Program-made: the position numbers and the translations under genes | Notes under the pieces: model-generated | Told to the model about the DNA's origin: nothing | Databases searched by the model: none | What the model saw: the letters and a program-made list of their open reading frames with translations, nothing else | Shown: one piece after another, positions 1 through 64,000 of the stretch | Position numbering within the stretch: the stretch's first letter is position 1 | Layout of the letters: every line of letters starts with the position of its first letter | Source of the DNA: Truepera sp. | Lineage (GTDB): Bacteria; Deinococcota; Deinococci; Deinococcales; Trueperaceae | Reading direction: 5' to 3' | NCBI GenBank assembly: GCA_965218435.1 | Contig: CBDCKW010000009.1 | Span: 3,648,001 to 3,712,000, forward strand | DNA: 64,000 nucleotides

Positions 1-2
1 GA

Positions 3-83
3 GTTGTCACGGGGGACGTTATGACAAGAAACACAGAAGTAGAACTGCTGACAGGCGGGAGGAAAACCGATGCTCCCGACTGA
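3..83 (+). CDS. 3' end of an upstream gene, possibly an XPB/Rad25-like helicase (partial)
   Basis: Frame 3 is open from the window edge to TGA 81-83, overlapping the DUF790 start. Helicase identity is inferred only from the usual helicase-DUF790 pairing. Confidence 0.3.
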   Translation, partial: VVTGDVMTRNTEVELLTGGRKTDAPD

Positions 84-1284
84 ACTGCTGATGTTTCGTT
101 ATAACGGCGAAGAGTTGGTCCCCAAACGTCTGAAACACGACAAGACGACGTTGACAACCGCGCAAGACATTATCGGACTTTTCGACCGGCACCGGGGGCA
201 GCGGCGCGGCGAGTTGGACGAGCAGTTGGGGGTACTCGAGGGTGAAGCCACCGACTACCGCACGAAACGGGGCCTGGCGCATCTTTTACGGAGCGGGTTC
301 AGCACCTTTGAAACCGTGAGCCCCGTAGAGCCGCCCCTCCTCCGTGAACGCGTTTTTTCCCTCGCCGCTGCCGGTTTGCCGAGCCCGCAAGCTGCCAAGG
401 TGACCCTTGAACGCGCCGCTGCCGCCCTCAGCACCGAACTCGGGCGTGAAGTTCACCCGGAAGAGGTCACGCGCGGGCTCTACGCCGACCTTGCTGAAAA
501 CCAGCGCCTCACAGCGTTTGAGCCGCCCGACCCGAAAGCTTTGGTAGACCGCTACAACCTCTCACAAGTACAGGGCGTCTTGTACCGCGCTCAGCGTGTC
601 GTCATCAACGCGCACCGCAACGACCCCGGCGAATACAAGCTTTTGTTTCGTTACCTCAAACTGTTCGGCCTGATGAGCTATATCGAAGGGGACGCTGACC
701 ACGGCTTTACTATCACCGTAGACGGCCCTGCGAGTCTTTTTCAGGGGAGCCCGCGTTACGGTTTGGCGCTCGCTAAGCTGTTACCCGCGCTGTTACACGT
801 GACGCGCTGGAGTTTGGAAGCCGACCTCGTCCCCCGCACTTTATATGACGGCACCACGACGCCCGCGCGGTTTACCCTCGAGTCGGATTGCGGTTTGGTC
901 TCGCACTATCCACCCGGTAAAACGTATGACAGCATGCTCGAGGCGTCGTTTGCCGAGCGTTGGAGCAAGGCAAAAACTGAGTGGCAGCTCGAGCGCGAAG
1001 TAGACTTGGTGAGCATCCCCGGCTCCGTGATGGTTCCCGATTTTCGCCTGGTTCACCCCGACGGGCGCTCGTTTCTCTTGGAGATTGTCGGCTACTGGCG
1101 ACCCGAATACCTCAAAAAGAAGTTTGCCCAAGTCAAAAAAGCTCTGCGCGATGACCTCATTTTGGCGGTCTCCGAAAAGCTCAATCTGGGCGGCGCAGGG
1201 ATTAAGCTAGACGACATCCCGGCGAAAATCGTCTGGTTTAAGGACAAGCTCATTCCCAAGTCGGTGTTGTCGCTGCTGCCTTAG
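70..1284 (+). CDS. DUF790 family protein (Bax1-like PD-(D/E)XK nuclease)
   Basis: 404 aa; DGPASLF..YG and DSMLE..FA motifs; C-terminal PDF...LEIVGYWRPEYL nuclease motif. Confidence 0.85.
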   Translation: MLPTELLMFRYNGEELVPKRLKHDKTTLTTAQDIIGLFDRHRGQRRGELDEQLGVLEGEATDYRTKRGLAHLLRSGFSTFETVSPVEPPLLRERVFSLAAAGLPSPQAAKVTLERAAAALSTELGREVHPEEVTRGLYADLAENQRLTAFEPPDPKALVDRYNLSQVQGVLYRAQRVVINAHRNDPGEYKLLFRYLKLFGLMSYIEGDADHGFTITVDGPASLFQGSPRYGLALAKLLPALLHVTRWSLEADLVPRTLYDGTTTPARFTLESDCGLVSHYPPGKTYDSMLEASFAERWSKAKTEWQLEREVDLVSIPGSVMVPDFRLVHPDGRSFLLEIVGYWRPEYLKKKFAQVKKALRDDLILAVSEKLNLGGAGIKLDDIPAKIVWFKDKLIPKSVLSLLP

Positions 1285-1292
1285 CAGCAGCT

Positions 1293-3134
1293 TTGGTAAG
1301 CTATTGGGAAACAACTACCCGTGCCCTTCGTATCATGACAATCATGTCTCCATTTACCTACTCTGATTCAGAGCTCCAAGAACTAAAAATAGATGTCGGA
1401 ATACCTATTGAAGAAATTGGAGACTTCATCATCCACTTTGGACGCGCAGGTGAAAAGTGGAGAATTTCAAATGATCTGAAAAGGTCCCATCTCTACGACG
1501 TTCTAGCCGGACTTGTTTTTATGTCTTGGTTTCCTGACCAAACGGAGGTTTTTGGGCCTCTAGAGAAACTAAAAGAATACAGATTCCTCAATAATGGTTT
1601 GTTAGAGGATTCTGATGCGGATATGTTGAGGGGAGTCTTGAGGCATGTCAGCAGTCCTGCACTAAAGGCTCGAATCGGTGATGCTTTATGGAGTTTCAAG
1701 AAAGACCATAAGAGTGCTAGGACTGCGATTTCGTCGTATATGGACTATGCCAAATTGACCGATGACCTTGAACACTGGCGTGAACCAGTTCATGCATTAA
1801 CACGAGCCCTCGCTGTGGCAAAAAGTCTGGGTAGAAATGCGCCAGAAATCAATGAAGTCTTAGAGTACATCCAAGAGTGCGTAATTAGAGCGAATGCTCA
1901 AGACCCCTACTTTTATTCCAACCGACTTATCCGGCTGCTAACTGACAACGAGTATGGCGACTTGAATCAGCTTGGCAGTTTTGCCGAAAGGCTTGCGGTC
2001 AACGAAGAAAACAAGCTTGAACCAGCATGTGAACGAGCACAGCAACATTGGCAGTTGGCTTCGGACTGCTATCGCAACCTTGGGGATAAAGATAGAGAGC
2101 GTCAAGCAATAATCAACAGTGCAGAGACATGGGTAAAGGTGGCAGAGGTTGAGCTTCAACACCCTACACTAGCTCGTTTTCAAATCTCGGCTAAGTATGA
2201 GAGAGCAATCCACATTCTTCGAACTCTTCCAGATACTCAAGGTCGTGTAAACGAATTACGCCAAAAACTCCTCGAGGTACAGAGTGAGGCGAGAAAACAG
2301 ATGATCCCCTCAACGATTTCTCTCGAAAACGATCCTGAAGTTTTGAGACTTAGAGAAATGTCTATTAAAGCGGTAGATGAAGGAAACTTTTTTCACGCTC
2401 TTATTGCTCTTGCAAAACTGCATTTCTCTTCATCTCATCAAGATATGCTTGAGCAAGCAAAAGTGGCTCGAGAAAAATACTTGCTTCAAAGGTTATTCCC
2501 TACAAAGGTAGTTGATGCCTTTGGGCGAACTGTTGCTAATCCGCCACAAACTGAAGACGAGCAGCTCTTAGCAGACGTATTTCAGAATCAAAATCTGCTT
2601 CGCCAAAGTATTGTTGGGCTATCCATCGAACCTGCACGACAGGAAGTTGTACATGCCCATGTGTTCAGCATGAACGACTTGGCAATAATTCTTGACGGCA
2701 ATCCACTTATTCCATACGGGCATGAGTACTCAGTTGCAAAGGGCCTATTTGCTGGCTTGCAAGGTGATTTCTTCACGTCTTCACATATGTTAGTCCCACA
2801 ACTAGAAGCCACCTGTAGGCATTTACTTACAGTTCAAGGTGTATTCTCTTCAAAATACTCAAAAGATGGCGTTCAAGACGAAATAAGCCTCAACCGTATG
2901 ATTGAAGAGGAGCAGTATTCTTCGGCAATCTCAGCAGTTCTCGGCCAAGATACAGTGTATGACCTTCGTGGTCTTTTAGTTGATAGATTCGGAGCTAGTT
3001 TCAGGAACAATTTAGCGCACGGTCTTTTGCTTGATTATCAGTTGCAAAGTGCTGACAGTATTTATCTATGGCACATTTCGCTCAACATCTATAGTCGTCC
3101 ACTTATCTCATCAATAGGCAAGAAGAGTAATTAA
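1293..3134 (+). CDS. DUF4209-domain protein (helical N-terminus, C-terminal HEPN-like RxxxxH motif); start may be ATG 1335 or 1344
   Basis: 613 aa, AT-richer than neighbours; C-terminal PQLEATCR...RNNLAHGLL. Confidence 0.7.
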   Translation: MVSYWETTTRALRIMTIMSPFTYSDSELQELKIDVGIPIEEIGDFIIHFGRAGEKWRISNDLKRSHLYDVLAGLVFMSWFPDQTEVFGPLEKLKEYRFLNNGLLEDSDADMLRGVLRHVSSPALKARIGDALWSFKKDHKSARTAISSYMDYAKLTDDLEHWREPVHALTRALAVAKSLGRNAPEINEVLEYIQECVIRANAQDPYFYSNRLIRLLTDNEYGDLNQLGSFAERLAVNEENKLEPACERAQQHWQLASDCYRNLGDKDRERQAIINSAETWVKVAEVELQHPTLARFQISAKYERAIHILRTLPDTQGRVNELRQKLLEVQSEARKQMIPSTISLENDPEVLRLREMSIKAVDEGNFFHALIALAKLHFSSSHQDMLEQAKVAREKYLLQRLFPTKVVDAFGRTVANPPQTEDEQLLADVFQNQNLLRQSIVGLSIEPARQEVVHAHVFSMNDLAIILDGNPLIPYGHEYSVAKGLFAGLQGDFFTSSHMLVPQLEATCRHLLTVQGVFSSKYSKDGVQDEISLNRMIEEEQYSSAISAVLGQDTVYDLRGLLVDRFGASFRNNLAHGLLLDYQLQSADSIYLWHISLNIYSRPLISSIGKKSN

Positions 3135-3201
3135 AAAATCTAAGCCACACCTCGAGCTTGGTTGTCGGCTCGAGCCTTGAACACTCTCTGATCGTGACTA
3201 C

Positions 3202-5034
3202 TTAATCGGCTGCGACCGCTTCCCCGCGAAACTGCTTCCGGTACAGCTCGGCGTAGACGCCGCCCTGCGCTAACAATTGCTCGTGCGTCCCCTGCTGGAC
3301 GGTGCGCCCCTCATCTAAGACGATAATCTGGTCGGCGTTACGCACCGTAGACAAGCGGTGCGCGATGACAAACGTGGTGCGACCCGCCATCAGCACGTCT
3401 AAAGCTTCTTGGACTAAAGATTCGGATTCGGAATCGAGCGAACTCGTCGCTTCGTCCAAGATCAAGATGCGGGGGTCTTTGAGAAGCGCCCGCGCAATCG
3501 CCACGCGTTGGCGCTGCCCACCGGAGAGCTTAATCCCGCGCTCGCCGACGACCGTTTCGTAACCTTCTGGAAACGCACGGATAAAGTCGTGGGCGTTGGC
3601 AGCTGCGGCTGCGGCTTCGACCTCTTCGTCGGCGGCGTCCGGCCGACCGTAACGGATGTTGTCGCGTACCGTCCCGGAAAAAAGCTGCGTCTCTTGCGGG
3701 ACGATGCCGATGTGGGCGCGGAGCTCGAGCTCACTCAGCTCACGCAAATCTACCCCGTCGAGCGTGATGCGTCCGGCGGTCGGATCGTAAAAGCGGGGGA
3801 TGAGTGTCACCAACGTGCTTTTGCCCGCCCCCGAAGGGCCGACGAGCGCGGTGACTTCGCCGGGTTGCGCCGTGAGCGCGATGTGGTGAAGGACAGCCCG
3901 TTTGCCGCGTTTGTCAAGCTCTTCACCGTCTTGAACGCTGCCGTAACGAAACGACACGTCTTCAAACTTGACCAGACCGCGTACCGACGTGAGAGCTTGG
4001 GGCGACGCTGGCGTGGGCAGGTCACTCTTTTCTTCTAACAGTTCAAAAATACGTTTGGACGCGCCCAAAGCCTCTTGAAACTGGCTGTAAAGCCCGGTGA
4101 GCGCACCTACTGCGCCCGCGACGAAGAGGGTATAGAGCAGAAACTGTACCAGCTGGCCGGGAGTCAACCCGCCGCTGTTGACCAGCCGTCCGCCCACGTA
4201 GAGCACCACGCTGATGGCGCTGAACATGGCAAAGATAATCCCTGAGAAAAACGCAGCCCGAAACGCCGCTCGTCTAAGAGCGATGTGGTACGACGCGTTG
4301 ATCAAGCTGCCGTAACGGGCGGCCTCGAGCCCCTCCGCCGTAAACGATTTGACCACCCGTACGCCGACAATCGCCTCTTCTGCGCTCGCGTTCGCCTCGG
4401 CGATGCGGTCTTGAAACTCGGTGCTGATAGCCCGCAGTTTACGCCCGAACGTACGCGCCCCGAACATCACGACCGGCACGACCAAGAGCATCAGTAAGGT
4501 CAGCTGCCAGTTGGTAACAAACAGTAAAACAATACTGCCGACCAAAAGCGCCCCCTGATTGACGAGCTGTGCCAGCGCCTGTGAGACCGCACCCTGCACC
4601 ACCGACGCGTCCGAGGTCAGGCGTGAAGTGATCTCTCCGGTACGGCGCGTTTCAAAAAAGCGAATCGGCAACGCCATCAGGTGGGCGTACAAATCTCGGC
4701 GGAGGTCGGCAACGACGCCTTCGCCAACTTGCGCGATCATATAGGTCCGTAAAAAGTTAAACGCGGCCTGGACTAAAAAGATACCCAGCAAAATGGCGAC
4801 AATTCGGTTGAGGTTTAAGCTGGCCCCTTGTCCCGAAGCGATAAAGGTATCGAAAAAACGCCGGACGACCTGCGGCACCGCGAGAGACAGGAGGCTTGCG
4901 ACTCCTACAGCCACCATCCCGACCACAAGCTGCACACGGTAGGGGCGAGTATAAGCGAACAGTTTACGGAGCTGGCCAAAGTCTGAAAATGATCCTTTGG
5001 TTTCGCCTTTGGAGGAGATAGTACGGCGCATCAT
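3202..5034 (-). CDS. ABC exporter, fused TMD-NBD (MsbA-like)
   Basis: Walker A GPSGAGKST, LSGGQRQR, ILDEATSSLD; about 6 TM helices; ATG 5034 preceded by TAAACT. Confidence 0.9.
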   Translation of the reverse strand: MMRRTISSKGETKGSFSDFGQLRKLFAYTRPYRVQLVVGMVAVGVASLLSLAVPQVVRRFFDTFIASGQGASLNLNRIVAILLGIFLVQAAFNFLRTYMIAQVGEGVVADLRRDLYAHLMALPIRFFETRRTGEITSRLTSDASVVQGAVSQALAQLVNQGALLVGSIVLLFVTNWQLTLLMLLVVPVVMFGARTFGRKLRAISTEFQDRIAEANASAEEAIVGVRVVKSFTAEGLEAARYGSLINASYHIALRRAAFRAAFFSGIIFAMFSAISVVLYVGGRLVNSGGLTPGQLVQFLLYTLFVAGAVGALTGLYSQFQEALGASKRIFELLEEKSDLPTPASPQALTSVRGLVKFEDVSFRYGSVQDGEELDKRGKRAVLHHIALTAQPGEVTALVGPSGAGKSTLVTLIPRFYDPTAGRITLDGVDLRELSELELRAHIGIVPQETQLFSGTVRDNIRYGRPDAADEEVEAAAAAANAHDFIRAFPEGYETVVGERGIKLSGGQRQRVAIARALLKDPRILILDEATSSLDSESESLVQEALDVLMAGRTTFVIAHRLSTVRNADQIIVLDEGRTVQQGTHEQLLAQGGVYAELYRKQFRGEAVAAD

Positions 5035-5144
5035 CGCCCCTAAGTTTACGCCCCTGCGCAAGCGGCTTACGTTGCGGCGGTGCATACCTAAGCTGGCTAA
5101 ACCCAACGTTCAAGCTCATCTTGGTGCAATTGCCCTAACACAAC

Positions 5145-5173
5145 AAAAAAAGAGCGGAGCCGTGCTCCGCCCT
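5145..5173 (-). terminator. Intrinsic terminator after sugar ABC operon
   Basis: GCGGAGC-cgt-GCTCCGC stem with adjacent A-run (U-tract on minus strand). Confidence 0.75.
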
Positions 5174-5195
5174 AAAAGCGTACTGAGAATGTCGC

Positions 5196-6041
5196 TTAGC
5201 CTTTGACCGCCCCGGCCGTAAGGCCGTCAACGATACGAGCCTGAAAGATAAGGACGAGAATCACCAGCGGAATCGAGACGAGCACCGACGCCGCCATAAT
5301 TTCGCCGAACGGTTCTTGCCGCGCAATTCGCCCTGACAGCTGAGCAATGGCGACCGGCACCGTTTGCGACGGTTTGTCAAACGCCGTAAAGGTTAACGCA
5401 AACAGATATTCGTTCCACGCACCGATAAAAGCCAGCAACCCGGTGGTGACGAGTGCGGGCGCGGTCAGCGGCAATAGCACCCGCCAAAACGTCTGCATCA
5501 TGTTAGCCCCGTCAACCTGCGCGGCTTGGAGAAGCGAGTCGGGTAACGTGCGGAAAAAAGCTGTCAAAACCCATACCGTAAAGGGTAAAGAAAAGAGCAG
5601 ATAGGTCAGGATCAGACTCAGCGTCGTCGGCAGGTGGAGAAAGCGGATAACCGCGTAAAGACCTGAAAGAATCGCAATCTGCGGAAACATAGTCATCGAT
5701 AAGATAACGTAGAGCGAAATGTCTTTACCGCGAAAGCGCAGTTTGCCGAGCGCATAAGCGGCGAACGAACCTACGAGGAGCGCCAGCAAGGTAGTCATAC
5801 CGGCAACAATGACGCTGTTAAGTAAACCACGTAAAAAAGCTGGATTACCGAGTACGGCCTGAAAGTTGATCAGTGTGGGGTTGGTCGGCCACAGTGTCGC
5901 TGGGGTTTGAAAAAGCTCCCGCTCAGACTTGAGAGCAGAAACAACTGCCCAGTAAAACGGAAACATTAGATAGATAAAGATAACGACGACGAAAATCCAG
6001 AAGAAAATTCGGCCCCATGGCGACTTTTTAGTTGCGGTCAT
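5196..6041 (-). CDS. Carbohydrate ABC transporter permease (MalG/SugB-like)
   Basis: EAA-loop variant QAAQVDGAN; WNEYLFAL; 6 TM. Confidence 0.9.
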   Translation of the reverse strand: MTATKKSPWGRIFFWIFVVVIFIYLMFPFYWAVVSALKSERELFQTPATLWPTNPTLINFQAVLGNPAFLRGLLNSVIVAGMTTLLALLVGSFAAYALGKLRFRGKDISLYVILSMTMFPQIAILSGLYAVIRFLHLPTTLSLILTYLLFSLPFTVWVLTAFFRTLPDSLLQAAQVDGANMMQTFWRVLLPLTAPALVTTGLLAFIGAWNEYLFALTFTAFDKPSQTVPVAIAQLSGRIARQEPFGEIMAASVLVSIPLVILVLIFQARIVDGLTAGAVKG

Positions 6042-7132
6042 TCTGTGTCCACCCTTAAAAGACGAATGTATAAAAAGGCGAAGGCGAAGAGAACGATAAA
6101 GATGATTACGCTCGTTGCAGAGGAAAAACCCATCTCTCTAGCACTGATCAGCTGGAAATAAGCAAAGCTCGCCATCGATTCCCGACTTTCGCCGTACATA
6201 ATCTGGAACGCGTCGAAGATACGGAGCGAATCGAGCGTACGAAAGACCAAAGCGACGGCGAGCGTCGGGGTAAGTAGCGGCAGCGTCATCGAGAAAAACT
6301 GTTGTATCTTGCTTGCGCCGTCAATTTCAGCAGCTTCGTAAAGGTCGCTGGGGATGGTGGCAAGTCCGGCTAAGAGCAAGAGCGCCATAAACGGGGTAGT
6401 TTTCCAGACTTCCATAGCGATGATGCTAGGGACCTGATACTTTGGGTCACCGGTCCAGTCAACGAACCCGCTACTCAGGCCAAATCGGTTAAAGAGGGCG
6501 TTAAAAAACCCTTTACGGTCAGGGGCCAACATCCATTCCCAGATACGGGTTGAAACGACGGTGATAATCGCCCACGGCACTAACATTGCGGCGCGCATGA
6601 CGCCGCGGCCAAAAAACTTTGCGGCGAGCACCAGAGCAATCGCCATGCCCAAAAGGGCCTCGAGCGCCACTGCGATGACCGCGACAAAGACGGTATCACC
6701 CACAGCGTGAATAAAGTCGGCGTCTGCGGCCCCTAAAACGTAGCGTTTACCGCCGAGGTTAAACTCGGTGAGTTCACCGTAGCGGCGTGGTGAGCGGGGC
6801 AGAATCCGGAAAGGGTTTTGGTACTGTATCTGACCGTTTTCAACAACTGGCTGACCACTGTCGTCAAGTTCGGGCGGCAGCTCGCGGATGGTAAAACTCA
6901 GCAGGTCGCGGTAGTTCGACCAACCGACAAACTCGGTGGTTGCGCCAGGGTCGGCGAAGCGGGCATTGGTAAAGCTCAGATAAAAAACCTGACCTAGCGG
7001 ATAGATTGCCAGCAAAAATAACATAGCAAAGGTAGGGAGAAGGAGCCAAAGTGCGGTGCGCTCTTCTGAGCGGGCCAGCTCCGAAGTGTGCTGAGGAGTT
7101 TTAGTGACCGTAACAGGATTTGCTTGAGCCAC
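6038..7132 (-). CDS. Carbohydrate ABC transporter permease (MalF/SugA-like)
   Basis: YEAAEIDGAS EAA loop; WKTTPFMALLLLAGL; extended periplasmic loop. Confidence 0.9.
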   Translation of the reverse strand: MAQANPVTVTKTPQHTSELARSEERTALWLLLPTFAMLFLLAIYPLGQVFYLSFTNARFADPGATTEFVGWSNYRDLLSFTIRELPPELDDSGQPVVENGQIQYQNPFRILPRSPRRYGELTEFNLGGKRYVLGAADADFIHAVGDTVFVAVIAVALEALLGMAIALVLAAKFFGRGVMRAAMLVPWAIITVVSTRIWEWMLAPDRKGFFNALFNRFGLSSGFVDWTGDPKYQVPSIIAMEVWKTTPFMALLLLAGLATIPSDLYEAAEIDGASKIQQFFSMTLPLLTPTLAVALVFRTLDSLRIFDAFQIMYGESRESMASFAYFQLISAREMGFSSATSVIIFIVLFAFAFLYIRLLRVDTE

Positions 7133-7158
7133 AGTCGTGACCCCTTTCTAAAGAAATC

Positions 7159-7189
7159 TTGCCGGACGCTCACGCTGAGGGTCCGGCAA
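7159..7189 (-). other. Intercistronic stem-loop after the binding-protein gene
   Basis: TTGCCGGAC...GTCCGGCAA inverted repeat between binding-protein and permease genes. Confidence 0.6.
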
Positions 7190-7214
7190 CAATCTAAGAC
7201 ATAGTATAGTGATG

Positions 7215-8540
7215 TTACTTAGTAGCGACCTCTACGCCAGAGTGCGCAGCGGCTTTAAGTCCGGTTAAGTCTTCTAGGTCGATTTCAAGTTCGCCCATCG
7301 CGGTATCGGCGTCGTTGGCACCGGTCAACACGTCATGGACAGCGGTAAAGAACGCTTTTGAAACTTGGGCGTAACGTGGCGCGGTGACCGTCGAAGGACG
7401 GGCGACAGCGTTTTGGAATACCGGCAAGAGGTCGGCAAACCAAGAGACGTTTGAATCGAGTAACTTCTGGTCTTGGTAGACAGCTTCAATTGTCGGCAGT
7501 GCAGCGGTTGCTATCGCGTGCGTAAGTTGCTCGTCATAGGAGGTCATAAAGCGAGCTACATCAACGGCGACGTCGGGGTTTTTGCTGTACTTGTTAACTG
7601 CTAATTGCCAACCGCCCAAGGTCGCAGCGGGGGAACCGTCCTGACCTGCAGGCAAGGTGGTGATACCAACTGAGTCGGCGATGGGGCTGTCGTCAGCGGT
7701 TGCTAAGCTATAGGCGTAGGGCCAGTTACGCATAAAAACGGCGTTCCCGTTTTGGAAAATCTGCCGAGCATCTTCCTCTTGAAAGCCAGTTACCGCTCTT
7801 GGTGAGATGGTACCGACCCAGCCCGCAGCGGCGTCAAGTGCGGCAATGGTTTGGTCGTTATAGACTTCGATCTGACCTTCAGGGCTGATAATGCTGCCGC
7901 CGCCGAACGAAGAAATCCACTCTAAGGCGTCGCAGGTCAGGCCCTCATAGGCGTCGCCCTGCCAAACATAACCGGTAAAGTCAGGGTTGTTGGCCCCTTC
8001 ACCCTCCATAATTTTGGTTGCCATCTCTTGCAACTCGGTCCAGGTTTTCGGCGGGTTGTCGTAGCCGTACTTTTTCAGCAAGTCGGTGCGGTAGTAGAGC
8101 AGACCGGCGTCGGTAAAGTACGGAATCCCAACGAGCTTACCGTCTACCGTATTGTTTTCGACGATAGGTTGGAAGAACGCTTTCATATCGTCGGCAACAC
8201 CGTCGTACTGATTAAAGTCGATAAGGTGCTGTTGCAGGTCACCCGGCCAGATCACGTCAATCTCTAACAGGTCTGCGTCACTCGATTGCGCTTCGAAAAG
8301 CTGCAGATAGAGGGCGTAGCGGTCAGTAGTTGACTCAGGCCCCTGCTGCACGTTGACCGTGACGTTATAGTCTTGGCCATTGATGGTGTGAGGGTTGGCG
8401 CTCTGGTAACGTTGGGCGGCGGCCTTGGAGTACTGGATGGCCTGAGCGGTGTTCCCTGTCAACCACGTTATAGAGACGTTTTTTTGGGCAAACGCCATCC
8501 CTGCAGTTAACAGTGCTGCAGCTACTAAAACCTTCTTCAT
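7215..8540 (-). CDS. Sugar ABC transporter substrate-binding protein (trehalose/maltose-type)
   Basis: Signal peptide; DVIWPG, YYRTDLL, YEGLTCDALEW, FMRNWPYA, TLGGWQL motifs. Confidence 0.88.
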   Translation of the reverse strand: MKKVLVAAALLTAGMAFAQKNVSITWLTGNTAQAIQYSKAAAQRYQSANPHTINGQDYNVTVNVQQGPESTTDRYALYLQLFEAQSSDADLLEIDVIWPGDLQQHLIDFNQYDGVADDMKAFFQPIVENNTVDGKLVGIPYFTDAGLLYYRTDLLKKYGYDNPPKTWTELQEMATKIMEGEGANNPDFTGYVWQGDAYEGLTCDALEWISSFGGGSIISPEGQIEVYNDQTIAALDAAAGWVGTISPRAVTGFQEEDARQIFQNGNAVFMRNWPYAYSLATADDSPIADSVGITTLPAGQDGSPAATLGGWQLAVNKYSKNPDVAVDVARFMTSYDEQLTHAIATAALPTIEAVYQDQKLLDSNVSWFADLLPVFQNAVARPSTVTAPRYAQVSKAFFTAVHDVLTGANDADTAMGELEIDLEDLTGLKAAAHSGVEVATK

Positions 8541-8814
8541 TTTTCACCTCTTTCTTAAATTTCTTTCACGTCAAGACGACTACTGTTTAGGTGTCCTACC
8601 GCACATGTGTTAACGAGGTCCTTAAAGCAAACTAGCCGTTTTGATAAAGAGATTGTAGCAATCTTAAGGCGCAACTGCAAGGCGTTTAGCTTACGGTTTC
8701 TTCATGCTGGACGCTTTTTGTTATTTGTTACAAGAGCTTGTCATATGTAAAAACGCACCCAAAAATTCCACTTTTTTTATTCGCATCGCTGTATTTGCGC
8801 TTTTGGAATCATGT

Positions 8815-8837
8815 AAAACCCCGTCATGGTGACGGGG
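8815..8837 (-). terminator. Terminator-like hairpin downstream of ruvB
   Basis: CCCCGTCA-tgg-TGACGGGG with adjacent AAAA. Confidence 0.65.
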
Positions 8838-8871
8838 CTCTACGTTTTATAGGGGGATGATGCAGCGTCTT

Positions 8872-9939
8872 TTAAGCGGCGTCCTGATCTTCTGCCCTGT
8901 CTTCGTTGTCCTCGGGGTCTTCGTTATCCAGGTCATCTTCAGCTGGGCTGGCTTCGGCAGCAAACAACCCGGACTGCGCAGGTGGGGTGTAGGTGTAGCC
9001 GAGGTGCGTGTAGGCGCGCTCAGTAGCGACGCGGCCCCGTGGAGTACGGCTTAACAGGCCGTTTTGAATCAAGAACGGTTCGTAGACTTCCTCGAGCGTA
9101 TTGCCGTCTTCACCTACTGACGTCGCCAGGGTATTGACGCCGGTCGGCCCCCCGGCAAATTTGGTGATTAAAGCTTCCAAGATCACGCGGTCACGGGCCT
9201 CGAGGCCGAGTTCATCAATGTCGAGTTCATTGAGGGCGCTTTTCGCACGGGCTAGACTCACGGTGTCTTCGCCCGCGACTTCGGCAAAGTCGCGGACGCG
9301 GCGCAAGAGGCGTTTGGCGATACGCATGGTGCCGCGCGCTCGCCGCCCAACCTCTAAGGCGGCGTCGGGGTCAATCTTAAAGCCGAGCAGGTCGGCGTCA
9401 CGTGAGACCCCGGCGGCGAGTTCTTCGGTGGTGTAGTACTCTAAGTGTTCGATAATCCCGAAACGGCTCCGCATCGGGCCGGTAATGAGCCCCGAACGGG
9501 TCGTTGCGCCGACCAGCGTAAAACGTGGCAGATCGAGCCGGATGGTGCGGGCAGCCGGACCTTGACCCAAAATGATGTCTACCTTAAAGTCTTCCATCGC
9601 CGGGTAGAGGTGTTCTTCAGCAACGCGGCCCAGACGGTGAATCTCATCAATAAAGAGCACGTCGCCGTCGTCTAAGGCGTTGGTTAGGATGGCGGCCAAA
9701 TCGCCGGGTTTTTCGATGGCGGGGCCGCTCGTCACGCGGATATTGACCCCGAGTTCGTACGCGACGATATGCGCCAAGGTCGTTTTGCCGAGTCCGGGGG
9801 GGCCGTAGAGCAGCACGTGATCCAGAGCTTCACCACGGTTTTTGGCCGCGCTCAGGTAGACGCCGAGCTTCTCTTTTAACTTTTTTTGCCCCACGTAGTC
9901 GTCTAGCGAGCGTGGGCGCAGCGCACCGTCGAGTTCCAT
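8872..9939 (-). CDS. ruvB: Holliday junction branch migration helicase RuvB
   Basis: [46 protein letters not shown]. Confidence 0.97.
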
Positions 9940-10039
9940 TCTTAGTAGCGTAGCACGTACCAGGAGAGTATCAGACCACCTGCCCGACCAAAATATATCG
10001 CGTGTGGGACGGGATTCTTACAGTGTTACGTCGTTTGGC

Positions 10040-10939
10040 TCAGGTATTTGCTGAAGTCAAGGTGTCCACGTTTAGAGGGGCCAAAAGGGACTCGAGTTCC
10101 GCCGTATCCGTAAATTCCAAGAGGGGCGCACGGGGATACCCGGCGTCAAGGCCCTGAAGCTTGAGCGCCGCCTTAAGGCCCGGAATCCCAAAGCGTGTAG
10201 TGACAGCCTGAGCGAGCGGGTTGAGGCTAAATTGTAAGGCTCGAGCCGTCTCTAAATCACCTTTGTGAAACGCGTCGTAAAGTCCTCGGCAGGGCCGAGC
10301 GGCAACATTGGCCACCGCCAAAATGCCCCCACGTGCGCCGAGCGCGAGCGCGGCCAAAAAAGTTGGGGCGCTGCCGGTCATGACCTGAAAGTCTTTCGGG
10401 ACGCGGCGCATGGTTTCGCTCAGGGCGGCAACGTTGCCCGACGAGTCTTTAAGCCCAACAATATTTGGGTGCTGCGCGAGGCTGGCAATAAGTGTAGGAC
10501 TGAGGGCGAGCGTGGTGACCGACGGGATGTTATAGAGCAGCACGGGCAGGGTGCTCTCGTCGGCAAGCGTTTCGTAGTGCGTCCGTAAAACCGTATCGGT
10601 CATCGCAGCCGGGTAGTAGTGCGGCGGTAAGACGAGCACCGCGTCTGCGCCGAGCTCATGCGCCTCTCGGTTACGCGCCGTGACAAGCTGCGTCGCCTCA
10701 CCGCCGGTGCCGACGAGCAGCGGTTTGGTTTTAGAGATAACTGCCCTAGCCGCCTCAACGACTTGACGCCGTTCGGCTGCGGTCAAAAAAGCTGCTTCGC
10801 CGTTGCTGCCTAAGAGTAAAAACCCGTCTACCTGGGGCTCGAGCCGCTGCAAAAGCTCTTGTAACGCCGCTGTATCTACGTCGCCGGTACGGGTAAACGG
10901 GGTAGGAACCGGGGGGATGATGCCTTGGAGGTTGATCAT
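10040..10939 (-). CDS. Dihydrodipicolinate synthase (DapA) family aldolase
   Basis: GSNGE, LLYNIP, GLKDSSG motifs. Confidence 0.88.
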   Translation of the reverse strand: MINLQGIIPPVPTPFTRTGDVDTAALQELLQRLEPQVDGFLLLGSNGEAAFLTAAERRQVVEAARAVISKTKPLLVGTGGEATQLVTARNREAHELGADAVLVLPPHYYPAAMTDTVLRTHYETLADESTLPVLLYNIPSVTTLALSPTLIASLAQHPNIVGLKDSSGNVAALSETMRRVPKDFQVMTGSAPTFLAALALGARGGILAVANVAARPCRGLYDAFHKGDLETARALQFSLNPLAQAVTTRFGIPGLKAALKLQGLDAGYPRAPLLEFTDTAELESLLAPLNVDTLTSANT

Positions 10940-10960
10940 GCTTAAGTTTACCCGCCCAGC

Positions 10961-11009
10961 AACTATGAAAACGCTAGGAACTGTGAAAACGCCAGCAACT
11001 GTGAAAACG
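10961..11009. repeat. 18-bp period tandem repeat x3 (AACTRTGAAAACG core)
   Basis: Cores at 10961, 10979, 10997 between divergent DapA-like and MFS genes. Confidence 0.8.
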
Positions 11010-11122
11010 GTTGTACCCCGAGCTCTTAACTCGAGTCATCCTCTAGTTTGCTTCTGTTCTAAAGGTGCAGGTCTGATCGTCGCGCGTCCTTTAAGATAGC
11101 CTGGAGAAAGCGCAGGTGAACC

Positions 11123-12739
11123 GTGGCCGACCACGCCGCACAGCCGTGTAATGAAGGGGTTATTCGTTCGGGGAAACACGACGAAACCCACCCCCAAACG
11201 TCGCGTCCCTGGGTGCTGGCTGCGACCATTTTGGGCTCGTCGCTCGCGTCGGTCACGACTTCAGCCGTCAACGTTGCTTTGCCCAACTTGCAAACTGCGC
11301 TTAACACTACGCTCGTGAACGCGCAGTGGGTGGTCAACGCCTACACGCTCTTTTTGGCGGCGCTGATCTTGCTCGGGGGCTCGCTCGGGGACCACTACGG
11401 GCGCAAACGCGTATTTGTTCTCGGCACCCTGATCTTCGGCGCGGCGTCGGTGTGGTGCGGCCTCGCGCCGAACGTCACGCAACTGATCGTCGCACGCGGC
11501 GTGCAAGGCGTCGGTGGGGCGCTCTTAACCCCCGGTTCGCTGGCGATACTCAGCGCGGCGTTTCCGGAGAGTGAACGCGGGAAAGCTATCGGCCTCTGGT
11601 CGGGGTTTTTAGCGATTACCACGGCGGCGGGGCCGGTTTTGGGCGGCTTTGTGACCGACGCATTGTCGTGGCGCTGGGTGTTTTTTATGGTCGTCCCGCT
11701 GGCGCTCCTGGTCGTCTTGATTACGCTCTGGCGCGTGCCCGAAAGCCGCGATGATGAGGCCACCGGCGGCCTCGACTACGGCGGGGCGCTCCTAGTCACG
11801 CTCGGTTTAGGCGGGCTGACGTTCGGGCTCTTGCGTTCCTCGAGCACTTCGTGGGGCGATCCGGTTGTGCTCGTCTCTTTAGGACTCGGCGTCCTTTTAT
11901 CGGCAGGTTTTTTGTGGCTCGAGACGCGTGTCGAAGGGCCGATGATGCCGCCCAGACTCTTCCGCAGCCGCACCTTTACCGGGGCCAACCTCCTCACCCT
12001 ATTTTTGTACGCGGCGCTCGGGGCGGCGCTATTCTTTTTGCCCTACCATTTTCAGAGCGTGCAGGGCTATAGCGCAGCGCAGACCGGGTTGGCGCTCTTA
12101 CCGATGATCCTCTTAATGACGCTGCTCGCACGTTGGGCCGGAGGGTTGGTAGACCGCGTGGGGGCAAAACTGCCGCTGATGGTCGGGCCGAGCATTGTCG
12201 CGGTAGGGTTCGCGCTGCTGGCCATTCCCGGCCTGAACGCGAACTACTGGACGACCTTTTTCCCGGCGCTCTTGGTACTGGGCTTCGGCTTGGCGGTGTC
12301 GGTCGCGCCGCTGACGACGACTGTGATGAACGCCGTCCCGACGCATCAGGCAGGGACAGCTTCGGGGGTGAACAACGCGGCGGCGCGGCTGGCGAACCTC
12401 CTAGCGGTCGCAGTTTTCGGCGTGGTGATTTTGCTCGTTTTTAACCCGGCGCTGACCTCAAACCTCGCCCCACTTTCTTTGCCGCAGGGGGCCAGCGAGC
12501 AGATTGACGCGCAGCGTACCGACCTCGTAAATATCCGTGCGCCGGAAGGCTTGCCTGATCAGACGCGTGCGGAGGTCGAAACGGCCGTTAAGGGGGCCTT
12601 TGTCAGCGGGTTCCGTTTTGTGACCTTGGTATGTGCGGGGCTGGCGGTGCTGAGCGCCCTGATCGCTTGGCGCACGGTTGAGGGGAAAGGCGAGGATGAG
12701 GGGAGTAAGAATGGTGACTCGAGTCCGAGCACTTCGTAG
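11123..12739 (+). CDS. MFS transporter, DHA2 (14-TM) family
   Basis: GSLGDHYGRKR motif A; ARGVQGVG; GPVLGG motif C. Confidence 0.9.
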   Translation: MADHAAQPCNEGVIRSGKHDETHPQTSRPWVLAATILGSSLASVTTSAVNVALPNLQTALNTTLVNAQWVVNAYTLFLAALILLGGSLGDHYGRKRVFVLGTLIFGAASVWCGLAPNVTQLIVARGVQGVGGALLTPGSLAILSAAFPESERGKAIGLWSGFLAITTAAGPVLGGFVTDALSWRWVFFMVVPLALLVVLITLWRVPESRDDEATGGLDYGGALLVTLGLGGLTFGLLRSSSTSWGDPVVLVSLGLGVLLSAGFLWLETRVEGPMMPPRLFRSRTFTGANLLTLFLYAALGAALFFLPYHFQSVQGYSAAQTGLALLPMILLMTLLARWAGGLVDRVGAKLPLMVGPSIVAVGFALLAIPGLNANYWTTFFPALLVLGFGLAVSVAPLTTTVMNAVPTHQAGTASGVNNAAARLANLLAVAVFGVVILLVFNPALTSNLAPLSLPQGASEQIDAQRTDLVNIRAPEGLPDQTRAEVETAVKGAFVSGFRFVTLVCAGLAVLSALIAWRTVEGKGEDEGSKNGDSSPSTS

Positions 12740-12983
12740 AAAGAGTCTCGGCCTAGAGCCTGTTATAAATGAGGCAATTGTGACTGCTGTTATCGCTACT
12801 GAACTTGCGTCTTGCACAGCAGTTGAACTGTTTAGAGGTTTCAGCACTTCGGACTCGAGCCTGCCTTTAAGCTCCAAACACACCCAAAAAATTGCTGCCG
12901 AAAGTGCGAAAAGCTAGCCTGGGACGGATTTCCTGAGTGTCAACCAAACAGCTCGAATAAATCTCCAAGGTTCATAACACGCT

Positions 12984-13481
12984 TTAGGGACGCACTTTTT
13001 CAAGTTCTACAAAAGCGAAAGGTGTTTGCCCTTTATATTCATAGGGGTCACATTCGTTCTTAAAAAGCGACGCGTACTCAAAGGTATACGCGGTGTCAAG
13101 TCGGTCGCCGTAAAAAACATCTGAGCAAAGCGAATAGTGAAGGGTGCCGTTTGGGTCGGTTAAGGTCAGCGCAAGTATCCCCATCTGCGGGAGCGCCTGC
13201 GCTGACAGGTAGCCGAGGTTTGGATTCGCCAGCTCGTAGCCTTCAACGTTGTAGGTCTCAGCGCCTAACGTAGCACTGCCCGAGAATGTGTACCGCGTTT
13301 TAGTGACCTCGGTAACTTTTGTCTCGATACGCAGTCCAATCGGTACCGCTCTATCATCCGTTTGATAAAAACCAATAAATGTACCCGTCATATAGGGCTG
13401 GCTTTCAATATACTGAGAGCAGCCCACAAGTGCAAGCAGAAGCAAGAAGAAACCCAAACGTGTCACAAATGAGCTTAGCAT
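12984..13481 (-). CDS. Hypothetical lipoprotein
   Basis: Hydrophobic signal with lipobox LVGC; 165 aa. Confidence 0.6.
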   Translation of the reverse strand: MLSSFVTRLGFFLLLLALVGCSQYIESQPYMTGTFIGFYQTDDRAVPIGLRIETKVTEVTKTRYTFSGSATLGAETYNVEGYELANPNLGYLSAQALPQMGILALTLTDPNGTLHYSLCSDVFYGDRLDTAYTFEYASLFKNECDPYEYKGQTPFAFVELEKVRP

Positions 13482-13750
13482 GTGAGCACAAACAAGTGAG
13501 GTCGTACCTCGCTTGTCACCAACTATGCGTCAGTCTCGTCAAGCGGCGACAAAGGCACAACTTGGGGTGCTGCTCCGACTCACATAAAAAACTGACAAGT
13601 TAGCTTTAGTGTGATGCAATTTCTGAAGCGTGCTACGGATTCCTTTGAGTAAAGAGGTTGTAGAGTTGAGCGGTAAGGGGCTCCGGCGCAGGCTGCTTGT
13701 GGCGCGGACTCTCTAGACAAAGCCGGAAAAGGCTCTAAGGAGGCTCGAAC

Positions 13751-14167
13751 ATGGCAACCATCGTAGAAATTGCTCAAAGTGACGGCAGATTCGGCACGCT
13801 CGTTCAGGCTTTACAAGCCGCCGACCTGGTAGACACCCTAAACGGCGACGGTCCCTTTACCGTTTTCGCGCCCACTGACGACGCTTTTGAACAGCTCGAT
13901 AACGACGTACTCAATACCCTGATGGGTGACAAAGACAAACTGACCAAGGTGCTGACTTATCACGTCGCCGACGACCGCTACACCGCCCGTGACTTGGAGG
14001 GGCTGTCGCGCCTGACGACGCTGACGGGGGACGACTTGCAGGTCTCGAGTGAGACGAACTTGCGGGTAGACGAAGCGACGATTGTACAAACCGACGTTGA
14101 GGCCGACAACGGCATCATTCAGGTGATCGACCAGGTGATTTTGCCCGAAGGTATTTTGCTCTCTTAA
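13751..14167 (+). CDS. Fasciclin (FAS1) domain protein
   Basis: GPFTVFAPTDDAF, LTYHV, ADNGIIQVIDQVILP. Confidence 0.93.
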   Translation: MATIVEIAQSDGRFGTLVQALQAADLVDTLNGDGPFTVFAPTDDAFEQLDNDVLNTLMGDKDKLTKVLTYHVADDRYTARDLEGLSRLTTLTGDDLQVSSETNLRVDEATIVQTDVEADNGIIQVIDQVILPEGILLS

Positions 14168-14470
14168 GAAGCAGGTTTCTGCGGGTTTTGGGCCGCACCG
14201 GAGGTAGCCTAAGACCCCTTTACTTCTCAACCCTTTCAGGAACTGCCTGATGGTGGCTCAACTTTTTAACGCCCTAAGACCGACCTCGAGCCGCCGGAGT
14301 TTTGGCTTGGGATTGGTGGCCAACTGACTTGATAACGTTTTACTGTCCAGGCTTTTGGTGAAGGCTACGCCTGCTGCTACCCATAAGCCGACCTGCAGAT
14401 TTGGTTACGGGTTGCTTGTCATCTGAAGGCGGCAGTTAATCACGGCACACTTTCGTAGGGGAGCGTACTG

Positions 14471-15928
14471 GTGTCACAACAAGGGTCACAGCAAAAGCCT
14501 GCTGACGCTTCAGCTGATGCTTTAGAGCATAAGGGTAAATGGGCCATCTTGAGCGTCGTGTCTCTAGGCACTTTTATGACGGTTTTAGACGGCTCGATCG
14601 TCAATATTGCGCTGCCGAGTATCGCCAGAGCTTTTAGTATGCCCCTTAACGGTCAGATTCAGTGGGTCTCGATTGCCTATCTGATCACGCTGGCCTCGAG
14701 CCTGGTGATTTTCGGCAAACTTTCCGGCGCGTTCGGCGCGAAGCGCATCTGGCTGGCCGGCGTCACAGTGTTTACGGGTTTTTCGGTGGCCTGTGGTCTG
14801 GCTCCGGGTATCCTCTGGCTGATCGTCTTTCGCGCTTTACAAGGGGTGGGCGCAGCGATGATCTTTGCGCCCGCTGCTGAGATTATTACCGATACGTTTC
14901 CCGGTAATCAGCGCGGCCGGGCGCTTGGGATCAACGCAGTGGTTGTCTCGTTGGGTATCAGTGTCGGGCCGATTTTGGGGGGGCTTCTGACCGAATACCT
15001 CGATTGGCGCTGGATTTTTTTCGTCAACGCGCCGATCGGCGTCTTTACCTTTTTCTGGGCGCTGAGAACGTTGCCGGGTCAGCAGCGGCAAAAGGTGACC
15101 CACTTCGACTTTGTGGGTGCGGTGCTCCTCGTCCTCGGGTTGGGGGGGCTGACGCTCGGGCTTTCGTTCGGCCGAGAGTGGGGCTGGAGTTCGCTACCTG
15201 TTTTGATCGCGCTCGGAGTAGGTGTCGGCGGCGTTGCTGCAACCATCTTTGCCGAAGCGCGTATCAAAAATCCCCTCATCAACCTGGACTTATTTAAGAA
15301 CCGCACCTTCTCGTCGGCTTTTTTCAGCTTGATTTTGGCCTTTACCGCCGTGTTTGCCGTAAACTTTCTCGCGCCCTTTTATTTCGAGCAGTTGCGCGGC
15401 TTTTCAACGGTAAAGTCCGGGTTGCTCTTGACTCCGATCGCTATTGCGGTCGGGGTGGCCGGCCCGCTCTCAGGTGCGCTTTTTGATCGGACCAGCTCGA
15501 GGTTTATCGCACCCTCCGGCCTAGTCATCGTAGCTGTCGGACTTTTTCTCCTGAGTCGCTTGGACGCCAGCAGCGCCTTGTGGCTGATCATCACCGCCTC
15601 GGCGCTCGTCGGCTTGGGAAACGGTACTTTTTCGCCACCTAATACCAGTACGCTTTTAGGGGTAGCACCCAGCAGCGACCGCGGAGTCGCGTCGGCGCTC
15701 TTAGCGACCGGGCGCTCGACCGGGCAGGCGTTTGGGGTTGCGATTACCGGGGCCGTCTTCAGCGGGCTGGGCGGCTCCGCCTCCGGGCAGCGGCTGGGGC
15801 AGGGCACAGGCAGTCCGGGACTCGCCGGGACCTTTACCCACGCGTTTGACACGGCGCTGCTGGTCGCCGCCGGGATCGCGGTGCTGGCTTTTGCCGTGGC
15901 GCTCTTTAGACGTAAGCAACCAGCGTAG
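14471..15928 (+). CDS. MFS transporter, DHA2 family
   Basis: LDGSIVNIALP, RALQGVG, GPILGG. Confidence 0.9.
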   Translation: MSQQGSQQKPADASADALEHKGKWAILSVVSLGTFMTVLDGSIVNIALPSIARAFSMPLNGQIQWVSIAYLITLASSLVIFGKLSGAFGAKRIWLAGVTVFTGFSVACGLAPGILWLIVFRALQGVGAAMIFAPAAEIITDTFPGNQRGRALGINAVVVSLGISVGPILGGLLTEYLDWRWIFFVNAPIGVFTFFWALRTLPGQQRQKVTHFDFVGAVLLVLGLGGLTLGLSFGREWGWSSLPVLIALGVGVGGVAATIFAEARIKNPLINLDLFKNRTFSSAFFSLILAFTAVFAVNFLAPFYFEQLRGFSTVKSGLLLTPIAIAVGVAGPLSGALFDRTSSRFIAPSGLVIVAVGLFLLSRLDASSALWLIITASALVGLGNGTFSPPNTSTLLGVAPSSDRGVASALLATGRSTGQAFGVAITGAVFSGLGGSASGQRLGQGTGSPGLAGTFTHAFDTALLVAAGIAVLAFAVALFRRKQPA

Positions 15929-16209
15929 CGTGCTGGGTTTTGTTGGGCTTTTGGCTACAGTTGAAGATATCTGTAGCGTCTCGAAGGGGAAAAGTCAGAA
16001 TCCAGAAGTTGGACAATATAATCAAGAAATCAGCGTCTCTCACGCGCTCAGAACGTTATAAAAAAGCTCAACACAGCTTAGGCAACGATTACACCTGTGC
16101 GCTACCGGTATGGTTTGGTAGTTTGTGTCCCGTCTTATAAGCGTTCCGGGCGGCCTCAGCTTGATATGTCCAGCTTTTACGTGTCTATGACCTACGCCGC
16201 AAAAGGAGC

Positions 16210-17661
16210 GTGCCTGTGCAAATGTCTGATGCTGCAAACCAAAATAGCCTTCAGCAGCCCAAAAACAAGTGGGTTATTTTAAGCGTCATCTGTTTAGGGG
16301 CGTTTATGACGTCTTTGGACGGGTCAATTGTCAACATCGCCTTGCCGACGGTGTCTCGAGCGTTCGGGGTGGCGCTTAACGGTCAGATTCAGTGGGTGGT
16401 GATCGGTTACCTGATCGTGATTGCCGCAACGCTGCTCACCTTTGGGAGGCTCTCAGACGCGGTGGGTGCCAAACGTATCTGGTCACTGGGGATCATCTTC
16501 TTTGCCGTCAGCTCAGCGGCTTGCGGGTTCGCCCCGGCGCTGATTTGGCTGGTCGTCTTCCGTGCTGTTCAAGGGGTGGGGGCGGCGATGATCCTGGCGA
16601 CGAGCGCCGCGCTCATTACCGAGACGTTTCCGGGTAGTCAGCGGGGCCGGGCGTTAGGCATCAACGCGGTAGTCGTTTCGCTGGCGGTCAGTACCGGCCC
16701 GGTCTTGGGTGGGCTGATTACCGAATACGCCAGTTGGCGTTGGATCTTTTTTATCAATGTGCCGATTGGAGTTGTCAACTACTTCTGGACACTCCGCACT
16801 CTGCCGCCTGACCAGAAGAGTCGGGCGTCGGGTTTTGACTTTACCGGTGCGGCGCTGCTGGCGCTCGGTTTGGGCGGCCTGACCTTGGGGCTTTCGTTCG
16901 GGCGGCAGTGGGGCTGGAGTTCGCTGCCGATTTTAGCGGCGCTCGGTTTAGGCGTGCTCAGCTTTGCCGCGGCACTCTTCACTGAAACGCGGGTCAAGCG
17001 CCCGCTGATTGACCTTACCCTGTTTCAGAACCGTACCTTTACTTCCGCCACCTTTAGTCTGCTGCTCAGCTTTGTAGCTTTCTTCTCGGCAACTTTTTTG
17101 CTGCCCTTTTACCTCGAGCAGCTGCGCGGCTTTTCGACCTCGAGGGCGGGCCTGCTCCTTATCCCGCTCACAGTAGGCATCGGCCTGCTCGGACCCTTGT
17201 CCGGTGCGCTCGCAGACCGCATCGGCTCACGTTTACTCTCGCCACTCGGTTTAGCAGTTGCGGCGACGGGCCTTTTTCTGATCAGCCGTTTTGACGCCAC
17301 TACTGCGGTCTGGTTTGTTGTCATTGCGCTTTCTATCAGCGGTATCGGGCTGGGCATCTTCGCGTCGCCGAACTCGAGTTCGCTGATGGGCGCGGTAGCG
17401 GGCAACAAACGCGGCGTCGCCTCGGGGCTTTTGGCGACCAGCCGCACAGTGGGTCAAGCTTTTGGTATCGCGGTGTCCGGCGCAATCTTTGGGGGTCTCG
17501 GCGGCGCGGTCGCGGGCGACCGGCTCGCGCAGGGCGAGGCGGGTGCGGGCCTAGCAACGACTTTTACTCGAGCGTTCGATACGGCCCTATTGGTCGCAGC
17601 GGGGGTCGCAGTGTTGGCTTTCGCCGTGGCTTTAGTTAGGAACAGAAGGCAAGACACGTAA
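16210..17661 (+). CDS. MFS transporter, DHA2 family (tandem paralog of 14471..15928)
   Basis: Same motifs; shares identical segments with the upstream gene, e.g. AFDTALLVAAG. Confidence 0.9.
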   Translation: MPVQMSDAANQNSLQQPKNKWVILSVICLGAFMTSLDGSIVNIALPTVSRAFGVALNGQIQWVVIGYLIVIAATLLTFGRLSDAVGAKRIWSLGIIFFAVSSAACGFAPALIWLVVFRAVQGVGAAMILATSAALITETFPGSQRGRALGINAVVVSLAVSTGPVLGGLITEYASWRWIFFINVPIGVVNYFWTLRTLPPDQKSRASGFDFTGAALLALGLGGLTLGLSFGRQWGWSSLPILAALGLGVLSFAAALFTETRVKRPLIDLTLFQNRTFTSATFSLLLSFVAFFSATFLLPFYLEQLRGFSTSRAGLLLIPLTVGIGLLGPLSGALADRIGSRLLSPLGLAVAATGLFLISRFDATTAVWFVVIALSISGIGLGIFASPNSSSLMGAVAGNKRGVASGLLATSRTVGQAFGIAVSGAIFGGLGGAVAGDRLAQGEAGAGLATTFTRAFDTALLVAAGVAVLAFAVALVRNRRQDT

Positions 17662-17693
17662 ACTACAGCCCCCAGCACATCCTACGAACCAGC

Positions 17694-18023
17694 CTAAAGA
17701 GACAACAGCGTCAGCGCAATTAGGAGTGCGTGGAGCGGCGGCGCGAGCGGGGCCAAGCGCATGATACGGGGCCGCTCTGTAAAAAAGCCGATCCAACCTG
17801 CAGCCACCGCGCCCAAAACAGTGATCGGATAGGTATGCGTCACTAGAGTCGCGCCGAGCGGCAACCTTACCGGTGTACCCTCTACATCCAATAGGGTCAG
17901 CAAAACGAGCACAAACCAGCAGATGATCGAAACCAGATACGCGGGTGTGGTCACAATCAGGGCCAAAAACCCGGCCGGTGTGGGCTGCCGCCGGTCAAGC
18001 ACCGGCTCACGGTAGTGCCGCAT
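17694..18023 (-). CDS. Small hypothetical membrane protein
   Basis: 109 aa, 3 hydrophobic segments; TATACT 6 nt before ATG. Confidence 0.6.
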   Translation of the reverse strand: MRHYREPVLDRRQPTPAGFLALIVTTPAYLVSIICWFVLVLLTLLDVEGTPVRLPLGATLVTHTYPITVLGAVAAGWIGFFTERPRIMRLAPLAPPLHALLIALTLLSL

Positions 18024-18170
18024 GTGCTAAGTATAGCGCGTGCATAGCAGGTATGATCTGAGAACGAACGCTCTCAGTTTAGTGAGCCTAGCCAACATGA
18101 TGAGATCATACCTGCGGGATTTGAGACTAGCTTATCTGTGTGCTCCACCTGCAAGGTATGCTAAACCTCC

Positions 18171-19070
18171 ATGTCAGCTCCGTCCGGTTCCCAAACCGCC
18201 CGCCTCCTCATTTCGTGCCCCGACCGCCCTGGTATCGTCGCGGCGGTGTCACAGTTTTTATACAGCCACGGCGCTAATATCCTGGACGCGCAGCAGCACT
18301 CGGCGGACCCAACCGGCGGCGAGTTTTTGATGCGGATGGTGTTTCACCTAGAAGACCTGAAGGTAGAAAACCGGGACGTGACCCGCACACAGTTCGAGCG
18401 GGCCTTCGCCGAGGTGGTCGCGCGGCCTTTTAGAATGAACTGGCACGTCGCCTACGCCGACGAGCGCAAACGGATAGCGATTTTGGTGTCGAATACCGAC
18501 CACTGTTTGTTAGAGCTTTTATGGCGTAAACAAAGCGGCGAGTTTGAAGTTGACATCCCTTTCGTCGTGTCAAACCATGAAAACTTGTGCGGCGTTACCG
18601 AGTCGTACGGCGTGCCGTTTCACTATCTGCCGGTCGCTAAAGACCTGGACAAAAATAATAAGGCCGAGCAAGAGGCGCAAATTTTAGCGTTGCTAGAATC
18701 CGAACCTGTAGACTTTATCGTCTTAGCCCGCTACATGCAGGTTTTGTCGCCTGAGTTTGTGGCGCGTTACCCAGCCAAAATCATCAATATTCACCACTCG
18801 TTTTTGCCAGCATTCGTGGGCGCGAACCCTTACCAACAGGCGTATCGGCGCGGCGTCAAACTGATCGGCGCAACCGCGCACTACGTCACCGACGACTTAG
18901 ACGAAGGCCCGATTATCGAGCAGGACGTGGCAAGAGTTTCACACCGCGAATCCATCGAAGATTTGGTACGGGTAGGGCGGGGGCTCGAGCGCACCGTCTT
19001 GGCGCGGGCGGTCGCAGCGCAGTTAGACGACCGGGTGCTGTTGGTCGGGAATAAAACGGTGGTGTTTTGA
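18171..19070 (+). CDS. purU: Formyltetrahydrofolate deformylase
   Basis: N-terminal ACT domain [37 protein letters not shown]. Confidence 0.96.
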
Positions 19071-19618
19071 GCTTTAAGATGAGTGCAGACCATGATGAAC
19101 TCTTAGATGTAGTTGGCGCTGATGACAACGTGATCGGCCAGCAACCTCGTTCGGAAGTGTACCGGCGTGGACTGCTCTGCCGCGTCGTTAATGTGTTTCT
19201 CGAGAACACTCAAGGCCAGCTTTGGATTCCCCGACGAACTGCCCACAAAAGGACCTTTCCGCTCTGCCTCGATATGAGTATGGGCGGCCACGTCGAAAGC
19301 GGTGAGAGCTACGAAGAGGCTCTAGCACGCGAACTGTCAGAAGAGTTGAGGCTAGACGTAGAGAAAACTGACTGTGAGCTTTTGGGGTATCTGACACCAT
19401 CTGAAAGCGGCGTTTCGGCGTTTATGAAGGTCTACCGCATCAAGGCGGATGACGCGCCTGCTTATAATAAAGACGATTTTTTAGAAGCTCGGTGGCTCTT
19501 ACCTCACGAGCTGTTACGCCGACTCCGTGACGGTGAACCTGCCAAAGGAGACCTGCTGACCCTAATCGAGCGGTTTTATACGGACAAAAAGCAGTATGGT
19601 AGAGCGAAAAGCTTTTAA
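19067..19618 (+). CDS. NUDIX hydrolase (IDI-like/YfcD type)
   Basis: [22 protein letters not shown]udix box. Confidence 0.88.
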
Positions 19619-19648
19619 GTTAGCTCTCGAGCCTCGAGGAGACCATCA

Positions 19649-20206
19649 ATGACCCAAACCTCTAATCAGACCTCAAGAACTCGCACCGTCACCATCGGTT
19701 CCGAAACCCGCGACTTGCCCATCGTCAGCGTCGGCCCCGTGTCGGTCGCTCTGCTGAACCTTCTGGGTGACGCGCCCCTGACCGAAGCTGCCGCTGCCGA
19801 GCTCGCGGGGCGCTTGCCCGAAGTTGACGTGCTCGTGACGCCCGAAGCCAAAGCTGTCCCGCTCGCCCACGCGCTCGCGGTGCGTACCGGCCTGCCCTAC
19901 GTGGTCGCCCGCAAAACGAAAAAACCCTATATGGTGGGTGCCGTCCGCAAAACCGTGACCTCGATTACCACCGGCAAACCGCAAGACCTCTTTTTAGACG
20001 GGACCGATTTGCCAAAGCTTAGGGGGCACCGGGTCGCCATCATTGACGATGTGGTGAGTACCGGCGGTACCCTCCGCGCCTTGTCCGAACTGCTCACTGA
20101 AGTCGGAGCCGAGGTCGTGGCGACACTTGCGGTACTGACCGAAGGCGACGAACGAGACGACGTTATTTCGCTCGGACATCTGCCGCTGTACGACAATCCG
20201 GTTTAG
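19649..20206 (+). CDS. Type I phosphoribosyltransferase (adenine PRT-like)
   Basis: [17 protein letters not shown]-binding motif; [11 protein letters not shown]. Confidence 0.85.
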
Positions 20207-20560
20207 ACCCGGACTTTTAGACTTTTGCTGTCGCTTGGGAAACAAAGTTAAGAATACGGAATAAAGGAAGAAGGCAGAATTAAGGATGCTCCAATCTTTT
20301 TAAGGTCGCTCCTTCTTGTCTACTCAACAACCCCTTTGCACAACTTCGCTTAAGTCTTCAGCTTGACACCTCAAAGTTTACGTGAGAGACGCTTTTTAGG
20401 CTATAACTCTCATATTTTTTGCGTTCCTGACGGAATTTCTGGTGATGGCTCGAGCCCACTTCAACGGGGCTGATGTGCTACGATAGCCTACTACCCCGCG
20501 CCGCTATCTCTGCTGCGCCTTTTTCCCAGTTGTCCGTTTCCCTACTAGCCTGGAGTCCGT

Positions 20561-22393
20561 GTGCCGAGCGACGCCAAAGAACGTATCCGCGAACGCCTAG
20601 ACATCGCCGAGGTCGTCGGTGAAGTTGTGGCGCTTAAACCGGCGGGTAAGGGGCGACTCAAGGGCTTGTGCCCGTTTCACGGCGAGAAAACGCCGTCGTT
20701 TCACGTGTTGCAAGATCGGGGCTTTTTTTACTGCTTCGGGTGTCAGGCCAAGGGTGACATCTTCGACTTCGTGATGCGCACCCAAGGCGTCGAGTTCGGT
20801 GAAGCCTTGCAGGTGTTGGGGCAACAAGCAGGCGTCGAGGTCACACCGAGCACCCCCAAAGACCTGCACAAGCGCGATTTATACGAGGTTAACAAGCTCG
20901 CTTTGGAGTTTTTTAGATCGCACCTACCGGGGACGGCTGAGAACTATCTGTTGGGGCGTCATCTGACTCCCGAAAGCCTCGAGGCGTTTGATTTGGGTTT
21001 TGCCCCCGATAGCTGGGACGAACTCCTTAAATACGCGCTCACTAAAGGCGTCAAAGATACTGAGCTTTTACGGGCCGGTTTACTTGCCGAGTCCGAAGCG
21101 GGGCGGCGTTACGACCGTTTTAGGGGCCGGGTGATGTTTCCCATCAAAGACTCCTTAGGCCGCGTGGTCGGGTTTTCGGGCCGTGTGTTAGACGACAGCC
21201 TGCCCAAGTACGTCAACACGCCTGAAACCGACGTGTTCCGTAAGGGCGAACTGCTCTACGGCCTCGATACGGCCAAACACACGATTCGCTCAACCGGCGA
21301 ATGTTTGGTCGTTGAAGGTTACATGGACGTCATTGCGCTCCACCAGACGGGGTTTAGCAACGCGGTTGCGGCGCTAGGCGCAACCCTGACGGCAGAACAA
21401 GCCGTCCAGCTCTCACGGTTAGAAGTGCAAAAACTCTACCTCGCCTTTGACGCGGACGAAGCGGGGCAGCGGGCGGTCTTGTCGGGCCTCGAGCAGTCCG
21501 TGGGCCGTCAGTTCCTAGTTAAAGCGGTGCGCGTGCCGCACGGTAAAGACCCGGCAGACGCGGTGCTGGGTGGCTACATCGAGGCGTTTCAGCAGGCGTT
21601 GGGCGCAGGACTTTCCGAAGTGACGTTTCGCTTTCGCAGCGTCCTAGCCAAGCACGACGCGGGGAGTCTCGAGGGCAAAAAGAACATCTTGCAGGAGCTG
21701 TTACCCGCGCTCCGGCCCCGAGACGTCTTTGACCCGGTAGCCAGCGAGATGCGCCGTCTGGTCATTGATGAGCTGAAAATTGAAGGGCCGCGCCTCGACG
21801 AGTGGGTGAGTTCTAAAACCAAACGGGCGCTTAACACCACGCAGCTTCGGGGGATGCAGCGGCAAGGAACGGGCGGCTCACAGGTGGCGGTCATTGAACT
21901 CGAGCTGATAGCGCTGCTGCTTTTGGAACCGTATAGGCTCGAGGAACGTCTCTTGACCGTTTCGGCAGCCCTCCCCAGTGAGGGCAACGACTCACTCCTC
22001 CGCGAATTTACCGACATCTGCCACGCCTGCGCCTTTGACGACCGTGCGATTTTGAGCCGTTACCAGGGGCGCGACGAGGGCCGCGTATTGTTCGAGCGTT
22101 TACTCACGCAGCAGCAGACCGAAGAACACCACATTGACATTGACGCGCACCTAAATAAATCCCTCTCACGTCTCCGCGAGCTCTATTTGAGCGGTGAAAA
22201 AGAAGGGCAGCGCAAACGGCTGTTAGAGCGGATGCACGAGGTCTCGTCGTTTCTGACCGATCCGAACTTGCCGACGGATAAATTGCAGCACTACTACGCT
22301 GAGCTCAAAGAGATCAACGCGATGCTCGCCGCCCGCGACGCCGAACGCCGGACGCGCGTCCCGGCAGGCTACGCCAACCGCAAACGCCGCTAA
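20561..22393 (+). CDS. dnaG: DNA primase
   Basis: CPFHGEKTPSF..C..C zinc finger; KYVNTPET; VEGYMDVI; FDADEAG TOPRIM. Confidence 0.97.
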   Translation: MPSDAKERIRERLDIAEVVGEVVALKPAGKGRLKGLCPFHGEKTPSFHVLQDRGFFYCFGCQAKGDIFDFVMRTQGVEFGEALQVLGQQAGVEVTPSTPKDLHKRDLYEVNKLALEFFRSHLPGTAENYLLGRHLTPESLEAFDLGFAPDSWDELLKYALTKGVKDTELLRAGLLAESEAGRRYDRFRGRVMFPIKDSLGRVVGFSGRVLDDSLPKYVNTPETDVFRKGELLYGLDTAKHTIRSTGECLVVEGYMDVIALHQTGFSNAVAALGATLTAEQAVQLSRLEVQKLYLAFDADEAGQRAVLSGLEQSVGRQFLVKAVRVPHGKDPADAVLGGYIEAFQQALGAGLSEVTFRFRSVLAKHDAGSLEGKKNILQELLPALRPRDVFDPVASEMRRLVIDELKIEGPRLDEWVSSKTKRALNTTQLRGMQRQGTGGSQVAVIELELIALLLLEPYRLEERLLTVSAALPSEGNDSLLREFTDICHACAFDDRAILSRYQGRDEGRVLFERLLTQQQTEEHHIDIDAHLNKSLSRLRELYLSGEKEGQRKRLLERMHEVSSFLTDPNLPTDKLQHYYAELKEINAMLAARDAERRTRVPAGYANRKRR

Positions 22394-22425
22394 CCTCTGT
22401 CTGGTAAAACGTCTACACTGTCCGT

Positions 22426-23001
22426 ATGACTGCGCTCAAGCTTTTAGATACCGTCAGCGTTAAAGACTACCTCGAGGGCGAAAAAGACTCGCCGACCAAA
22501 CACGAATATGTCCATGGACGGGTCTTTGCACTGGCTGGAACAAGCGACGTTCATAACCGCATCAGCATCAACTTACTCGTTGCTTTGGACGCGGCGAGTA
22601 CAAAACAAGGCTGTCAACTTTTTGCTGCCGACCTTAAACTAAGTATTTTCGGTGAACGCTACTATTACCCCGATTTAATGGTGACCTGTGAGCCTGAAGC
22701 TGATCCCTATATCAAAGAAAAACCCTGCCTTATCATCGAGATATTATCCCGCTCCACCGCGAACACCGACCGCCGCGAAAAAGTAGACGCTTATCTGAGC
22801 TTGCCCTCGTTGCAGTCTTACGTTCTAATAGATTCTCAGATGAAACGAGTTGAGGCTTTCCTTCGGACACCTGAAGGCTGGCGAGAAGAGAGTTGGCAGG
22901 GAAGCGGTGAGGTGCCGTTCTCATGTTTGGACACGGCGCTCGGCTTTAACGCCGTCTACCGGGGTTTAGAGCTACCGGATTACCTCGAGCCTTTAGGTTA
23001 G
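22426..23001 (+). CDS. Uma2/DUF820 family endonuclease
   Basis: KHEYVHG, YYPDLMV, IEILSRSTANTDRREK. Confidence 0.9.
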   Translation: MTALKLLDTVSVKDYLEGEKDSPTKHEYVHGRVFALAGTSDVHNRISINLLVALDAASTKQGCQLFAADLKLSIFGERYYYPDLMVTCEPEADPYIKEKPCLIIEILSRSTANTDRREKVDAYLSLPSLQSYVLIDSQMKRVEAFLRTPEGWREESWQGSGEVPFSCLDTALGFNAVYRGLELPDYLEPLG

Positions 23002-23092
23002 ACTACCAAAAAGCAGCGTAAAACCTAGCAGGCGGCGTAAAAGTTACGTTAGCCTCTGAGCTATACGCACCTGCATATCTACGGAGGCTGAA

Positions 23093-24295
23093 ATGAAAAT
23101 TACGATCCTGACCAACGAGTACCCGCCGCACATCTACGGCGGGGCGGGCGTCCACGTTGAATACTTAACCAAAGAGCTGGTCAAGCTTAACCCCGGTGAG
23201 ATTGACGTGTTGGCGTTTGGTGATCAGGATATTCACAACGGGTCTTTGAGTGTTGAGGGCGTTGAAGCGAAGACGGAACTTGGAGCACAAGACCCGCGTC
23301 ACGCGAAAGTTTTAGATACCTTGCAACGCGACCTCATCATGGCGGGTAAAGCGAAGGGGGGCGATATCGTACATTGCCACACCTGGTACACGCATTTTGC
23401 GGGCTGCTTGGTGCAGCAGCTGCAAGGGGCCAAACTCGTGTTGACGACGCACTCGTTAGAACCGCATCGCCCCTGGAAAGTCGAACAGCTCGGCAGCGCG
23501 TATCAGGTGAGCAGTTGGCTCGAGCGCACCGCCTTCCAAAATGCCGATGGGGTAATTGCGGTTTCGGAGTCTATGAAACGCGACGTGCACGAACTTTACG
23601 ACGTCCCGGAAACGAAAATCTCGGTGATCCCCAACGGCATTGACTTGGACGAATACAAACCGACCTTTGACGCGTCGGTCCTCGAGAAGTACGGCGTTGA
23701 CGCGTCACGACCGTTTGTGCTTTTTGTCGGCCGGATTACCCGGCAAAAAGGGATTTTGCACCTCGTCAACGCGCTGAAATACCTGCCTAAAGATACGCAG
23801 GTGGTGCTCTGTGCAGGTGCGCCCGATACCCCTGAGATCGGTGAGGAGATGAAAGGCCGGGTGCAAGCGGCGCACGACGCCGGGGCCGAGCAGGTGATCT
23901 GGATTGATGAGACAGTCGGGCGTGAAGACCTGATCAAGCTCTACTCGCACGCGGCGCTCTTTGTCTGCCCGTCGGTCTATGAACCGTTTGGGATTATCAA
24001 CTTAGAGGCGATGGCGTGTGAGACGCCGGTGGTGGCTTCAGCGGTCGGGGGCATTCCTGAAATCGTCGTCCCCGGTGAAACGGGGACACTCGTCCCACTC
24101 GAGGCTGGCGACGACTTTGAACCCACAGACCCGGACAAATTTGCACACGACTTAGCTGACGCCATTACCGAACTTTTAGACAATCCGGCAGAGCTAAAAA
24201 GGATGGGCAAGGCGTCCAGAAAACGGGTTGAGGAGAAATTCAGTTGGGGGGCGGTAGCAGAGGAGACGCTGGCGTTTTATCGGTCGCTGCTTTAG
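23093..24295 (+). CDS. glgA: Glycogen synthase / maltose-1-phosphate synthase (GT4, GlgA/GlgM type)
   Basis: EYPPHIYGGAGVHV, HCHTWY, GRITRQKG, YEPFGIINLEAMAC. Confidence 0.9.
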   Translation: MKITILTNEYPPHIYGGAGVHVEYLTKELVKLNPGEIDVLAFGDQDIHNGSLSVEGVEAKTELGAQDPRHAKVLDTLQRDLIMAGKAKGGDIVHCHTWYTHFAGCLVQQLQGAKLVLTTHSLEPHRPWKVEQLGSAYQVSSWLERTAFQNADGVIAVSESMKRDVHELYDVPETKISVIPNGIDLDEYKPTFDASVLEKYGVDASRPFVLFVGRITRQKGILHLVNALKYLPKDTQVVLCAGAPDTPEIGEEMKGRVQAAHDAGAEQVIWIDETVGREDLIKLYSHAALFVCPSVYEPFGIINLEAMACETPVVASAVGGIPEIVVPGETGTLVPLEAGDDFEPTDPDKFAHDLADAITELLDNPAELKRMGKASRKRVEEKFSWGAVAEETLAFYRSLL

Positions 24296-25934
24296 CGGTT
24301 GCTCGAGCTTTGCCCCGGTAATAACGTCTGTCACGGAGCAGCTGGGCTGACTGTCGTAAAACGGTGCAGTCGGCTTGGCTCAGACCTAAGTGGTCTTGCA
24401 AAAGTGCCCGGTCAGCTAAAGTCTGAGCCTCGTCCATTTTTTCCTGCCGTAAAAGTGCGTCCAGCTTGGTTTCAAGCTCTCCAAACTCACCCTCCGGCGT
24501 CGCCATCAGTACCCGCCGCGCTTCGCCGGGCTCGAGCTTGAGCATTCCGCCGCCCAAGGCGTGACCCTCTAACTCAACACTCAAACTTGTCAGTGAAGTC
24601 TGCCAAAACGCTGCTAGAGTCCTCGCCGAAAAGCTCATATCAGGCCGAAAACGGACGACGTGCAGGGTATTGGGTGCAACCGCCTCGGCGTCGTTGGCGA
24701 CAAGCTGCGGTCTCAGGCCACTCATATAGGTGAGCAAAGCGTCCGGTGTATAGACGTGTGGCACGCGGTACCAAGGGGTACGGACGCGGCATTTATACGC
24801 TCCTAAGACGCCTGCGTCTTCGCCTCGTTCCAGATAGCTTTTGAGTTCTGCGCTGAGTTCAGCATCTGTGATATTGAGGAGATAACCTGCGTTTTTGATG
24901 CTTACAGCACCGTTCCAATCAGCTTCGGTAAAGCTCAGGCCCGACAGCGCCGCACTACGAAAGACTGCGCGTTTGAGGTATCTGTCAGCTAATCCTAACT
25001 CGGCAGTTTGCTCCGGCCTCAGGTGAAAAAAACTGTTGGCTCCGGTGACGTAGCCAATCCCAACGTCGGCTAAAGTGCCAAGGCTCGAGACCTGCGGACG
25101 CGCTGACAACTGAGCATATAGTGCTTTAGCTTCAGGCGGCAAAAGCTGTGTGATGAGTTTTTCCTGTCCTTGTCTAAACGGTTCAAGAGGCAACTTAGTG
25201 ACATCTTTAAGAACAACGTCTACAGACTGAGCCAGTGCTTCGCCCTTATCCAAATCGCGCCAGAAAAGGCCCTCAGAGGCTCTGTTTTTGTTTTCAGCCA
25301 ACACCAGCAGCGTATCTTGGCTGAGGTCGGGAAAAAGCCGCTCCTTAAACGTCAGCAAGGTAACGCGCCCAAACGTTTGGGCGAGATAATTCAGAACGGG
25401 TTGCGCGTAAGCGGCGTGTCCCAGCTCTGCTGGAACGACCATACCGAGCCGCCCACCCGGTTTAAGAAACGCTGCACTATGGATGAGGAACGCCGCCCAC
25501 GAACTCGAGAGCTTGGTCAGCGTCACACCCTGCGCTTTAGCTCTCAAAGAGGCAAGTTCACCGCTAAAACTCTGGTAACGGATAAAAGGCGGATTGCCGA
25601 CGACGGCGTCTAATTTAGGCAGGGAAGTAGACTCTAACGCGAAAAAGTCCGCTTGTATCAGATGCTCCGGTGAGACGTTGGTTAGCTCTTGAGAGACTCG
25701 AGCATAAACCTCTTCGTCTAGCTCGACCCCGTAGACCTGCTGTTCACTCGTCCCACTCAGCTTGTCAATACGCGCCGCTGCCGCCTCTAAAAAGACGCCA
25801 CCGCCAAAACTCGGGTCCATCACCTTGTCGTTTGGACTGCGCACCGCCCACCGCACCAAAAACTCGGCGACAACCGTGCCCGTATAAAACGCGCCGAACG
25901 CTTTAGCTCGCCCTAAATCCATTTGCGGCCTCAC
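24240..25934 (-). CDS. N6-adenine DNA methyltransferase, gamma class, apparently orphan
   Basis: Motif X AFYT, motif I DPSFGGGVF, motif IV GNPPF, then C-terminal TRD (GYVTGANSFF, YKCRVRTPWY, GGGMLKLEPGEA). GTG start overlaps the upstream TGA. Confidence 0.9.
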   Translation of the reverse strand: MRPQMDLGRAKAFGAFYTGTVVAEFLVRWAVRSPNDKVMDPSFGGGVFLEAAAARIDKLSGTSEQQVYGVELDEEVYARVSQELTNVSPEHLIQADFFALESTSLPKLDAVVGNPPFIRYQSFSGELASLRAKAQGVTLTKLSSSWAAFLIHSAAFLKPGGRLGMVVPAELGHAAYAQPVLNYLAQTFGRVTLLTFKERLFPDLSQDTLLVLAENKNRASEGLFWRDLDKGEALAQSVDVVLKDVTKLPLEPFRQGQEKLITQLLPPEAKALYAQLSARPQVSSLGTLADVGIGYVTGANSFFHLRPEQTAELGLADRYLKRAVFRSAALSGLSFTEADWNGAVSIKNAGYLLNITDAELSAELKSYLERGEDAGVLGAYKCRVRTPWYRVPHVYTPDALLTYMSGLRPQLVANDAEAVAPNTLHVVRFRPDMSFSARTLAAFWQTSLTSLSVELEGHALGGGMLKLEPGEARRVLMATPEGEFGELETKLDALLRQEKMDEAQTLADRALLQDHLGLSQADCTVLRQSAQLLRDRRYYRGKARATAKAATDKTPASPLLPPPN

Positions 25935-26590
25935 ACGCCCAAAATAACCCGCATCAGCCCAATCGTAACCCAGTTGATGAGGCCGTACACCTGCCGCTGA
26001 AAGAGGAGCAAAACCCCAAGGATCAGCAAAAATCCGTAACGCTCGAGGCCCCGCATCAGACGCTGCAACCTGCTGGGTAAAAACGCCTGTAAGATTTTGG
26101 ACCCGTCTAAAGGCGGAACCGGTAACAGGTTAAAAACGGCCAGCAAGATGTTGATCTGCGCGGCGACAAAAAGCCCGTAACGCAGCGAGTTGCCGCCACC
26201 GGGCGCACCCGGAAAGATGTCCCGGAGGTTGCTTAAGGTCGTGCCGAGCGCGGCCAACACGACCAGCGCAACGACGGCGATACTCAGATTGACCAAAATC
26301 CCGGCGATGGCCACCCAAAACATCCCGACGCGGTAGTGGCGAAAGTTGCCGGGTCGAATCGGCACGGGTTTGGCCCAACCGAAGCCGACGGTTAGGAGCA
26401 GCAAGGTTCCGATAGGGTCTAAGTGCTTGACGGGGTTAAGCGTGACGCGGCCCAAGTTGCGGGCGGTCTTGTCGCCCATGCGGTCGGCAACCCAAGCGTG
26501 CCCGAGTTCGTGGAGTGCCAGACTGTAGAGCAAGACCACTGCGACAATCGCAAAGGTGAGGGGCGCAGTTTGTAGAAGTTGTAAAAGCAC
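25931..26590 (-). CDS. Site-2 protease family (M50) zinc metalloprotease
   Basis: HELGH, GWAKPVP, NLLPVPPLDG. Confidence 0.92.
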   Translation of the reverse strand: MLLQLLQTAPLTFAIVAVVLLYSLALHELGHAWVADRMGDKTARNLGRVTLNPVKHLDPIGTLLLLTVGFGWAKPVPIRPGNFRHYRVGMFWVAIAGILVNLSIAVVALVVLAALGTTLSNLRDIFPGAPGGGNSLRYGLFVAAQINILLAVFNLLPVPPLDGSKILQAFLPSRLQRLMRGLERYGFLLILGVLLLFQRQVYGLINWVTIGLMRVILGV

Positions 26591-27232
26591 CTAAAGGCCG
26601 GGGATCAGCTGAATAATCGCGCGGATAATCCCTAAAAAAAGGCTTTGCAACGCGCCGGTTACGCCCAAATAGCTCAGGGCAAAAAAGAATACGATAAAAC
26701 CCAACACGCCAAACGAGGCGATCTGCTGGACAAAACGGCGGAGACTCGGATTTCCCCAGGCGAGCGCACCCTTGGCTCCGTCGAGCGGAAACACCGGGAA
26801 GAGGTTGATGACTGCGTGCAACACGGCGACCGACGCGGCCAAAAAAAACGACCTCGCCAAAATCGGGCTGTTGACCGAAGCGAAAATTGCGCCTACCAAC
26901 GTAGAGACGAAGGCGACGATCAGATACGCGAGGGGGCCGCTGTACCACACCAGCGCCTCTTGCTGCCCGCGACCACGGTAGTTGCGGCTGTTGACCGGAA
27001 TAGACTGCGGCCAACCGAACCCGAGCAAAAAGAGAAACAAGACGCCGGTGGGCTCGAGCTGCCGCTGCAAATCAAACTTCATATAGCCGGCAAACCTCGG
27101 GTTGGCGTCGCCGTAACGCGAGGCGACGTACGCCTGGAAGACATTGTGAAAGACGAGCGCGACGATCATCACCAGCCCCACGATAATCAGGTCGGTCGTA
27201 TTATAAAAACCTTGAATATAACTAACAATCAT
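26591..27232 (-). CDS. M50-like membrane protein lacking HExxH
   Basis: HNVFQ in place of HExxH; retains FGWP.SIPV and NLFPVFPLDG. Confidence 0.8.
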   Translation of the reverse strand: MIVSYIQGFYNTTDLIIVGLVMIVALVFHNVFQAYVASRYGDANPRFAGYMKFDLQRQLEPTGVLFLFLLGFGWPQSIPVNSRNYRGRGQQEALVWYSGPLAYLIVAFVSTLVGAIFASVNSPILARSFFLAASVAVLHAVINLFPVFPLDGAKGALAWGNPSLRRFVQQIASFGVLGFIVFFFALSYLGVTGALQSLFLGIIRAIIQLIPGL

Positions 27233-27244
27233 GCTTGCTCCCGC

Positions 27245-28408
27245 TTAAGAAATATCGTCAACGAGGCGTTTAGCCAGCGCCAATTCGTCAGCAAAAGACG
27301 CGACCCGCGCGTCTAGGCGAGCTTGTGCTAATAAAGACAAAACTCTGCCGACCTCAGGCCCCGCCGATAGCCCTAAGCTTAGCACGTCGCTGCCGCTTAC
27401 CTGCGGGTAGTCCGTCCCGGCGCTACTCGGCCCGGCCGCTTGCGCAACTGTTTTCTCAGCCGGGGTAACGGCCGCTCCGCCTGCCTTTAACCCGCCTGCC
27501 CCTAACCTTCTTCTTGCTGCCAGCAGCTTTTTAGGGAGGCTAAAGGTTGAGACAAACGCTTCAGCTTCGCCTTCTGGAATCCCGAGTAAAAGGGCTAGCA
27601 GGTAACTCTCGAGCGGCACTGGTACCTTTAGCTCAGCTTTAAGCGCGTCGAGGCGTCCCACAAGCGGTGTATCTTTGAGGCCGTAAAGCTCAGAGAGCGC
27701 ACCTGACGCGCTGAGATAGGTAAGTGCGGGCGCAACCTGCGTTTCGGCAAGCGTGATGAGCAGCTCGTTTTTGAGGCGGCTGGGGCTGACCTGCCGGTAG
27801 ACCTCGGCGGCTAAAGCTTCTTTAAGCGCGGTCTCAGCCTCGTCATCGTAACGAAACCCCAACCTTCCAGCGAGCCGTGCCCCCCGAACGATACGGGTCG
27901 GGTCGTCAAAAAACGAACGTTCGTGGAGGATGCGTAAAGCGCGGCGCTCCAAGTCGTTGACTGCTCCGGGAACGCTCAGCAGCGTGGTCGGTTCAGCGAG
28001 GTCTAAGGCAAACGTATTAACTGAAAAGTCGCGGCGGGTGAGGTCAGCTTGGATCGCTCCGGGCGTGACTTTGGGAAGTGCGCCGGGGCGCGTGTAAACC
28101 TCGGTTCGGGCTGTTGCCAGGTCGAGCGTCAGCGTGGGCAGCGTTAAGGTGCAGGTCAAAAACGTCTCGTGACAGGTTAAGGTTCCGCCGAGTCGCTTGT
28201 GCAGGGCTACGCCCAAGGTTTTCGCAGGTGTTTCGCTGACCCAATCGAGGTCGCGGCTGGCGTGCCCGAGTAACAGGTCTCTAACGACGCCGCCGACGAG
28301 GTAGATGCGTGCGCCGAACTGCGCCGCGATCTCTGAAACTGCCTCGACAACCTCTTGAAGCTCGAGTTCCATCAGCAGCGGGGCTACAGGCTGAGCGTCA
28401 ATATCCAC
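27245..28408 (-). CDS. cca: tRNA nucleotidyltransferase (class II; CCA- or A-adding)
   Basis: VGGVVRD, DLD, DLATARTE, RRDFSVN, DDPTRIVR. Confidence 0.88.
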   Translation of the reverse strand: MDIDAQPVAPLLMELELQEVVEAVSEIAAQFGARIYLVGGVVRDLLLGHASRDLDWVSETPAKTLGVALHKRLGGTLTCHETFLTCTLTLPTLTLDLATARTEVYTRPGALPKVTPGAIQADLTRRDFSVNTFALDLAEPTTLLSVPGAVNDLERRALRILHERSFFDDPTRIVRGARLAGRLGFRYDDEAETALKEALAAEVYRQVSPSRLKNELLITLAETQVAPALTYLSASGALSELYGLKDTPLVGRLDALKAELKVPVPLESYLLALLLGIPEGEAEAFVSTFSLPKKLLAARRRLGAGGLKAGGAAVTPAEKTVAQAAGPSSAGTDYPQVSGSDVLSLGLSAGPEVGRVLSLLAQARLDARVASFADELALAKRLVDDIS

Positions 28409-28438
28409 AGGCTCAACTATACCGGGCAGCTTTTTAGC

Positions 28439-28497
28439 AACCTGTAAACGTAAAAACCTGTGAGCGTAAAAATTTGCGGGCGTAAAATCTGTAGAGC
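28439..28497. repeat. Degenerate 16-bp period tandem repeat (about 3.5 copies, CGTAAAA core)
   Basis: aacctgtaaacgtaaa / aacctgtgagcgtaaa / aatttgcgggcgtaaa / atctgtagagc. Confidence 0.65.
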
Positions 28498-28579
28498 CTG
28501 GGGTGCCCTGAGGGGGGCTGGTTAGGTATGCTGGAGTTTGTGACGAGCTTTACGCCCATCGGTGAGGTACCCAGCGGCT

Positions 28580-28620
28580 GGACACCTGTTGTCCGGACAC
28601 CTGTTAGTGGGACACCTATT
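28580..28620. repeat. 15-bp period repeat GGACACCTRTT x3 upstream of corA
   Basis: Copies at 28580, 28595, 28610. Confidence 0.8.
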
Positions 28621-28631
28621 GGCAGGAAACC

Positions 28632-29564
28632 ATGATCGAATATTACCGGAGCGTGCGCGGCGCGTTAGAGCGCCTCGAGGGGTATCAACCGGGGTGCTGG
28701 GTCAACGTTGCCTCGCCGACGCAAGCCGAACTGACCTTTTTGTCGCAGCAGCACAGCGTCCCGCTCGACTACCTGCTCTACTCGCTCGACTTAGATGAGC
28801 GCCCCCGTTTTGAACGCGACGGCGAATACATTTTAATCGTGATGCAGACCTCGTTTCCTTTTGGTGACGAGGCGGATGTGCCGTTTGACACGTTGCCGCT
28901 GGGCATTATTCACACCCCGAGCGCCCTAGTAACGGTCAGTACCACGGTCAACCCGGTCCTCGAGGAGTTTAAGGCCAACCGCATCCGGGGCGTAAGCACC
29001 GTTAAACGCAACCGCTTTACGATGCAGATTTTTTTGCGCGTTGCGCAGCGTTATCTGCTCGACCTTAAACAGATCAACCGGCAAGTTGACGCGATTGAAA
29101 CCAAGCTCGAGACCAGCACCCGCAACCGTGAACTCTTAGGGCTTTTACGTTTTGAGAAAAGTTTGGTGTACTTTAAGACCGCCCTTAAAGCCAACGAGCT
29201 GATGATGGAACGTATCCGCCGTGACCGTGTGTTTGAGATGTACCCCGACGACCACGACCTGTTTGAAGACGTACTGATTGAAAACCTGCAGGCGATTGAA
29301 ATGACCGACATCGCCACGAACATTTTGGTTTCAATGATGGGCGCGTTTGCCTCGGTAATTTCAAATAACGTCAACGCGGTGGTCAAAGTCTTAACGGTGG
29401 CAACGATTATGCTTGCGATTCCAACCCTAATCACCGGCTTTTTCGGGATGAACGTGCCGCTGCCGCTCAGGGAAAATCCGTGGGCGTCCTTACTGATCAT
29501 CAGCCTTTGCGGGCTCTCGGCGGTAGGACTGCTGCTCTGGTTCCGTGCCAAACGGTGGCTCTAA
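28632..29564 (+). CDS. corA: CorA family magnesium transporter
   Basis: GMN signature (GFFGMNVPLP) with two C-terminal TM helices. Confidence 0.92.
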   Translation: MIEYYRSVRGALERLEGYQPGCWVNVASPTQAELTFLSQQHSVPLDYLLYSLDLDERPRFERDGEYILIVMQTSFPFGDEADVPFDTLPLGIIHTPSALVTVSTTVNPVLEEFKANRIRGVSTVKRNRFTMQIFLRVAQRYLLDLKQINRQVDAIETKLETSTRNRELLGLLRFEKSLVYFKTALKANELMMERIRRDRVFEMYPDDHDLFEDVLIENLQAIEMTDIATNILVSMMGAFASVISNNVNAVVKVLTVATIMLAIPTLITGFFGMNVPLPLRENPWASLLIISLCGLSAVGLLLWFRAKRWL

Positions 29565-29595
29565 ACTGTAATATTTTCTACGGGGCTTTAGGCGC

Positions 29596-30201
29596 GTGAA
29601 CGCGTTTTGGCAGGGGTCGGGACTAGGCGCAGGGCTCATTATCGCCATCGGCGCACAAAATGCGTTCGTTTTACGGCAAGGGCTTAAAAAGCGGCACGTG
29701 TTTCTCGTGGCACTCGTCTGTACGCTTTGCGACGCGGCGCTCATTACGTTGGGTGTGGCAGGGTTTGGCAGTGTGGTCTCGAGCCGTCCCCTGCTCACCC
29801 AAGCTGCCGCGTGGGGCGGCGCAGTATTTTTATTTGTTTACGGCCTGCGGGCGTTTTGGGAGGTGTTTAAGGTGCAGGGGCTCGAGGCTCAGAATGGCGC
29901 AGCCCTCTCCAGACGAGACGCCGTGCTGACGACGCTCGGGGTCAGCCTCCTCAATCCGCACGTCTATCTCGATACGGTGGTTTTGCTGGGCGGCATCGGG
30001 GGACAGTTTGTCGGGCAGAGCCGCGTCTTTTACGGCGTGGGCGCAGTGACGGCCTCGAGTGTGTGGTTTTTCAGCCTCGCCTACGGTGCAACGCGCCTGG
30101 GGCCGCTTTTTCGCCGCCCGCTGGCTTGGCGTATCCTCGATGCAGCGATTGGCGTCATTATGTGGCGCATCGCTTTTTCACTCGTCCGTGAGGTGGTGTA
30201 G
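29596..30201 (+). CDS. LysE/ArgO family amino acid exporter
   Basis: IGAQNAFVLRQG, LNPHVYLDT. Confidence 0.92.
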   Translation: MNAFWQGSGLGAGLIIAIGAQNAFVLRQGLKKRHVFLVALVCTLCDAALITLGVAGFGSVVSSRPLLTQAAAWGGAVFLFVYGLRAFWEVFKVQGLEAQNGAALSRRDAVLTTLGVSLLNPHVYLDTVVLLGGIGGQFVGQSRVFYGVGAVTASSVWFFSLAYGATRLGPLFRRPLAWRILDAAIGVIMWRIAFSLVREVV

Positions 30202-30662
30202 TGCTCTATGTCGCACTTTTTGAACCGGAAATCGCCGGAAACGTCGGCAATATCGCCCGTACTTGCGTGGCGGTCGGCGCTGAGCTGCATCTGATTCGCC
30301 CTTACGGGTTTCGCCTCACCGACGAGGCGGTGCGCCGCGCCGGGATGGACTACTGGAAAGATACCAAACTCGTCCAACACGCTTCGTTCGGGGCGTTTCA
30401 GCAGCTATTTAGTAAAGCTTTTGAGCAGAACCAGGTCTTTGCCTTTACCACCAAAGCTAAGGGCTATCACAGCAGCGTTAGCTATCAGGCGGGCGATGTA
30501 TTACTGTTTGGGCCGGAGTCAAGGGGCCTACCCGAAGTCGTGCGTCAAAGCTGTGTACAGGTGCGAATCCCCATGCACCCCGAGGCGCGTTCGCTCAACC
30601 TGGCGGTGAGTGTCGGCGTCGGGGTGTATGAAGCGTGGCGGCAGCTGAGCTACGCCGAGTAG
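30201..30662 (+). CDS. trmL: tRNA (cytidine/uridine-34 2'-O)-methyltransferase (SPOUT)
   Basis: PEIAGNVGNIARTC, RRAGMDYW, FGPESRGL, RSLNLA. Confidence 0.9.
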   Translation: MLYVALFEPEIAGNVGNIARTCVAVGAELHLIRPYGFRLTDEAVRRAGMDYWKDTKLVQHASFGAFQQLFSKAFEQNQVFAFTTKAKGYHSSVSYQAGDVLLFGPESRGLPEVVRQSCVQVRIPMHPEARSLNLAVSVGVGVYEAWRQLSYAE

Positions 30663-30664
30663 TT

Positions 30665-31846
30665 TCAAGAACTTGTTACTTGAATTTCCTGGTCTTCTTT
30701 CGGCAGTGTGAACAAATTTTTGCCTTGTGAGTCAAATAATTCAAGATAGAGTGTGAACCTATATATCCTATTTCTTTGGTTACCTGTTATCTCTTCGATA
30801 AAGCCGAGCTTCGTCAGCTGCGCGGTGAGTTTGTTCGCTGTAACGTAGGTACATTTAAGATGCGCCGCAGCCATCTGAACGCTAAAGATCGGCTGCTCGA
30901 AAAAGAACTCGAGCAAGCTCAGAGCATTGGCGTTGTTTCTCAATTGGTCGCGGCAAGATTCTCTCAGCGAAAGAATTTTGCGAGCGGTTTCTACAGCTTC
31001 TTGACTCACAGTGCGGACACCCGTCAGAAAAAACCTGAGCCAGCCCTCCCAATCGTCATCATTTCGAATTGCCGTGAGCCTGTCATAGTACTGGGCTCTA
31101 TGCGCTTTTAAGTAGTGACTAAGATAAAGGAGAGGCCGTTCCAATGCTCCCTGCTCACATAACAGAAGCGTTACCAGCAGACGTCCTACACGACCATTAC
31201 CGTCTGAAAACGGGTGAATGGTTTCAAACTGTGCGTGCGCAAGGCCACACTTTACCAGTAAAGGAAAAGAGTCTGTGCTGTGCAAAAACTTTTCCAGGTT
31301 ATCAAGTGCTACGAGCATCTCGTGAGGCGGCGGAGGAACAAAATCGGCGTTTTGAATAGTTGAGCCTTGCGCACCAATCCAGTTTTGTGAGCGCCTGAAC
31401 TCACCCGGCTGTTTTGTTTCGCCTCTAACGCCTTTAAGAAGTTCAGCGTGAATTTCCCTGATAAGCCGCAAACTTAGAGGTAGGGTCTCGAGCCTCTCAA
31501 GACCGTAATTCATGGCGCTGATATAGTTAATGACCTCTTCTAAATCACCTGGGTAAGGCGTTTCCCGGTCAGCTGCTTCAAACAGCAAAACGTCCTCGAG
31601 CGTTGTGTGTGCTCCTTCGATTTGAGAACTTAGAACGGCCTCTTGGCGCACATACATTGCTACAAACAAATCTGGGTTGGGCAAAATAGAAGTTACGCCG
31701 TCCAGACGGGCTAGAGCTCTATCTGCTTGTGAAAGAAGGCGGCTCACCTCGGAGCTGAGATTTATAGGGAGCTTAGGCGGTAATGGCGCTGGGATAAAAG
31801 CGGTATAGCCGCTCGGTTGTTTTATAAAGTGCCCCGCTTTTGACAT
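30665..31846 (-). CDS. Fic family protein (class II) with C-terminal HTH
   Basis: HPFSDGNGRVGR Fic motif; N-terminal SSQIEG inhibitory motif; likely start MSKAG at 31846. Confidence 0.9.
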   Translation of the reverse strand: MSKAGHFIKQPSGYTAFIPAPLPPKLPINLSSEVSRLLSQADRALARLDGVTSILPNPDLFVAMYVRQEAVLSSQIEGAHTTLEDVLLFEAADRETPYPGDLEEVINYISAMNYGLERLETLPLSLRLIREIHAELLKGVRGETKQPGEFRRSQNWIGAQGSTIQNADFVPPPPHEMLVALDNLEKFLHSTDSFPLLVKCGLAHAQFETIHPFSDGNGRVGRLLVTLLLCEQGALERPLLYLSHYLKAHRAQYYDRLTAIRNDDDWEGWLRFFLTGVRTVSQEAVETARKILSLRESCRDQLRNNANALSLLEFFFEQPIFSVQMAAAHLKCTYVTANKLTAQLTKLGFIEEITGNQRNRIYRFTLYLELFDSQGKNLFTLPKEDQEIQVTSS

Positions 31847-32019
31847 AAGTGTCCGCCTCTTCCAGCCTTGTTTTACTGCTCTATAACAAGGCAATTACGA
31901 GAACAATTATATTATACAGAAACGCTTTTTATTAAAACAATACCGCTTATGGGCGGCGTGGCGGCAGCTAGGGTTTTGAGCTCTTATTCCTTCCACGGTT
32001 GCCATATCGCATCTTCATT

Positions 32020-32942
32020 AGACCTCCGGCGAAAGTCACACAATGGCTTGTAGATCATGGTTGTAGAGAGCAGCAATGAGATTAAGCCGAAGTCCAAAGC
32101 GCCTGCGCCGATGACGATAGGTTTCTTTGAGGATACGCCAGACCTTAAGCTTACGAATGACGTGTTCAGCGAGGATGCGTTCTTTAGCTAGGATGCGGTT
32201 ATGTAGCTGTTGCTCTGGGGTAAGTACGTTACCCTTCCAACGTTTATGCGGGGTACGGCTTTTGGGATGAAGCTTAGCCACGCCCTGAAAGCCGCTATCA
32301 GAAAGAAGTTCGGTGTTTGGCGCGAGCACCGTAGCGCAGCGGCTTTGTGTCAATAACTTGAAGTCGTGTGCTCGGCCTTTGCCATAAGCCGTACATAGGA
32401 TGCGCTGACTGTTTTGTGCAACAAATACTTGGCTCTTTTGCGTGTGTCGTTTCTTCTTACCCGAGTAGTAACGCCGCTACCCTGCCGCTGCGCTTGGGGC
32501 ACTTTGTTTTTTTGGGACGTTCAACCGGCGACTCGGCAATATCCACTACCACAACTTCTAGCGTCTGGTCGTCACGCAACGCTTTGCGTCCCGGCAGTGT
32601 GAACTTACCCGAGCTGATGAGGGCGTCTTCGACGCGTTCTATGGTGCGCCGCACGGTGCTCTCGTCTACGCCCCAATCTTCTGACAAGTGAAAGTGGGTT
32701 CGGTATTCTCGTAAAAACGATAGGGTCAGTACAAGTTGGTCTTCAAGACACAGCGCGGGAGTTCGTCCGCGTTTCTTCTTCCGCCCCTCTCTCGCTTTAA
32801 GTAACTCCAGCATCGTTCTGAAAGTGGTGGGCTTGACCCCAAGTTTGCGTTTGAACTTCTCAGGTGACAACTTTAGACTCCGTGCTGTTTGTTCGCGCAT
32901 CTTTACATGTTGTCATCTTCGAGCTACTTTCGCCGGAGGTCT
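32020..32942 (-). mobile_element. IS5 family (ISL2/IS702-like) insertion sequence, 923 bp
   Basis: 17-bp perfect IR AGACCTCCGGCGAAAGT (32020-32036 / 32926-32942); 3-bp TSD ATT (32017-19 / 32943-45). Confidence 0.92.
32036..32900 (-). pseudogene. IS5-family transposase in two frames, C-terminal frame interrupted by a stop
   Basis: HTH part (LREYRTHFHLSEDWGVDESTVRR) then, after the A7 run, RRYYSGKKKRHT..DSGFQG..RILAEHVIRKLK; TAG at 32479-32477 blocks the join. Confidence 0.82.
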
Positions 32943-33243
32943 ATTAGGTAGCGGGTAGCCGGACGTTTTGAGTGCCAGCAAAATTTGTCCCCGATGATGC
33001 GCGTCGTGAACCATCATGTGAATGAGGTAAGCGTCGGCGCTGGGATAGGGCGAGGTGCCGGTATTTCCCCCGGCTACAGCGTCTTGAACGGCAGCAGCGG
33101 TTTGTGCCAACACGTCTTTGATACGCGCCAAGTCGGTTTCAGGGACGAACGCTCGAGCGTCCCCTTCAGCTAAATCTTCCCGAAGGGTAAAGTGGTCGGG
33201 TAACGTTTCCAGTCCTTCGTCAAGCTGTACGCCTCGGTATTTA

Positions 33244-33819
33244 GTTTAGCGTGAAAACCCACCGTCTTTGGCGGTGGTGATGTAACGTCGGCTATGCCTT
33301 ACTGTTTCGCCTGGGACACATAGGTCGTACCCTAAGGCGTGGGGAAGTATAGAAAGCTTGCGCACGTTGTCTATCAGTGTAATTACCACATTGTGTGGGT
33401 GCCTAAATACCGTTACCGAGTGCTGACGGGTATGGTCAAAGAGTTGGTTGAGAAGGACGTCCATACGCTTTGTGAGTGGCGCTCTGTAGAAGTAATAGAG
33501 CTGAGTGTTCAAGCCGATCACATCCACTTGGTTTGTTCAATTCCTCCCAAGTTGTCAGTATCGGATTTCATGGGATTTCTCAAAGGGAAGCTTGCCATCA
33601 AGTTGTTCAAAAGCTAGCCAGGCTTACGGAAGAAACCATACTGGGGGAATCACTTTTGGACACGCGGTTACTTTGTCAACACTGTAGGTATAAACGAAGA
33701 CCTGATCCGTCGTTATGTGAAGTACCAAGAGAAGCGCGAAAAAGAGGAAGAACGCAATCAGCAGGACTTTCTCTTCTAGAGTCATTTTCAAATCCACCGC
33801 CTCTGGCGGTGGTCGTTTA
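33244..33819 (+). mobile_element. IS200-type element (tnpA only), 576 bp
   Basis: Subterminal hairpins CCACCGTC-ttt-GGCGGTGG (33259-77) and CCACCGCC-tct-GGCGGTGG (33794-812); inserted after TTTA, right end ends in TTTA. Confidence 0.88.
33339..33779 (+). pseudogene. tnpA: IS200/IS605 Y1 transposase TnpA with premature stop
   Basis: YHIVWVPKYR, HUH motif DHIHL; TAG 33615-17, then in-frame PGLRKKPYWGNHFWTRGYF..RRYVKYQ. Confidence 0.9.
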
Positions 33820-34053
33820 ATGATCCCAACGATATGTGCGAGGTGCTGCGCGACGCTGTAGCCGCCGCCCGGTGTGCGGGCTCCCAATCCGAGGTTAGAT
33901 GCCCCAGCAGTGTTTGGTTGACCCTTAGGTTGGCTTGCCACACGGTCTGTACGGGGTTTGCTCTAACAGATTCTGCCTCGAAAGGGTCCATCTCAGCTCC
34001 TTAGCGAAAATGAAAGTGATTTGTGCTGAGAAACAGACCTGAGGCAGTATAGC

Positions 34054-35151
34054 TTATTGGTTGAACGTTGTATCCGGCCCCATCCGCCCGATTGCTGCCG
34101 CAATCAGCTTGATGACGTTTTCCACGTCTTCAGGGTCTACCATCTCATTGGGCGAGTGCATATAGCGGTTGGGTAGGCTCACCACGGCCGTCGGCACACC
34201 GCCCCGGTTTTTGGCGATGTCGTCGGCGTCGGTATAGGTGTGCGCGGGCGAGGTGCCGAACGTGTGCGGAATGTCCTCGGCCTCGGCGGTTTCCTCTAAC
34301 AGCGCCGTCAGGCCGCGATGCGCGTACGAGCCGATGGTTAGTTCTGCGCCCGACCCGAACGGTTTTTCACCCTCGCGTTTGACGTCTACACTCGGGATGT
34401 CGGTCGCGTGCGTCACGTCTACGGCAATGGCTGCGTCAGGTTTAAGGGTGTGCGACGCAATGTACGCGCCGATACCGCCGATCTCTTCTTGGACGGTGCC
34501 GACAGCGGTCACTTCTGCGCCCGACTTGGCGGCGCGGCGAGCCGCGAGGAGCACAATAAACGCCCCGATCCGGTTGTCAATCGCTTTGGAGACGAGCCGC
34601 CCATTGAGGAGTTCTAAAACAGGTTGCTCGATCACTGCAAAGTCCCCGGCCCGCACGTGCTCTTTTGCTTCGTCACCATTTTTCGCCCCGATGTCAATCC
34701 ACAAGTTTTCGATTTTAGAGACTTTGCTGCGTTCGTCGCTCTCCATCAGGTGGATGGGTTTTTTACCGATGACGCCGAGCAGTTCGCCTTTATAGCCGAC
34801 CACGCGGACCCTCTGTCCGACGAGCTGTTGTGAGTCCCAACCGCCGACGCCCTTAAAGTACAAAAACCCTTCTTTGTCAATGTAGGTTACGAGCAAGCCG
34901 ATTTCGTCTAAGTGTCCAGCAAGCATGACGCGGGGATTACCGCCCGCACCAAAGGTCGCGTAGACGTTGCCGTAGCTGTCGCGTTTCACAGACGCACCAT
35001 AGCTTTCGGCTTGCGCCGTGTAGACGTCGGCGGGTTTCGTTTCAAACCCACTTGTACCGGGCGCACTTAGCAGTGCGGTTAAAAAGTCTTTTTCGGTTTG
35101 ATTCACAAAGCGGACTCTACCACGCATAGTTGGGACGGCTGGCAGGGTCAC
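34054..35151 (-). CDS. M42 family metallopeptidase (start probably GTG 35106)
   Basis: AGHLDEIG, KAIDNRIG, VQEEIG, RYMHSPNE. Confidence 0.92.
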   Translation of the reverse strand: MTLPAVPTMRGRVRFVNQTEKDFLTALLSAPGTSGFETKPADVYTAQAESYGASVKRDSYGNVYATFGAGGNPRVMLAGHLDEIGLLVTYIDKEGFLYFKGVGGWDSQQLVGQRVRVVGYKGELLGVIGKKPIHLMESDERSKVSKIENLWIDIGAKNGDEAKEHVRAGDFAVIEQPVLELLNGRLVSKAIDNRIGAFIVLLAARRAAKSGAEVTAVGTVQEEIGGIGAYIASHTLKPDAAIAVDVTHATDIPSVDVKREGEKPFGSGAELTIGSYAHRGLTALLEETAEAEDIPHTFGTSPAHTYTDADDIAKNRGGVPTAVVSLPNRYMHSPNEMVDPEDVENVIKLIAAAIGRMGPDTTFNQ

Positions 35152-35229
35152 AGGTTTATCACATGACGGTAGGACAACCGGGCAGATAGAGGCTTCTACC
35201 TACGCGTTTTAACTTATGATGGGGCCACG

Positions 35230-35763
35230 ATGGAGATTCGATTTGCTCGCCCCGACGATGTACCGGCCATTGCTAAAGTTCATGTGGACAGCTGGCGCAC
35301 GACCTACCGCGACGTGTTGCCGAAGGGTTATCTCAACGACCTCTCGTATGACGCCCGCGAAACGATGTGGGAAGGGTCGTTTGAGGAGGAAAGCACCTCG
35401 TTTTTAATCGTCGCTGAAGACCACGGCAAAGTCGTTGGGTTTTCAGCCGGTGGGCGCGCCCGTCAAGACACACCTGAAGCGAAGGGCTACGGCGGCGAAC
35501 TCTACGCGGTCTATACCTTAGAAACCTACCAGCGGCGTGGGCTCGGGCGGCGGCTCGTCGCCGCAGTTGCTGAAGAGCTAATTGAACGTGGGTTTGACAC
35601 GATGATTACCTGGGTGATTGAAGACAACGCCGCCTGCCGCTTTTACGAGCGGCTCGGTGGGGTGCTGTTAGGCAGCAAAACCGTTGAAATTGCCGATATG
35701 TCGCTCCGAGCGGTGGCGTATGGTTGGGCGGACTCGAGCACCCTCCTCAAACCCGAGGTGTAA
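35230..35763 (+). CDS. GNAT family N-acetyltransferase
   Basis: HVDSWRTTY, YQRRGLGRRL, ACRFYERLGG. Confidence 0.9.
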   Translation: MEIRFARPDDVPAIAKVHVDSWRTTYRDVLPKGYLNDLSYDARETMWEGSFEEESTSFLIVAEDHGKVVGFSAGGRARQDTPEAKGYGGELYAVYTLETYQRRGLGRRLVAAVAEELIERGFDTMITWVIEDNAACRFYERLGGVLLGSKTVEIADMSLRAVAYGWADSSTLLKPEV

Positions 35764-35765
35764 GT

Positions 35766-36323
35766 ATGCTGCACCTACCTGAAAACGTCGCTACGGTCGC
35801 CATCGTTGGCTTTTTGGTGCTCGAGGCTGTACTCAGAAAGGGCAAAGCAGCGAAGTCGTGGCAGAGCGAGTCAGACAGGGGGACGACGTTTCTGCTTCTG
35901 CTGGCCTACTTGGTGATCGGCGCAGCTCTCTCGCTGCGGCTACCGGGTCCGCGACTGATTGTCCCAGTGCAGTGGTTCGGTGTTCTCTTTGCGTTTGCGG
36001 GGCTGGCGCTGCGCGTTGTGGCGTTTCGGACGTTGGGGCCCAGTTATTCACGCACCTTACGCGTCAATCAAGATCAAGCCCTCGTCACTACTGGAATCTA
36101 CCGGCTCGTTCGCCATCCGGGATATCTTTCATCGTTGGTACTCTGGTTGGGCGCAGTTACCGCTTCAGGCTCGCTGGTGGCGGTTTGCACCGTAGCGATA
36201 GCACTTTTCGTTGCCTATATGCGCCGTATCCAAGTTGAGGAAAAGCTACTCGCCGCGTCGTTTGGTGAAGTGTACAAAACCTATCAGCACACGTCTTGGA
36301 AACTTATCCCTTATCTTTACTGA
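35766..36323 (+). CDS. Isoprenylcysteine carboxylmethyltransferase family membrane protein
   Basis: LVTTGIYRLVRHPGY, RIQVEEKLL, LIPYLY. Confidence 0.88.
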   Translation: MLHLPENVATVAIVGFLVLEAVLRKGKAAKSWQSESDRGTTFLLLLAYLVIGAALSLRLPGPRLIVPVQWFGVLFAFAGLALRVVAFRTLGPSYSRTLRVNQDQALVTTGIYRLVRHPGYLSSLVLWLGAVTASGSLVAVCTVAIALFVAYMRRIQVEEKLLAASFGEVYKTYQHTSWKLIPYLY

Positions 36324-36326
36324 TTA

Positions 36327-37349
36327 CTAAACCCCTACGGCTTCGGGTTCTTTAAGTTTTTGCGCAATATCCGCCACTGCCTGCCGCGCGTGCACGAGCC
36401 CGTTTTCGATAAAGACGTCGCTGGTGCGTTCACCGAAACCTGCCGAGCCGATGAAGTAAAGCCCCGGCACGGTACTTTCAAACTTAGCGTTAAGCGTAAC
36501 CGAATGGTCTTGCTCGCTGAAGGTCAGCGGCAGATTCTTCAAAAACCCTCCGGGCGCAGCGTAGTAACCCGTCAGCGCAAAGATCACGTCCGTCGGAATG
36601 CGAATCGTCTCGACGCCCGCATCGGTCTTTTGGTCAATGACGACAGCGGTCGGTGTAATCTCTCGGACCACGCTGTTAAAGTAGGCTTTGATCGAGCCTT
36701 CCTTCACGCGGTTTTCCAAATTCGGCCTGACCCAATACTTAAGCGAGTGCCTAAAGTCTTCACCGCGGTGCACCATCGTCACTTTGGCCCCAGCGCGGTA
36801 CAGCTCTAACGCAGCGTCCGCAGCTGATGAACCTGCCCCAACAATCGTCACGTTGCGGCCCCAGTGCAGGTGCGCTTCGTCGAAGTAGTGCGCCACGTTC
36901 TCCTGGTCTTCACCCGGTACACCGAGCAGCTTGGGCGTGTCAAAGTAGCCGGTTGCTACCGCCACCTTGCGGGCATAGAGTGTCTCCGCAGGTTTATTGT
37001 CCGGGACGACGCTCAGCTCAAAGCTTTCACCTACGCGCCGCACGTCGGTCACGGGGGTGTAGAGCCGGACGTTAAGCCCTTCGCGCTGCGCTACTTTACG
37101 GTAGTACTCCAAGGCTTCGCGCCGCGTCGGTTTGTCGATTGCAGTGACAAACGGATGGTCGCCGACCTCGAGCCTATCACTCGTCGTAAAAAAGGTCAGA
37201 AAGGTCGGCCAGCGGTAGATGGCGTCCACCATCGCGCCTTTGTCTAAAAGCACATACGAGAGTCCGGCGCGCTGGGCATGAATGGCCGCTTCGGTCCCGA
37301 CGGGGCCGGCTCCGACGATGGCGAGGTCGTAAGTAAAGAGGTCAGACAT
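36327..37349 (-). CDS. YpdA-family (bacillithiol disulfide reductase-like) flavoprotein
   Basis: GAGPVG, KPTRREALEYY, ATGYFD, KYWVRPNLENR, VFIENG. Confidence 0.85.
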   Translation of the reverse strand: MSDLFTYDLAIVGAGPVGTEAAIHAQRAGLSYVLLDKGAMVDAIYRWPTFLTFFTTSDRLEVGDHPFVTAIDKPTRREALEYYRKVAQREGLNVRLYTPVTDVRRVGESFELSVVPDNKPAETLYARKVAVATGYFDTPKLLGVPGEDQENVAHYFDEAHLHWGRNVTIVGAGSSAADAALELYRAGAKVTMVHRGEDFRHSLKYWVRPNLENRVKEGSIKAYFNSVVREITPTAVVIDQKTDAGVETIRIPTDVIFALTGYYAAPGGFLKNLPLTFSEQDHSVTLNAKFESTVPGLYFIGSAGFGERTSDVFIENGLVHARQAVADIAQKLKEPEAVGV

Positions 37350-37410
37350 AGCCGTATGGTAGCAAGCTCGTGCAAAAGCGTTCACGTAAAGGACTACACA
37401 CGGTGGTGAT

Positions 37411-37437
37411 CGGTGCCCTGAGCTGTTCGGGGCACCG
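37411..37437 (-). terminator. GC-rich hairpin downstream of small membrane protein gene
   Basis: CGGTGCCC...GGGCACCG; no clear U-tract. Confidence 0.45.
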
Positions 37438-37461
37438 AAGGATCGGCAAGGCGATTCAATG

Positions 37462-37914
37462 TTAAGTGCTCGTCGTTTCTCTTTTGGACGTGTACATCAA
37501 CCAAGCGATCAGGATTCCCATCGCTGCACTCCAAAAGATAAACCCTGCCCCGTGCCGGATATGTTCTTCTGAATTACCGTACCACCCGCTTAAAAAGGTA
37601 AAAACGAGGCCATCTAACAGCATCGCGGCAACGGTTGCCAGCACGACGCCTTCAAAAACCGTCTGCGAAGTCAGCGCCACCACCTTCTTTAAGAACACCA
37701 CCGACGCCCAAGTTAGCGGAATCGTCGCCAAGAACAGGAGTGCACTTCTAACCCCTCCATCAAACGCCCAGGGGATAGACCGAACTACAAAGACGAAGAC
37801 GAGCCATAGAAACACGCCCACCGCTACCGAGCCCACCTTTTGACCTGTGCTTAAAGTACGCACGATCTCGCCCTCTTGCTTGCCGATTTTCCGACCTGTA
37901 CTCGAGGTGTCCAT
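37462..37914 (-). CDS. Small 4-TM membrane protein (DUF5367-like)
   Basis: Four hydrophobic helices, AMLLDGL motif; RBS GGAG before ATG 37914. Confidence 0.65.
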   Translation of the reverse strand: MDTSSTGRKIGKQEGEIVRTLSTGQKVGSVAVGVFLWLVFVFVVRSIPWAFDGGVRSALLFLATIPLTWASVVFLKKVVALTSQTVFEGVVLATVAAMLLDGLVFTFLSGWYGNSEEHIRHGAGFIFWSAAMGILIAWLMYTSKRETTST

Positions 37915-37992
37915 ACCCTCTCCTTTACCTAACTTGGTAGCTGTCCTCCAACGCCAAACGAGATTTTTCACCGGTTGCTTCTTAAACTAAAG

Positions 37993-38547
37993 TCATGATT
38001 TTCCCTCCCGGATCAGGCTTACAAACGCCCCGAATGAAGCGTCTGTACGCCTAAAGTCTTTCGTTACGAGCCGGTCGAGCAGTAAACTCGAAAAGGCGTT
38101 GACGATTAAGTTGGCGGTCGCCTTGTCACAGTCGGTAAGGCGGCTCTGTACGAACGCGGCCCAGTCCTCCAACATCTGCAGGGCAAACGAAGCGTAGAGC
38201 GTGTTGCCGTTTATAGCCTCGACCTCGACCGCGAACAGGAGTTTGACAAAAGGGACGAAACTCTCCGAAGTAAACCGTCCCCAGAGGCTCATCAGCTCGG
38301 CTTTAGTATCACTTGCAGGTTCCGGGCTGCTGCTTAACACAGCGATTTGTTTCCCTTGGGCAAGGTTCAGCGCCGCTACAATCAATTGGTCTTTAGAACC
38401 GAAGTGGTAGATGAGCATCCTGGCGTTGGTACCGGTGGCGTCGGCTAGCGGACGGAGGCTGAAATTGTGAAGACCATTTTTTAGGAGGTACTCGAGCACC
38501 CGCTCGAGTACCTCGGCTTTGATAGTAGGGTCAGAGTCTCTCGCCAT
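37993..38547 (-). CDS. TetR/AcrR family transcriptional regulator
   Basis: SLRPLADATGTNARMLIYHFGSKDQL HTH. Confidence 0.9.
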   Translation of the reverse strand: MARDSDPTIKAEVLERVLEYLLKNGLHNFSLRPLADATGTNARMLIYHFGSKDQLIVAALNLAQGKQIAVLSSSPEPASDTKAELMSLWGRFTSESFVPFVKLLFAVEVEAINGNTLYASFALQMLEDWAAFVQSRLTDCDKATANLIVNAFSSLLLDRLVTKDFRRTDASFGAFVSLIREGKS

Positions 38548-38553
38548 AACTGG

Positions 38554-38579
38554 AACGCTCGTTACGTGTAACAAGTGTT
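38554..38579. promoter_or_regulatory. Putative TetR operator palindrome
   Basis: AACGCTCGTTAC-gt-GTAACAAGTGTT (10/12 match) just upstream of the tetR start. Confidence 0.55.
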
Positions 38580-38632
38580 TCATATCTGGATATAGGTGTC
38601 AAGTTTTGGAAAGCTAACAGCCCCCAGGTTTA

Positions 38633-39817
38633 CTATGTACACGACAAACCTGTAGCGTTGGTCAAGCATTGAAAACACCGGGCAAATTCCCGTCGATTGT
38701 TTTTCCCGCCTAGAAGCAGGTGACGTAAATGGTCGAGCCCATACCGAAAGAAGCTTTTTGCTTTTCGGCCATGCTTTTTGATTGCAATGGGCTTCTGTTC
38801 GTGTAGCCATTCACCTACCCAATGAGCCCATGCGAAGGCGATAGCTAAAAAAGTAACAAGTTTGCTAACACGCTCGTCGTAGTAAAGATGAGTTGCTTCC
38901 ATATCGAAGCCCCTAGACTTCAAGCAAGAGAACAAGGTTTCAATCTCCCACCGTTGCGCATAGATGGCGAGAGAATCTCGAAAATTTTGGCTGCTGACGA
39001 TTAAGACATCGTCTTCCTGGCGCTTGAGAGAGGTTAGGTAGAGCTTATGCCCATAAATAGACATTCGTCGCTGGAAGTACCGCACTTCGCCCGACTGTAT
39101 CCCGTCCAAGCGCCGCTCAATCGGCTTGGTCACGCCTCTATATGTCTCTCTGCCTGTAGAGGTTGCCGCCTTCGCTTTTTCTTCGATCTGCCGGACGCGC
39201 TCCGGAATTTCTCGCCCTTCGTCCACATCTCGGGTAAAACCGGGCATCACCAGGTTTGTGAGGATGCCGCTCCTAGCAAGTTCCCTCGACATCGTTCGGG
39301 TAAGTCCGTGCAGTCCTGCCTTGGCTGTAACGTAAGCCGACACCCCCGGTAAGCCATCTTCGACTAACCCGGTAGACACGTGAACGACACGGCCCCAACC
39401 TGCTTCTCGCATTCCGCCCACAACCGCTTGCGTAAGTAGATAATGCCCTTCGAGGTTTGCTTTCAGCGAGTCGCGGAAGCGTGCGGCGGGTGCTGTCTCG
39501 AAGAGCTCACCCGGCCCCGGAAACCCCGGCCACGCCACCCCATTATTAACTAGCACGGCGACCGCACCAAAGGTGTCCTGGACGGTCCGCACCGCAGCAG
39601 TGATCGACGCCTCATCGGATAGATCAAGAGGTACCACGAACGGAACTCCTCCTGCGGCCTTGACACTGGCAGCCGTCTCCTCGCCGCCTGCCTGGTTCTG
39701 GTGATAGGTTACCGCAACCTTCGCGCCTTCACGAGCAAAAGCCACGGCGGTTGCGCGACCAATACGTGACGAACTCCCCGTGACCATCACGACAACATCC
39801 TGTAAACCCATGTCCAT
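38633..39817 (-). CDS. In-frame fusion of a C-terminally truncated SDR oxidoreductase and an IS4 transposase C-terminus
   Basis: TGSSSRIG and YVTAK SDR motifs up to about 39143, then YAQRWEIETLFSCLK (IS4 Y-2-R-3-E-6-K) and KKHGRKAKSFFRYGLD. Confidence 0.85.
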   Translation of the reverse strand: MDMGLQDVVVMVTGSSSRIGRATAVAFAREGAKVAVTYHQNQAGGEETAASVKAAGGVPFVVPLDLSDEASITAAVRTVQDTFGAVAVLVNNGVAWPGFPGPGELFETAPAARFRDSLKANLEGHYLLTQAVVGGMREAGWGRVVHVSTGLVEDGLPGVSAYVTAKAGLHGLTRTMSRELARSGILTNLVMPGFTRDVDEGREIPERVRQIEEKAKAATSTGRETYRGVTKPIERRLDGIQSGEVRYFQRRMSIYGHKLYLTSLKRQEDDVLIVSSQNFRDSLAIYAQRWEIETLFSCLKSRGFDMEATHLYYDERVSKLVTFLAIAFAWAHWVGEWLHEQKPIAIKKHGRKAKSFFRYGLDHLRHLLLGGKNNRREFARCFQCLTNATGLSCT

Positions 39818-39820
39818 CGT

Positions 39821-40189
39821 TCAGCCCTCCTTCTGGCTCTGCCGAAAACGCTCGATCTTGCCATCGATGACCGCTAGCGAACCTTGCAGTGCTTCGATAC
39901 GCGCCTGCACCTCTTTCTGATGTTCTTCGAGTAGGGCGATGCGGGCGGGTACGGTGGCGCGACCTGCCCGGGTTAGTGCTGCGTACTCCTTGAGATACCG
40001 GATGGGCATCTCTGTTGCACGCAAGCACGCCAAGAAGCCGAGGCGCTCGAGGTCGACCTTTGAGTAGCGGCGGTGACCGCCGGGATTACGTTCTATGGGC
40101 TCGAGGAGCCCCGCGCGTTCGTAGTAGCGCAGGGTGTCGGCGCTTAGGCCGGTGAACTGAGCGGCGTCTTTGATGCTTAAGGTGTCCAT
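39821..40189 (-). CDS. MerR family regulator (AdhR/NmlR-like)
   Basis: TLRYYERAGLL, GHRRYS, conserved Cys (LACLRAT), coiled-coil tail. Confidence 0.9.
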   Translation of the reverse strand: MDTLSIKDAAQFTGLSADTLRYYERAGLLEPIERNPGGHRRYSKVDLERLGFLACLRATEMPIRYLKEYAALTRAGRATVPARIALLEEHQKEVQARIEALQGSLAVIDGKIERFRQSQKEG

Positions 40190-40196
40190 AGGCCGC

Positions 40197-40228
40197 AGTA
40201 TAGAAACTTGGAGCGCGCTCTAAGTCAA
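40197..40228 (-). promoter_or_regulatory. MerR-type promoter with operator palindrome
   Basis: TTGACT-N20-TATACT on minus strand; palindrome ACTTGGAGCGCGCTCTAAGT (40206-25); ATG 7 nt after the -10. Confidence 0.85.
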
Positions 40229-40444
40229 GCATCCAATACATCTGCCCGCACCAGCGGTTGCTACTTAGTGCAAGTGGAAACAGACCTTTATGAAACTATT
40301 GTCGTGTACTTAGCCAGGTTTATTGTTTTACCTGTGAACGCCGTAAATCAGGCTCAGGAGTGCTAAACAAAACTATAATGTGCTGTTTTGCAAGTTTGCA
40401 GACAGAGCGATTTACCTCTTCTTACAGCGTATAGTCGGGTAACG

Positions 40445-40984
40445 TTACGCCTGTCCAGACTGGTAAGTGAGTATGACGACACCTTCATCCGTCGTTTGAG
40501 TATCTACAAGTTTTAGCTTGGCTTCGCTGCCCTCGGCAAAAAGCCGTTTGCCAGCCCCTAGGCTTAGAGGATAAATCATGAGCCTGTACTCATCGATAAG
40601 GCCGTGCTGCATGAGGGTTTGTACAAGAGTTGCACTGCCGTAGATGAGAAGATTTTCTCCTTTTTGCTGTTTCAGCGTTTTTACTGCTTCGACGACATTT
40701 CCTTCTATAAGGCTGGCGTTCCACTCGAGTTCCTTTAGGGTGGTCGAGGCAACATGTTTAGGTAAGCTGTTCATACGCTCAGCGAACCCGGCTTCATCTT
40801 TCATGTCAGGCCACGCTTTAGCGAAACCTTCATACGTGACTCTGCCGAGGAGTAAAGCGTCACTGGCAAAGAGCAGGTCATGCTGGAGTTTCCCTAACTC
40901 GTCACTCCAATAGGGTGCTGTCCAGGCGGGTTCTTCCATAACGCCGTCCAGGGTAAGGTACTCGGCTGCAACAATTTTTCGCAT
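40445..40984 (-). CDS. Dihydrofolate reductase family (RibD C-terminal domain) protein
   Basis: TLDGV, LLGRVTYE, YGSATLV, DEYRLMIYP..LGAGKRLF. Confidence 0.9.
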   Translation of the reverse strand: MRKIVAAEYLTLDGVMEEPAWTAPYWSDELGKLQHDLLFASDALLLGRVTYEGFAKAWPDMKDEAGFAERMNSLPKHVASTTLKELEWNASLIEGNVVEAVKTLKQQKGENLLIYGSATLVQTLMQHGLIDEYRLMIYPLSLGAGKRLFAEGSEAKLKLVDTQTTDEGVVILTYQSGQA

Positions 40985-41163
40985 CGCTAAACTCCTTTAG
41001 TCGTTGTTCGTCGAGGTTTTTTCGACAAATATATGCTACGTATCAACGTGGTACCTTGTCTTGAATAAAAACGACAGCTACTCTTAGCAGGGATCAGCTG
41101 GTCGGCAACGCTCTCTGTCTAAGCTTTGCTGTCTAGCACGCACATTCTAAAATAATAATGGTA

Positions 41164-41940
41164 TCAACCTTTTGTGCAAATGCTCTTTGTATAGGTTCTT
41201 AAGATTTGTGCAGGCGTTTTACCTGAGAGGTGTTTAAGCGACCGGGTAAGGTGCGGCTGGTCTGCGTAACCCGTTTGGTAGATCACATCAGCGATAGAGA
41301 GACCTGCTTCCAATAAGGTCATAGCCCTGTGACCGCGCTCAATTTGCCGGAGCATGTTAAGACTTAGTCCTGTCGCTTTGGAAAAGCGCCGCTGCACGGT
41401 TCGTAGCGACATTTCTATAGGTTCGTCACGAAGTACCGCTTCGACAACGGAGTCTTTAACCAGTTCGCCCTGCTTGATGAGTCTGCCGATAAAAATATCT
41501 GCGTCCTCAAAACTCGGAATTTCTACAGCTGAACCGCCGAGCCAAAAGCGGGTCTTGCTGGCTTTAGGTAGATCAAGCCCTCCATCTACAAGCCGACCGA
41601 TAGGAAAATGAGGCATAAAGCTACCGTGTTGGAACTGAATACCCCAAAATTCAGCGTCGGGGGGTGTAGGTGCAAAACTTGCTTTAGTTTCGGGGCCGCG
41701 CAAAGTAACAGTGCAGTGACCTTGTATTTTGGTAATAACCAGTTCCCAATGACTGACGGCCTGGGAGATAAAAGAACCCGTTTGGTCACTCTGTGTTTGC
41801 CAAACCGTCCTTACAAACGCAGAATCCGGCGTGTACTGGTCAAAGTCAAAAGGCACTAAGGTTAGTCTAGAGGTTCGCACCCGTAAAGTAAACTTGGGAT
41901 AACTACGTGGCCGTAAACCTACGCCTGGGCGGTTAGCCAT
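41164..41940 (-). CDS. AraC family transcriptional regulator (start probably GTG 41856)
   Basis: SLRTVQRRF..TG, GYADQPHLTRSLK..GKTP. Confidence 0.85.
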   Translation of the reverse strand: MANRPGVGLRPRSYPKFTLRVRTSRLTLVPFDFDQYTPDSAFVRTVWQTQSDQTGSFISQAVSHWELVITKIQGHCTVTLRGPETKASFAPTPPDAEFWGIQFQHGSFMPHFPIGRLVDGGLDLPKASKTRFWLGGSAVEIPSFEDADIFIGRLIKQGELVKDSVVEAVLRDEPIEMSLRTVQRRFSKATGLSLNMLRQIERGHRAMTLLEAGLSIADVIYQTGYADQPHLTRSLKHLSGKTPAQILRTYTKSICTKG

Positions 41941-41995
41941 AAGGCTACACGTGAGGGCTCTCTAAGAGCTTTTTAGAACCTGGCGAGCTGCAAAA

Positions 41996-43210
41996 TTACA
42001 GCCGCCTTACTGCCGGTACAAGTAGGCCCACGAGTGCTAAAATAACGGTTACAAGCCCATAGATCAAAATTAGGGATGACGCTCCAAAACGCTCGGCCAA
42101 GGAACCGGTGACAACAAACCCGAGCGGCAAGAGCGCAAACGACCCGAGCATATCGAGGCTGAACACACGCCCCAGCACCTCTTCTGGAACTAGGGTTTGC
42201 ACCGCCGTCTCCCACACGACGCCGAACACGGTGAGGCTCGAGCCCACACACCCCATCGCGGTGACGCCTAAAACGAGCTGCGGGGCGAGCCCTACGCCGA
42301 CCAGCCCTAACCCGGCGGCAGCGACGGCCAGATACGCCGTCCAACCTCGACGCTGCAAGGTCAGCCGGTTGAGCGCGAGCGCCGAGAAGAGTGCGCCCCC
42401 GGCTAGTCCCGACAACAGCCAGCCGAGCGACGCCGCGCCCGCGAACCGGGACGCTGCCAGCAGCGGCAAGAGCACGCTCATAACCCCGGCAACGAAGATA
42501 TTGACAAACGAGAAAAGCACAATTGTCACCCACAACCAGCGTAAGCCCGCCACATAGCGAAAGCCTTCCCTGAGGTCGCGCCAGTAGCCTGAAGCGTTCG
42601 CCGTACCGCCAGCTTGACGCGGCACTAGACGGGGGCGCAGCGCCAGCAGGCAGAGCGCGCCGAGCACAAACGTCAGCGCGTCAAAACCGAGCGCCAAGCT
42701 CAGGCTCCCAAACGTAATCAGCAGCCCTCCGAGCGGTGGCCCGAGAATGCCTGCCAGCTCCGAAGCGAACGAGCGCAGGGCGTTGGCCTGCGTGAGCACT
42801 TCACGGGGGACGAGCTGCGGCGTGATACTCATCGCCGCAGGCATAAAAAATGCGCTCAGCAGGCCGAACAAGCCGGAGAGCACGTAAAGATGAGATAGCT
42901 CGAGCCTCCCGCCCATCATCAGTACCAGGACGACGCCCAGCAAAAGGGCGTGCAAACCGTTGCTGACGAGCATCGTGAGGCGGCGGGGAACTCTATCCAC
43001 GAGCACCCCGCCGGTCAGCAAAAAGAGCAGTTGCGGTACCGAGTAGACCGCCAGCAGCCGCCCGATTTGGGCCGCGCTGCCGCCTAACTCGAGCACCAAA
43101 AACGGCAGCGCCACGCTGTAGACGCGGTTGCCTAAAAGCGAAATACTCTGACCGAGCCAGAACCAGACGAAAGGGGCGTGCCGGAGGGGATGAGACGCTG
43201 AGCTAGCCAC
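41996..43210 (-). CDS. MFS transporter (DHA3/MefA-like)
   Basis: GQSISLLG, GVLVDRVPRR, LGRVFSL; 12 TM. Confidence 0.88.
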   Translation of the reverse strand: MASSASHPLRHAPFVWFWLGQSISLLGNRVYSVALPFLVLELGGSAAQIGRLLAVYSVPQLLFLLTGGVLVDRVPRRLTMLVSNGLHALLLGVVLVLMMGGRLELSHLYVLSGLFGLLSAFFMPAAMSITPQLVPREVLTQANALRSFASELAGILGPPLGGLLITFGSLSLALGFDALTFVLGALCLLALRPRLVPRQAGGTANASGYWRDLREGFRYVAGLRWLWVTIVLFSFVNIFVAGVMSVLLPLLAASRFAGAASLGWLLSGLAGGALFSALALNRLTLQRRGWTAYLAVAAAGLGLVGVGLAPQLVLGVTAMGCVGSSLTVFGVVWETAVQTLVPEEVLGRVFSLDMLGSFALLPLGFVVTGSLAERFGASSLILIYGLVTVILALVGLLVPAVRRL

Positions 43211-43239
43211 GCCTTCAGCTTTACGCTAAGCTGCTCTCA

Positions 43240-43890
43240 GTGACAGAGAAAAGTGCAAGCAGCCCCTTGACCGTAACGACACCGGAGGCTGCGCGGATGT
43301 TGCTCGAGCCCAAACACGCCCGCTTTATCGCCCCTTTTCTCGGGCGCGAACGGCTTGTCGCGGAGGTCGCCCGAGAGATCGGTGCGCCGCTCAGCACGAC
43401 CTTCCGGCACGTGACGCGTTACTGCGAGGTCAGTATCTTAAAAGTGACGCGGGAACAGGCTCGTAAGGGCCGTGCGCTGAAATGTTACCGAACGGTGGCC
43501 GATGCTTTTTTCGTCCCGAACAGCCTGCGAGTAACGTTCCACAACGCTTGGCTGGATAAACTCGAGCGTGCCACCAAGCGAGGCGTAGAGCACGTTTACG
43601 GCGAACACTTGGCGGACTGGGGAGAGCTCATCTTTCGCAACGAAGCGGGTATCTTTTCAACCAGCCTGGCGAGAGCGCCGGGGCAGCCGGTGACTTCGCT
43701 TGCGTCCGACGCGCCCGCGATGCTCACGACCGCGCACGACGCCGTGTATCTGGATTTTGCCGACGCTAAACGCTTACAACGAGATTTACACGCGCTGCTC
43801 GAGACCTACGCAGCCAAGGGGGGAGCGCAGCGTTATCTTTTACGGCTCAGCCTCGTGCCGCTGCCGGAAGATGTCGATTTGATCCTCTAA
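43240..43890 (+). CDS. Winged-helix (ArsR-like) protein divergent from the MFS gene
   Basis: PFLGRE..VAEVAREIG..HV, RKGRALKCYR. Confidence 0.65.
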   Translation: MTEKSASSPLTVTTPEAARMLLEPKHARFIAPFLGRERLVAEVAREIGAPLSTTFRHVTRYCEVSILKVTREQARKGRALKCYRTVADAFFVPNSLRVTFHNAWLDKLERATKRGVEHVYGEHLADWGELIFRNEAGIFSTSLARAPGQPVTSLASDAPAMLTTAHDAVYLDFADAKRLQRDLHALLETYAAKGGAQRYLLRLSLVPLPEDVDLIL

Positions 43891-43894
43891 CGGT

Positions 43895-44545
43895 TCAGAC
43901 GGTACTGCTCGGGCAGAGGTCGCTGAGTGGACATACCGCGCACAGCGGCGTCCGGGCCAAACACACCCGCCGTCCATGAAAAATCAGGGCGTTGTGCAGA
44001 AAAATCCAGCTGTCTTCGGGGAACTGGGCCTCGAGGTCACGCTGCACTTTGTCGGGATTGGTCGCCTCCGTCAGCCCCAAGCGCCGTGAAAGCCGCCCCA
44101 CGTGCGTATCGACGGCAACCGCCGGGCGGCCAAACGCATTCGCCAGCACCACCGCCGCCGTTTTACGGCCTACCCCGGGCAGGCTCAGCACCGCGTCGAA
44201 ATCTTCCGGGACCTCGCCGCCGAAGCGTTCGGTCAGTGCCTGCGCGGTCGCCACGCAGTTTTTGGCCTTGTTACGGTACAGTCCGATGCTTTTGATAAAG
44301 GGGACAAGCTCGTCCGACGTTGCCTGCGCCATCGTGGGCGCATCCGGGTAACGGGCGAACAGCGCAGGCGAGGCGGCGTTGACGCTTTTGTCGGTGGCCT
44401 GCGCAGAAAGAATGGTCGAGATGAGCAGTTCGAAGGGGTTGTGGTGGCTGAGTTCGGTTTTGGCGTCCGGGTAGGTTTCCCTAAGTGTATTCAAAATGGC
44501 CTGCGTGCGGCTTGGCTCAATCTCTGGAGGGTTCGGCGTCATCAC
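43895..44545 (-). CDS. nth: Endonuclease III
   Basis: ILSAQATD, LPGVGRKTA HhH, VDTHV, C-x6-C-x2-C-x5-C Fe-S motif. Confidence 0.95.
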   Translation of the reverse strand: MMTPNPPEIEPSRTQAILNTLRETYPDAKTELSHHNPFELLISTILSAQATDKSVNAASPALFARYPDAPTMAQATSDELVPFIKSIGLYRNKAKNCVATAQALTERFGGEVPEDFDAVLSLPGVGRKTAAVVLANAFGRPAVAVDTHVGRLSRRLGLTEATNPDKVQRDLEAQFPEDSWIFLHNALIFHGRRVCLARTPLCAVCPLSDLCPSSTV

Positions 44546-44560
44546 CTAATTATGTAGGAT

Positions 44561-45184
44561 GTGAGGGTGAAAGACGAAGGCTCCGCTGTCGCTGCTTTAC
44601 AGCTTCCCGACAACTCACCGGGGGCAGTTCGTGACTTTGTTTGGAGAGAACTTTCTCGGCAACGGCAGGTCGGTTATCCGCTGCCCCCACACGGTCATCA
44701 TCCGAACTTTACCGGCGCGGCGAAGGCGGCCACGCTGCTGCTGGCGCATCTGCTCGAGGTCCAAACCCTTACCCCTGGTGACACCGTTCTTGCTTATCCC
44801 GATATGGTTTTGAAACCGCTGCGTAAAAGGCTGCTCGAGGCCGGTATCAGCGTCGTCGTACCCGCACAGCACAGCGAGCACTACCGGCTACTAAAAAGTG
44901 GCGTGGTCAACCCCGTAAAAGCTTCCTCGATTGCTGGAGCCGAACGCGAAGGTGGACTTGTGACGCTGCCTGAAGTCAGTTTTGTCTTCGTCGCCTGCGT
45001 CGCCATAAGTTCAGCCGGTGAGGTGCTGACCAAAGGCTATGGCTTCGCCCCGCCCCAGGAAGTTTCAGGGTTGCCCTCGGCCACCGTCGTTCATCCTCTG
45101 CAGATCATTCCGGGCCTTGTTCCGGACGCGCCGCCGGTGACGCTTTTTGCGACGCCTACAGAAGTGTTCAAAAAAGGTGCATAA
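44561..45184 (+). CDS. 5-formyltetrahydrofolate cyclo-ligase-like protein
   Basis: GHHPNFTGA, KGYGF, TVVHPLQI, ATPTEV. Confidence 0.7.
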   Translation: MRVKDEGSAVAALQLPDNSPGAVRDFVWRELSRQRQVGYPLPPHGHHPNFTGAAKAATLLLAHLLEVQTLTPGDTVLAYPDMVLKPLRKRLLEAGISVVVPAQHSEHYRLLKSGVVNPVKASSIAGAEREGGLVTLPEVSFVFVACVAISSAGEVLTKGYGFAPPQEVSGLPSATVVHPLQIIPGLVPDAPPVTLFATPTEVFKKGA

Positions 45185-45255
45185 GCCCTTGACCCGGGTA
45201 AACACAAGTAAAAAATCCGTCAGCCGTTTTCGGGGCTGCTTTATAAACTTGGGCT

Positions 45256-46485
45256 ATGCCCGCCTATACCTACAAAGCCAGAGACCGCAGCGGCAAACTT
45301 ATCGAGGCGGTCATGGAAGCCGCGTCACAACGCGACGTGGCCGCCAACCTCCGTGAAAAAGGGCTGATTCCTACCGAAATCGCGGTTCCCAAAACCGGGA
45401 TGCAAGCTGACATCAAACTCCCCGCTTGGTTAGACATCGGCGGGAAAACCAACCTGCGCGACGTGACCGTCTTTAGTCGGCAGTTTGCCACGGTGATTAA
45501 CGCCGGTCTGCCGGTTGTGCAGTCACTGGCCATTTTGCAGCGGCAAGCTGAAAAAGCCAGCCTCAAAGACGCGCTGAAAAAAATCCGGGAAGAGGTTGAA
45601 ACCGGCCTTCCTCTCTCCGAAGCGATGGGCAAACACCCGAAAATCTTTAACCGCCTGTACATCTATTTGGTACGCGCCGGGGAAGCCTCGGGCAACCTAG
45701 ACGGCATTTTAGAGCGGATTGCAACCTATCAGGAGAAACAGGCGGCCTTACGCGGCAAGCTTAAAAGTGCGATGACTTACCCCGGCGTCGTCCTCACGAT
45801 TGCTTTAGGCGTGACCTACTTTTTGCTCACCGGGATTGTGCCGCAGTTTGCGGGTATCTTGACGCAGCTCGGCGGCGAGTTGCCGATTATCACCAAGATT
45901 CTCATGGCGCTCAGCGACTTTTTGACGAATCAGTGGTGGGTACTCGTGCTGATGATCGTCGGCACGGTTGGCGGCATCACGCTCTTTTACCGCACCGATA
46001 AGGGCAAACATGTGATTGACGCCCTTCTTCTGAAAACGCCGGTGGTCGGCAACCTGATTCAAAAGGCGGCGATTGCGAGCTTTTCTAATACTTTCGGGCT
46101 ACTGTTAAAAAGCGGCGTCAATATCATCGAAGCGATTGAGATTACTAAAGGCACGGCGGGCAACGTCATCATTGAAGATGTGCTCGAGGAGGCCAAACAG
46201 TCGGTGCAGCGCGGCGAGCAGATCAGCGCGACGCTGATTAACCGGCCTAAAATATTTCCGCCCTTAGTCAGTTCAATGATTTCCATCGGTGAAGAGACCG
46301 GCAACGTGGACGCGATGATGGAGAAGATTGCCGGCTTTTACGAACGCGAGGTCAACGAGGCCATCGAAGGTTTGACAGCAGCCTTAGAACCGATGCTCAT
46401 CGTATTTTTAGGGGGCGTGGTCGGGTTTATCGTCGCGGGGATGTTCTTGCCGATGTTTGCGATTATGGGGCAGCTGAGCGGCTGA
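45256..46485 (+). CDS. pilC: Type IV pilus assembly platform protein (T2SSF family)
   Basis: FSRQFAT, AGEASGNLD, SAMTYP, GEETGNVD, LEP..MFLPMF. Confidence 0.92.
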   Translation: MPAYTYKARDRSGKLIEAVMEAASQRDVAANLREKGLIPTEIAVPKTGMQADIKLPAWLDIGGKTNLRDVTVFSRQFATVINAGLPVVQSLAILQRQAEKASLKDALKKIREEVETGLPLSEAMGKHPKIFNRLYIYLVRAGEASGNLDGILERIATYQEKQAALRGKLKSAMTYPGVVLTIALGVTYFLLTGIVPQFAGILTQLGGELPIITKILMALSDFLTNQWWVLVLMIVGTVGGITLFYRTDKGKHVIDALLLKTPVVGNLIQKAAIASFSNTFGLLLKSGVNIIEAIEITKGTAGNVIIEDVLEEAKQSVQRGEQISATLINRPKIFPPLVSSMISIGEETGNVDAMMEKIAGFYEREVNEAIEGLTAALEPMLIVFLGGVVGFIVAGMFLPMFAIMGQLSG

Positions 46486-46495
46486 ACTACCGTTC

Positions 46496-47656
46496 TTAAG
46501 GTGCTTGAGAAATTACTGAATCCGGTGGCAAAGATGTCCTATAACTATCCGGCATTTGCATGATGAAGTTGAAAAAAACCGTGCTGACAAGGCTTTGAGG
46601 AATACTGAAGAGGCGACCAAAAGGCTTAATCTCCCAGTCATCGGCTCGAGCTCGTTCATAGCTTCCTTGCAGCCGAGTAATGATACTGTTGGCAGCCCGA
46701 GCTTGAGGCACGCCTTCTCTGACATAGTAAGCTGCAGCGTCACGGGCTGCCCGCCACAAAAAGTTTTGTAGCTGCGCGACGCTGTAGTGTTTCAGAATAG
46801 TTGTCAATACATCAACTGTTTTCTCGCCAACTTGAAGCCGAAAGTGGTGTTCGGCAGCGTAGTGCTGAAGAAGCTCTAATCCCTCTTGTAAAACTATCTC
46901 TTGCCAAACTCCGGGAACGCTTGCTTGCCACTTAGGTGGAAGCCCCTCAGCAATTATGCTCTCGAGCGTCGAGGCAGTTTCTCTCAAGCTCCTCCGTTCA
47001 GGCATTACCCAATGGACTTTGTAAAGGTAGAACGACTTCGGCTCACCTTCAGTAAACTCGAAGGCGCTGATACTGCTTCCTGGATGTGGTGTGAGCAAAG
47101 CTCTATTGAAAACGTAATTGAGGACGTCACTGGTAAACTCTTTGTGCGGTGTGAGCGGGTCGTCAAAATAGTCCACAGGTTTTATGTAGCTATAATCTTC
47201 AGCTGCGCCGCCCCTAATCATGCCAAGCATTACAACCGCGTCCATGAGAGAGTACTCTTCTGTCGGACGTGCCGCGCGATTTTGCGGCTCCCACGCTTTA
47301 ATAATCTCGTCTCGTTGAATCTGCTCCGCCTTCAGTTTCGCTTCTACTATCTGCTGCTTCTCACTTGCAAGGCAATCAGAGCAAGTCCATGTTTTAGACG
47401 GTTTTCTCTCGCTAAAGCTAGTCCGGCTGGTCAAAGGGTAGTAGCGTCCGCAGGCGCTACATTGTTTGTCAGTTGCCATAGCAGCTGTATATTGGCGTAT
47501 AAGAGAAGTGAGAGTTTGCACTGGAATACCTAGCTCTTCGGCTATGTCTCCAGTGAAATAGACGAATTTGTCGGCTTCATCAACTAACCAGTATTTGCGT
47601 GCAGCTGTTGAGAAATTTTCATCGTCACTATGAATAGAAAACTTAATCTTGTCCAT
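46496..47656 (-). CDS. Hypothetical protein with N-terminal HTH-like segment and zinc ribbon
   Basis: 386 aa, AT-richer; CSAC...CSDC. Confidence 0.6.
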   Translation of the reverse strand: MDKIKFSIHSDDENFSTAARKYWLVDEADKFVYFTGDIAEELGIPVQTLTSLIRQYTAAMATDKQCSACGRYYPLTSRTSFSERKPSKTWTCSDCLASEKQQIVEAKLKAEQIQRDEIIKAWEPQNRAARPTEEYSLMDAVVMLGMIRGGAAEDYSYIKPVDYFDDPLTPHKEFTSDVLNYVFNRALLTPHPGSSISAFEFTEGEPKSFYLYKVHWVMPERRSLRETASTLESIIAEGLPPKWQASVPGVWQEIVLQEGLELLQHYAAEHHFRLQVGEKTVDVLTTILKHYSVAQLQNFLWRAARDAAAYYVREGVPQARAANSIITRLQGSYERARADDWEIKPFGRLFSIPQSLVSTVFFNFIMQMPDSYRTSLPPDSVISQAP

Positions 47657-47953
47657 GTAGTTGAAGCTATTATTTCACGTCCAGCAGGGCTACCGCAAAG
47701 TCCAAAAAGGCTTTTGAAACGAAAGTTTGACTAAGATAGATGCTTACGTTGAAGAGCAATTCAACAACAATTTCCGGCTTTACTCGGGAGGTGGCGCTTT
47801 CAGAAGAAAAGTCATTTGCTCCTGTGACTTACTGGGATGCCGACTTTGCGGTAGCCCTGACGTCCAGTAACCTCATGTTTACGTTGCACCGCCTCCTGTG
47901 CTAAGCTATCAAGGTTGATTACGGTTTGAACCTTCATCAAATTAAGGAGCATC

Positions 47954-48229
47954 ATGGCAAGAAACCCATCGGCGATGAAGTACCACCGCCAAGCCCAAAA
48001 AGCCCGCGCTCAAAACCGCGCCGCGAAAAGCACCATCCGCACGTTCGGTAAAAAAGCTGCTGCCGCCGCCGAAGCCGGTGACGCCGAGGCCGCCGCCAAG
48101 TTTCAGCGCGTTACGGTCAGCTTGATTGACCGGGCCGCTAAAGGTTCGACGTTACATAAAAACGCCGCAGCGAGGCGTAAATCACGTCTTGCGAAAAGGT
48201 TAAATAAGGCGCTCGAGGCCGCCGCCTAA
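47954..48229 (+). CDS. rpsT: 30S ribosomal protein S20
   Basis: [41 protein letters not shown]. Confidence 0.95.
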
Positions 48230-48249
48230 ACACAGCTCAAACGCAAACG

Positions 48250-48274
48250 AAGCTCCCGAAGTGGGAGCTTTTTT
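48250..48274 (+). terminator. rpsT intrinsic terminator
   Basis: AAGCTCCC-gaagt-GGGAGCTT followed by T-run. Confidence 0.85.
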
Positions 48275-48962
48275 AGTGGTTTTCTGGAACACCGTGCAGG
48301 TGGTAGGGGAGACCCGGTTCGGTGTAGTCGAACGTTTGAGAGCTGCGAAGGGTCAGCTCGAGCGGCGCAATGCCCGCTCTCACCTCGGTCGGCAGCCCTG
48401 CAGTCGGAAACCACGGTCTGTTCATCTCTGCCACAATTAATAGCCCGTGCGCGTCACCGACAGCTGCAAACTTTTCTTCAGCTTCACGGTAAGGTTCTAA
48501 GCCTAAGTCACCCAGACCGGAGACGGTTTTGAGCACATCCGGTACAACATACCCGACTTCGCTGACGTTCAAAATGTGCTGTGAATCAAATGGGGCAGTG
48601 CTGGCGTTGGAAAGTTCGTGGCGAGCGATGAACTCTACGATATTTCCGTCCGCGTCTAAGAAGTACACCTGTTCAGCGTTCCAGCTTTCAGAGAAAAATT
48701 GGTCTTGTCCAGCTTCCTTAAGCAGCTCTACCCGTTCTAACAGCCACGTTTTCGCTTCAGCTAGCTTGTTTTCCGGGATATTAAAAGCGAAATGATACGG
48801 TCTCAACTCTACTGCCGTACTGAACTGCAGTGCCGTAAACCCTACTTTTACAGTGAAAGATTCGGGAGTTTGCTCGAGCAGCCCCAGTCCCAACGTCCCA
48901 CCGTAAAAGTTGCGTTGACGCGTTAAGTCTCGCGTGCTGAGGCGAAGCTCGAGAAACTCCAT
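48273..48962 (-). CDS. VOC/glyoxalase family protein
   Basis: FYGGTLG, YHFAFNIP, YFLDADGNIVEFIAR. Confidence 0.85.
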   Translation of the reverse strand: MEFLELRLSTRDLTRQRNFYGGTLGLGLLEQTPESFTVKVGFTALQFSTAVELRPYHFAFNIPENKLAEAKTWLLERVELLKEAGQDQFFSESWNAEQVYFLDADGNIVEFIARHELSNASTAPFDSQHILNVSEVGYVVPDVLKTVSGLGDLGLEPYREAEEKFAAVGDAHGLLIVAEMNRPWFPTAGLPTEVRAGIAPLELTLRSSQTFDYTEPGLPYHLHGVPENH

Positions 48963-48968
48963 TAGCTC

Positions 48969-49553
48969 TCAGCCGTAACGCTCTTCCTTAAACGGGTCGC
49001 CGCGCATGTGGTAGCCGTTCCGCTCCCAAAAGCCCGGTTTGTCACCCTTCATAAACTCCATGCCGGAAAGCCACTTCGCGCTTTTCCAAGCGTAAAGGTG
49101 CGGAACGATGGTCCGAACCGGGCCGCCGTGTTCGGTGGGGATGTCTTTACCCTCCAACTTATGCGCCACCATACAGTTTTCCGCCGTAAAATCTTCGATT
49201 GAAAGGTTGGTGGTGTAGCCGCCGTAACAGTGAAACAAGATATGCGTCGCTGCGGGGTCGGGCTCGAGGTGCTTCATCAGTTCAGAAGTCAAGACGCCCG
49301 TCCAGCTTACGTCCATCTTCGACCAGTGCGTGACGCAGTGAAAATCTTTGGTCATATCGGTTTGCGGCATGGCTAAGAGGTCGTCCCAGCTGAAAGTCTT
49401 CTCCTTAGCCAGGCCGAATACGCGCAGCTCAAACTCCGCTCGGGTCACGCGCGGCGTCGGGCCGTAGGTCATAATCGGGAAACGTTCGGTAACGCTCTGC
49501 CCCGCCGGAACTTTGGGGTTGTCGGGTTGTTTGCGAAAGATATTTCCGAGCAT
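48969..49553 (-). CDS. Sulfite oxidase-like molybdopterin oxidoreductase (YuiH-like)
   Basis: DFHCVTHWS, EHGGPVR, YAWKSAKW, GFWERNGYH. Confidence 0.92.
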   Translation of the reverse strand: MLGNIFRKQPDNPKVPAGQSVTERFPIMTYGPTPRVTRAEFELRVFGLAKEKTFSWDDLLAMPQTDMTKDFHCVTHWSKMDVSWTGVLTSELMKHLEPDPAATHILFHCYGGYTTNLSIEDFTAENCMVAHKLEGKDIPTEHGGPVRTIVPHLYAWKSAKWLSGMEFMKGDKPGFWERNGYHMRGDPFKEERYG

Positions 49554-49683
49554 CGTTTAGCTTAGCACGCAGCTCCGGTAGAAAAAGTTGTCTTCGGCGG
49601 GTTTTACGGTAGATTTTGCGGTGGGTTTTGAGTTGGGCGCTTTACACTTAAATAGACAGTCTCAAACAGGTAGTCTTAACCAT

Positions 49684-50388
49684 ATGGCTGCGCTTCGTAT
49701 CGTTTTAGTAAGGCCCAAAGACCCGGCGAACATCGGCTCAGCGGCTCGAGCGATGAAAAACTTCGGCCTGAGTGAGCTCTACCTCGCCTCACCGCAGCGC
49801 CCGGTGAACCGGCACGCCTACGCGCTCGCGTCGCACGCCGGAGATGTGTTAGACAGCGCCGTCGTCTGTGAAACAGTCGCTGAAACGCTGGTCGGTTGCA
49901 CGCTCGTTCTCGGGACGACGGCGCGCCCGAGAGACTCCGAGATGCGCGTGTACAGTCTCAGGGAAGCCGCTGAAACGCTGCCACAGGGAGGTGTTGCTAT
50001 CCTTTTCGGCCCGGAGGATTACGGCCTCAGCAACGAGGATTTGCGCCACTGCCAGGGATATATTCAGATTCCGACCGCCGAATATGCGTCCTTAAATCTC
50101 GCCCAAGCCGTGCAACTCGTTGCCTACGAATGGTTTGTTGCTACTGCTGACCGAGAAAGCCTGTCTGCCGCGCGTGAAGTGGCCCCCAGAGAGAGGCTCG
50201 AAGGGCTGTACACGCATCTGCTGGAAATGCTCTACACCATCGGGTATACCGACGCCCAACGTGAGGGGGGTGCCGACGCGATGTTTCGCGCCATCTTTGA
50301 CCGCGCCGAGCTGAGCGAGCGCGAAGTTGCGGCGCTACGCGGCGTGTGGCGGCAGGTTTTATGGGCGGTAGCTAATAACTCCCGTTGA
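49684..50388 (+). CDS. TrmJ/LasT family RNA methyltransferase
   Basis: NIGSAARAMKNFG, GTTAR, FGPEDYGL, SLNLAQAV. Confidence 0.9.
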   Translation: MAALRIVLVRPKDPANIGSAARAMKNFGLSELYLASPQRPVNRHAYALASHAGDVLDSAVVCETVAETLVGCTLVLGTTARPRDSEMRVYSLREAAETLPQGGVAILFGPEDYGLSNEDLRHCQGYIQIPTAEYASLNLAQAVQLVAYEWFVATADRESLSAAREVAPRERLEGLYTHLLEMLYTIGYTDAQREGGADAMFRAIFDRAELSEREVAALRGVWRQVLWAVANNSR

Positions 50389-50414
50389 CACTCCCTAAGC
50401 TCCGCTTGTATACT
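50385..50414 (+). promoter_or_regulatory. Sigma70-type promoter of the tRNA operon
   Basis: TTGACA-N18-TATACT. Confidence 0.75.
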
Positions 50415-50445
50415 CATGGACGCTGACCTGAGGGTTGTCCCTCGA

Positions 50446-50535
50446 GGAGGGTTGGCCGAGCGGTTTAAGGCGGCAGTCTTGAAAACTGCAGTAGGGGCAA
50501 CCTTACCGGGGGTTCGAATCCCTCACCCTCCGCCA
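50446..50535 (+). tRNA. tRNA-Ser(TGA)
   Basis: GGAGGGT/ACCCTCC acceptor stem, CT-TGA-AA loop, long variable arm, TTCGAATC, encoded CCA. Confidence 0.96.
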
Positions 50536-50558
50536 TAACACGTTCAGCGGTACAGTCT

Positions 50559-50650
<92 letters not shown>

Positions 50651-50726
50651 GAATGTCAGGGGTATCATCCCTAAAGAAGTTAGTGGTAGCGGCTAGAAAG
50701 TTACTGATGATAACAGTAATTAGTTT

Positions 50727-50803
<77 letters not shown>

Positions 50804-50836
50804 AAGAACCCCCGTCAGGGACGGGGGTTTTCTTTT
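50804..50836 (+). terminator. tRNA operon terminator
   Basis: AACCCCCGTC-agg-GACGGGGGTT followed by T-rich tail. Confidence 0.9.
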
Positions 50837-50940
50837 GCCCTTGGTGTGATTGGTTGCCAACAAAGACAAAATGTATGCCTACGGTGTGCCGCTTCTAAAC
50901 GCGCAGATTATGAAGATATGGATTGTCTAGGATCGGTACA

Positions 50941-51290
50941 CTACGGCCTTTCGCCGCTTGGGACGGAGAGCGCACTATCTTTTGCTCGAGCCTCGTCTGC
51001 CGGAACGTCTTGTGTAAGCAAGGGTAACGTGACGACTGCCCTGTCTCTGCAAAAGAGCAGCAACGGCGTCTCGGGTAATCTGCGCTTCGCCGCGCCCGCT
51101 TGCATTAGCGTATACGAGCGGGCAAGTGCTTTTTGCCACCCTGCCTTTACGAGCGGCGCAATCCGCTCAGAAACGTCTCGGGGCCGAATACACTCCGGTG
51201 TAAGAGCGCTGCAAAGCTGTCCTCAGCCAGCGTTTTGTTGAAGTCGAAGAAGGCGATACGGTCAAATACGGGCTGCGCGGCTCGGCTCAT
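50941..51290 (-). pseudogene. Possible degraded HAD-family hydrolase fragment
   Basis: MSRAAQPVFDRIAFFDFNKTLAEDSF (DxDxT-like), then a frameshift into RIAPLVKAGWQKALAR. Confidence 0.35.
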
Positions 51291-51556
51291 CTGTGAGGAT
51301 TCGTTTGATAACATAGCCAGGCTACCCGGAAGTGGGGCCTAAAAACCAAAGGGTAGCGGCGCGGACGAAGAGCATTGATTTAGCATTTCCATAAAAGGTT
51401 GCCACAAGTATCATCGCAGAATGTGCGTGCTGGTCAGCTAAGCTTAGATTGAGAGCGTTGCCGACCAGATGATACCTGCTAATTCTAGGGGAGCACTCGA
51501 GGTTTTGCAAAAGGCAAAAAGCGTCCCTTCGCTTTTACCGGGCCGACACAAGAATG

Positions 51557-52903
51557 TTACGAAGGTGCGCCCTGCCCCTCTTCCCTACGAAGCCGTAAAA
51601 ACCACCACTCGCCGCCAAAAATCAGTACGAGCCCAATCGCCGCGATAGCGAGTACCAACGGGTCGGACTGCGCTTTGACGGCCAAAAACGCTCCTAAAAC
51701 GACCACATCGAGCACGATAGCCGTTACTAACACCCAAGCCCTAGCTTTGACCTCCTGACGCGTATGACGCAGCACGCCCCAGTGGACGGCGATGTCCATG
51801 ACGATGTAAAAAATTGCTCCGAGCGACGCAATCCGGCTGAGGTCGAAAAACACGGTCAGCAGCGTAGCAATCAGAATGGTATAGACGAGCGTATGTGCCT
51901 GCGTGTCACCAGGTAAACTGAAGCTTCGGTACAGCGCGAGGTTCATATCAGTGAGCATGGCGAGCATCCTCGAGACCGCAAACACGCTGGCGATGACGCC
52001 GGAAACGGTGGCAACGATAGCAAAGCCAACTGTCAGCCACAACCCCGCTTGACCGAAGGCGGGTCTCGAGGCCCGCGCGAGCGAGTAGTCCCGCGCCTGC
52101 GTGATCTCTTGAACGCTCAGGTTACCCCCGACCGCCAGCGTCACGAGCAGATAGACCACCACACAGATGCTGATAGACACGACGATAGCGCGGCCCACGT
52201 TTTTGTGCGGCTTTTTGATCTCACCCCCGCTATTGGTAATCGTCGTAAAACCTTTGTAACCGAGCAGCGCCAGCGCCACAGCGCCCAAAAAGCCGCCCGG
52301 ATTCGTCCCAGCAGGACTTACAGACACGCTTTCAAAAGAAAATCCAGCTGCCCACAACCCGCCTCCAGCGAGCAGCAACAAACCGCCAATCTTAACAAAC
52401 GCCATCACAAACGAAAAGCTTTGGATGAACTTATTACTCAAGATGTTGATAAAAAAAGCGAAGATGAGTAAGCTGACGCCCAAAACTGGCACCAACCAGC
52501 TGTTCTTGCCGACGTTAAAGAGCTGCAGCGTATACGTCCCAAAGGTGCGGGCAACGAGGCTTTCGTTAATCACCATCGAAAAATACATCAAGAGCGCACA
52601 CGCGCCCGTGACGACCGTTTTACCGTAAGCTTGTTGCAAGATCATGGCGATACCGCCCGCCGACGGATACGCGTTGGACATCTTGACGTACGAGTAGGCG
52701 CTAAAGGCGGCGACGACTGCCGCAGCCAAGAATGCCAAGGGAAACCAGCTCCCGGCGAGTTCAGCGACTTGCCCGGTCAGGGCGAAGATACCCGCGCCGA
52801 TCATCACGCCGGTTCCCAGCGAAACTGCGCCGAGAAGCGAGAGGCTGTTCTTCTGATAATCTGATGATTGTTGGTCTTTACCTTGTGCCATAGGCTCCCA
52901 CAC
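51557..52903 (-). CDS. APC family amino acid permease
   Basis: GVMIGAGIFAL, PSAGG, KGFTTITNSGGE; 12 TM. Confidence 0.9.
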   Translation of the reverse strand: MWEPMAQGKDQQSSDYQKNSLSLLGAVSLGTGVMIGAGIFALTGQVAELAGSWFPLAFLAAAVVAAFSAYSYVKMSNAYPSAGGIAMILQQAYGKTVVTGACALLMYFSMVINESLVARTFGTYTLQLFNVGKNSWLVPVLGVSLLIFAFFINILSNKFIQSFSFVMAFVKIGGLLLLAGGGLWAAGFSFESVSVSPAGTNPGGFLGAVALALLGYKGFTTITNSGGEIKKPHKNVGRAIVVSISICVVVYLLVTLAVGGNLSVQEITQARDYSLARASRPAFGQAGLWLTVGFAIVATVSGVIASVFAVSRMLAMLTDMNLALYRSFSLPGDTQAHTLVYTILIATLLTVFFDLSRIASLGAIFYIVMDIAVHWGVLRHTRQEVKARAWVLVTAIVLDVVVLGAFLAVKAQSDPLVLAIAAIGLVLIFGGEWWFLRLRREEGQGAPS

Positions 52904-53005
52904 GAATACGTTTCGTTTGCGTCGGTGTAATTTTCTAGCAAGCCGTGTTGCTGAGCTTATGTGAAATGCCCTCTACGGTGCCCACGGCTTTCCGGCTCGA
53001 GCCCA

Positions 53006-55519
53006 TTAAGCAGCGGCAGCTCGAGGTTCGGCAGGACGCGCCGCTCTAGGTGTCGCCCCTAGCGGCGGTCTAAACCTACGTAACCGCAGCGCGTTGGTGA
53101 GGACGAAGGCGCTCGAGACCGCCATCGCCGCCGCCGCGAAGATGGGCGAGAGCAACACGCCGAACGCCGGAAAGAGCGCCCCGGCAGCTATAGGAATCAA
53201 GATAATGTTGTAAAAAAACGCCCAGAAGAGGTTTTGCTTGATGTTAGTGATTGTACGTTTCGATAACGCCAGAGCGTTGGGAATCCCACGCAAGTCGCCC
53301 GCCATCAGCACCACGTCGGCGGACTCGGTAGCAATATCCGTCCCCGTCCCGATGGCTAACCCGACGTCAGCTTGGGCCAAAGCGGGCGCGTCGTTGATGC
53401 CGTCACCGACGAACGCAACGCGGCCTTCACGTTGCAGAGCTTTTACGGCGTCGGCTTTGCCACCTGGGAGCACCTCAGCCAACACCTCGTCAATGCCTAG
53501 CTGATGGGCGATAGCGTCAGCCGTGCGCACGTTGTCGCCGGTCATCATAATGACGCGTAGACCCAAGTGGTGCAGGGTTTGAACGGCTTCCAGAGAGGAG
53601 GCTTTAAGCGGGTCGGCCACTGCAATAACCGCAGCCAGCTGTCCGTCTACGGCAGCGTAGAGCGGCGATTTGCCCTCGTCGGCCAGGCGCTCCGTCTCAC
53701 TCGAGGCGGGCCGCTCGAGTCCCAACCGGGTCAGGTAACGCTCAGCGCCGATCTGTACGAGTTGGCCCTCAACCCTGGCCTCGACCCCGTAACCGGGCAC
53801 GGCGTTAAAAGCGTCCGCACCAGGCAAGGTGAGCCCGCCCGCCTTCGCGGACTGCACGATAGCGTCCGCGATGGGATGCTCCGAGTTCTGCTCTACCGCG
53901 GCAACGAGTCTTAACAGCTCACGCTTGTCAAAACCGGGTTGGACGATAAAGTCGGTCAGTTCAGGTTGGCCCCGCGTCAGCGTTCCCGTTTTATCGAGCA
54001 TCACGACCTGAGTTTCTTGCAGACGTTGCAACGCGCCCCCGTTACGAAACAAGATACCCAGCTCAGCGGCTTTACCGGTCCCGACCATGATTGACGTCGG
54101 CGTCGCCAGCCCCATCGCACACGGGCAGGCGATAATCAGCACTGCAACCGCGTTGACAAGCGCAAAACTCAGCGCGGGTTGGGGGCCGAACGCCAGCCAG
54201 AGCCCGAACGTAAGCATGGCAATCCCAATGACGACCGGTACGAACACACTGACTACGCGGTCGGCGAGGGCTTGAATCGGAACTTTCGAGCCCTGCGCGT
54301 CTTCAACCATTTTGACGATCTGCGCGAGTACGGTGTCAGCGCCCACTTTGGTCGCCGTAAAACGGAACGAGCCGGTTTTATTGAGCGTGCCGCCGACCAC
54401 CTCGTCGCCTTCGCCCTTTTGTACCGGGAGCGGTTCACCGGTCATCATCGAAGCGTCAACGAATGAGGAACCGGAGAGCACCAGCCCATCAACCGGAATC
54501 TTTTCACCGGGGCGTATCAGCACGGTGTCCCCCGGTACTACTTCGTCAAGGGGCAGCTCGAGCCGTTCCCCGCCCCTTTCAACTCGAGCGGTTTTGGGTT
54601 GCAAGTTCAGCAGTTTCTTGATCGCTTCACCGGTGCGGCCTTTGGCATGGGCCTCGAGGTATTTACCCAGCAAGATCAGTGTGACAATTGCCGCCGACGC
54701 TTCAAAGTAGACGTGAACTGTCCCGGCAGGCAAGAGCCGCGGTAAAAACGTCGCCACAACCGAGTAGCCGTACGCCGCCGATGTGCCCAGCATTACCAGC
54801 GTGTTCATATCCGGGGACCCGTGCCGGAGGGCGGGCCAGCCCGAGCGGTAAAAACGCCGACCGGGACCGAACTGCACGGCCGTTGCCAAGATAAAAGAAA
54901 CGTAAAATACTGTCTGTGCCGGGACAAAGCCGTTTAGCTGAGCTCCCAAGCCGGGAACAAGCATCGGCAGCATGGCGAGTAAAATTAGCGGCACCGCAAA
55001 AACCGCTGCGACGATCAAGCTGGTTTTAAGCTTACGAAGTTCACCTTCATGTACTTCGCCCTCGGTGTCGGCGTGGTCTTTGCCGGGAGTCTCTTCGCGG
55101 ACGCCGTAGCCAGCCTGACGAACCGCCGCTTTGAGTCCTCCCGGACTCACCTCGTCCGGTAAGTAAGTTACCGTTGCCTTTTCGGTCGCTAAGTTGACCG
55201 ACGCGTCTACTACGCCGCCCGTTTTTTTAAGTGCCCGCTCGACGCGGCCGACACAGCTCGCGCAGGTCATCCCCTCGACGCTGAGGCTGGTCTGCGCTGT
55301 AACCGGCGTGTACCCGCGTTCTTTTATGGCCTCGAGTAGCGCCGGAACCCCGACCTTTTGCGGATCGAAGGTGACGCTGGCTTTTTCGGTTGCCAGATTG
55401 ACCGACGCTTCTTCTACGCCGTCAACTCTGCCGAGCGCACGTTCAACCCGGGCCACACATGACGCGCAGGTTATACCCCGAACACCTACGCTCAGTTGGC
55501 GCTGCGCAACTTCACTCAT
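53006..55519 (-). CDS. copA: Copper-translocating P1B-type ATPase
   Basis: Two TCASC HMA domains, [26 protein letters not shown] and MAVSS. Confidence 0.95.
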
Positions 55520-55559
55520 AGTTGGTCTCCTAAGCCCTCGCTCGAGCTATCCTTAGCCG

Positions 55560-55588
55560 ACGTTATCACCCCACCCCGGGTGGGTCAA
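55560..55588 (-). promoter_or_regulatory. copA promoter with putative CsoR operator
   Basis: TTGACC-N17-TAACGT on minus strand; C-tract/G-tract palindrome CCCACCC-C-GGGTGGG (55570-84). Confidence 0.7.
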
Positions 55589-55762
55589 GCAAAAGCTATA
55601 CAAACTCTACCGATAGACCGGGCGTCTATAGCTTGGGCGCACTACCCTACTCGGGGCAACACGCAACCTTGCTAAACTTATGGCGCACTACGTGTATCTC
55701 GCTCCGTTAACCAAACTCACTAACAGCTCCCGGAGGGCAGCCGTAGAAGCAGGAGGAAATCC

Positions 55763-56110
55763 GTGTCAGACCTAACAAACGACCTAGCAGACGATCTAAA
55801 TGACGTGGATAACGTCACAGCAGTAGCCCCGGAGTGTTTGCACCTTGACCCGGAAACCCGGAAAACTGCCATATTGCGGCTGAAAAGTGCCAAGGGACAC
55901 CTCGAGGGTATCTTGCGGATGTTAGATAACCCGGAGGTCTACTGTGTTGACGTGATGAAACAGCTGAGCGCCGTCCAGGGCGCACTGACCAAAGTCAACG
56001 ACAAGGTGTTGCGTGCGCATATCAGAGACCACGTGGCCACCGCCGTATTGCGCGGCGACACGGAGCACATCGTTGCCGAGCTGATGGAGGCGCTGAAATA
56101 TAAAGGCTGA
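55763..56110 (+). CDS. csoR: CsoR family metal-sensing repressor
   Basis: RLKSAKGHLEGILRM, YCVDVMKQLSAV, HIRDHV. Confidence 0.9.
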   Translation: MSDLTNDLADDLNDVDNVTAVAPECLHLDPETRKTAILRLKSAKGHLEGILRMLDNPEVYCVDVMKQLSAVQGALTKVNDKVLRAHIRDHVATAVLRGDTEHIVAELMEALKYKG

Positions 56111-56231
56111 CAAACTGTAGGGCTCGCCGTACTCAGCCGTAAACCGAGTGTCCTTTTTTTAACTCCGGCAGCTCTAGCTCGCAATCTTTTAGAACTTTCA
56201 GTATTGACTAAAAGCTTAAAAGAGACTATAT

Positions 56232-56720
56232 TTGCCAAAAGAGGTTTCAGTTATTTCTAAACATACAGAAAAACAGATGTATCTCGAGGAACTGGGAATG
56301 GCCCTAGAGGGTTTGGGAATGCCCCGTATCGCTGGCCGGGTACTGAGTGCGCTGCTGGTAGCCGACCCCCCGGAGCAAACCGCCGAACAACTCTCAAAAA
56401 CGCTCCAGGCGAGCCGGGGAGCCGTCAGCGGCGGTACGACGATGCTTACAACGATGGGCCTGATTGAACGCCGCCGCCGACCGGGAGACCGTAAAGATTA
56501 CTTCTGCAACCGACCCAACGCCTGGTTCGAGGCGACCAAGCGGCAAGTCACCCTGATCGCGCAGCTCAGGCAGTTATCCGAAAAGGGGCTCGAGGTTCTG
56601 GGGAGTGACGACCCCGAAGTCACCAAAGGTTTGCGCGACATGCGCGACATGCTCACCTTTTACGAACGCGAACTGCCGGATATCTTCGCCCGCTGGGAGG
56701 AGAAAACCAGAAAGGAATAA
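56232..56720 (+). CDS. GbsR/MarR family regulator
   Basis: GMPRIAGRVL, LQASRGAVS, PGDRKDYF. Confidence 0.85.
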   Translation: MPKEVSVISKHTEKQMYLEELGMALEGLGMPRIAGRVLSALLVADPPEQTAEQLSKTLQASRGAVSGGTTMLTTMGLIERRRRPGDRKDYFCNRPNAWFEATKRQVTLIAQLRQLSEKGLEVLGSDDPEVTKGLRDMRDMLTFYERELPDIFARWEEKTRKE

Positions 56721-56722
56721 GG

Positions 56723-57949
56723 ATGAACACCTCAATCTCTAAACTCGCGTGGCGTAATTTGTGGCGGCACAAACGCCGCACGCAGCTCTTACTCGCTGTA
56801 GTGGCTTACGCAACGGTTGCTATCATCTTTTTTTGGGGTTTTTACGACGGCTTTGTCAATGTCCTGCTAGGCGGTCAAGCGCGTTACCTGAGCGCCCCGG
56901 TGATGGTGCAAACAGAGGCGTATCGTACCGACCCCGACCCGGAAAACCGGTTGCCGACGCTGAACTTCGACGATAAGCTCACTCAGATTGACGGGGTACG
57001 CGGCGCTGCGCCGAGGCTCGAGTTTCAAGCCCTGCTGCGCTCCCCGTACCGGACGCTCGGCGCTCAGGTACGCGGCGTCAATCCGGCGTTAGAAGGGCAA
57101 GTCAGCGATATTCCCGGCACCATCGGTGAGGGTCGGATGATCCAAAATTCGGGCGAACTCGTCCTCGGCAAAACGCTCGCTGAAGACCTCGACGTGCGTG
57201 TCGGTGAAAGGCTGGCTTTAGACGTGCAGTCACTGGCGGGTGCTCAGGGTACAGGCTTAAGGGTTGTCGGGCTGATTGACAGCAACATTGACCCCGTAGA
57301 CGAAGGCGTGGTGCTCGTTCACCTAGACGACGCACGGGCGCTCACAGGGGTTAAAACAGCGACGGGCGTCGCGCTAGACGTGCAGCAAGGCAGTGAAGAC
57401 GCCGTAGCCGAGGCGGTCAATAGTGCAGCCGTTTTACCTGTAGGCGTAGAGGCGTATCCCATTAAAGCCCTTTTGGGCGGTCTCATGGCAGGTATCGAAG
57501 GCAAACGCAGCTCGATGGTCCCCATTGTGCTGATCTTTGCGCTTTTCGCGGCTGTCACGGTGATGAGTACGGTGATCGTCAGCGTGATTGAACGTACCAG
57601 AGAGTTTGGAGTGATGACCTCGCTCGGGCTGAGCCAAAACCAACTTGCGCGGATGGTGACGCTCGAGGCCGTCTACACCACCCTGATCGGCTTTGTTGTC
57701 GGTGCTGCGCTGGGTTTCGGCCTCAACGCGCTCTTATCCATAACCAACCTGATGGGACCCTTTATCAAAACCTTTTACGGCAACTATCTGCAAGGTCTGG
57801 CGCTCAGCGACACCTTTGTCCTGGCAGCGAGCCTGAGTTACCTCGGCTGGGCCGCTGTGACCATCTTGTTTGCCGCTGTCTTAGCCGTGACCGTCCCCGG
57901 CAAACGCGTCCGCAACCTCAACTCTGCCGAGGCGATGCGGGCGAACTAA
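56723..57949 (+). CDS. ABC transporter permease, FtsX/LolE-like
   Basis: LAWRNLWRHKRRT; MacB-type periplasmic domain; ERTREFGVM. Confidence 0.9.
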   Translation: MNTSISKLAWRNLWRHKRRTQLLLAVVAYATVAIIFFWGFYDGFVNVLLGGQARYLSAPVMVQTEAYRTDPDPENRLPTLNFDDKLTQIDGVRGAAPRLEFQALLRSPYRTLGAQVRGVNPALEGQVSDIPGTIGEGRMIQNSGELVLGKTLAEDLDVRVGERLALDVQSLAGAQGTGLRVVGLIDSNIDPVDEGVVLVHLDDARALTGVKTATGVALDVQQGSEDAVAEAVNSAAVLPVGVEAYPIKALLGGLMAGIEGKRSSMVPIVLIFALFAAVTVMSTVIVSVIERTREFGVMTSLGLSQNQLARMVTLEAVYTTLIGFVVGAALGFGLNALLSITNLMGPFIKTFYGNYLQGLALSDTFVLAASLSYLGWAAVTILFAAVLAVTVPGKRVRNLNSAEAMRAN

Positions 57950-57999
57950 CAGAAGTCAGAAATCAGCATAGCGTCTCTGCTGATGACCGACTACTGACC
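57950..57999. repeat. Heptamer-repeat hairpin element, empty copy 1
   Basis: CAGAAGT CAGAAAT CAGCA - 9 nt - TGCTG ATGACCG ACTACTG; 15/19 inverted match. Confidence 0.75.
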
Positions 58000-58019
58000 A
58001 CCCTCATCAAGGAGAAACC

Positions 58020-58757
58020 ATGAAGCTTAGTTACCTACTACTTACCTTCTTTCTTTCGCTCAGCTTTGCCGGTGCCCAAGATGCAGCGAGCATCCTAGAC
58101 ACCATCACCAATAACCTACGCGGCGAGTCGCAAGCTGCGACCCTAAACATGCAGGTGATCCGCCCGGACAAAGAAGATACCTACACGATGCGGATTTACA
58201 GCGAAGGTGAATCGAAAGGTCTGACCCGCGTCATCGCCCCGCCCCGCGACGCTGGCCAAGCGTTCCTAAACGATGGCGATAACGTCTTTATCTATAACCC
58301 CCGTCTGCGCCGCGTGCTGCGGCTGCCGCCGAGCGGTCAAAGCGATTCGTTTTTAGGTTCGGACATCTCGTACGACGACCTCGCCGGAGACGATTTACAA
58401 GAGAACTACTCGGCGAAGATTTTAGAAGAGACGGATAGTAGCGTGACGCTCGAGCTAACGCCCAACCCAAACGCCCCGACGCCCTACGGCAAAGTTCACC
58501 TGACTGCTGAGAAGCCCTCATACGCGCCCACTCAAATCACCTACTTCGACCAGCGCAACACGGCGGTTAAAGAGAATATCTTGTCGGACTACGCCGAGGT
58601 AGACGGGCGCTACATCCCGCAACAGTTTGAAGTCAAAGACTTGCTTACTGAAGGCAACATGACCGTTGTCACCTGGCAAGACGCGGAGTTCGGCGTTTCT
58701 ATTCCTGAGTCATGCTTTAGCCAAAACGCCTTAGAGCGTGAAGGAGCCTGCGAATGA
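58020..58757 (+). CDS. Outer membrane lipoprotein-sorting (LolA-like) protein
   Basis: Signal peptide; PPRDAGQAFL, YNPRLRRV, FLGSDISYDDL. Confidence 0.85.
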   Translation: MKLSYLLLTFFLSLSFAGAQDAASILDTITNNLRGESQAATLNMQVIRPDKEDTYTMRIYSEGESKGLTRVIAPPRDAGQAFLNDGDNVFIYNPRLRRVLRLPPSGQSDSFLGSDISYDDLAGDDLQENYSAKILEETDSSVTLELTPNPNAPTPYGKVHLTAEKPSYAPTQITYFDQRNTAVKENILSDYAEVDGRYIPQQFEVKDLLTEGNMTVVTWQDAEFGVSIPESCFSQNALEREGACE

Positions 58758-59983
58758 TCGCTTTAGCTTGGCGCAACCTCTGGCGGCAGGGGCGGCGCAG
58801 CCTGATTTCACTGTTGGCGGTGGCTCTCGTGGTGCTCTTCGCCACCGTGATGTACAGCTTAGGCGGCGCGCTGACCAACGGGATGTACGGCGACTTGACC
58901 GCTGAGGTGGGCAACGCCCAGATTCGTCCTGAAGGTTACCGCGACGCCCGTAACTTTGACGATGGACTCTTAAAGGATGCCGCCGAGCTTAGGAAGACGG
59001 TTGCACAGACCGCGCCGGACGCCGTAGTCGTGGGTGCGTTACAAGTTCCCGGTCTCGTTGCGGGGGAAACCCGCTCGCGTGGGCTGGCCGTTCAGGGACA
59101 AGATTGGCCGGAACTGTTAAAAAAAGATTTTGTCAATGACCACCTTGCTAAGGGCAGCTTTGTTGAGGGCGATAACGTCACCGGCATTATGCTCGGGCAA
59201 TCTCTGGCTACAGCACTCAAAGTCGGCTTGGGCGATGATGTGTACGTCTATGCCCCCGGCACCGACGGGTACGGCGCAGCAGCTTATACGGTTGAAGGTT
59301 TGCTAGACTTTGACGATCCGAATCAAGAGATCAACGCGGCTTACTTGTCTCTCCCGGCGGCACAAGAACTTGCAGCACCGGATGGGTTGTCGAGGCTCGA
59401 GTTGCACTTCCCCGACATCAATACCTTAGATCAAGACAGTCAGGCGGTAGGCGAACTGACCCAGCTTAGAAACGCACTGCCGCAAGGGGCTGTTGTCGAA
59501 ACCTGGCGGCAACTCGATCCGAGTCTCGCCACACTGGTCAACTTCTTTACGCCCGTTTTAGTCGTGATGTCGTTGATTTTTTTCGTGCTGGCAGGTCTGC
59601 TCGTTCTCAACACGGTTTACCTGAGCACCTTGGAGCGTGTCCGCGAGTTCGGTGTGATTATCAGTTTGGGCGCACGCGGACGGCAGATCATGGGTATGGT
59701 CACCTTAGAAAGTGTCTTGCTGTGTATGACCGGTGCTGCCCTCGGTCTGGCACTTGGTTTGGGCTTTGTGGCGCTCGGTAGAAACGGTTTGACCTTACCC
59801 GGTTACACCGAAGAAATGCTCGCCGAGGTCGGCTTACCCAACGTCCTTTACCTCTCGGTTGACCCGTGGCAAATCTTGCTCGCTGTAGGCTTCGCCGTGT
59901 TGACCGCCTTTTTTGCGGCGCTCGGCCCCGCGCGAATGGCGGCCAACATCGAACCTGCCGAGGCGATGCGGTATACGGCTTGA
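58754..59983 (+). CDS. ABC transporter permease, FtsX/LolE-like
   Basis: LAWRNLWRQGRRS, ERVREFGV, PARMAANIEPAEAMR. Confidence 0.9.
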   Translation: MIALAWRNLWRQGRRSLISLLAVALVVLFATVMYSLGGALTNGMYGDLTAEVGNAQIRPEGYRDARNFDDGLLKDAAELRKTVAQTAPDAVVVGALQVPGLVAGETRSRGLAVQGQDWPELLKKDFVNDHLAKGSFVEGDNVTGIMLGQSLATALKVGLGDDVYVYAPGTDGYGAAAYTVEGLLDFDDPNQEINAAYLSLPAAQELAAPDGLSRLELHFPDINTLDQDSQAVGELTQLRNALPQGAVVETWRQLDPSLATLVNFFTPVLVVMSLIFFVLAGLLVLNTVYLSTLERVREFGVIISLGARGRQIMGMVTLESVLLCMTGAALGLALGLGFVALGRNGLTLPGYTEEMLAEVGLPNVLYLSVDPWQILLAVGFAVLTAFFAALGPARMAANIEPAEAMRYTA

Positions 59984-59987
59984 CAAG

Positions 59988-60452
59988 CAGGAATCAGTAG
60001 TCAGCATTCGGTAGTAGGCTCAGCTATCAGGAGTCAAGAGAAAAGTAATTATTGGCAATCGGCGGAAAGGTGGAAATGATAGGACCGGCTAAAGTATTCA
60101 CGGATTTGGTCGTGTGGCAGAAGGCTCACGCCTTTGTGCTGGCTGTTTACCAACACACCGATGGTTTCCCCAGACAGGAAATCTACGGTCTAACTTCGCA
60201 GTTTCGGCGGGCTGCCGTTTCAGTTCCAGCGAACATCGCTGAGGGGTTTAGAAAACGGGGCAAGGCAGATAAAGCGCGTTATTACAACATCGCCCAAGGT
60301 TCGCTCGAGGAGTGCCGCTACTATCTCATTTTGAGTAGAGATTTAGGTTACGGCGACACCGATGACCTTACGCCCCACCTGGTCGAAACCAGCAAGCTAC
60401 TCGACGCTTTTATCAAATCTCTACTGAATTCTGAACGCTGACTACTGACTAC
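59988..60452. repeat. Heptamer inverted-repeat arrays enclosing the four-helix-bundle gene
   Basis: Left CAGGAAT CAGTAGT CAGCATT CGGTAGT..CAGCTAT CAGGAGT; right TCTACTG AATTCTG AACGCTG ACTACTG ACTAC; perfect 12-bp IR 59994-60005 / 60437-60448. Confidence 0.85.
60076..60441 (+). CDS. Four helix bundle protein (23S rRNA IVS-protein / bAvd-like family)
   Basis: DLVVWQKAH, FPRQEIYGLTSQFRRAAVSVPANIAEG, IAQGSLEE; ATG 60076 after AAGGTGG. Confidence 0.93.
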   Translation: MIGPAKVFTDLVVWQKAHAFVLAVYQHTDGFPRQEIYGLTSQFRRAAVSVPANIAEGFRKRGKADKARYYNIAQGSLEECRYYLILSRDLGYGDTDDLTPHLVETSKLLDAFIKSLLNSER

Positions 60453-60479
60453 ACGTAACTCTCGAAAAAGGAGAAACCT

Positions 60480-61178
60480 ATGTCTTTATTTACCGTAAAA
60501 AATCTGACCAAGACCTATCAAATCGGTGAGGTCAAAACGGACGCCTTACGGGGAGTTGACCTCAGGGTTGATAAGGGCGAGTTTACCGCTATCGCCGGGC
60601 CTTCGGGAAGCGGTAAAAGTACGCTGCTGCACCTCATGGGCGGCCTCGACCAACCCACCTCGGGCGAAGTTTATCTGAACGACAAGCGGATTGACCAGCT
60701 CAGTAAACAAGAGAGTGCGGCCTTGAGGCTCGAGCATCTCGGCTTCGTCTTTCAGGCGTATAACCTGATTCCGGTCCTGACAGCTTTGGAAAATGCGGCG
60801 TTTGTTTTAGAGCTCCGGGGTGTAGCTAAGAAAAAGCGTGAAGCTCGAGCCTTAGCGTCTCTTAAAGCTTTGGGGATAGCAGAGTTCGCCGACCGTAAAC
60901 CTAATCAGCTTTCAGGCGGACAGCAGCAGCGTGTCGCCGTGGCAAGAGCCTTCGCCGCCGAACCCGACATCATCTTGGCGGACGAACCTACAGCAAACCT
61001 CGACAGCAAATCGGGCGGTGACCTGATCGAACTGATGAAACGCCTGAACCGTGAGCAGGGCGTGACCTTCGTTTTTTCCACACACGACCCAAGACTTTTG
61101 GAACACGTCACGCGCACGGTTGAGATGGAAGACGGGCGCATTGTCGATACGGACAAGCTCGAGCCCGTCCTCGCCTAA
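60480..61178 (+). CDS. ABC transporter ATP-binding protein (LolD-like)
   Basis: GPSGSGKST, LSGGQQQRVA, ADEPTANLD, STHD. Confidence 0.93.
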   Translation: MSLFTVKNLTKTYQIGEVKTDALRGVDLRVDKGEFTAIAGPSGSGKSTLLHLMGGLDQPTSGEVYLNDKRIDQLSKQESAALRLEHLGFVFQAYNLIPVLTALENAAFVLELRGVAKKKREARALASLKALGIAEFADRKPNQLSGGQQQRVAVARAFAAEPDIILADEPTANLDSKSGGDLIELMKRLNREQGVTFVFSTHDPRLLEHVTRTVEMEDGRIVDTDKLEPVLA

Positions 61179-61257
61179 AAGAATGAGAAGTCAGAATACA
61201 GGAGTCGGTAGTCAGCAGATTCATCCTAACTACTCGACTACTGAGCACTGACAACTA
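61179..61257. repeat. Heptamer-repeat hairpin element, empty copy 2
   Basis: GAGAAGT CAGAATA CAGGAGT CGGTAGT CAGCAG ... ACTACTCG ACTACTG AGCACTG ACAACTA. Confidence 0.75.
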
Positions 61258-61261
61258 AGAC

Positions 61262-62296
61262 ATGAGATTTTTCTTTGCTCTGTTGTTTCTTATCATCTCT
61301 TCTACCTTCGCCCAGCCCTACTACCGGGGTGAGGTAGAGTTTGCGCTGGACTCGAGCCTCAGCACAGCGTTTCCAGCCCAAAACGGCTTGACACTGGCAG
61401 GGCACCTCGAGGCCGGTTACGACTTGGACCTTGACGACTTGGGACTCAGTGACGCTTCTCCAGTTGCGTTTAACCTCGTCCTCGACCCGAGCATACACGT
61501 TAGCCAACTTGTTACGACCGAGCCAGGGCTGACCGAGCTCTACGCCGCGACAACTTACGGCGACGTTGACCTCAGCTTGGGCGTCGAGCGGCTGCCGTTA
61601 GAAACCGCCCGCTTGAGCGTGCCTTACAGCGTTGAAACCGTGGGGGTGCGGGGCGTTCGTCACGGTGTAGCGGGCGTGCGCGGCGTCTTTTATAGCGGCG
61701 ACTGGCGTGTGCGGGGAGCTGTCTTTTATAGAGACACTGAGCGAGATTTTCTCGAGAATGTGACGCCGCTCGTGAGTGTCAGCCGAACGTTTAACAGCTT
61801 TGACTTGGAGGCTCACGCGCTCTACCAAAACGGCCTCGTTGCCGGACTCAGTAGCAGCGGCTTGGTCAGCGACGTGGTGGTTTACGGCGAAGCGTGGCTT
61901 TTGGTGGACGCAGGTTTTAACGACGTTTCTGGGCGGGGCGCGTTGGGGCTGAACGGGAACCTGGCAACCGGAACCTGGACGCTCGAGGCTGCCTACCTAG
62001 CGCCGGGACTAACGAGCCTTAAAGACGATGACGACTTCTCTCCCTCACAACTGTCATCCACAGCCGACCCGCGTCCCGCAGTGCTGGGTCAGGTCACACT
62101 GCCACTCGGCGACGAGGGCGATATGAGCTTGTCGCTAACCGGTAACGCGTTTTTCGACCCGGACGCACTGCGTTCGGGTGTCGGCGCGGGCTATACGCTC
62201 TTTGGAGACAGCGAACTCACACTCGGCGCAGCGGCGCGGTTCGGGCCTGAACCTGTGGTTGCGACGCTCAGCTTGAGCCTAAAAGCGTTTTTCTGA
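61262..62296 (+). CDS. Putative outer-membrane beta-barrel protein
   Basis: Signal peptide, alternating beta-strand pattern, C-terminal LSLKAFF. Confidence 0.65.
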   Translation: MRFFFALLFLIISSTFAQPYYRGEVEFALDSSLSTAFPAQNGLTLAGHLEAGYDLDLDDLGLSDASPVAFNLVLDPSIHVSQLVTTEPGLTELYAATTYGDVDLSLGVERLPLETARLSVPYSVETVGVRGVRHGVAGVRGVFYSGDWRVRGAVFYRDTERDFLENVTPLVSVSRTFNSFDLEAHALYQNGLVAGLSSSGLVSDVVVYGEAWLLVDAGFNDVSGRGALGLNGNLATGTWTLEAAYLAPGLTSLKDDDDFSPSQLSSTADPRPAVLGQVTLPLGDEGDMSLSLTGNAFFDPDALRSGVGAGYTLFGDSELTLGAAARFGPEPVVATLSLSLKAFF

Positions 62297-62424
62297 ATCT
62301 TTAGCTCGAGTCTAAGGTCGGTAGCTACTGCTGATTGGGTCCGCAAAGCCCTGTAAGACGTTATTCTTGCTGTCAACTTGACGCAACCTTTGCAAAATCT
62401 TGATGCAAAAAGCGCATACTTGCA

Positions 62425-63462
62425 TTGGAGGAACTCGTGAGCAAATCAGCATTCCCAGAAAAGCTTACCAAGACGATTTTTGGCAGTACAGGCGTCGTCG
62501 TAGGTTCAGTTTTAGCCGCAGTGGGCGGTTGGTGGCTTTACAGCAGACTCGGTATCAACCATGACGCCGAACTGCCCCCGGCCATTGACGCACCCCGAAC
62601 CAACTTTACGACCAAGGCCGCCGGACGGCTGAATTACTACAAGAACGACAACGACAGTGGCACCCCCCTCGTCCTGCTTCACAGCGTCAACGCGGCGGCG
62701 AGCGCGTTTGAGGTGAAGCCGCTGTTTGACATGTACCGCAACACCCGCCCGGTGTACGCCCTCGAGCTTCCGGGCTACGGGTTTTCAGACCGCGCTGACC
62801 GGGACTACACGCCTGAGCTTTTTGCCGGGGCCTTCGGTGAGTTTTTAGAGACGCAAGTGGGTAAAGCCGCCGACGTGGTGGCGTTGTCGCTCAGCAGTGA
62901 GTTCGTAGCGAGAGCAGCCCTTACTGCCCCGCAGCTGTTCCGTTCCCTGACCCTGATTTCTCCTACCGGTATGAACACCAAACGCGAGGCGAGAGCCTCG
63001 GACAAAGCTGGAAAGGAAGGCGGCAACGAGACGTTTTACGCCGTCTCGTCAAACCCGCTCTGGGCAAGAGCGTTTTATGACCTGATTGCGACGCCTGCCA
63101 GCATCCGCTACTTTTTGCAGAAGAGTTTCGTCGGGCCGGTGCCCCAAGACCTAGCGCGTTACAGCTACCTGACCTCGCATCAACCGGGGGCCGAACACGT
63201 CCCGCTGCGGTTTATCGCCGGCAAGCTCTTTAGCCCGCAAGTCAGAAAGCGGGTTTACGAACAGCTGAACGTACCGACGCTGGTGCTCTTCGATGAAGAC
63301 GGCTTTGTCAGCTTTGAAAAACTGCCTACACTGACCGCTGCCAACCCCAAGGTCAAGGCAGTGAGGCTCGAGCCCTCGAAAGGCTTGCCGCAGTTTGAGA
63401 TGCCGAGCCGCACGGCGCAGGTGCTGGACAGCTTTTGGCGTGAAGTCGGCGTTCACACCTAA
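62425..63462 (+). CDS. Alpha/beta fold hydrolase (start may be GTG 62437)
   Basis: LLHSVNAAAS, ELPGYGFSDR, VVALSLS. Confidence 0.85.
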   Translation: MEELVSKSAFPEKLTKTIFGSTGVVVGSVLAAVGGWWLYSRLGINHDAELPPAIDAPRTNFTTKAAGRLNYYKNDNDSGTPLVLLHSVNAAASAFEVKPLFDMYRNTRPVYALELPGYGFSDRADRDYTPELFAGAFGEFLETQVGKAADVVALSLSSEFVARAALTAPQLFRSLTLISPTGMNTKREARASDKAGKEGGNETFYAVSSNPLWARAFYDLIATPASIRYFLQKSFVGPVPQDLARYSYLTSHQPGAEHVPLRFIAGKLFSPQVRKRVYEQLNVPTLVLFDEDGFVSFEKLPTLTAANPKVKAVRLEPSKGLPQFEMPSRTAQVLDSFWREVGVHT

Positions 63463-63501
63463 CGAGCTTTATAGCTGGGATGTGATTTGCTTGCGCCCAT
63501 C

Positions 63502-63529
63502 AAAAAGCCCCCGCTCTATACGGGGGCTC
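63502..63529 (-). terminator. Terminator downstream of tRNA-Asn
   Basis: AAAAAGCCCCCCG...CGGGGGCT. Confidence 0.7.
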
Positions 63530-63558
63530 GACCACGCTGTCCAAGACAGCTTTTATTT

Positions 63559-63633
63559 TGGCTCCGCGGGTAGGGCTCGAACCTACGACCGATCGATTAA
63601 CAGTCGATTGCTCTACCACTGAGCTACCGCGGA
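63559..63633 (-). tRNA. tRNA-Asn(GTT)
   Basis: Minus strand: TCCGCGG acceptor stem, ATCGA-CTGTTAA-TCGAT, encoded CCA. Confidence 0.96.
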
Positions 63634-63709
63634 ACACGCGCCCGCATAACGTTCAAGCAGGCGAAGCCAGTTTAACAGGGTGCGCTCGCCCTTGGCAAGT
63701 GCAAGGCGC

Positions 63710-64000
63710 TCAGACGTCCTCTAAGTACGTGTACCCCACTAACTCCGCACTGTACTTGCTGAGGAGCGCCTCAGCGTCCGGGCGCGACAGGGTACCGTTT
63801 GCCATCGCCTCATCCGCCTCTTCAATGAGCCAGTCCCGAAGCTGCGGTGCTTCGTAGCCCATATTTTCAATGACGCGGCGCGCCTTTTGACCATTGACGA
63901 TACGTTCGATGATGAAACCTTCGGGTGTCAAGCGGATGTGCGCTTCGTTGACACGGCCGAAGAGGTTGTGCGAGTTGGCCAGCACATCTTGGTATGCGCC
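63710..64000 (-). CDS. speA: Biosynthetic arginine decarboxylase, 3' end (partial)
   Basis: GAYQDVLANSHNLFG and terminal GYTYLE. Confidence 0.9.
   Translation of the reverse strand, partial: GAYQDVLANSHNLFGRVNEAHIRLTPEGFIIERIVNGQKARRVIENMGYEAPQLRDWLIEEADEAMANGTLSRPDAEALLSKYSAELVGYTYLEDV

Follow-up and report, generated by a model that had tools for sequence, protein, structure and literature searches.

To our knowledge, no function has been agreed upon for HIP1, the highly iterated palindrome of cyanobacteria, thirty years after its description. Among other short words, DUS, USS and Chi are scattered genome-wide with roughly one copy per kb or more, are non-palindromic and orientation-dependent, and their one-off variants are enriched; the uptake sequences DUS and USS measure 9–12 nt, and often form inverted pairs in terminators. 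The Dcm/Vsr very-short-patch repair of E. coli raises CCWGG and lowers CTWGG. According to Xu, Lawrence and Durand (2018, PMC5861425), HIP1 reaches 15–300x expectation, an abundance which by their account is not seen outside cyanobacteria, is spaced quasi-periodically, and occupies sites conserved between related genomes above control words. Elhai (2015, PMC4390886) reports that the enrichment of CGATCG is mostly confined to HIP1, and describes a methyltransferase specific to the HIP word as present in the genome.

CTCGAG, in the genome of Truepera sp., is a counterpart of HIP1 in a second phylum, which has an iterated palindrome of its own. In the properties given by these reports, HIP1 (GCGATCGC) and the alternate HIPs are, as CTCGAG is, short GC-rich palindromes, far over-represented in genes and spacers, with codon use providing no explanation. 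HIP1 and CTCGAG are both shared by a clade, extended to an octamer form deviating at the first and last letters, and accompanied by word methylases in some word-rich genomes. They differ in word and phylum, and CTCGAG is weaker, at 6.7x (hexamer) and 21x (octamer) versus the 15–300x reported for HIP1 (PMC5861425). Unlike HIP1 as described there, CTCGAG has no periodic spacing; its sites, like those of HIP1, are kept between related genomes above control words, but no more than its equilibrium frequency gives.

Over-abundance of CTCGAG is confirmed in both the window, that is the whole 64-kb stretch of DNA analyzed, and the genome. The window (52–58% GC) features exactly 124 copies, the first at 235 and the last at 63367-63372; 100 dinucleotide-preserving shuffles of it yielded 20.12 ± 5.29 copies, 36 at most. 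The earlier note had put the figures at about 124 copies against some 20 expected, a roughly 6-fold excess, and the exact count and the shuffles (20.1 ± 5.3) agree with it. In the whole genome (4.8 Mb), 9,883 CTCGAG were found, one per 486 bp, corresponding to 6.74x the zero-order expectation, a ratio that no other of the 4,096 hexamers reaches. The permuted hexamers GAGCTC (0.76x) and GTCGAC (0.21x), proposed earlier for comparison, are both depleted genome-wide, and many other palindromes, including other NTCGAN words, are strongly avoided. A maximal-order Markov model leaves a genome-wide ratio of only 1.24, since it already takes in the 2.74x enrichment of the sub-words CTCGA and TCGAG.

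Genes were modeled crudely as longest ORFs (81% coding). By this model, 78 of the window sites are in-frame CTC-GAG (Leu-Glu), 9 and 18 fall in the two remaining frames, and the other 19 lie outside predicted genes; occurrence in all frames and in intergenic DNA, as claimed before, is borne out here and genome-wide. In-frame CTC-GAG accounts for 6,442 of the 8,360 genic sites of the genome (77%), and Leu and Glu are most often encoded by CTC and GAG. These figures, as the avoidance of many palindromes including other NTCGAN words, would fit an excess arising as a by-product of codon or dipeptide use, Leu-Glu being written as CTC-GAG, or of the avoidance of related palindromes, but such an origin is barely tenable. 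Within-gene synonymous shuffles contain 2,358–2,369 sites, leaving a 3.5x excess (z 125–139), and CTCGAG ranks first among 2,080 hexamer classes under this null. Dicodon shuffles keep in-frame CTC-GAG by construction, hence the in-frame excess was tested via synonymous choice. Sites spanning three codons exceed the dicodon-preserving expectation about 2-fold in both remaining frames (564 versus 307, and 1,354 versus 620), so that the enrichment outlasts the check put forward in the earlier note as a possible refutation. CTC-GAG encodes 53% of the 12,092 Leu-Glu pairs versus 16% expected. CTC makes up 70% of the Leu codons before GAG, versus 35–38% before GAC and GAT; similarly, the CGA share of Arg codons is 44% in the CT_G context versus 5.5–7% elsewhere, and the TCG share of Ser codons 69% in the C_AG context versus 14–24% elsewhere. 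Short spacers (260 kb in total) are equally affected, carrying 484 CTCGAG (7.8x expectation, top hexamer), at a density equal by orientation (range 2.0–2.4 per kb; convergent 2.36, others about 2.0). Synonymous shuffles, dicodon model and spacers refute codon or dipeptide use as sole cause; the force behind CTCGAG works at the level of DNA rather than of codons or peptides.

The density of the word behaves as a set point. When genes were sorted into eight classes by codon typicality, by GC3 (0.35–0.94) or by length, every class had about 2 sites per kb, and atypical genes are not poorer in CTCGAG (O/E 3.9 versus 3.2). The 20-kb windows of the genome hold 42.5 ± 6.9 sites each, a near-Poisson distribution with a minimum O/E of 4.66, and no CTCGAG-poor island was found among them. 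Sites show mild mutual repulsion below about 150 bp (pair ratios 0.80–0.96). Periodic spacing was not found, as the top spectral peak measures 12.5x the mean versus a noise expectation of about 11.3 over 78,695 frequencies, and the suggestion made earlier of a chromosome-organising motif finds no support in the spacing. Promoters, terminators and gene ends are not preferred, except that the last tenth of genes is slightly enriched. Two small circular replicons, probably multi-copy, are richer in CTCGAG (17.5x and 11x) than the chromosome (7.0x).

Several of these features would suit a selected functional signal, recognized by a conserved host protein (a 'self' mark for a nuclease or recombination machine, or the site of a nucleoid protein), with selection acting on overall density and not on positions. 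The density is flat within the genome whatever the local composition, and similar (about 1.5–3.4 per kb, by arithmetic on phylum samples) across lineages ranging from 53% to 69% GC; every replicon carries CTCGAG, the two small ones being the richest, as expected if the word aids replicon survival; short-range repulsion between sites is also compatible. We consider this possible but rather unlikely, as periodicity and, bar the last-tenth excess, preference for promoters, terminators or gene ends are missing, positional conservation is no higher than equilibrium frequency gives, the depletion of one-off copies described below is unexpected for a graded binding site, and no candidate reader protein was found.

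Turnover of the sites is fast and without positional memory. In a congener at 78% nucleotide identity 59% of the sites (267/451) are kept, versus 30% for the median hexamer, and CTCGAG ranks sixth among 1,153 hexamers, the five higher words all containing ATG, and three of them also TGG. Conservation in orthologs, suggested earlier as a check, thus exceeds that of the median hexamer, an excess fully accounted for by the high equilibrium frequency of CTCGAG: counts at conserved Leu-Glu positions (210/53/51/153) are matched by a two-state process whose equilibrium is 0.56 and whose decay is about 0.55.

Near-copies of CTCGAG are depleted. CTC-GAA was observed 332 times versus about 1,840–2,300 expected from the Leu-Asp control, and CTCGAA/TTCGAG is the most drained one-off neighbour in genes (about 0.14–0.18x); in spacers ATCGAG (0.33) is lower than TTCGAG (0.58). 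Spacer words one letter off CTCGAG stand at 0.77x, those two off at 0.93–0.95, those three or more off at 1.0–1.07, although part of the one-off dip may stem from CTCGAG inflating the Markov expectation. Where the congener lacks CTCGAG, 15% of the partner words are one letter off, versus 49% for other hexamers, the lowest value of 408 dicodons. This most drained neighbour in genes is one transition away from the word, as expected if T:G mismatches were corrected toward it, which recalls Dcm/Vsr repair. In contrast to the latter, transversion neighbours are lowered too, the effect is far larger than in E. coli, and the Truepera genome has neither a Vsr homologue nor a conserved C5 methylase.

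CTCGAG could also be a DNA uptake signal for natural transformation, built up by biased uptake and recombination like DUS and USS, but this is improbable. Members of the Deinococcota are naturally transformable, one site per 486 bp lies within the range of uptake sequences, and small mobile replicons are enriched. CTCGAG resembles DUS, USS and Chi in being short and spread genome-wide, but is a palindromic 6–8-mer with depleted neighbours, whereas known uptake signals are 9–12-nt non-palindromic words with enriched one-off variants. Convergent spacers (2.36 per kb versus 2.0 elsewhere) show no marked excess, and terminators no concentration of sites; membership in the DUS/USS class was rejected on these grounds. 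A 2024 preprint (10.1101/2024.09.10.611283) reports that HIP1 increases transformation efficiency in a cyanobacterium, which speaks for a role in uptake.

We tentatively favour, while granting it somewhat less than an even chance, the reading of CTCGAG as a HIP-like word maintained by a sequence-specific force on DNA. A force reading the DNA word itself would keep every replicon at about 2 copies per kb, overriding codon choice. The mechanism favoured is sequence-specific biased correction, in which the repair of mismatches or heteroduplexes at near-copies would favour the perfect palindrome, and copies that are already perfect would be shielded from loss; site methylation would probably guide the correction, by analogy with the ratchet model of Elhai for HIP1, and accumulation would level off once a set density is reached. 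The correction machinery, site methylation in Truepera sp. and the saturation mechanism are what we infer from the patterns described. A simple reversible bias converting one-off copies into the word would not by itself, on reasoning, predict the depletion of one-off relative to two-off copies. Against biased correction, searches of the genome recovered none of the enzymes that it would need, neither an XhoI-family endonuclease nor Vsr nor a close homologue of the XhoI-adjoining methylases of relatives, and the other methylases tested are a poor fit as well.

The excess is common to relatives and spread over the clade. In phylum samples CTCGAG is enriched 25–31x in one family (f5), 3–9x in the family of the Truepera genome, in a second family and in one further genus, and about 2.7x in a Thermus-like genus, and stands at 0.1–0.3x in a Deinococcus-like genus. 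No paper on CTCGAG over-abundance in Deinococcota was found in the literature. XhoI/PaeR7I-type restriction-modification systems (PF04555) recognize the same word, and systems or remnants reside in relatives, none in the Truepera genome; restriction normally depletes its own site, as in the Deinococcus-like genus. The search for XhoI-family endonucleases gave no match in the genome nor in 14 control genomes, matches being obtained only in clade searches; the PF04555 model does recover XhoI-family genes in the relatives G001, where a broken endonuclease adjoins an intact methylase, and G020 and G086, both with complete systems. Of 29 word-rich genomes, 8 carry the endonuclease or its adjoining gamma methylase, versus 0 of 91 genomes of depleted or near-neutral genera, a contrast which overstates the association because kin are not independent; a clade-level link between CTCGAG and methylation is only suggested. 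In the three genomes of f5, the densest family, searches for XhoI endonucleases were negative, and those for methylases gave weak or partial matches only.

The Truepera genome has no close homologue of either methylase adjoining XhoI endonucleases in relatives, no match to Vsr (PF03852; the same search was positive in 3 control genomes), and two C5 methylases, both strain-specific, as orthologues are missing even within the genus. A candidate partner of CTCGAG is a stand-alone gamma-class N6-adenine DNA methyltransferase of 564 aa, encoded in the window at 24240..25934 on the minus strand (Pfam N6_Mtase, Eco57I, M_Eco57I_C). Its gene holds 5 CTCGAG, and is flanked by housekeeping genes, with no endonuclease beside it. 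It is the only genus-wide conserved methylase among those tested, with homologues in 5/5 other genomes of the genus (61–76% identity) and, more widely in the family, in 7 of 13 other genera. Homologues were not found in 6 genomes of the family nor in other families, those without a match including G009, G017 and families f3 and f5, which are word-rich; in G004 the homologue is split by a stop, and a 20-kb sample is still 6.5x for CTCGAG. Plasmid homologues pair with different endonucleases, hence recognition specificity is not deducible from them. Unlike HIP1 in the published accounts, CTCGAG has no identifiable cognate methylase in this genome. The HIP1-like, methylation-linked system proposed in the earlier note is supported in part: as to outlier statistics, presence in all frames and spacers, and sharing by relatives, but not as to mechanism, no CTCGAG methylase, XhoI endonuclease or Vsr being recognizable in the genome.

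Sister lineages span about 30-fold enrichment to about 10-fold depletion, with XhoI-type enzymes sporadic in the enriched ones, and provide a natural comparison in which to ask how such words arise and are maintained. To these the Truepera genome adds a moderate case, probably at steady state, with flat density whatever the local composition and small plasmids richer than the chromosome, and a quantitative picture of turnover (fast exchange, no positional memory, drained near-copies) binding on any mechanism. CTCGAG might even be the mark of a new phylum-wide DNA maintenance or self-recognition system in Deinococcota, holding a set density on all replicons without a classical cognate methylase, and reversed in sign to strict avoidance in the Deinococcus-like genus. 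We regard this as doubtful; if true, HIPs would be general to certain recombination-proficient prokaryotes with multi-copy genomes, such as cyanobacteria and Deinococcota, and not a cyanobacterial oddity, and cultured word-rich genera would make HIP function testable.

Outside the core, information is confined to positions -1 (G in 50%) and +1 (C in 52%), which are mutually independent. CTCGAG, preceded by G and followed by C about half of the time, is a bare 6–8 bp word and no mobile repeat; dispersed elements such as REPs or MITEs were rejected, as no conserved sequence extends past the core except this preference. Whatever its flanks, the core is enriched, whereas CGATCG, as Elhai reports (PMC4390886), is mostly so inside HIP1 only. 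The common extended form is the octamer GCTCGAGC, found at 2,508 of the 9,883 genome sites, which reaches 21x expectation and is the top octamer among those with >200 occurrences. The extension described as frequent in the earlier note, GGCTCGAGCC, is rare (296 genome sites), and was overstated: in the unstranded window set (235..63372) it occurs at 7 of the 124 sites, and GCTCGAGC at 28. Both close pairs reported there are real. At 3151..3174 (unstranded) two sites lie 18 nt apart (3151 and 3169) and read CCTCGAGC...GGCTCGAGCC, the second being a full GGCTCGAGCC. At 19626..19638 (unstranded) two sites 7 nt apart (19626 and 19633) lie in the spacer that separates ORF 19067-19618 from ORF 19649-20206, and the second runs into GGAG, 11 nt upstream of the ATG at 19649.

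The palindrome CTCGAG occurs exactly 124 times in the window (positions 235 to 63372; GC 52–58%), in agreement with the earlier note, which had counted about 124 copies against some 20 expected; 100 dinucleotide-preserving shuffles of the window contain 20.1 ± 5.3 copies (largest 36). The assembly of the genome under study, G000 (4,805,864 bp, 9 contigs; the window is C9:3648001–3712000), carries 9,883 copies, which amounts to a site every 486 bp and to 6.74 times the composition expectation, the top ratio among 4,096 hexamers. GAGCTC (0.76 times) and GTCGAC (0.21 times), the permuted palindromes suggested earlier for comparison, are both depleted, as are the remaining NTCGAN palindromes in the G000 hexamer counts. 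The maximal-order Markov ratio of CTCGAG is only 1.24, owing to the 2.74-fold enrichment of its sub-words CTCGA and TCGAG. Flank information is limited to G at position -1 (50%) and C at position +1 (52%). The two preferences are mutually independent, and therefore account for the 2,508 copies of the octamer GCTCGAGC, found at 21 times expectation, the top octamer among those with >200 occurrences in G000. The decamer GGCTCGAGCC, to which the word had been said to be often extended, is rare (7/124 sites in the window, 296/9,883 in the genome). CTCGAG is a bare 6–8-mer and no member of a longer repeat; hairpins and longer palindromes are ruled out by the independence of the flanks, and by the decamer making up just 3% of the sites. 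Other palindromes are extremely avoided in G000: GGCGCC (52 copies, 0.02 times), GGGCCC (49, 0.02), GGATCC (67, 0.05), AGGCCT (93, 0.06), GCATGC (109, 0.07), CCATGG (122, 0.08), TTTAAA (58, 0.12). Their avoidance, which contrasts with the enrichment of CTCGAG, suggests that several restriction systems have acted on the genome for a long time.

Genes were modelled crudely as 4,349 ORFs covering 81% of G000, with starts set at the longest ORF. The density of CTCGAG is 2.14 per kb in genes and 1.69 per kb outside, where 234 sites are expected. As had been reported, the word occupies all reading frames: the 8,360 genic sites divide into 6,442 in-frame CTC-GAG, 564 xCT-CGA-Gxx and 1,354 xxC-TCG-AGx. 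CTC-GAG encodes 53% of 12,092 Leu-Glu pairs, versus 16% expected by codon usage. Arg is encoded by CGA in 44% of cases between ..CT and G.. (5.5–7% elsewhere), Ser by TCG in 69% between ..C and AG. (14–24% elsewhere). Within-gene shuffling of synonymous codons leaves 2,358–2,369 sites, versus 8,360 observed (3.5 times, z 125–139), and by ratio as well as by z CTCGAG tops all 2,080 hexamer classes. Dicodon-preserving shuffles, proposed in the earlier note as the refuting test, keep in-frame CTC-GAG by construction and are inapplicable to in-frame sites. Sites spanning three codons remain in excess of a first-order codon-chain expectation (564 vs 307, 1,354 vs 620). The dipeptide Leu-Glu is found at 1.25 times expectation, Glu-Leu at 1.06, which hints modestly at amino-acid change. 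A second set of words over-used in G000 coding DNA after synonymous shuffling includes TCTAAA/TTTAGA (3.1 times), CTAAAA/TTTTAG (2.8) and CTTAAA/TTTAAG (2.25), and A/T runs such as AAAAAG reach ~5 times composition despite 57% GC; these may partly compensate the near-absence of TTTAAA.

The intergenic presence of CTCGAG, already remarked upon, is substantial. Short spacers (gaps of 20–300 bp between predicted genes, 260 kb in all) hold 484 copies, 7.8 times composition; Markov models of order 1 and 2 put the excess at 6.8–7.5 times, and CTCGAG is the top hexamer of the spacers. Density per kb is similar in convergent (2.36), divergent (1.99) and tandem (2.02) spacers, and therefore promoters, ribosome-binding sites and terminators do not explain the excess. 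An overlap with Shine-Dalgarno sequences (CTCGAGG), prompted by the site at 19633, is ruled out, convergent spacers being at least as rich. The notion that CTCGAG merely reflects codon or dipeptide usage is hardly credible: codon contexts, synonymous shuffles, the spacer excess and the dicodon model all rule it out.

On the main chromosome, 20-kb windows contain 42.5 ± 6.9 copies (Poisson 6.5), their observed/expected (O/E) ratios span 4.66 to 10.2, and no word-poor islands were found at this scale. The coefficient of variation of inter-site spacing is 0.95, and sites mildly repel each other (pair ratios 0.80–0.96 below ~150 bp). A chromosome-organising role had been suggested. Spectral analysis found no periodicity, the best peak being 12.5 times the mean versus ~11.3 expected of noise. 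Density stays at ~2 per kb throughout eight classes each of codon typicality, GC3 (0.35–0.94) and gene length. Genes of atypical composition are not poorer in the word (O/E over shuffles 3.9 vs 3.2), which rules out an amelioration gradient. Every replicon of G000 bears CTCGAG. The word is found at 5.3 times expectation in a 685-kb contig, and at 4.0–6.8 times in four contigs of 12–53 kb. The highest densities of the assembly (17.5 and 11 times) are those of two small circular elements, contigs C6 and C8, extracted as loci L133 and L134 and each assembled as more than one unit. Site positions repeat every 12,981 bp in C6 (21,119 bp, unit ~13 kb), which encodes an integrase, a primase, an AAA_25 protein, a MazF-type toxin and an HTH protein, and recur every ~10,471 bp in C8 (21,040 bp, unit ~10.5 kb), which encodes a Toprim-helicase and a DUF4238 protein. 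A stretch of ~100 bp devoid of CTCGAG, at 41085–41184 in the window, has dozens of 73–85% identical copies across the G005 chromosome and a few in G004, both genomes being congeners, and looks like a small dispersed repeat.

Turnover was analyzed in 222 orthologue pairs from 400 kb of G005, where the O/E of CTCGAG is 7.0. Identity to G000 is 83.5% at the amino-acid and 78% at the nucleotide level, and 0.54 at four-fold sites. The word is kept at the same place at 267/451 sites (59%), versus a hexamer median of 30%; its retention ranks 6 of 1,153, and the five words ahead all contain ATG, three also TGG. Where Leu-Glu is present in both genomes, the word is found in both, in one, in the other or in neither in 210, 53, 51 and 153 cases (odds ratio 11.9, rank 12 of 107 dipeptides). 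The probability of finding the word opposite a word is 0.80, opposite a non-word 0.25. As computed from the counts, these values match a two-state process whose equilibrium is 0.56 and whose decay is ~0.55, so the upkeep of CTCGAG stems from a high equilibrium frequency (gain raised, loss lowered) and not from positional memory.

Near-copies of the word are scarce. Leu-Asp pairs, which share the CTCGA context, served as control. CTC makes up 35–38% of Leu codons before GAC and GAT, 70% before GAG, and 11% before GAA. The near-copy CTC-GAA is seen 332 times versus ~1,840–2,300 expected. Codon counts place third-letter variants of the word at ~0.5–0.6 times and TTR-GAG at ~1.0–1.25 times; the neighbour drained hardest is a single transition away, at the outermost base pair. 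Words one letter off CTCGAG are found in spacers at 0.77 times, two letters off at 0.93–0.95, three or more at 1.0–1.07; the word itself may inflate the Markov expectation, and so cause part of the one-off dip. At sites where G005 lacks the word, its partner sequence is one letter different in just 15% of cases, versus 49% for all other hexamers, the lowest share of 408 in-frame dicodons. Density is flat and seemingly saturated, turnover is fast and lacks positional memory, near-copies are drained and small replicons are the richest. These features point to a genome-wide force (biased correction or selection on density) and away from a multitude of sites each with its own function.

A gamma-class N6-adenine methylase of 564 aa (24240–25934 in the window, minus strand; domains N6_Mtase, Eco57I, M_Eco57I_C) resides among housekeeping genes, which encode DnaG, a glycosyltransferase, two M50 peptidases, a PolyA_pol-domain nucleotidyltransferase and CorA. 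No endonuclease was found beside it at the locus. Homologues (61–76% identity) are present in 5/5 other genomes of the genus, with unchanged gene neighbours in G002, G004 and G005; in G004 a stop splits the gene, which is intact in G005. Homologues were found in 7/13 other genera of the family, and none in the word-rich relatives G009 and G017, or in families f3, f4 and f5 of the phylum. This distribution does not suit the methylase as universal driver. Its plasmid homologues (35–39% identity) give no clue to its target, as their endonuclease partners differ: in Xanthomonas the partner is a type IIG enzyme, in Mycobacterium and Methylorubrum small ORFs lacking Pfam matches. Searches of PDB sequences and NCBIfam returned generic matches only.

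G000 also encodes several N6 and N4 methylases, and two C5 methylases which lack orthologues even inside the genus; being strain-specific, the latter are ruled out as cause. Neither Vsr nor an XhoI-family endonuclease was found in G000, and the two types of XhoI-associated methylase (583 aa and 340 aa) have only weak partial matches there. Two N6_N4 methylase remnants lie at G000:C9:3165773–3168257 and 3103846–3104307, one interrupted by TAA, the other a 153-aa fragment, the only G000 sequence that matches the XhoI-paired methylase of the relative G020 (35%, partial query). Putative nucleases of the Uma2 family (PF05685) number 11 in G000, one of them in the window (22426–23001, plus strand), and up to 29 in relatives; among 14 named control genomes, matches were found in Synechococcus, Thermus and Deinococcus only. 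Uma2 proteins are ruled out as readers, since their copy number does not track the word: G021 and G025 have 10–16 copies with 5–19 octamers, G017 and G020 zero copies with 1,296–1,603.

XhoI-type genes were identified in relatives. In the congener G001, which carries 6,713 copies of CTCGAG, an XhoI-family endonuclease broken into two overlapping pieces (3829–6286 in locus L139, G001:C1:1090001–1099000) directly follows an intact 583-aa methylase (domains Eco57I, N6_Mtase, TaqI_C). The locus resembles a restriction system in decay, on its way to becoming a methylase that stands alone. Intact XhoI-family endonucleases, each adjoining a 340-aa N6_N4 methylase, reside in G020 and G086. The 583-aa type was found in 6/121 sampled genomes (G001, 3/13 in genus g20, 2/2 in genus g25), and is present in G009 too. 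In the phylum sample, XhoI-type endonucleases or 583-aa-type methylases mark 8/29 word-rich genomes, versus 0/91 genomes of genus g17 and family f2, a clade-level association only, as kin are not independent. Homologues of the 340-aa methylase (62–66% identity) are found in 16/23 g17 genomes with no XhoI endonuclease. Searches of the three sampled genomes of f5, the densest family, yielded no XhoI endonuclease and just weak or partial methylase matches.

The likeness to HIP1, the highly iterated palindrome of cyanobacteria, holds in that CTCGAG is a genuine highly iterated palindrome acting at the DNA level; of the proposed link to methylation, what stands is the clade-level association with XhoI-type genes. 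The near-copy pattern and this association lead us to rank first, tentatively, biased correction toward CTCGAG, probably guided by methylation. Against it, a simple reversible bias alone does not account for the lower frequency of one-off than of two-off copies, and among the hand-picked protein families tested no enzyme for it was found in G000. A word selected as a mark of 'self' or as a binding site comes second, as a possible though doubtful reading. An uptake signal fits the data poorly and is improbable; the leftover probability is assigned to mechanisms not yet conceived.

HIP1-like abundance had not been seen outside cyanobacteria according to Xu et al. 2018 (PMC5861425); supplements aside, CTCGAG is mentioned neither there nor by Elhai 2015. 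Literature searches found no report of CTCGAG abundance, and no paper on CTCGAG methylation in Meiothermus. The modification m5C at CTCGAG is described in a Halorubrum (PMC8112702); among the papers listed for Deinococcus and CTCGAG, neither this one nor the other has word abundance in Deinococcota as its subject.

The DnaG protein encoded in the window is nearest to those of metagenome-assembled genomes labelled Deinococcaceae (53–54%) and Truepera (64%, partial match), which places G000 in Deinococcota. All 6 genomes of the genus contain 1,576–2,508 copies of GCTCGAGC, and most of the family is also rich. In the phylum sample (121 good genomes, GC taken from 20-kb samples), O/E of CTCGAG is highest in family f5 (~25–31 in three samples, 46–51% GC). 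It measures 2.9–7.0 in eight samples of f1, the family of G000, 7.2–7.5 in genus g20 and 5.0–8.6 in family f3 (whole-genome counts, two genomes each). Two genomes of genus g17 (23 species in the sample, ~2.2 Mb), probably Thermus, score 2.6–2.9, and three of genus g15 (63 species, 68–72% GC), probably Deinococcus, 0.1–0.3. GC content differs widely inside the genus of G000, being 68.5% in the G001 sample versus 57% in G000 and G005; all three carry ~2 CTCGAG per kb (20-kb and 400-kb samples of the relatives).

What the first reader, a model, noticed from the sequence alone, without database searches (positions are those of the whole stretch)
59988..60452. Four-helix-bundle gene enclosed by inverted heptamer arrays inside an operon: candidate mRNA intervening or mobile cassette
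Seen: the 121-aa gene sits between a permease and the ATPase. It has about 6 CAGNAGT-like heptamers upstream and about 5 reverse-complement ACTNCTG heptamers that overlap its last codons and stop. A perfect 12-bp IR (TCAGTAGTCAGC / GCTGACTACTGA) extends to about 18 bp with one mismatch and one G-U pair, so the whole ORF could loop out of the transcript. Known: members of this family were first found in excised 23S rRNA intervening sequences of Leptospira and share a fold with the DGR accessory protein bAvd; their function is unknown. Inference: repeats plus gene form one unit that inserts at operon junctions, and the protein may bind the heptamer RNA or DNA, or the stem may be processed.
Basis: partly seen in the sequence, partly recalled or inferred. 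Interest (0 to 1): 0.85.

Follow-up and report, generated by a model that had tools for sequence, protein, structure and literature searches.

The report
Hairpin-armed gene cassette in transporter operon
A small gene of the kind first seen inside ribosomal-RNA "intervening sequences" sits between two transporter genes, held by mirror-image runs of 7-base repeats; it comes, goes and flips among relatives, gene-less copies of its arms are scattered through the genome, and the enzyme known to cut such inserts out of RNA was not found in this lineage.

Summary
Observation confirmed: a TIGR02436/PF05635 four-helix-bundle (FHB) gene lies between inverted heptamer arrays that form an 18-bp stem. The gene is at this junction in 3 of 56 related operon copies, once inverted. 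Two more copies sit after other permease genes of the same operon family. These five form one clade but are scattered on the operon tree, and look old and under purifying selection. The arrays are not private to the gene: this genome has one FHB gene but 29 array loci, two of them gene-less hairpins in this operon. Across 151 genomes of an unrelated family, 23 of 57 FHB carriers versus 1 of 94 others are array-rich. No RNase III nuclease domain was found in 301 genomes of the phylum, yet FHB arms there stay complementary (36 of 37 loci). So RNase III excision, as in 23S rRNA intervening sequences, is unlikely here. Best reading (0.5): a slow, DNA-level mobile cassette whose empty hairpins are footprints or landing pads. 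This scan has found the cassette type before on other DNA; nine literature searches found no general description.

The parts
59988..60034 (+). 5' arm: six heptamer units, purine-rich, starting 4 nt after the permease stop
60076..60441 (+). Four-helix-bundle gene, 121 aa, TIGR02436 / PF05635; intact; SD-like purine run upstream (read from sequence)
60420..60452 (+). 3' arm: reverse-complement heptamer units that encode the last residues and the stop codon
59994..60448 (+). Long-range stem 59994-60011 paired with 60431-60448 (18 bp, one mismatch, one G-U) enclosing the gene
57950..57998 (+). Gene-less hairpin of the same units right after the stop of the first permease
   Evidence: -19.2 kcal/mol, 4 of 200 shuffles as low
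61185..61252 (+). Gene-less hairpin of the same units after the ATPase stop
   Evidence: -22.2 kcal/mol, 0 of 200 shuffles as low
58754..59983 (+). Host gene upstream: FtsX/MacB-type permease (context, not part of the cassette)
60480..61178 (+). Host gene downstream: ABC ATPase (context, not part of the cassette)

Best explanation
This is an old, intact copy of a small mobile cassette: an FHB gene between two complementary arrays of 7-base units. The same arms without the gene form a dispersed repeat family in genomes that carry, or recently carried, the gene. Shown: the unit's build, its patchy presence, its inversion, its purifying selection, and the genome-level link between gene and arrays. 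Inferred mechanism: it moves as DNA, rarely, and without a transposase of its own. The arrays act as short-homology recombination substrates just after stop codons in transcribed operons. The gene enters or leaves an existing hairpin, can land or flip in either orientation, and leaves an empty hairpin when the loop is deleted. The Avd-like protein binds the arms and promotes annealing or recruits a host enzyme. On the mRNA the stem loops the gene out and brings the permease stop within about 40 nt of the ATPase start, so the operon is little disturbed; no cutting is needed.
For: FHB at the permease-ATPase junction in 3 of 56 operon copies (G000 and G164 forward, G001 inverted); after another permease in G319 and G204. 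Five carriers need 5 changes on the permease tree, as for shuffled labels (mean 4.9), or by my count about 11-12 losses. FHB identities are flat (G000-G001 72%, G000-G319 69%, G000-G164 68% including its frameshifted tail) while the permeases are 49%, 48% and 80%. Relatives at 62-72% identity lie in many phyla. Arms are complementary within a cassette although units differ between cassettes: 36 of 37 loci, against 4 of 37 for direct repeats and 37 of 222 non-cognate pairs; 76 of 87 in the wider set. By eye, the arms in G000, G164 and G001 resemble the gene-less arrays of their own operon more than each other. Arrays track the gene between genomes: 23 of 57 versus 1 of 94; 40 of 50 carriers in other phyla have 10 or more matches. 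pN 0.19-0.30 against pS of 0.71 or more. No RNase III nuclease domain in 301 of 301 genomes.
Against: No movement was caught: one FHB copy per genome here, no target duplication or array remnant at the sister's empty junction (G005), and no contig joining across the cassette in the one sample laid. The five family copies form one clade and stay with one operon family, which ancient inheritance also predicts. The protein resembles no recombinase or nuclease. Array-rich genomes without a detected FHB exist (G167, G233, G292; G475), 8 of 21 close-clade carriers in the second family are array-poor, and about 22 of this genome's arrays are single, not hairpins. No FHB remnant was found next to solo arrays. 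Kin are not independent, so the co-occurrence counts overstate.
Confidence: 0.5

Rival explanations
1. Host-domesticated post-transcriptional regulator: the protein binds heptamer arrays on mRNAs at about 30 sites and tunes translation or stability; the arms round its own gene are an autoregulatory site.
For: Strong purifying selection and long residence; 29 of 31 array hits lie outside called ORFs in a genome 86% covered by ORFs; hairpins sit just after stops; arrays co-occur with the gene. MacGregor 2015 (PMC4679880, abstract) proposed a regulatory binding protein for TAACTGA arrays.
Against: Scattered presence, clean absence in sisters, an antisense copy (G001) and a frameshifted copy (G164). 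Units differ freely between cassettes while complementarity is kept, which points to pairing more than to a fixed binding word.
Confidence: 0.2
2. Ancient passenger: one insertion into the ancestor of this operon family, then vertical descent with many deletions through the inverted arms, one inversion and local shifts; no present mobility.
For: Five copies monophyletic (SH-aLRT 91, quick tree), all after a permease of this operon family, saturated synonymous sites and host-like GC3. Inverted repeats promote deletion and inversion (established knowledge).
Against: Needs about 11-12 losses on the tree; FHB distances do not follow operon distances; it does not explain selection on the protein or the dispersed arrays; close relatives across phyla need horizontal transfer at some level.
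Confidence: 0.15
3. mRNA intervening sequence: the stem is cut and the gene is excised from the transcript as in 23S rRNA IVS, splitting the operon mRNA.
For: Same build as the Coxiella IVS: 28-bp terminal stem, heptamer repeats before the ORF, RNase III cleavage in vitro (PMC4990558 passages). The stem is well predicted.
Against: No RNase III nuclease domain in G000 or 300 other genomes of the phylum, with 8 of 14 controls positive; only a sub-cutoff match to the C-terminal part of TIGR02191 in a 184-aa protein. The stem is 18 bp with a mismatch. Another nuclease is not excluded; none was tested.
Confidence: 0.08
4. Retro-element accessory: like Avd in DGRs, the protein helps a reverse transcriptase encoded elsewhere to copy the stem-loop RNA into new sites.
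For: Fold shared with Avd (4dwl, TM 0.78, E 0.043, 10% identity); sites lie in transcribed spacers; RTs are present in 3 of 5 carrier genomes.
Against: No RT in the single-contig genome G001, which has the most arrays of these five, nor in G204. Score against the Avd model is 23.6 bits, cutoff 80. No RT among the neighbouring genes scanned.
Confidence: 0.07

Closest known systems
ORF-bearing 23S rRNA intervening sequences (Coxiella burnetii S23p IVS, PMC4990558; Leptospira as cited there)
   Same: Same protein family (PF05635), terminal stem round the ORF, heptamer repeats before the start codon, sporadic distribution.
   Different: Lies between protein-coding genes, occurs inverted, has gene-less copies across the genome, and lives in a phylum where no RNase III nuclease domain was found.
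Dispersed bacterial heptamer repeats (Xanthomonas GGGAATC and Nostoc repeats, PMC4692102; Beggiatoaceae TAACTGA, PMC4679880)
   Same: Period 7, a few units, intergenic, close to gene ends; 70-75 inverted pairs in Xanthomonas. One relative here (L088) has TAACTGA arrays as its downstream arm.
   Different: Word searches in those papers found no mention of intervening sequences or this protein; unit sequence differs.
REP/REPIN hairpins with RAYT (recalled, no call)
   Same: One or few protein genes flanked by inverted copies of a repeat that is also dispersed without the gene; gene and repeat co-occur between genomes.
   Different: RAYT is an HUH transposase; this protein is an all-helical bundle with no known catalytic site, and the arms are tandem heptamers.
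DGR accessory protein Avd (PDB 4DWL) and Xcc0516 (PDB 2GSC)
   Same: Four-helix fold: TM 0.89, E 7e-8 to 2GSC; TM 0.78 to 4DWL. 2GSC is a homopentamer (PMC4990558).
   Different: Below the Avd family cutoff; no RT among the neighbouring genes scanned.

Membership tests
TIGR02436 / PF05635 four helix bundle protein | Score above curated cutoffs | tested here: met
   114.8 bits vs 24; 119.3 vs 33.8
TIGR02436 / PF05635 four helix bundle protein | Four-helix fold like 2GSC | tested here: met
   Model pLDDT 93.6, four helices; 2GSC TM 0.89
TIGR02436 / PF05635 four helix bundle protein | Homopentameric ring | not tested
   No complex prediction was run
23S rRNA IVS with ORF | Located in a 23S rRNA gene | tested here: not met
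   Between a permease and an ATPase gene; no rRNA match in 56000-64000
23S rRNA IVS with ORF | Terminal complementary stem round the ORF, with heptamer repeats | tested here: met
   compare PMC4990558
23S rRNA IVS with ORF | Host RNase III available to excise it | tested here: not met
   0 of 301 with PF14622; 0 of 5 with PF00636
23S rRNA IVS with ORF | Actual excision from the transcript | not testable with these tools
   No RNA data could be laid on it
DGR Avd | Score above NF033474 cutoff | tested here: not met
   23.6 vs 80 bits
DGR Avd | Adjacent reverse transcriptase gene | tested here: not met
   The seven neighbouring proteins scanned match no RT family; the genome's RTs lie elsewhere. 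TR/VR not searched.
REPIN/RAYT system | Gene flanked by inverted copies of a dispersed repeat that co-occurs with it | tested here: met
REPIN/RAYT system | The gene encodes an HUH (Y1) transposase | tested here: not met
   Only PF05635 matches
Insertion sequence / MITE | Several near-identical copies and target-site duplications | tested here: not met
   One FHB copy; arrays are degenerate; no duplication seen against the G005 spacer, which is too diverged for a firm test

The most novel reading that the evidence does not exclude
FHB cassettes are the driving element of a transposase-free, REPIN-like class: the Avd-like ring recognises its own arms and spreads them, so that the unexplained dispersed heptamer repeats of many phyla and the ORF-bearing rRNA intervening sequences are footprints and copies of one element family, and RNase III excision is only a side effect of landing in rRNA.
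Probability: 0.3. Interest if true: 0.9.

Novelty: new variant of a known kind. Interest (0 to 1): 0.66.

Why it matters
It ties two old open questions together: what the ORF of rRNA intervening sequences does, and where dispersed bacterial heptamer repeats come from. This case adds a natural control. The cassette and its complementary arms persist across a phylum in which no RNase III nuclease domain was found, so the stem is probably not kept for RNase III. One operon here shows the full, empty and (in a relative) inverted states, which gives ready substrates for binding and mobility assays in harmless, cultivable hosts of the phylum.

Tried and rejected
Whole-cassette folding is not better than shuffles (z -0.77); only the arm duplex is. 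RNA evidence: no RNA holder listed. Two contig sets of one sample showed no joint across the cassette; contigs cannot show absence. A nucleotide profile of 80 related gene bodies found no convincing FHB remnant in the genome (next best E 0.066), so solo arrays are not shown to be decayed cassettes. No Rfam match at the cassette. Promoter scan: two 9-of-12 sigma-70-like sites and three terminator-like sites inside the ORF, not used. A fixed rule 'protein clade sets the unit' was rejected: most of the close clade shares the unit (non-cognate arms match in 243 of 435 pairs), but G164 has other units. A recent insertion in this genome was rejected (saturated pS, host-like GC3). RT and Y1 transposase as required helpers: in 3 of 5 and 4 of 5 carriers, neither in all. 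The careful tree did not finish; the quick tree was used. The census of arrays in this genome rests on one motif model at one threshold; weaker arrays and hairpin partners are undercounted. Ralph and McClelland 1993 and 1994 were not held. Two papers read for RNase III in this phylum gave nothing. No complex prediction was run.

Full report
Observation. A 121-aa gene (60076-60441) lies between an FtsX/MacB-type permease and an ABC ATPase in an operon MarR, permease, LolA-like, permease, ATPase, unknown. Six heptamer units precede it; four and a partial one, in reverse complement, overlap its end. They give an 18-bp stem with one mismatch and one G-U pair, predicted with probabilities 0.85-1.0; the arm duplex beats 500 of 500 shuffles. 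The whole cassette does not fold better than shuffles.

The protein. It is a clear TIGR02436/PF05635 member. The model has four helices (pLDDT 93.6) and matches Xcc0516 (2GSC, TM 0.89) and, weakly, Avd (4DWL, TM 0.78, E 0.043). It scores 23.6 bits on the Avd model, cutoff 80. In 38 aligned relatives the invariant columns include R44, R45, R68, W14, Y25 and three glutamates. That Avd binds nucleic acid without sequence preference is recalled, not checked.

Presence and absence. I examined 75 permease loci from the family and order, dropped one duplicate (L026 has the same junctions as G319, which places the host family in Trueperaceae) and 17 with neither an adjacent ATPase nor an FHB gene, and kept 57. 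At the permease-ATPase junction the gene is present in 3 of 56: here, in G164 (forward, frameshifted, other arm units) and in G001 (inverted, with its arms). G319 has it after the first permease, and G204 about 190 nt after a paralogous permease. The sister G005 (permease 93% identical) has a 54-nt spacer without arrays. The five copies form one clade among 94 rows (SH-aLRT 91; quick tree, the careful search did not finish) but are scattered on the permease tree: 5 changes, shuffled mean 4.9; a single origin needs about 11-12 losses by my count. FHB identities are flat (61-72%) whether the permeases are 80% or 46-55% alike. Synonymous sites are saturated, pN is 0.19-0.30, and GC3 follows each host (0.55 vs 0.65, 0.76 vs 0.93, 0.28 vs 0.25). 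So the copies are old residents under purifying selection that either moved within the family with a liking for permease ends, or were inherited and mostly lost. Spacers are too diverged to place breakpoints.

Arms are a family trait. The 80 best relatives (62-72% identity; 447 were confirmed, 80 kept) come from many phyla. In 87 usable of 89 loci, period 7 stands out upstream in 57 and downstream in 73, other periods in at most 4; an inverted match scoring 12 or more is found in 76, a direct one in 9. Non-cognate pairs also match often (243 of 435), because this clade shares one unit. Among 37 loci of the host phylum (36 distinct), where units vary widely, 36 have the cognate inverted match, 4 a direct one, and 37 of 222 non-cognate pairs match. 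Complementarity, not one word, is what is kept. By crude ORF calls, 50 of 70 evaluable relatives are co-oriented with both neighbours and 2 are antisense to both (10 at contig edges).

Arrays without the gene. This genome has one FHB gene but 31 array hits at 29 loci, against 1 in a shuffled genome. Of the 31 hits, 29 lie outside called ORFs, which cover 86% of the main contig. About five loci are gene-less hairpins just after a stop between co-oriented genes, two of them in this operon (57950-57998, 61185-61252); about 22 are single arrays. Gene-less hairpins with various units also sit after the first permease in several relatives that lack the gene (G004, G008, G195). A 17-nt pattern gave 13 matches here, 66 in G001 and at most 2 in the other 29 genomes. 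In 301 genomes of the phylum, 19 have 5 or more matches; 14 of these have an FHB hit by the protein query (87 carriers in all), 2 more by the family model, and 3 have none. These tallies, and that, include G255, which is unpublished; no conclusion depends on it. In 151 genomes of the family of G358, 23 of 57 FHB carriers and 1 of 94 others have 10 or more; for the close clade 13 of 21 against 11 of 130. Kin are not independent and many of these genomes are incomplete.

RNase III. The known fate of this build is excision from 23S rRNA: the Coxiella IVS has a 28-bp stem, heptamer repeats before its ORF, and is cut by RNase III (PMC4990558, passages). Here PF14622 finds nothing in 301 of 301 genomes of the phylum, and PF00636 nothing in the five carriers, while 8 of 14 controls match. 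TIGR02191 finds only a sub-cutoff match to its C-terminal part in a 184-aa protein, by recall the dsRNA-binding domain. The arms are therefore maintained where the known cutter was not found. Other nucleases were not tested.

Mechanism. I favour (0.5) a slow DNA-level cassette: arrays at gene ends serve as recombination substrates; the gene enters, flips in or drops out of a hairpin; the protein binds the arms and assists; on mRNA the stem hides the insert. The build, patchiness, inversion, selection and co-occurrence are shown; every step of movement and all binding are inferred. Against it: no movement caught, no catalytic motif, one clade tied to one operon family, array-rich genomes without the gene. 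Rivals are a domesticated RNA regulator (0.2), an ancient passenger (0.15), processing by another nuclease (0.08) and RT-assisted copying (0.07; RT in 3 of 5 carriers, none in G001).

Known and new. It works like an IVS-type cassette and, in its distribution, like REPIN/RAYT (recalled), but fails the membership tests of both and of DGR Avd. Dispersed heptamers are described without a source: PMC4692102 (abstract and passages) and PMC4679880 (abstract, outline and passages); word searches there found no mention of this protein or of intervening sequences. PMC10053308 (passages) notes the PF05635-Avd likeness. 10.1101/2023.10.23.563531 was seen only as a listing; PMC7761764 and PMC3997798 as passages without use; Ralph and McClelland 1993, 1994 and Lin 2006 only as cited in PMC4990558. 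Nine searches found no general description of the cassette; the library lacks most subscription journals and I opened no supplements, where repeat-neighbour tables could list such genes. The scan itself has noted this cassette type on other DNA many times; those notes are unchecked and are not counted as support. What this locus adds is the RNase III-free host, the three states in one operon family, and a counted gene-array association. Verdict: real, a new variant of a known kind, interest 0.66.

Noticed in passing
G000:C9, 22 single arrays (e.g. 285764, 853103, 1671949, 2078771, 2094125, 2213825, 2459942): A degenerate tail of about 45 nt follows some single arrays; 7 of 22 held-out tails beat at least 95% of 200 random controls. 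Possibly a derived repeat or small RNA family.
   Followed up: partly
G000:C9:2206040-2206078 and about 12 other places: A separate repeat of about 45 nt, 85-98% identical between copies, lies beside two of the arrays.
   Followed up: no
window 59790-60983, run X1 record 6 and run X2 record 14: Strain contigs differ at 19 and 10 places, all in the permease end or the ATPase and none in the 496-nt insert; the differences are clustered and from one sample.
   Followed up: no
L020, L021, L022, L023, L025: Distant FHB genes of the phylum recur between genes that I read, from recall, as trpE and trpG, with different arm units; in L021 the downstream arm may be read in frame at the start of the next gene.
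   Followed up: partly
L088, downstream arm: The arm is a run of TAACTGA units, the repeat studied in PMC4679880; this copy's ORF has an internal stop.
   Followed up: no
L002 and L004, first permease-LolA junction: An extra gene of about 300 codons, a short-chain dehydrogenase by recall, sits at this junction; in L004 it follows a gene-less heptamer hairpin.
   Followed up: no
L177 / L026, first permease-LolA junction: The 5' arm has a 15-nt period (7 plus 8) instead of 7.
   Followed up: no
L199:1150-1704 (-): A 184-aa protein matches only the C-terminal part of the RNase III model and carries a short tandem peptide repeat.
   Followed up: partly
G000, C4, C5, C9: Seven reverse transcriptase matches (four with the same score and a 568-aa frame) and 22 Y1 transposase matches, several with an in-frame TAG.
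   Followed up: no
window 63562-63633 (-): A tRNA gene.
   Followed up: no
window 61262-62296 (+): The last gene of the operon (344 aa) has no Pfam or NCBIfam match but is conserved after the ATPase in most relatives.
   Followed up: no
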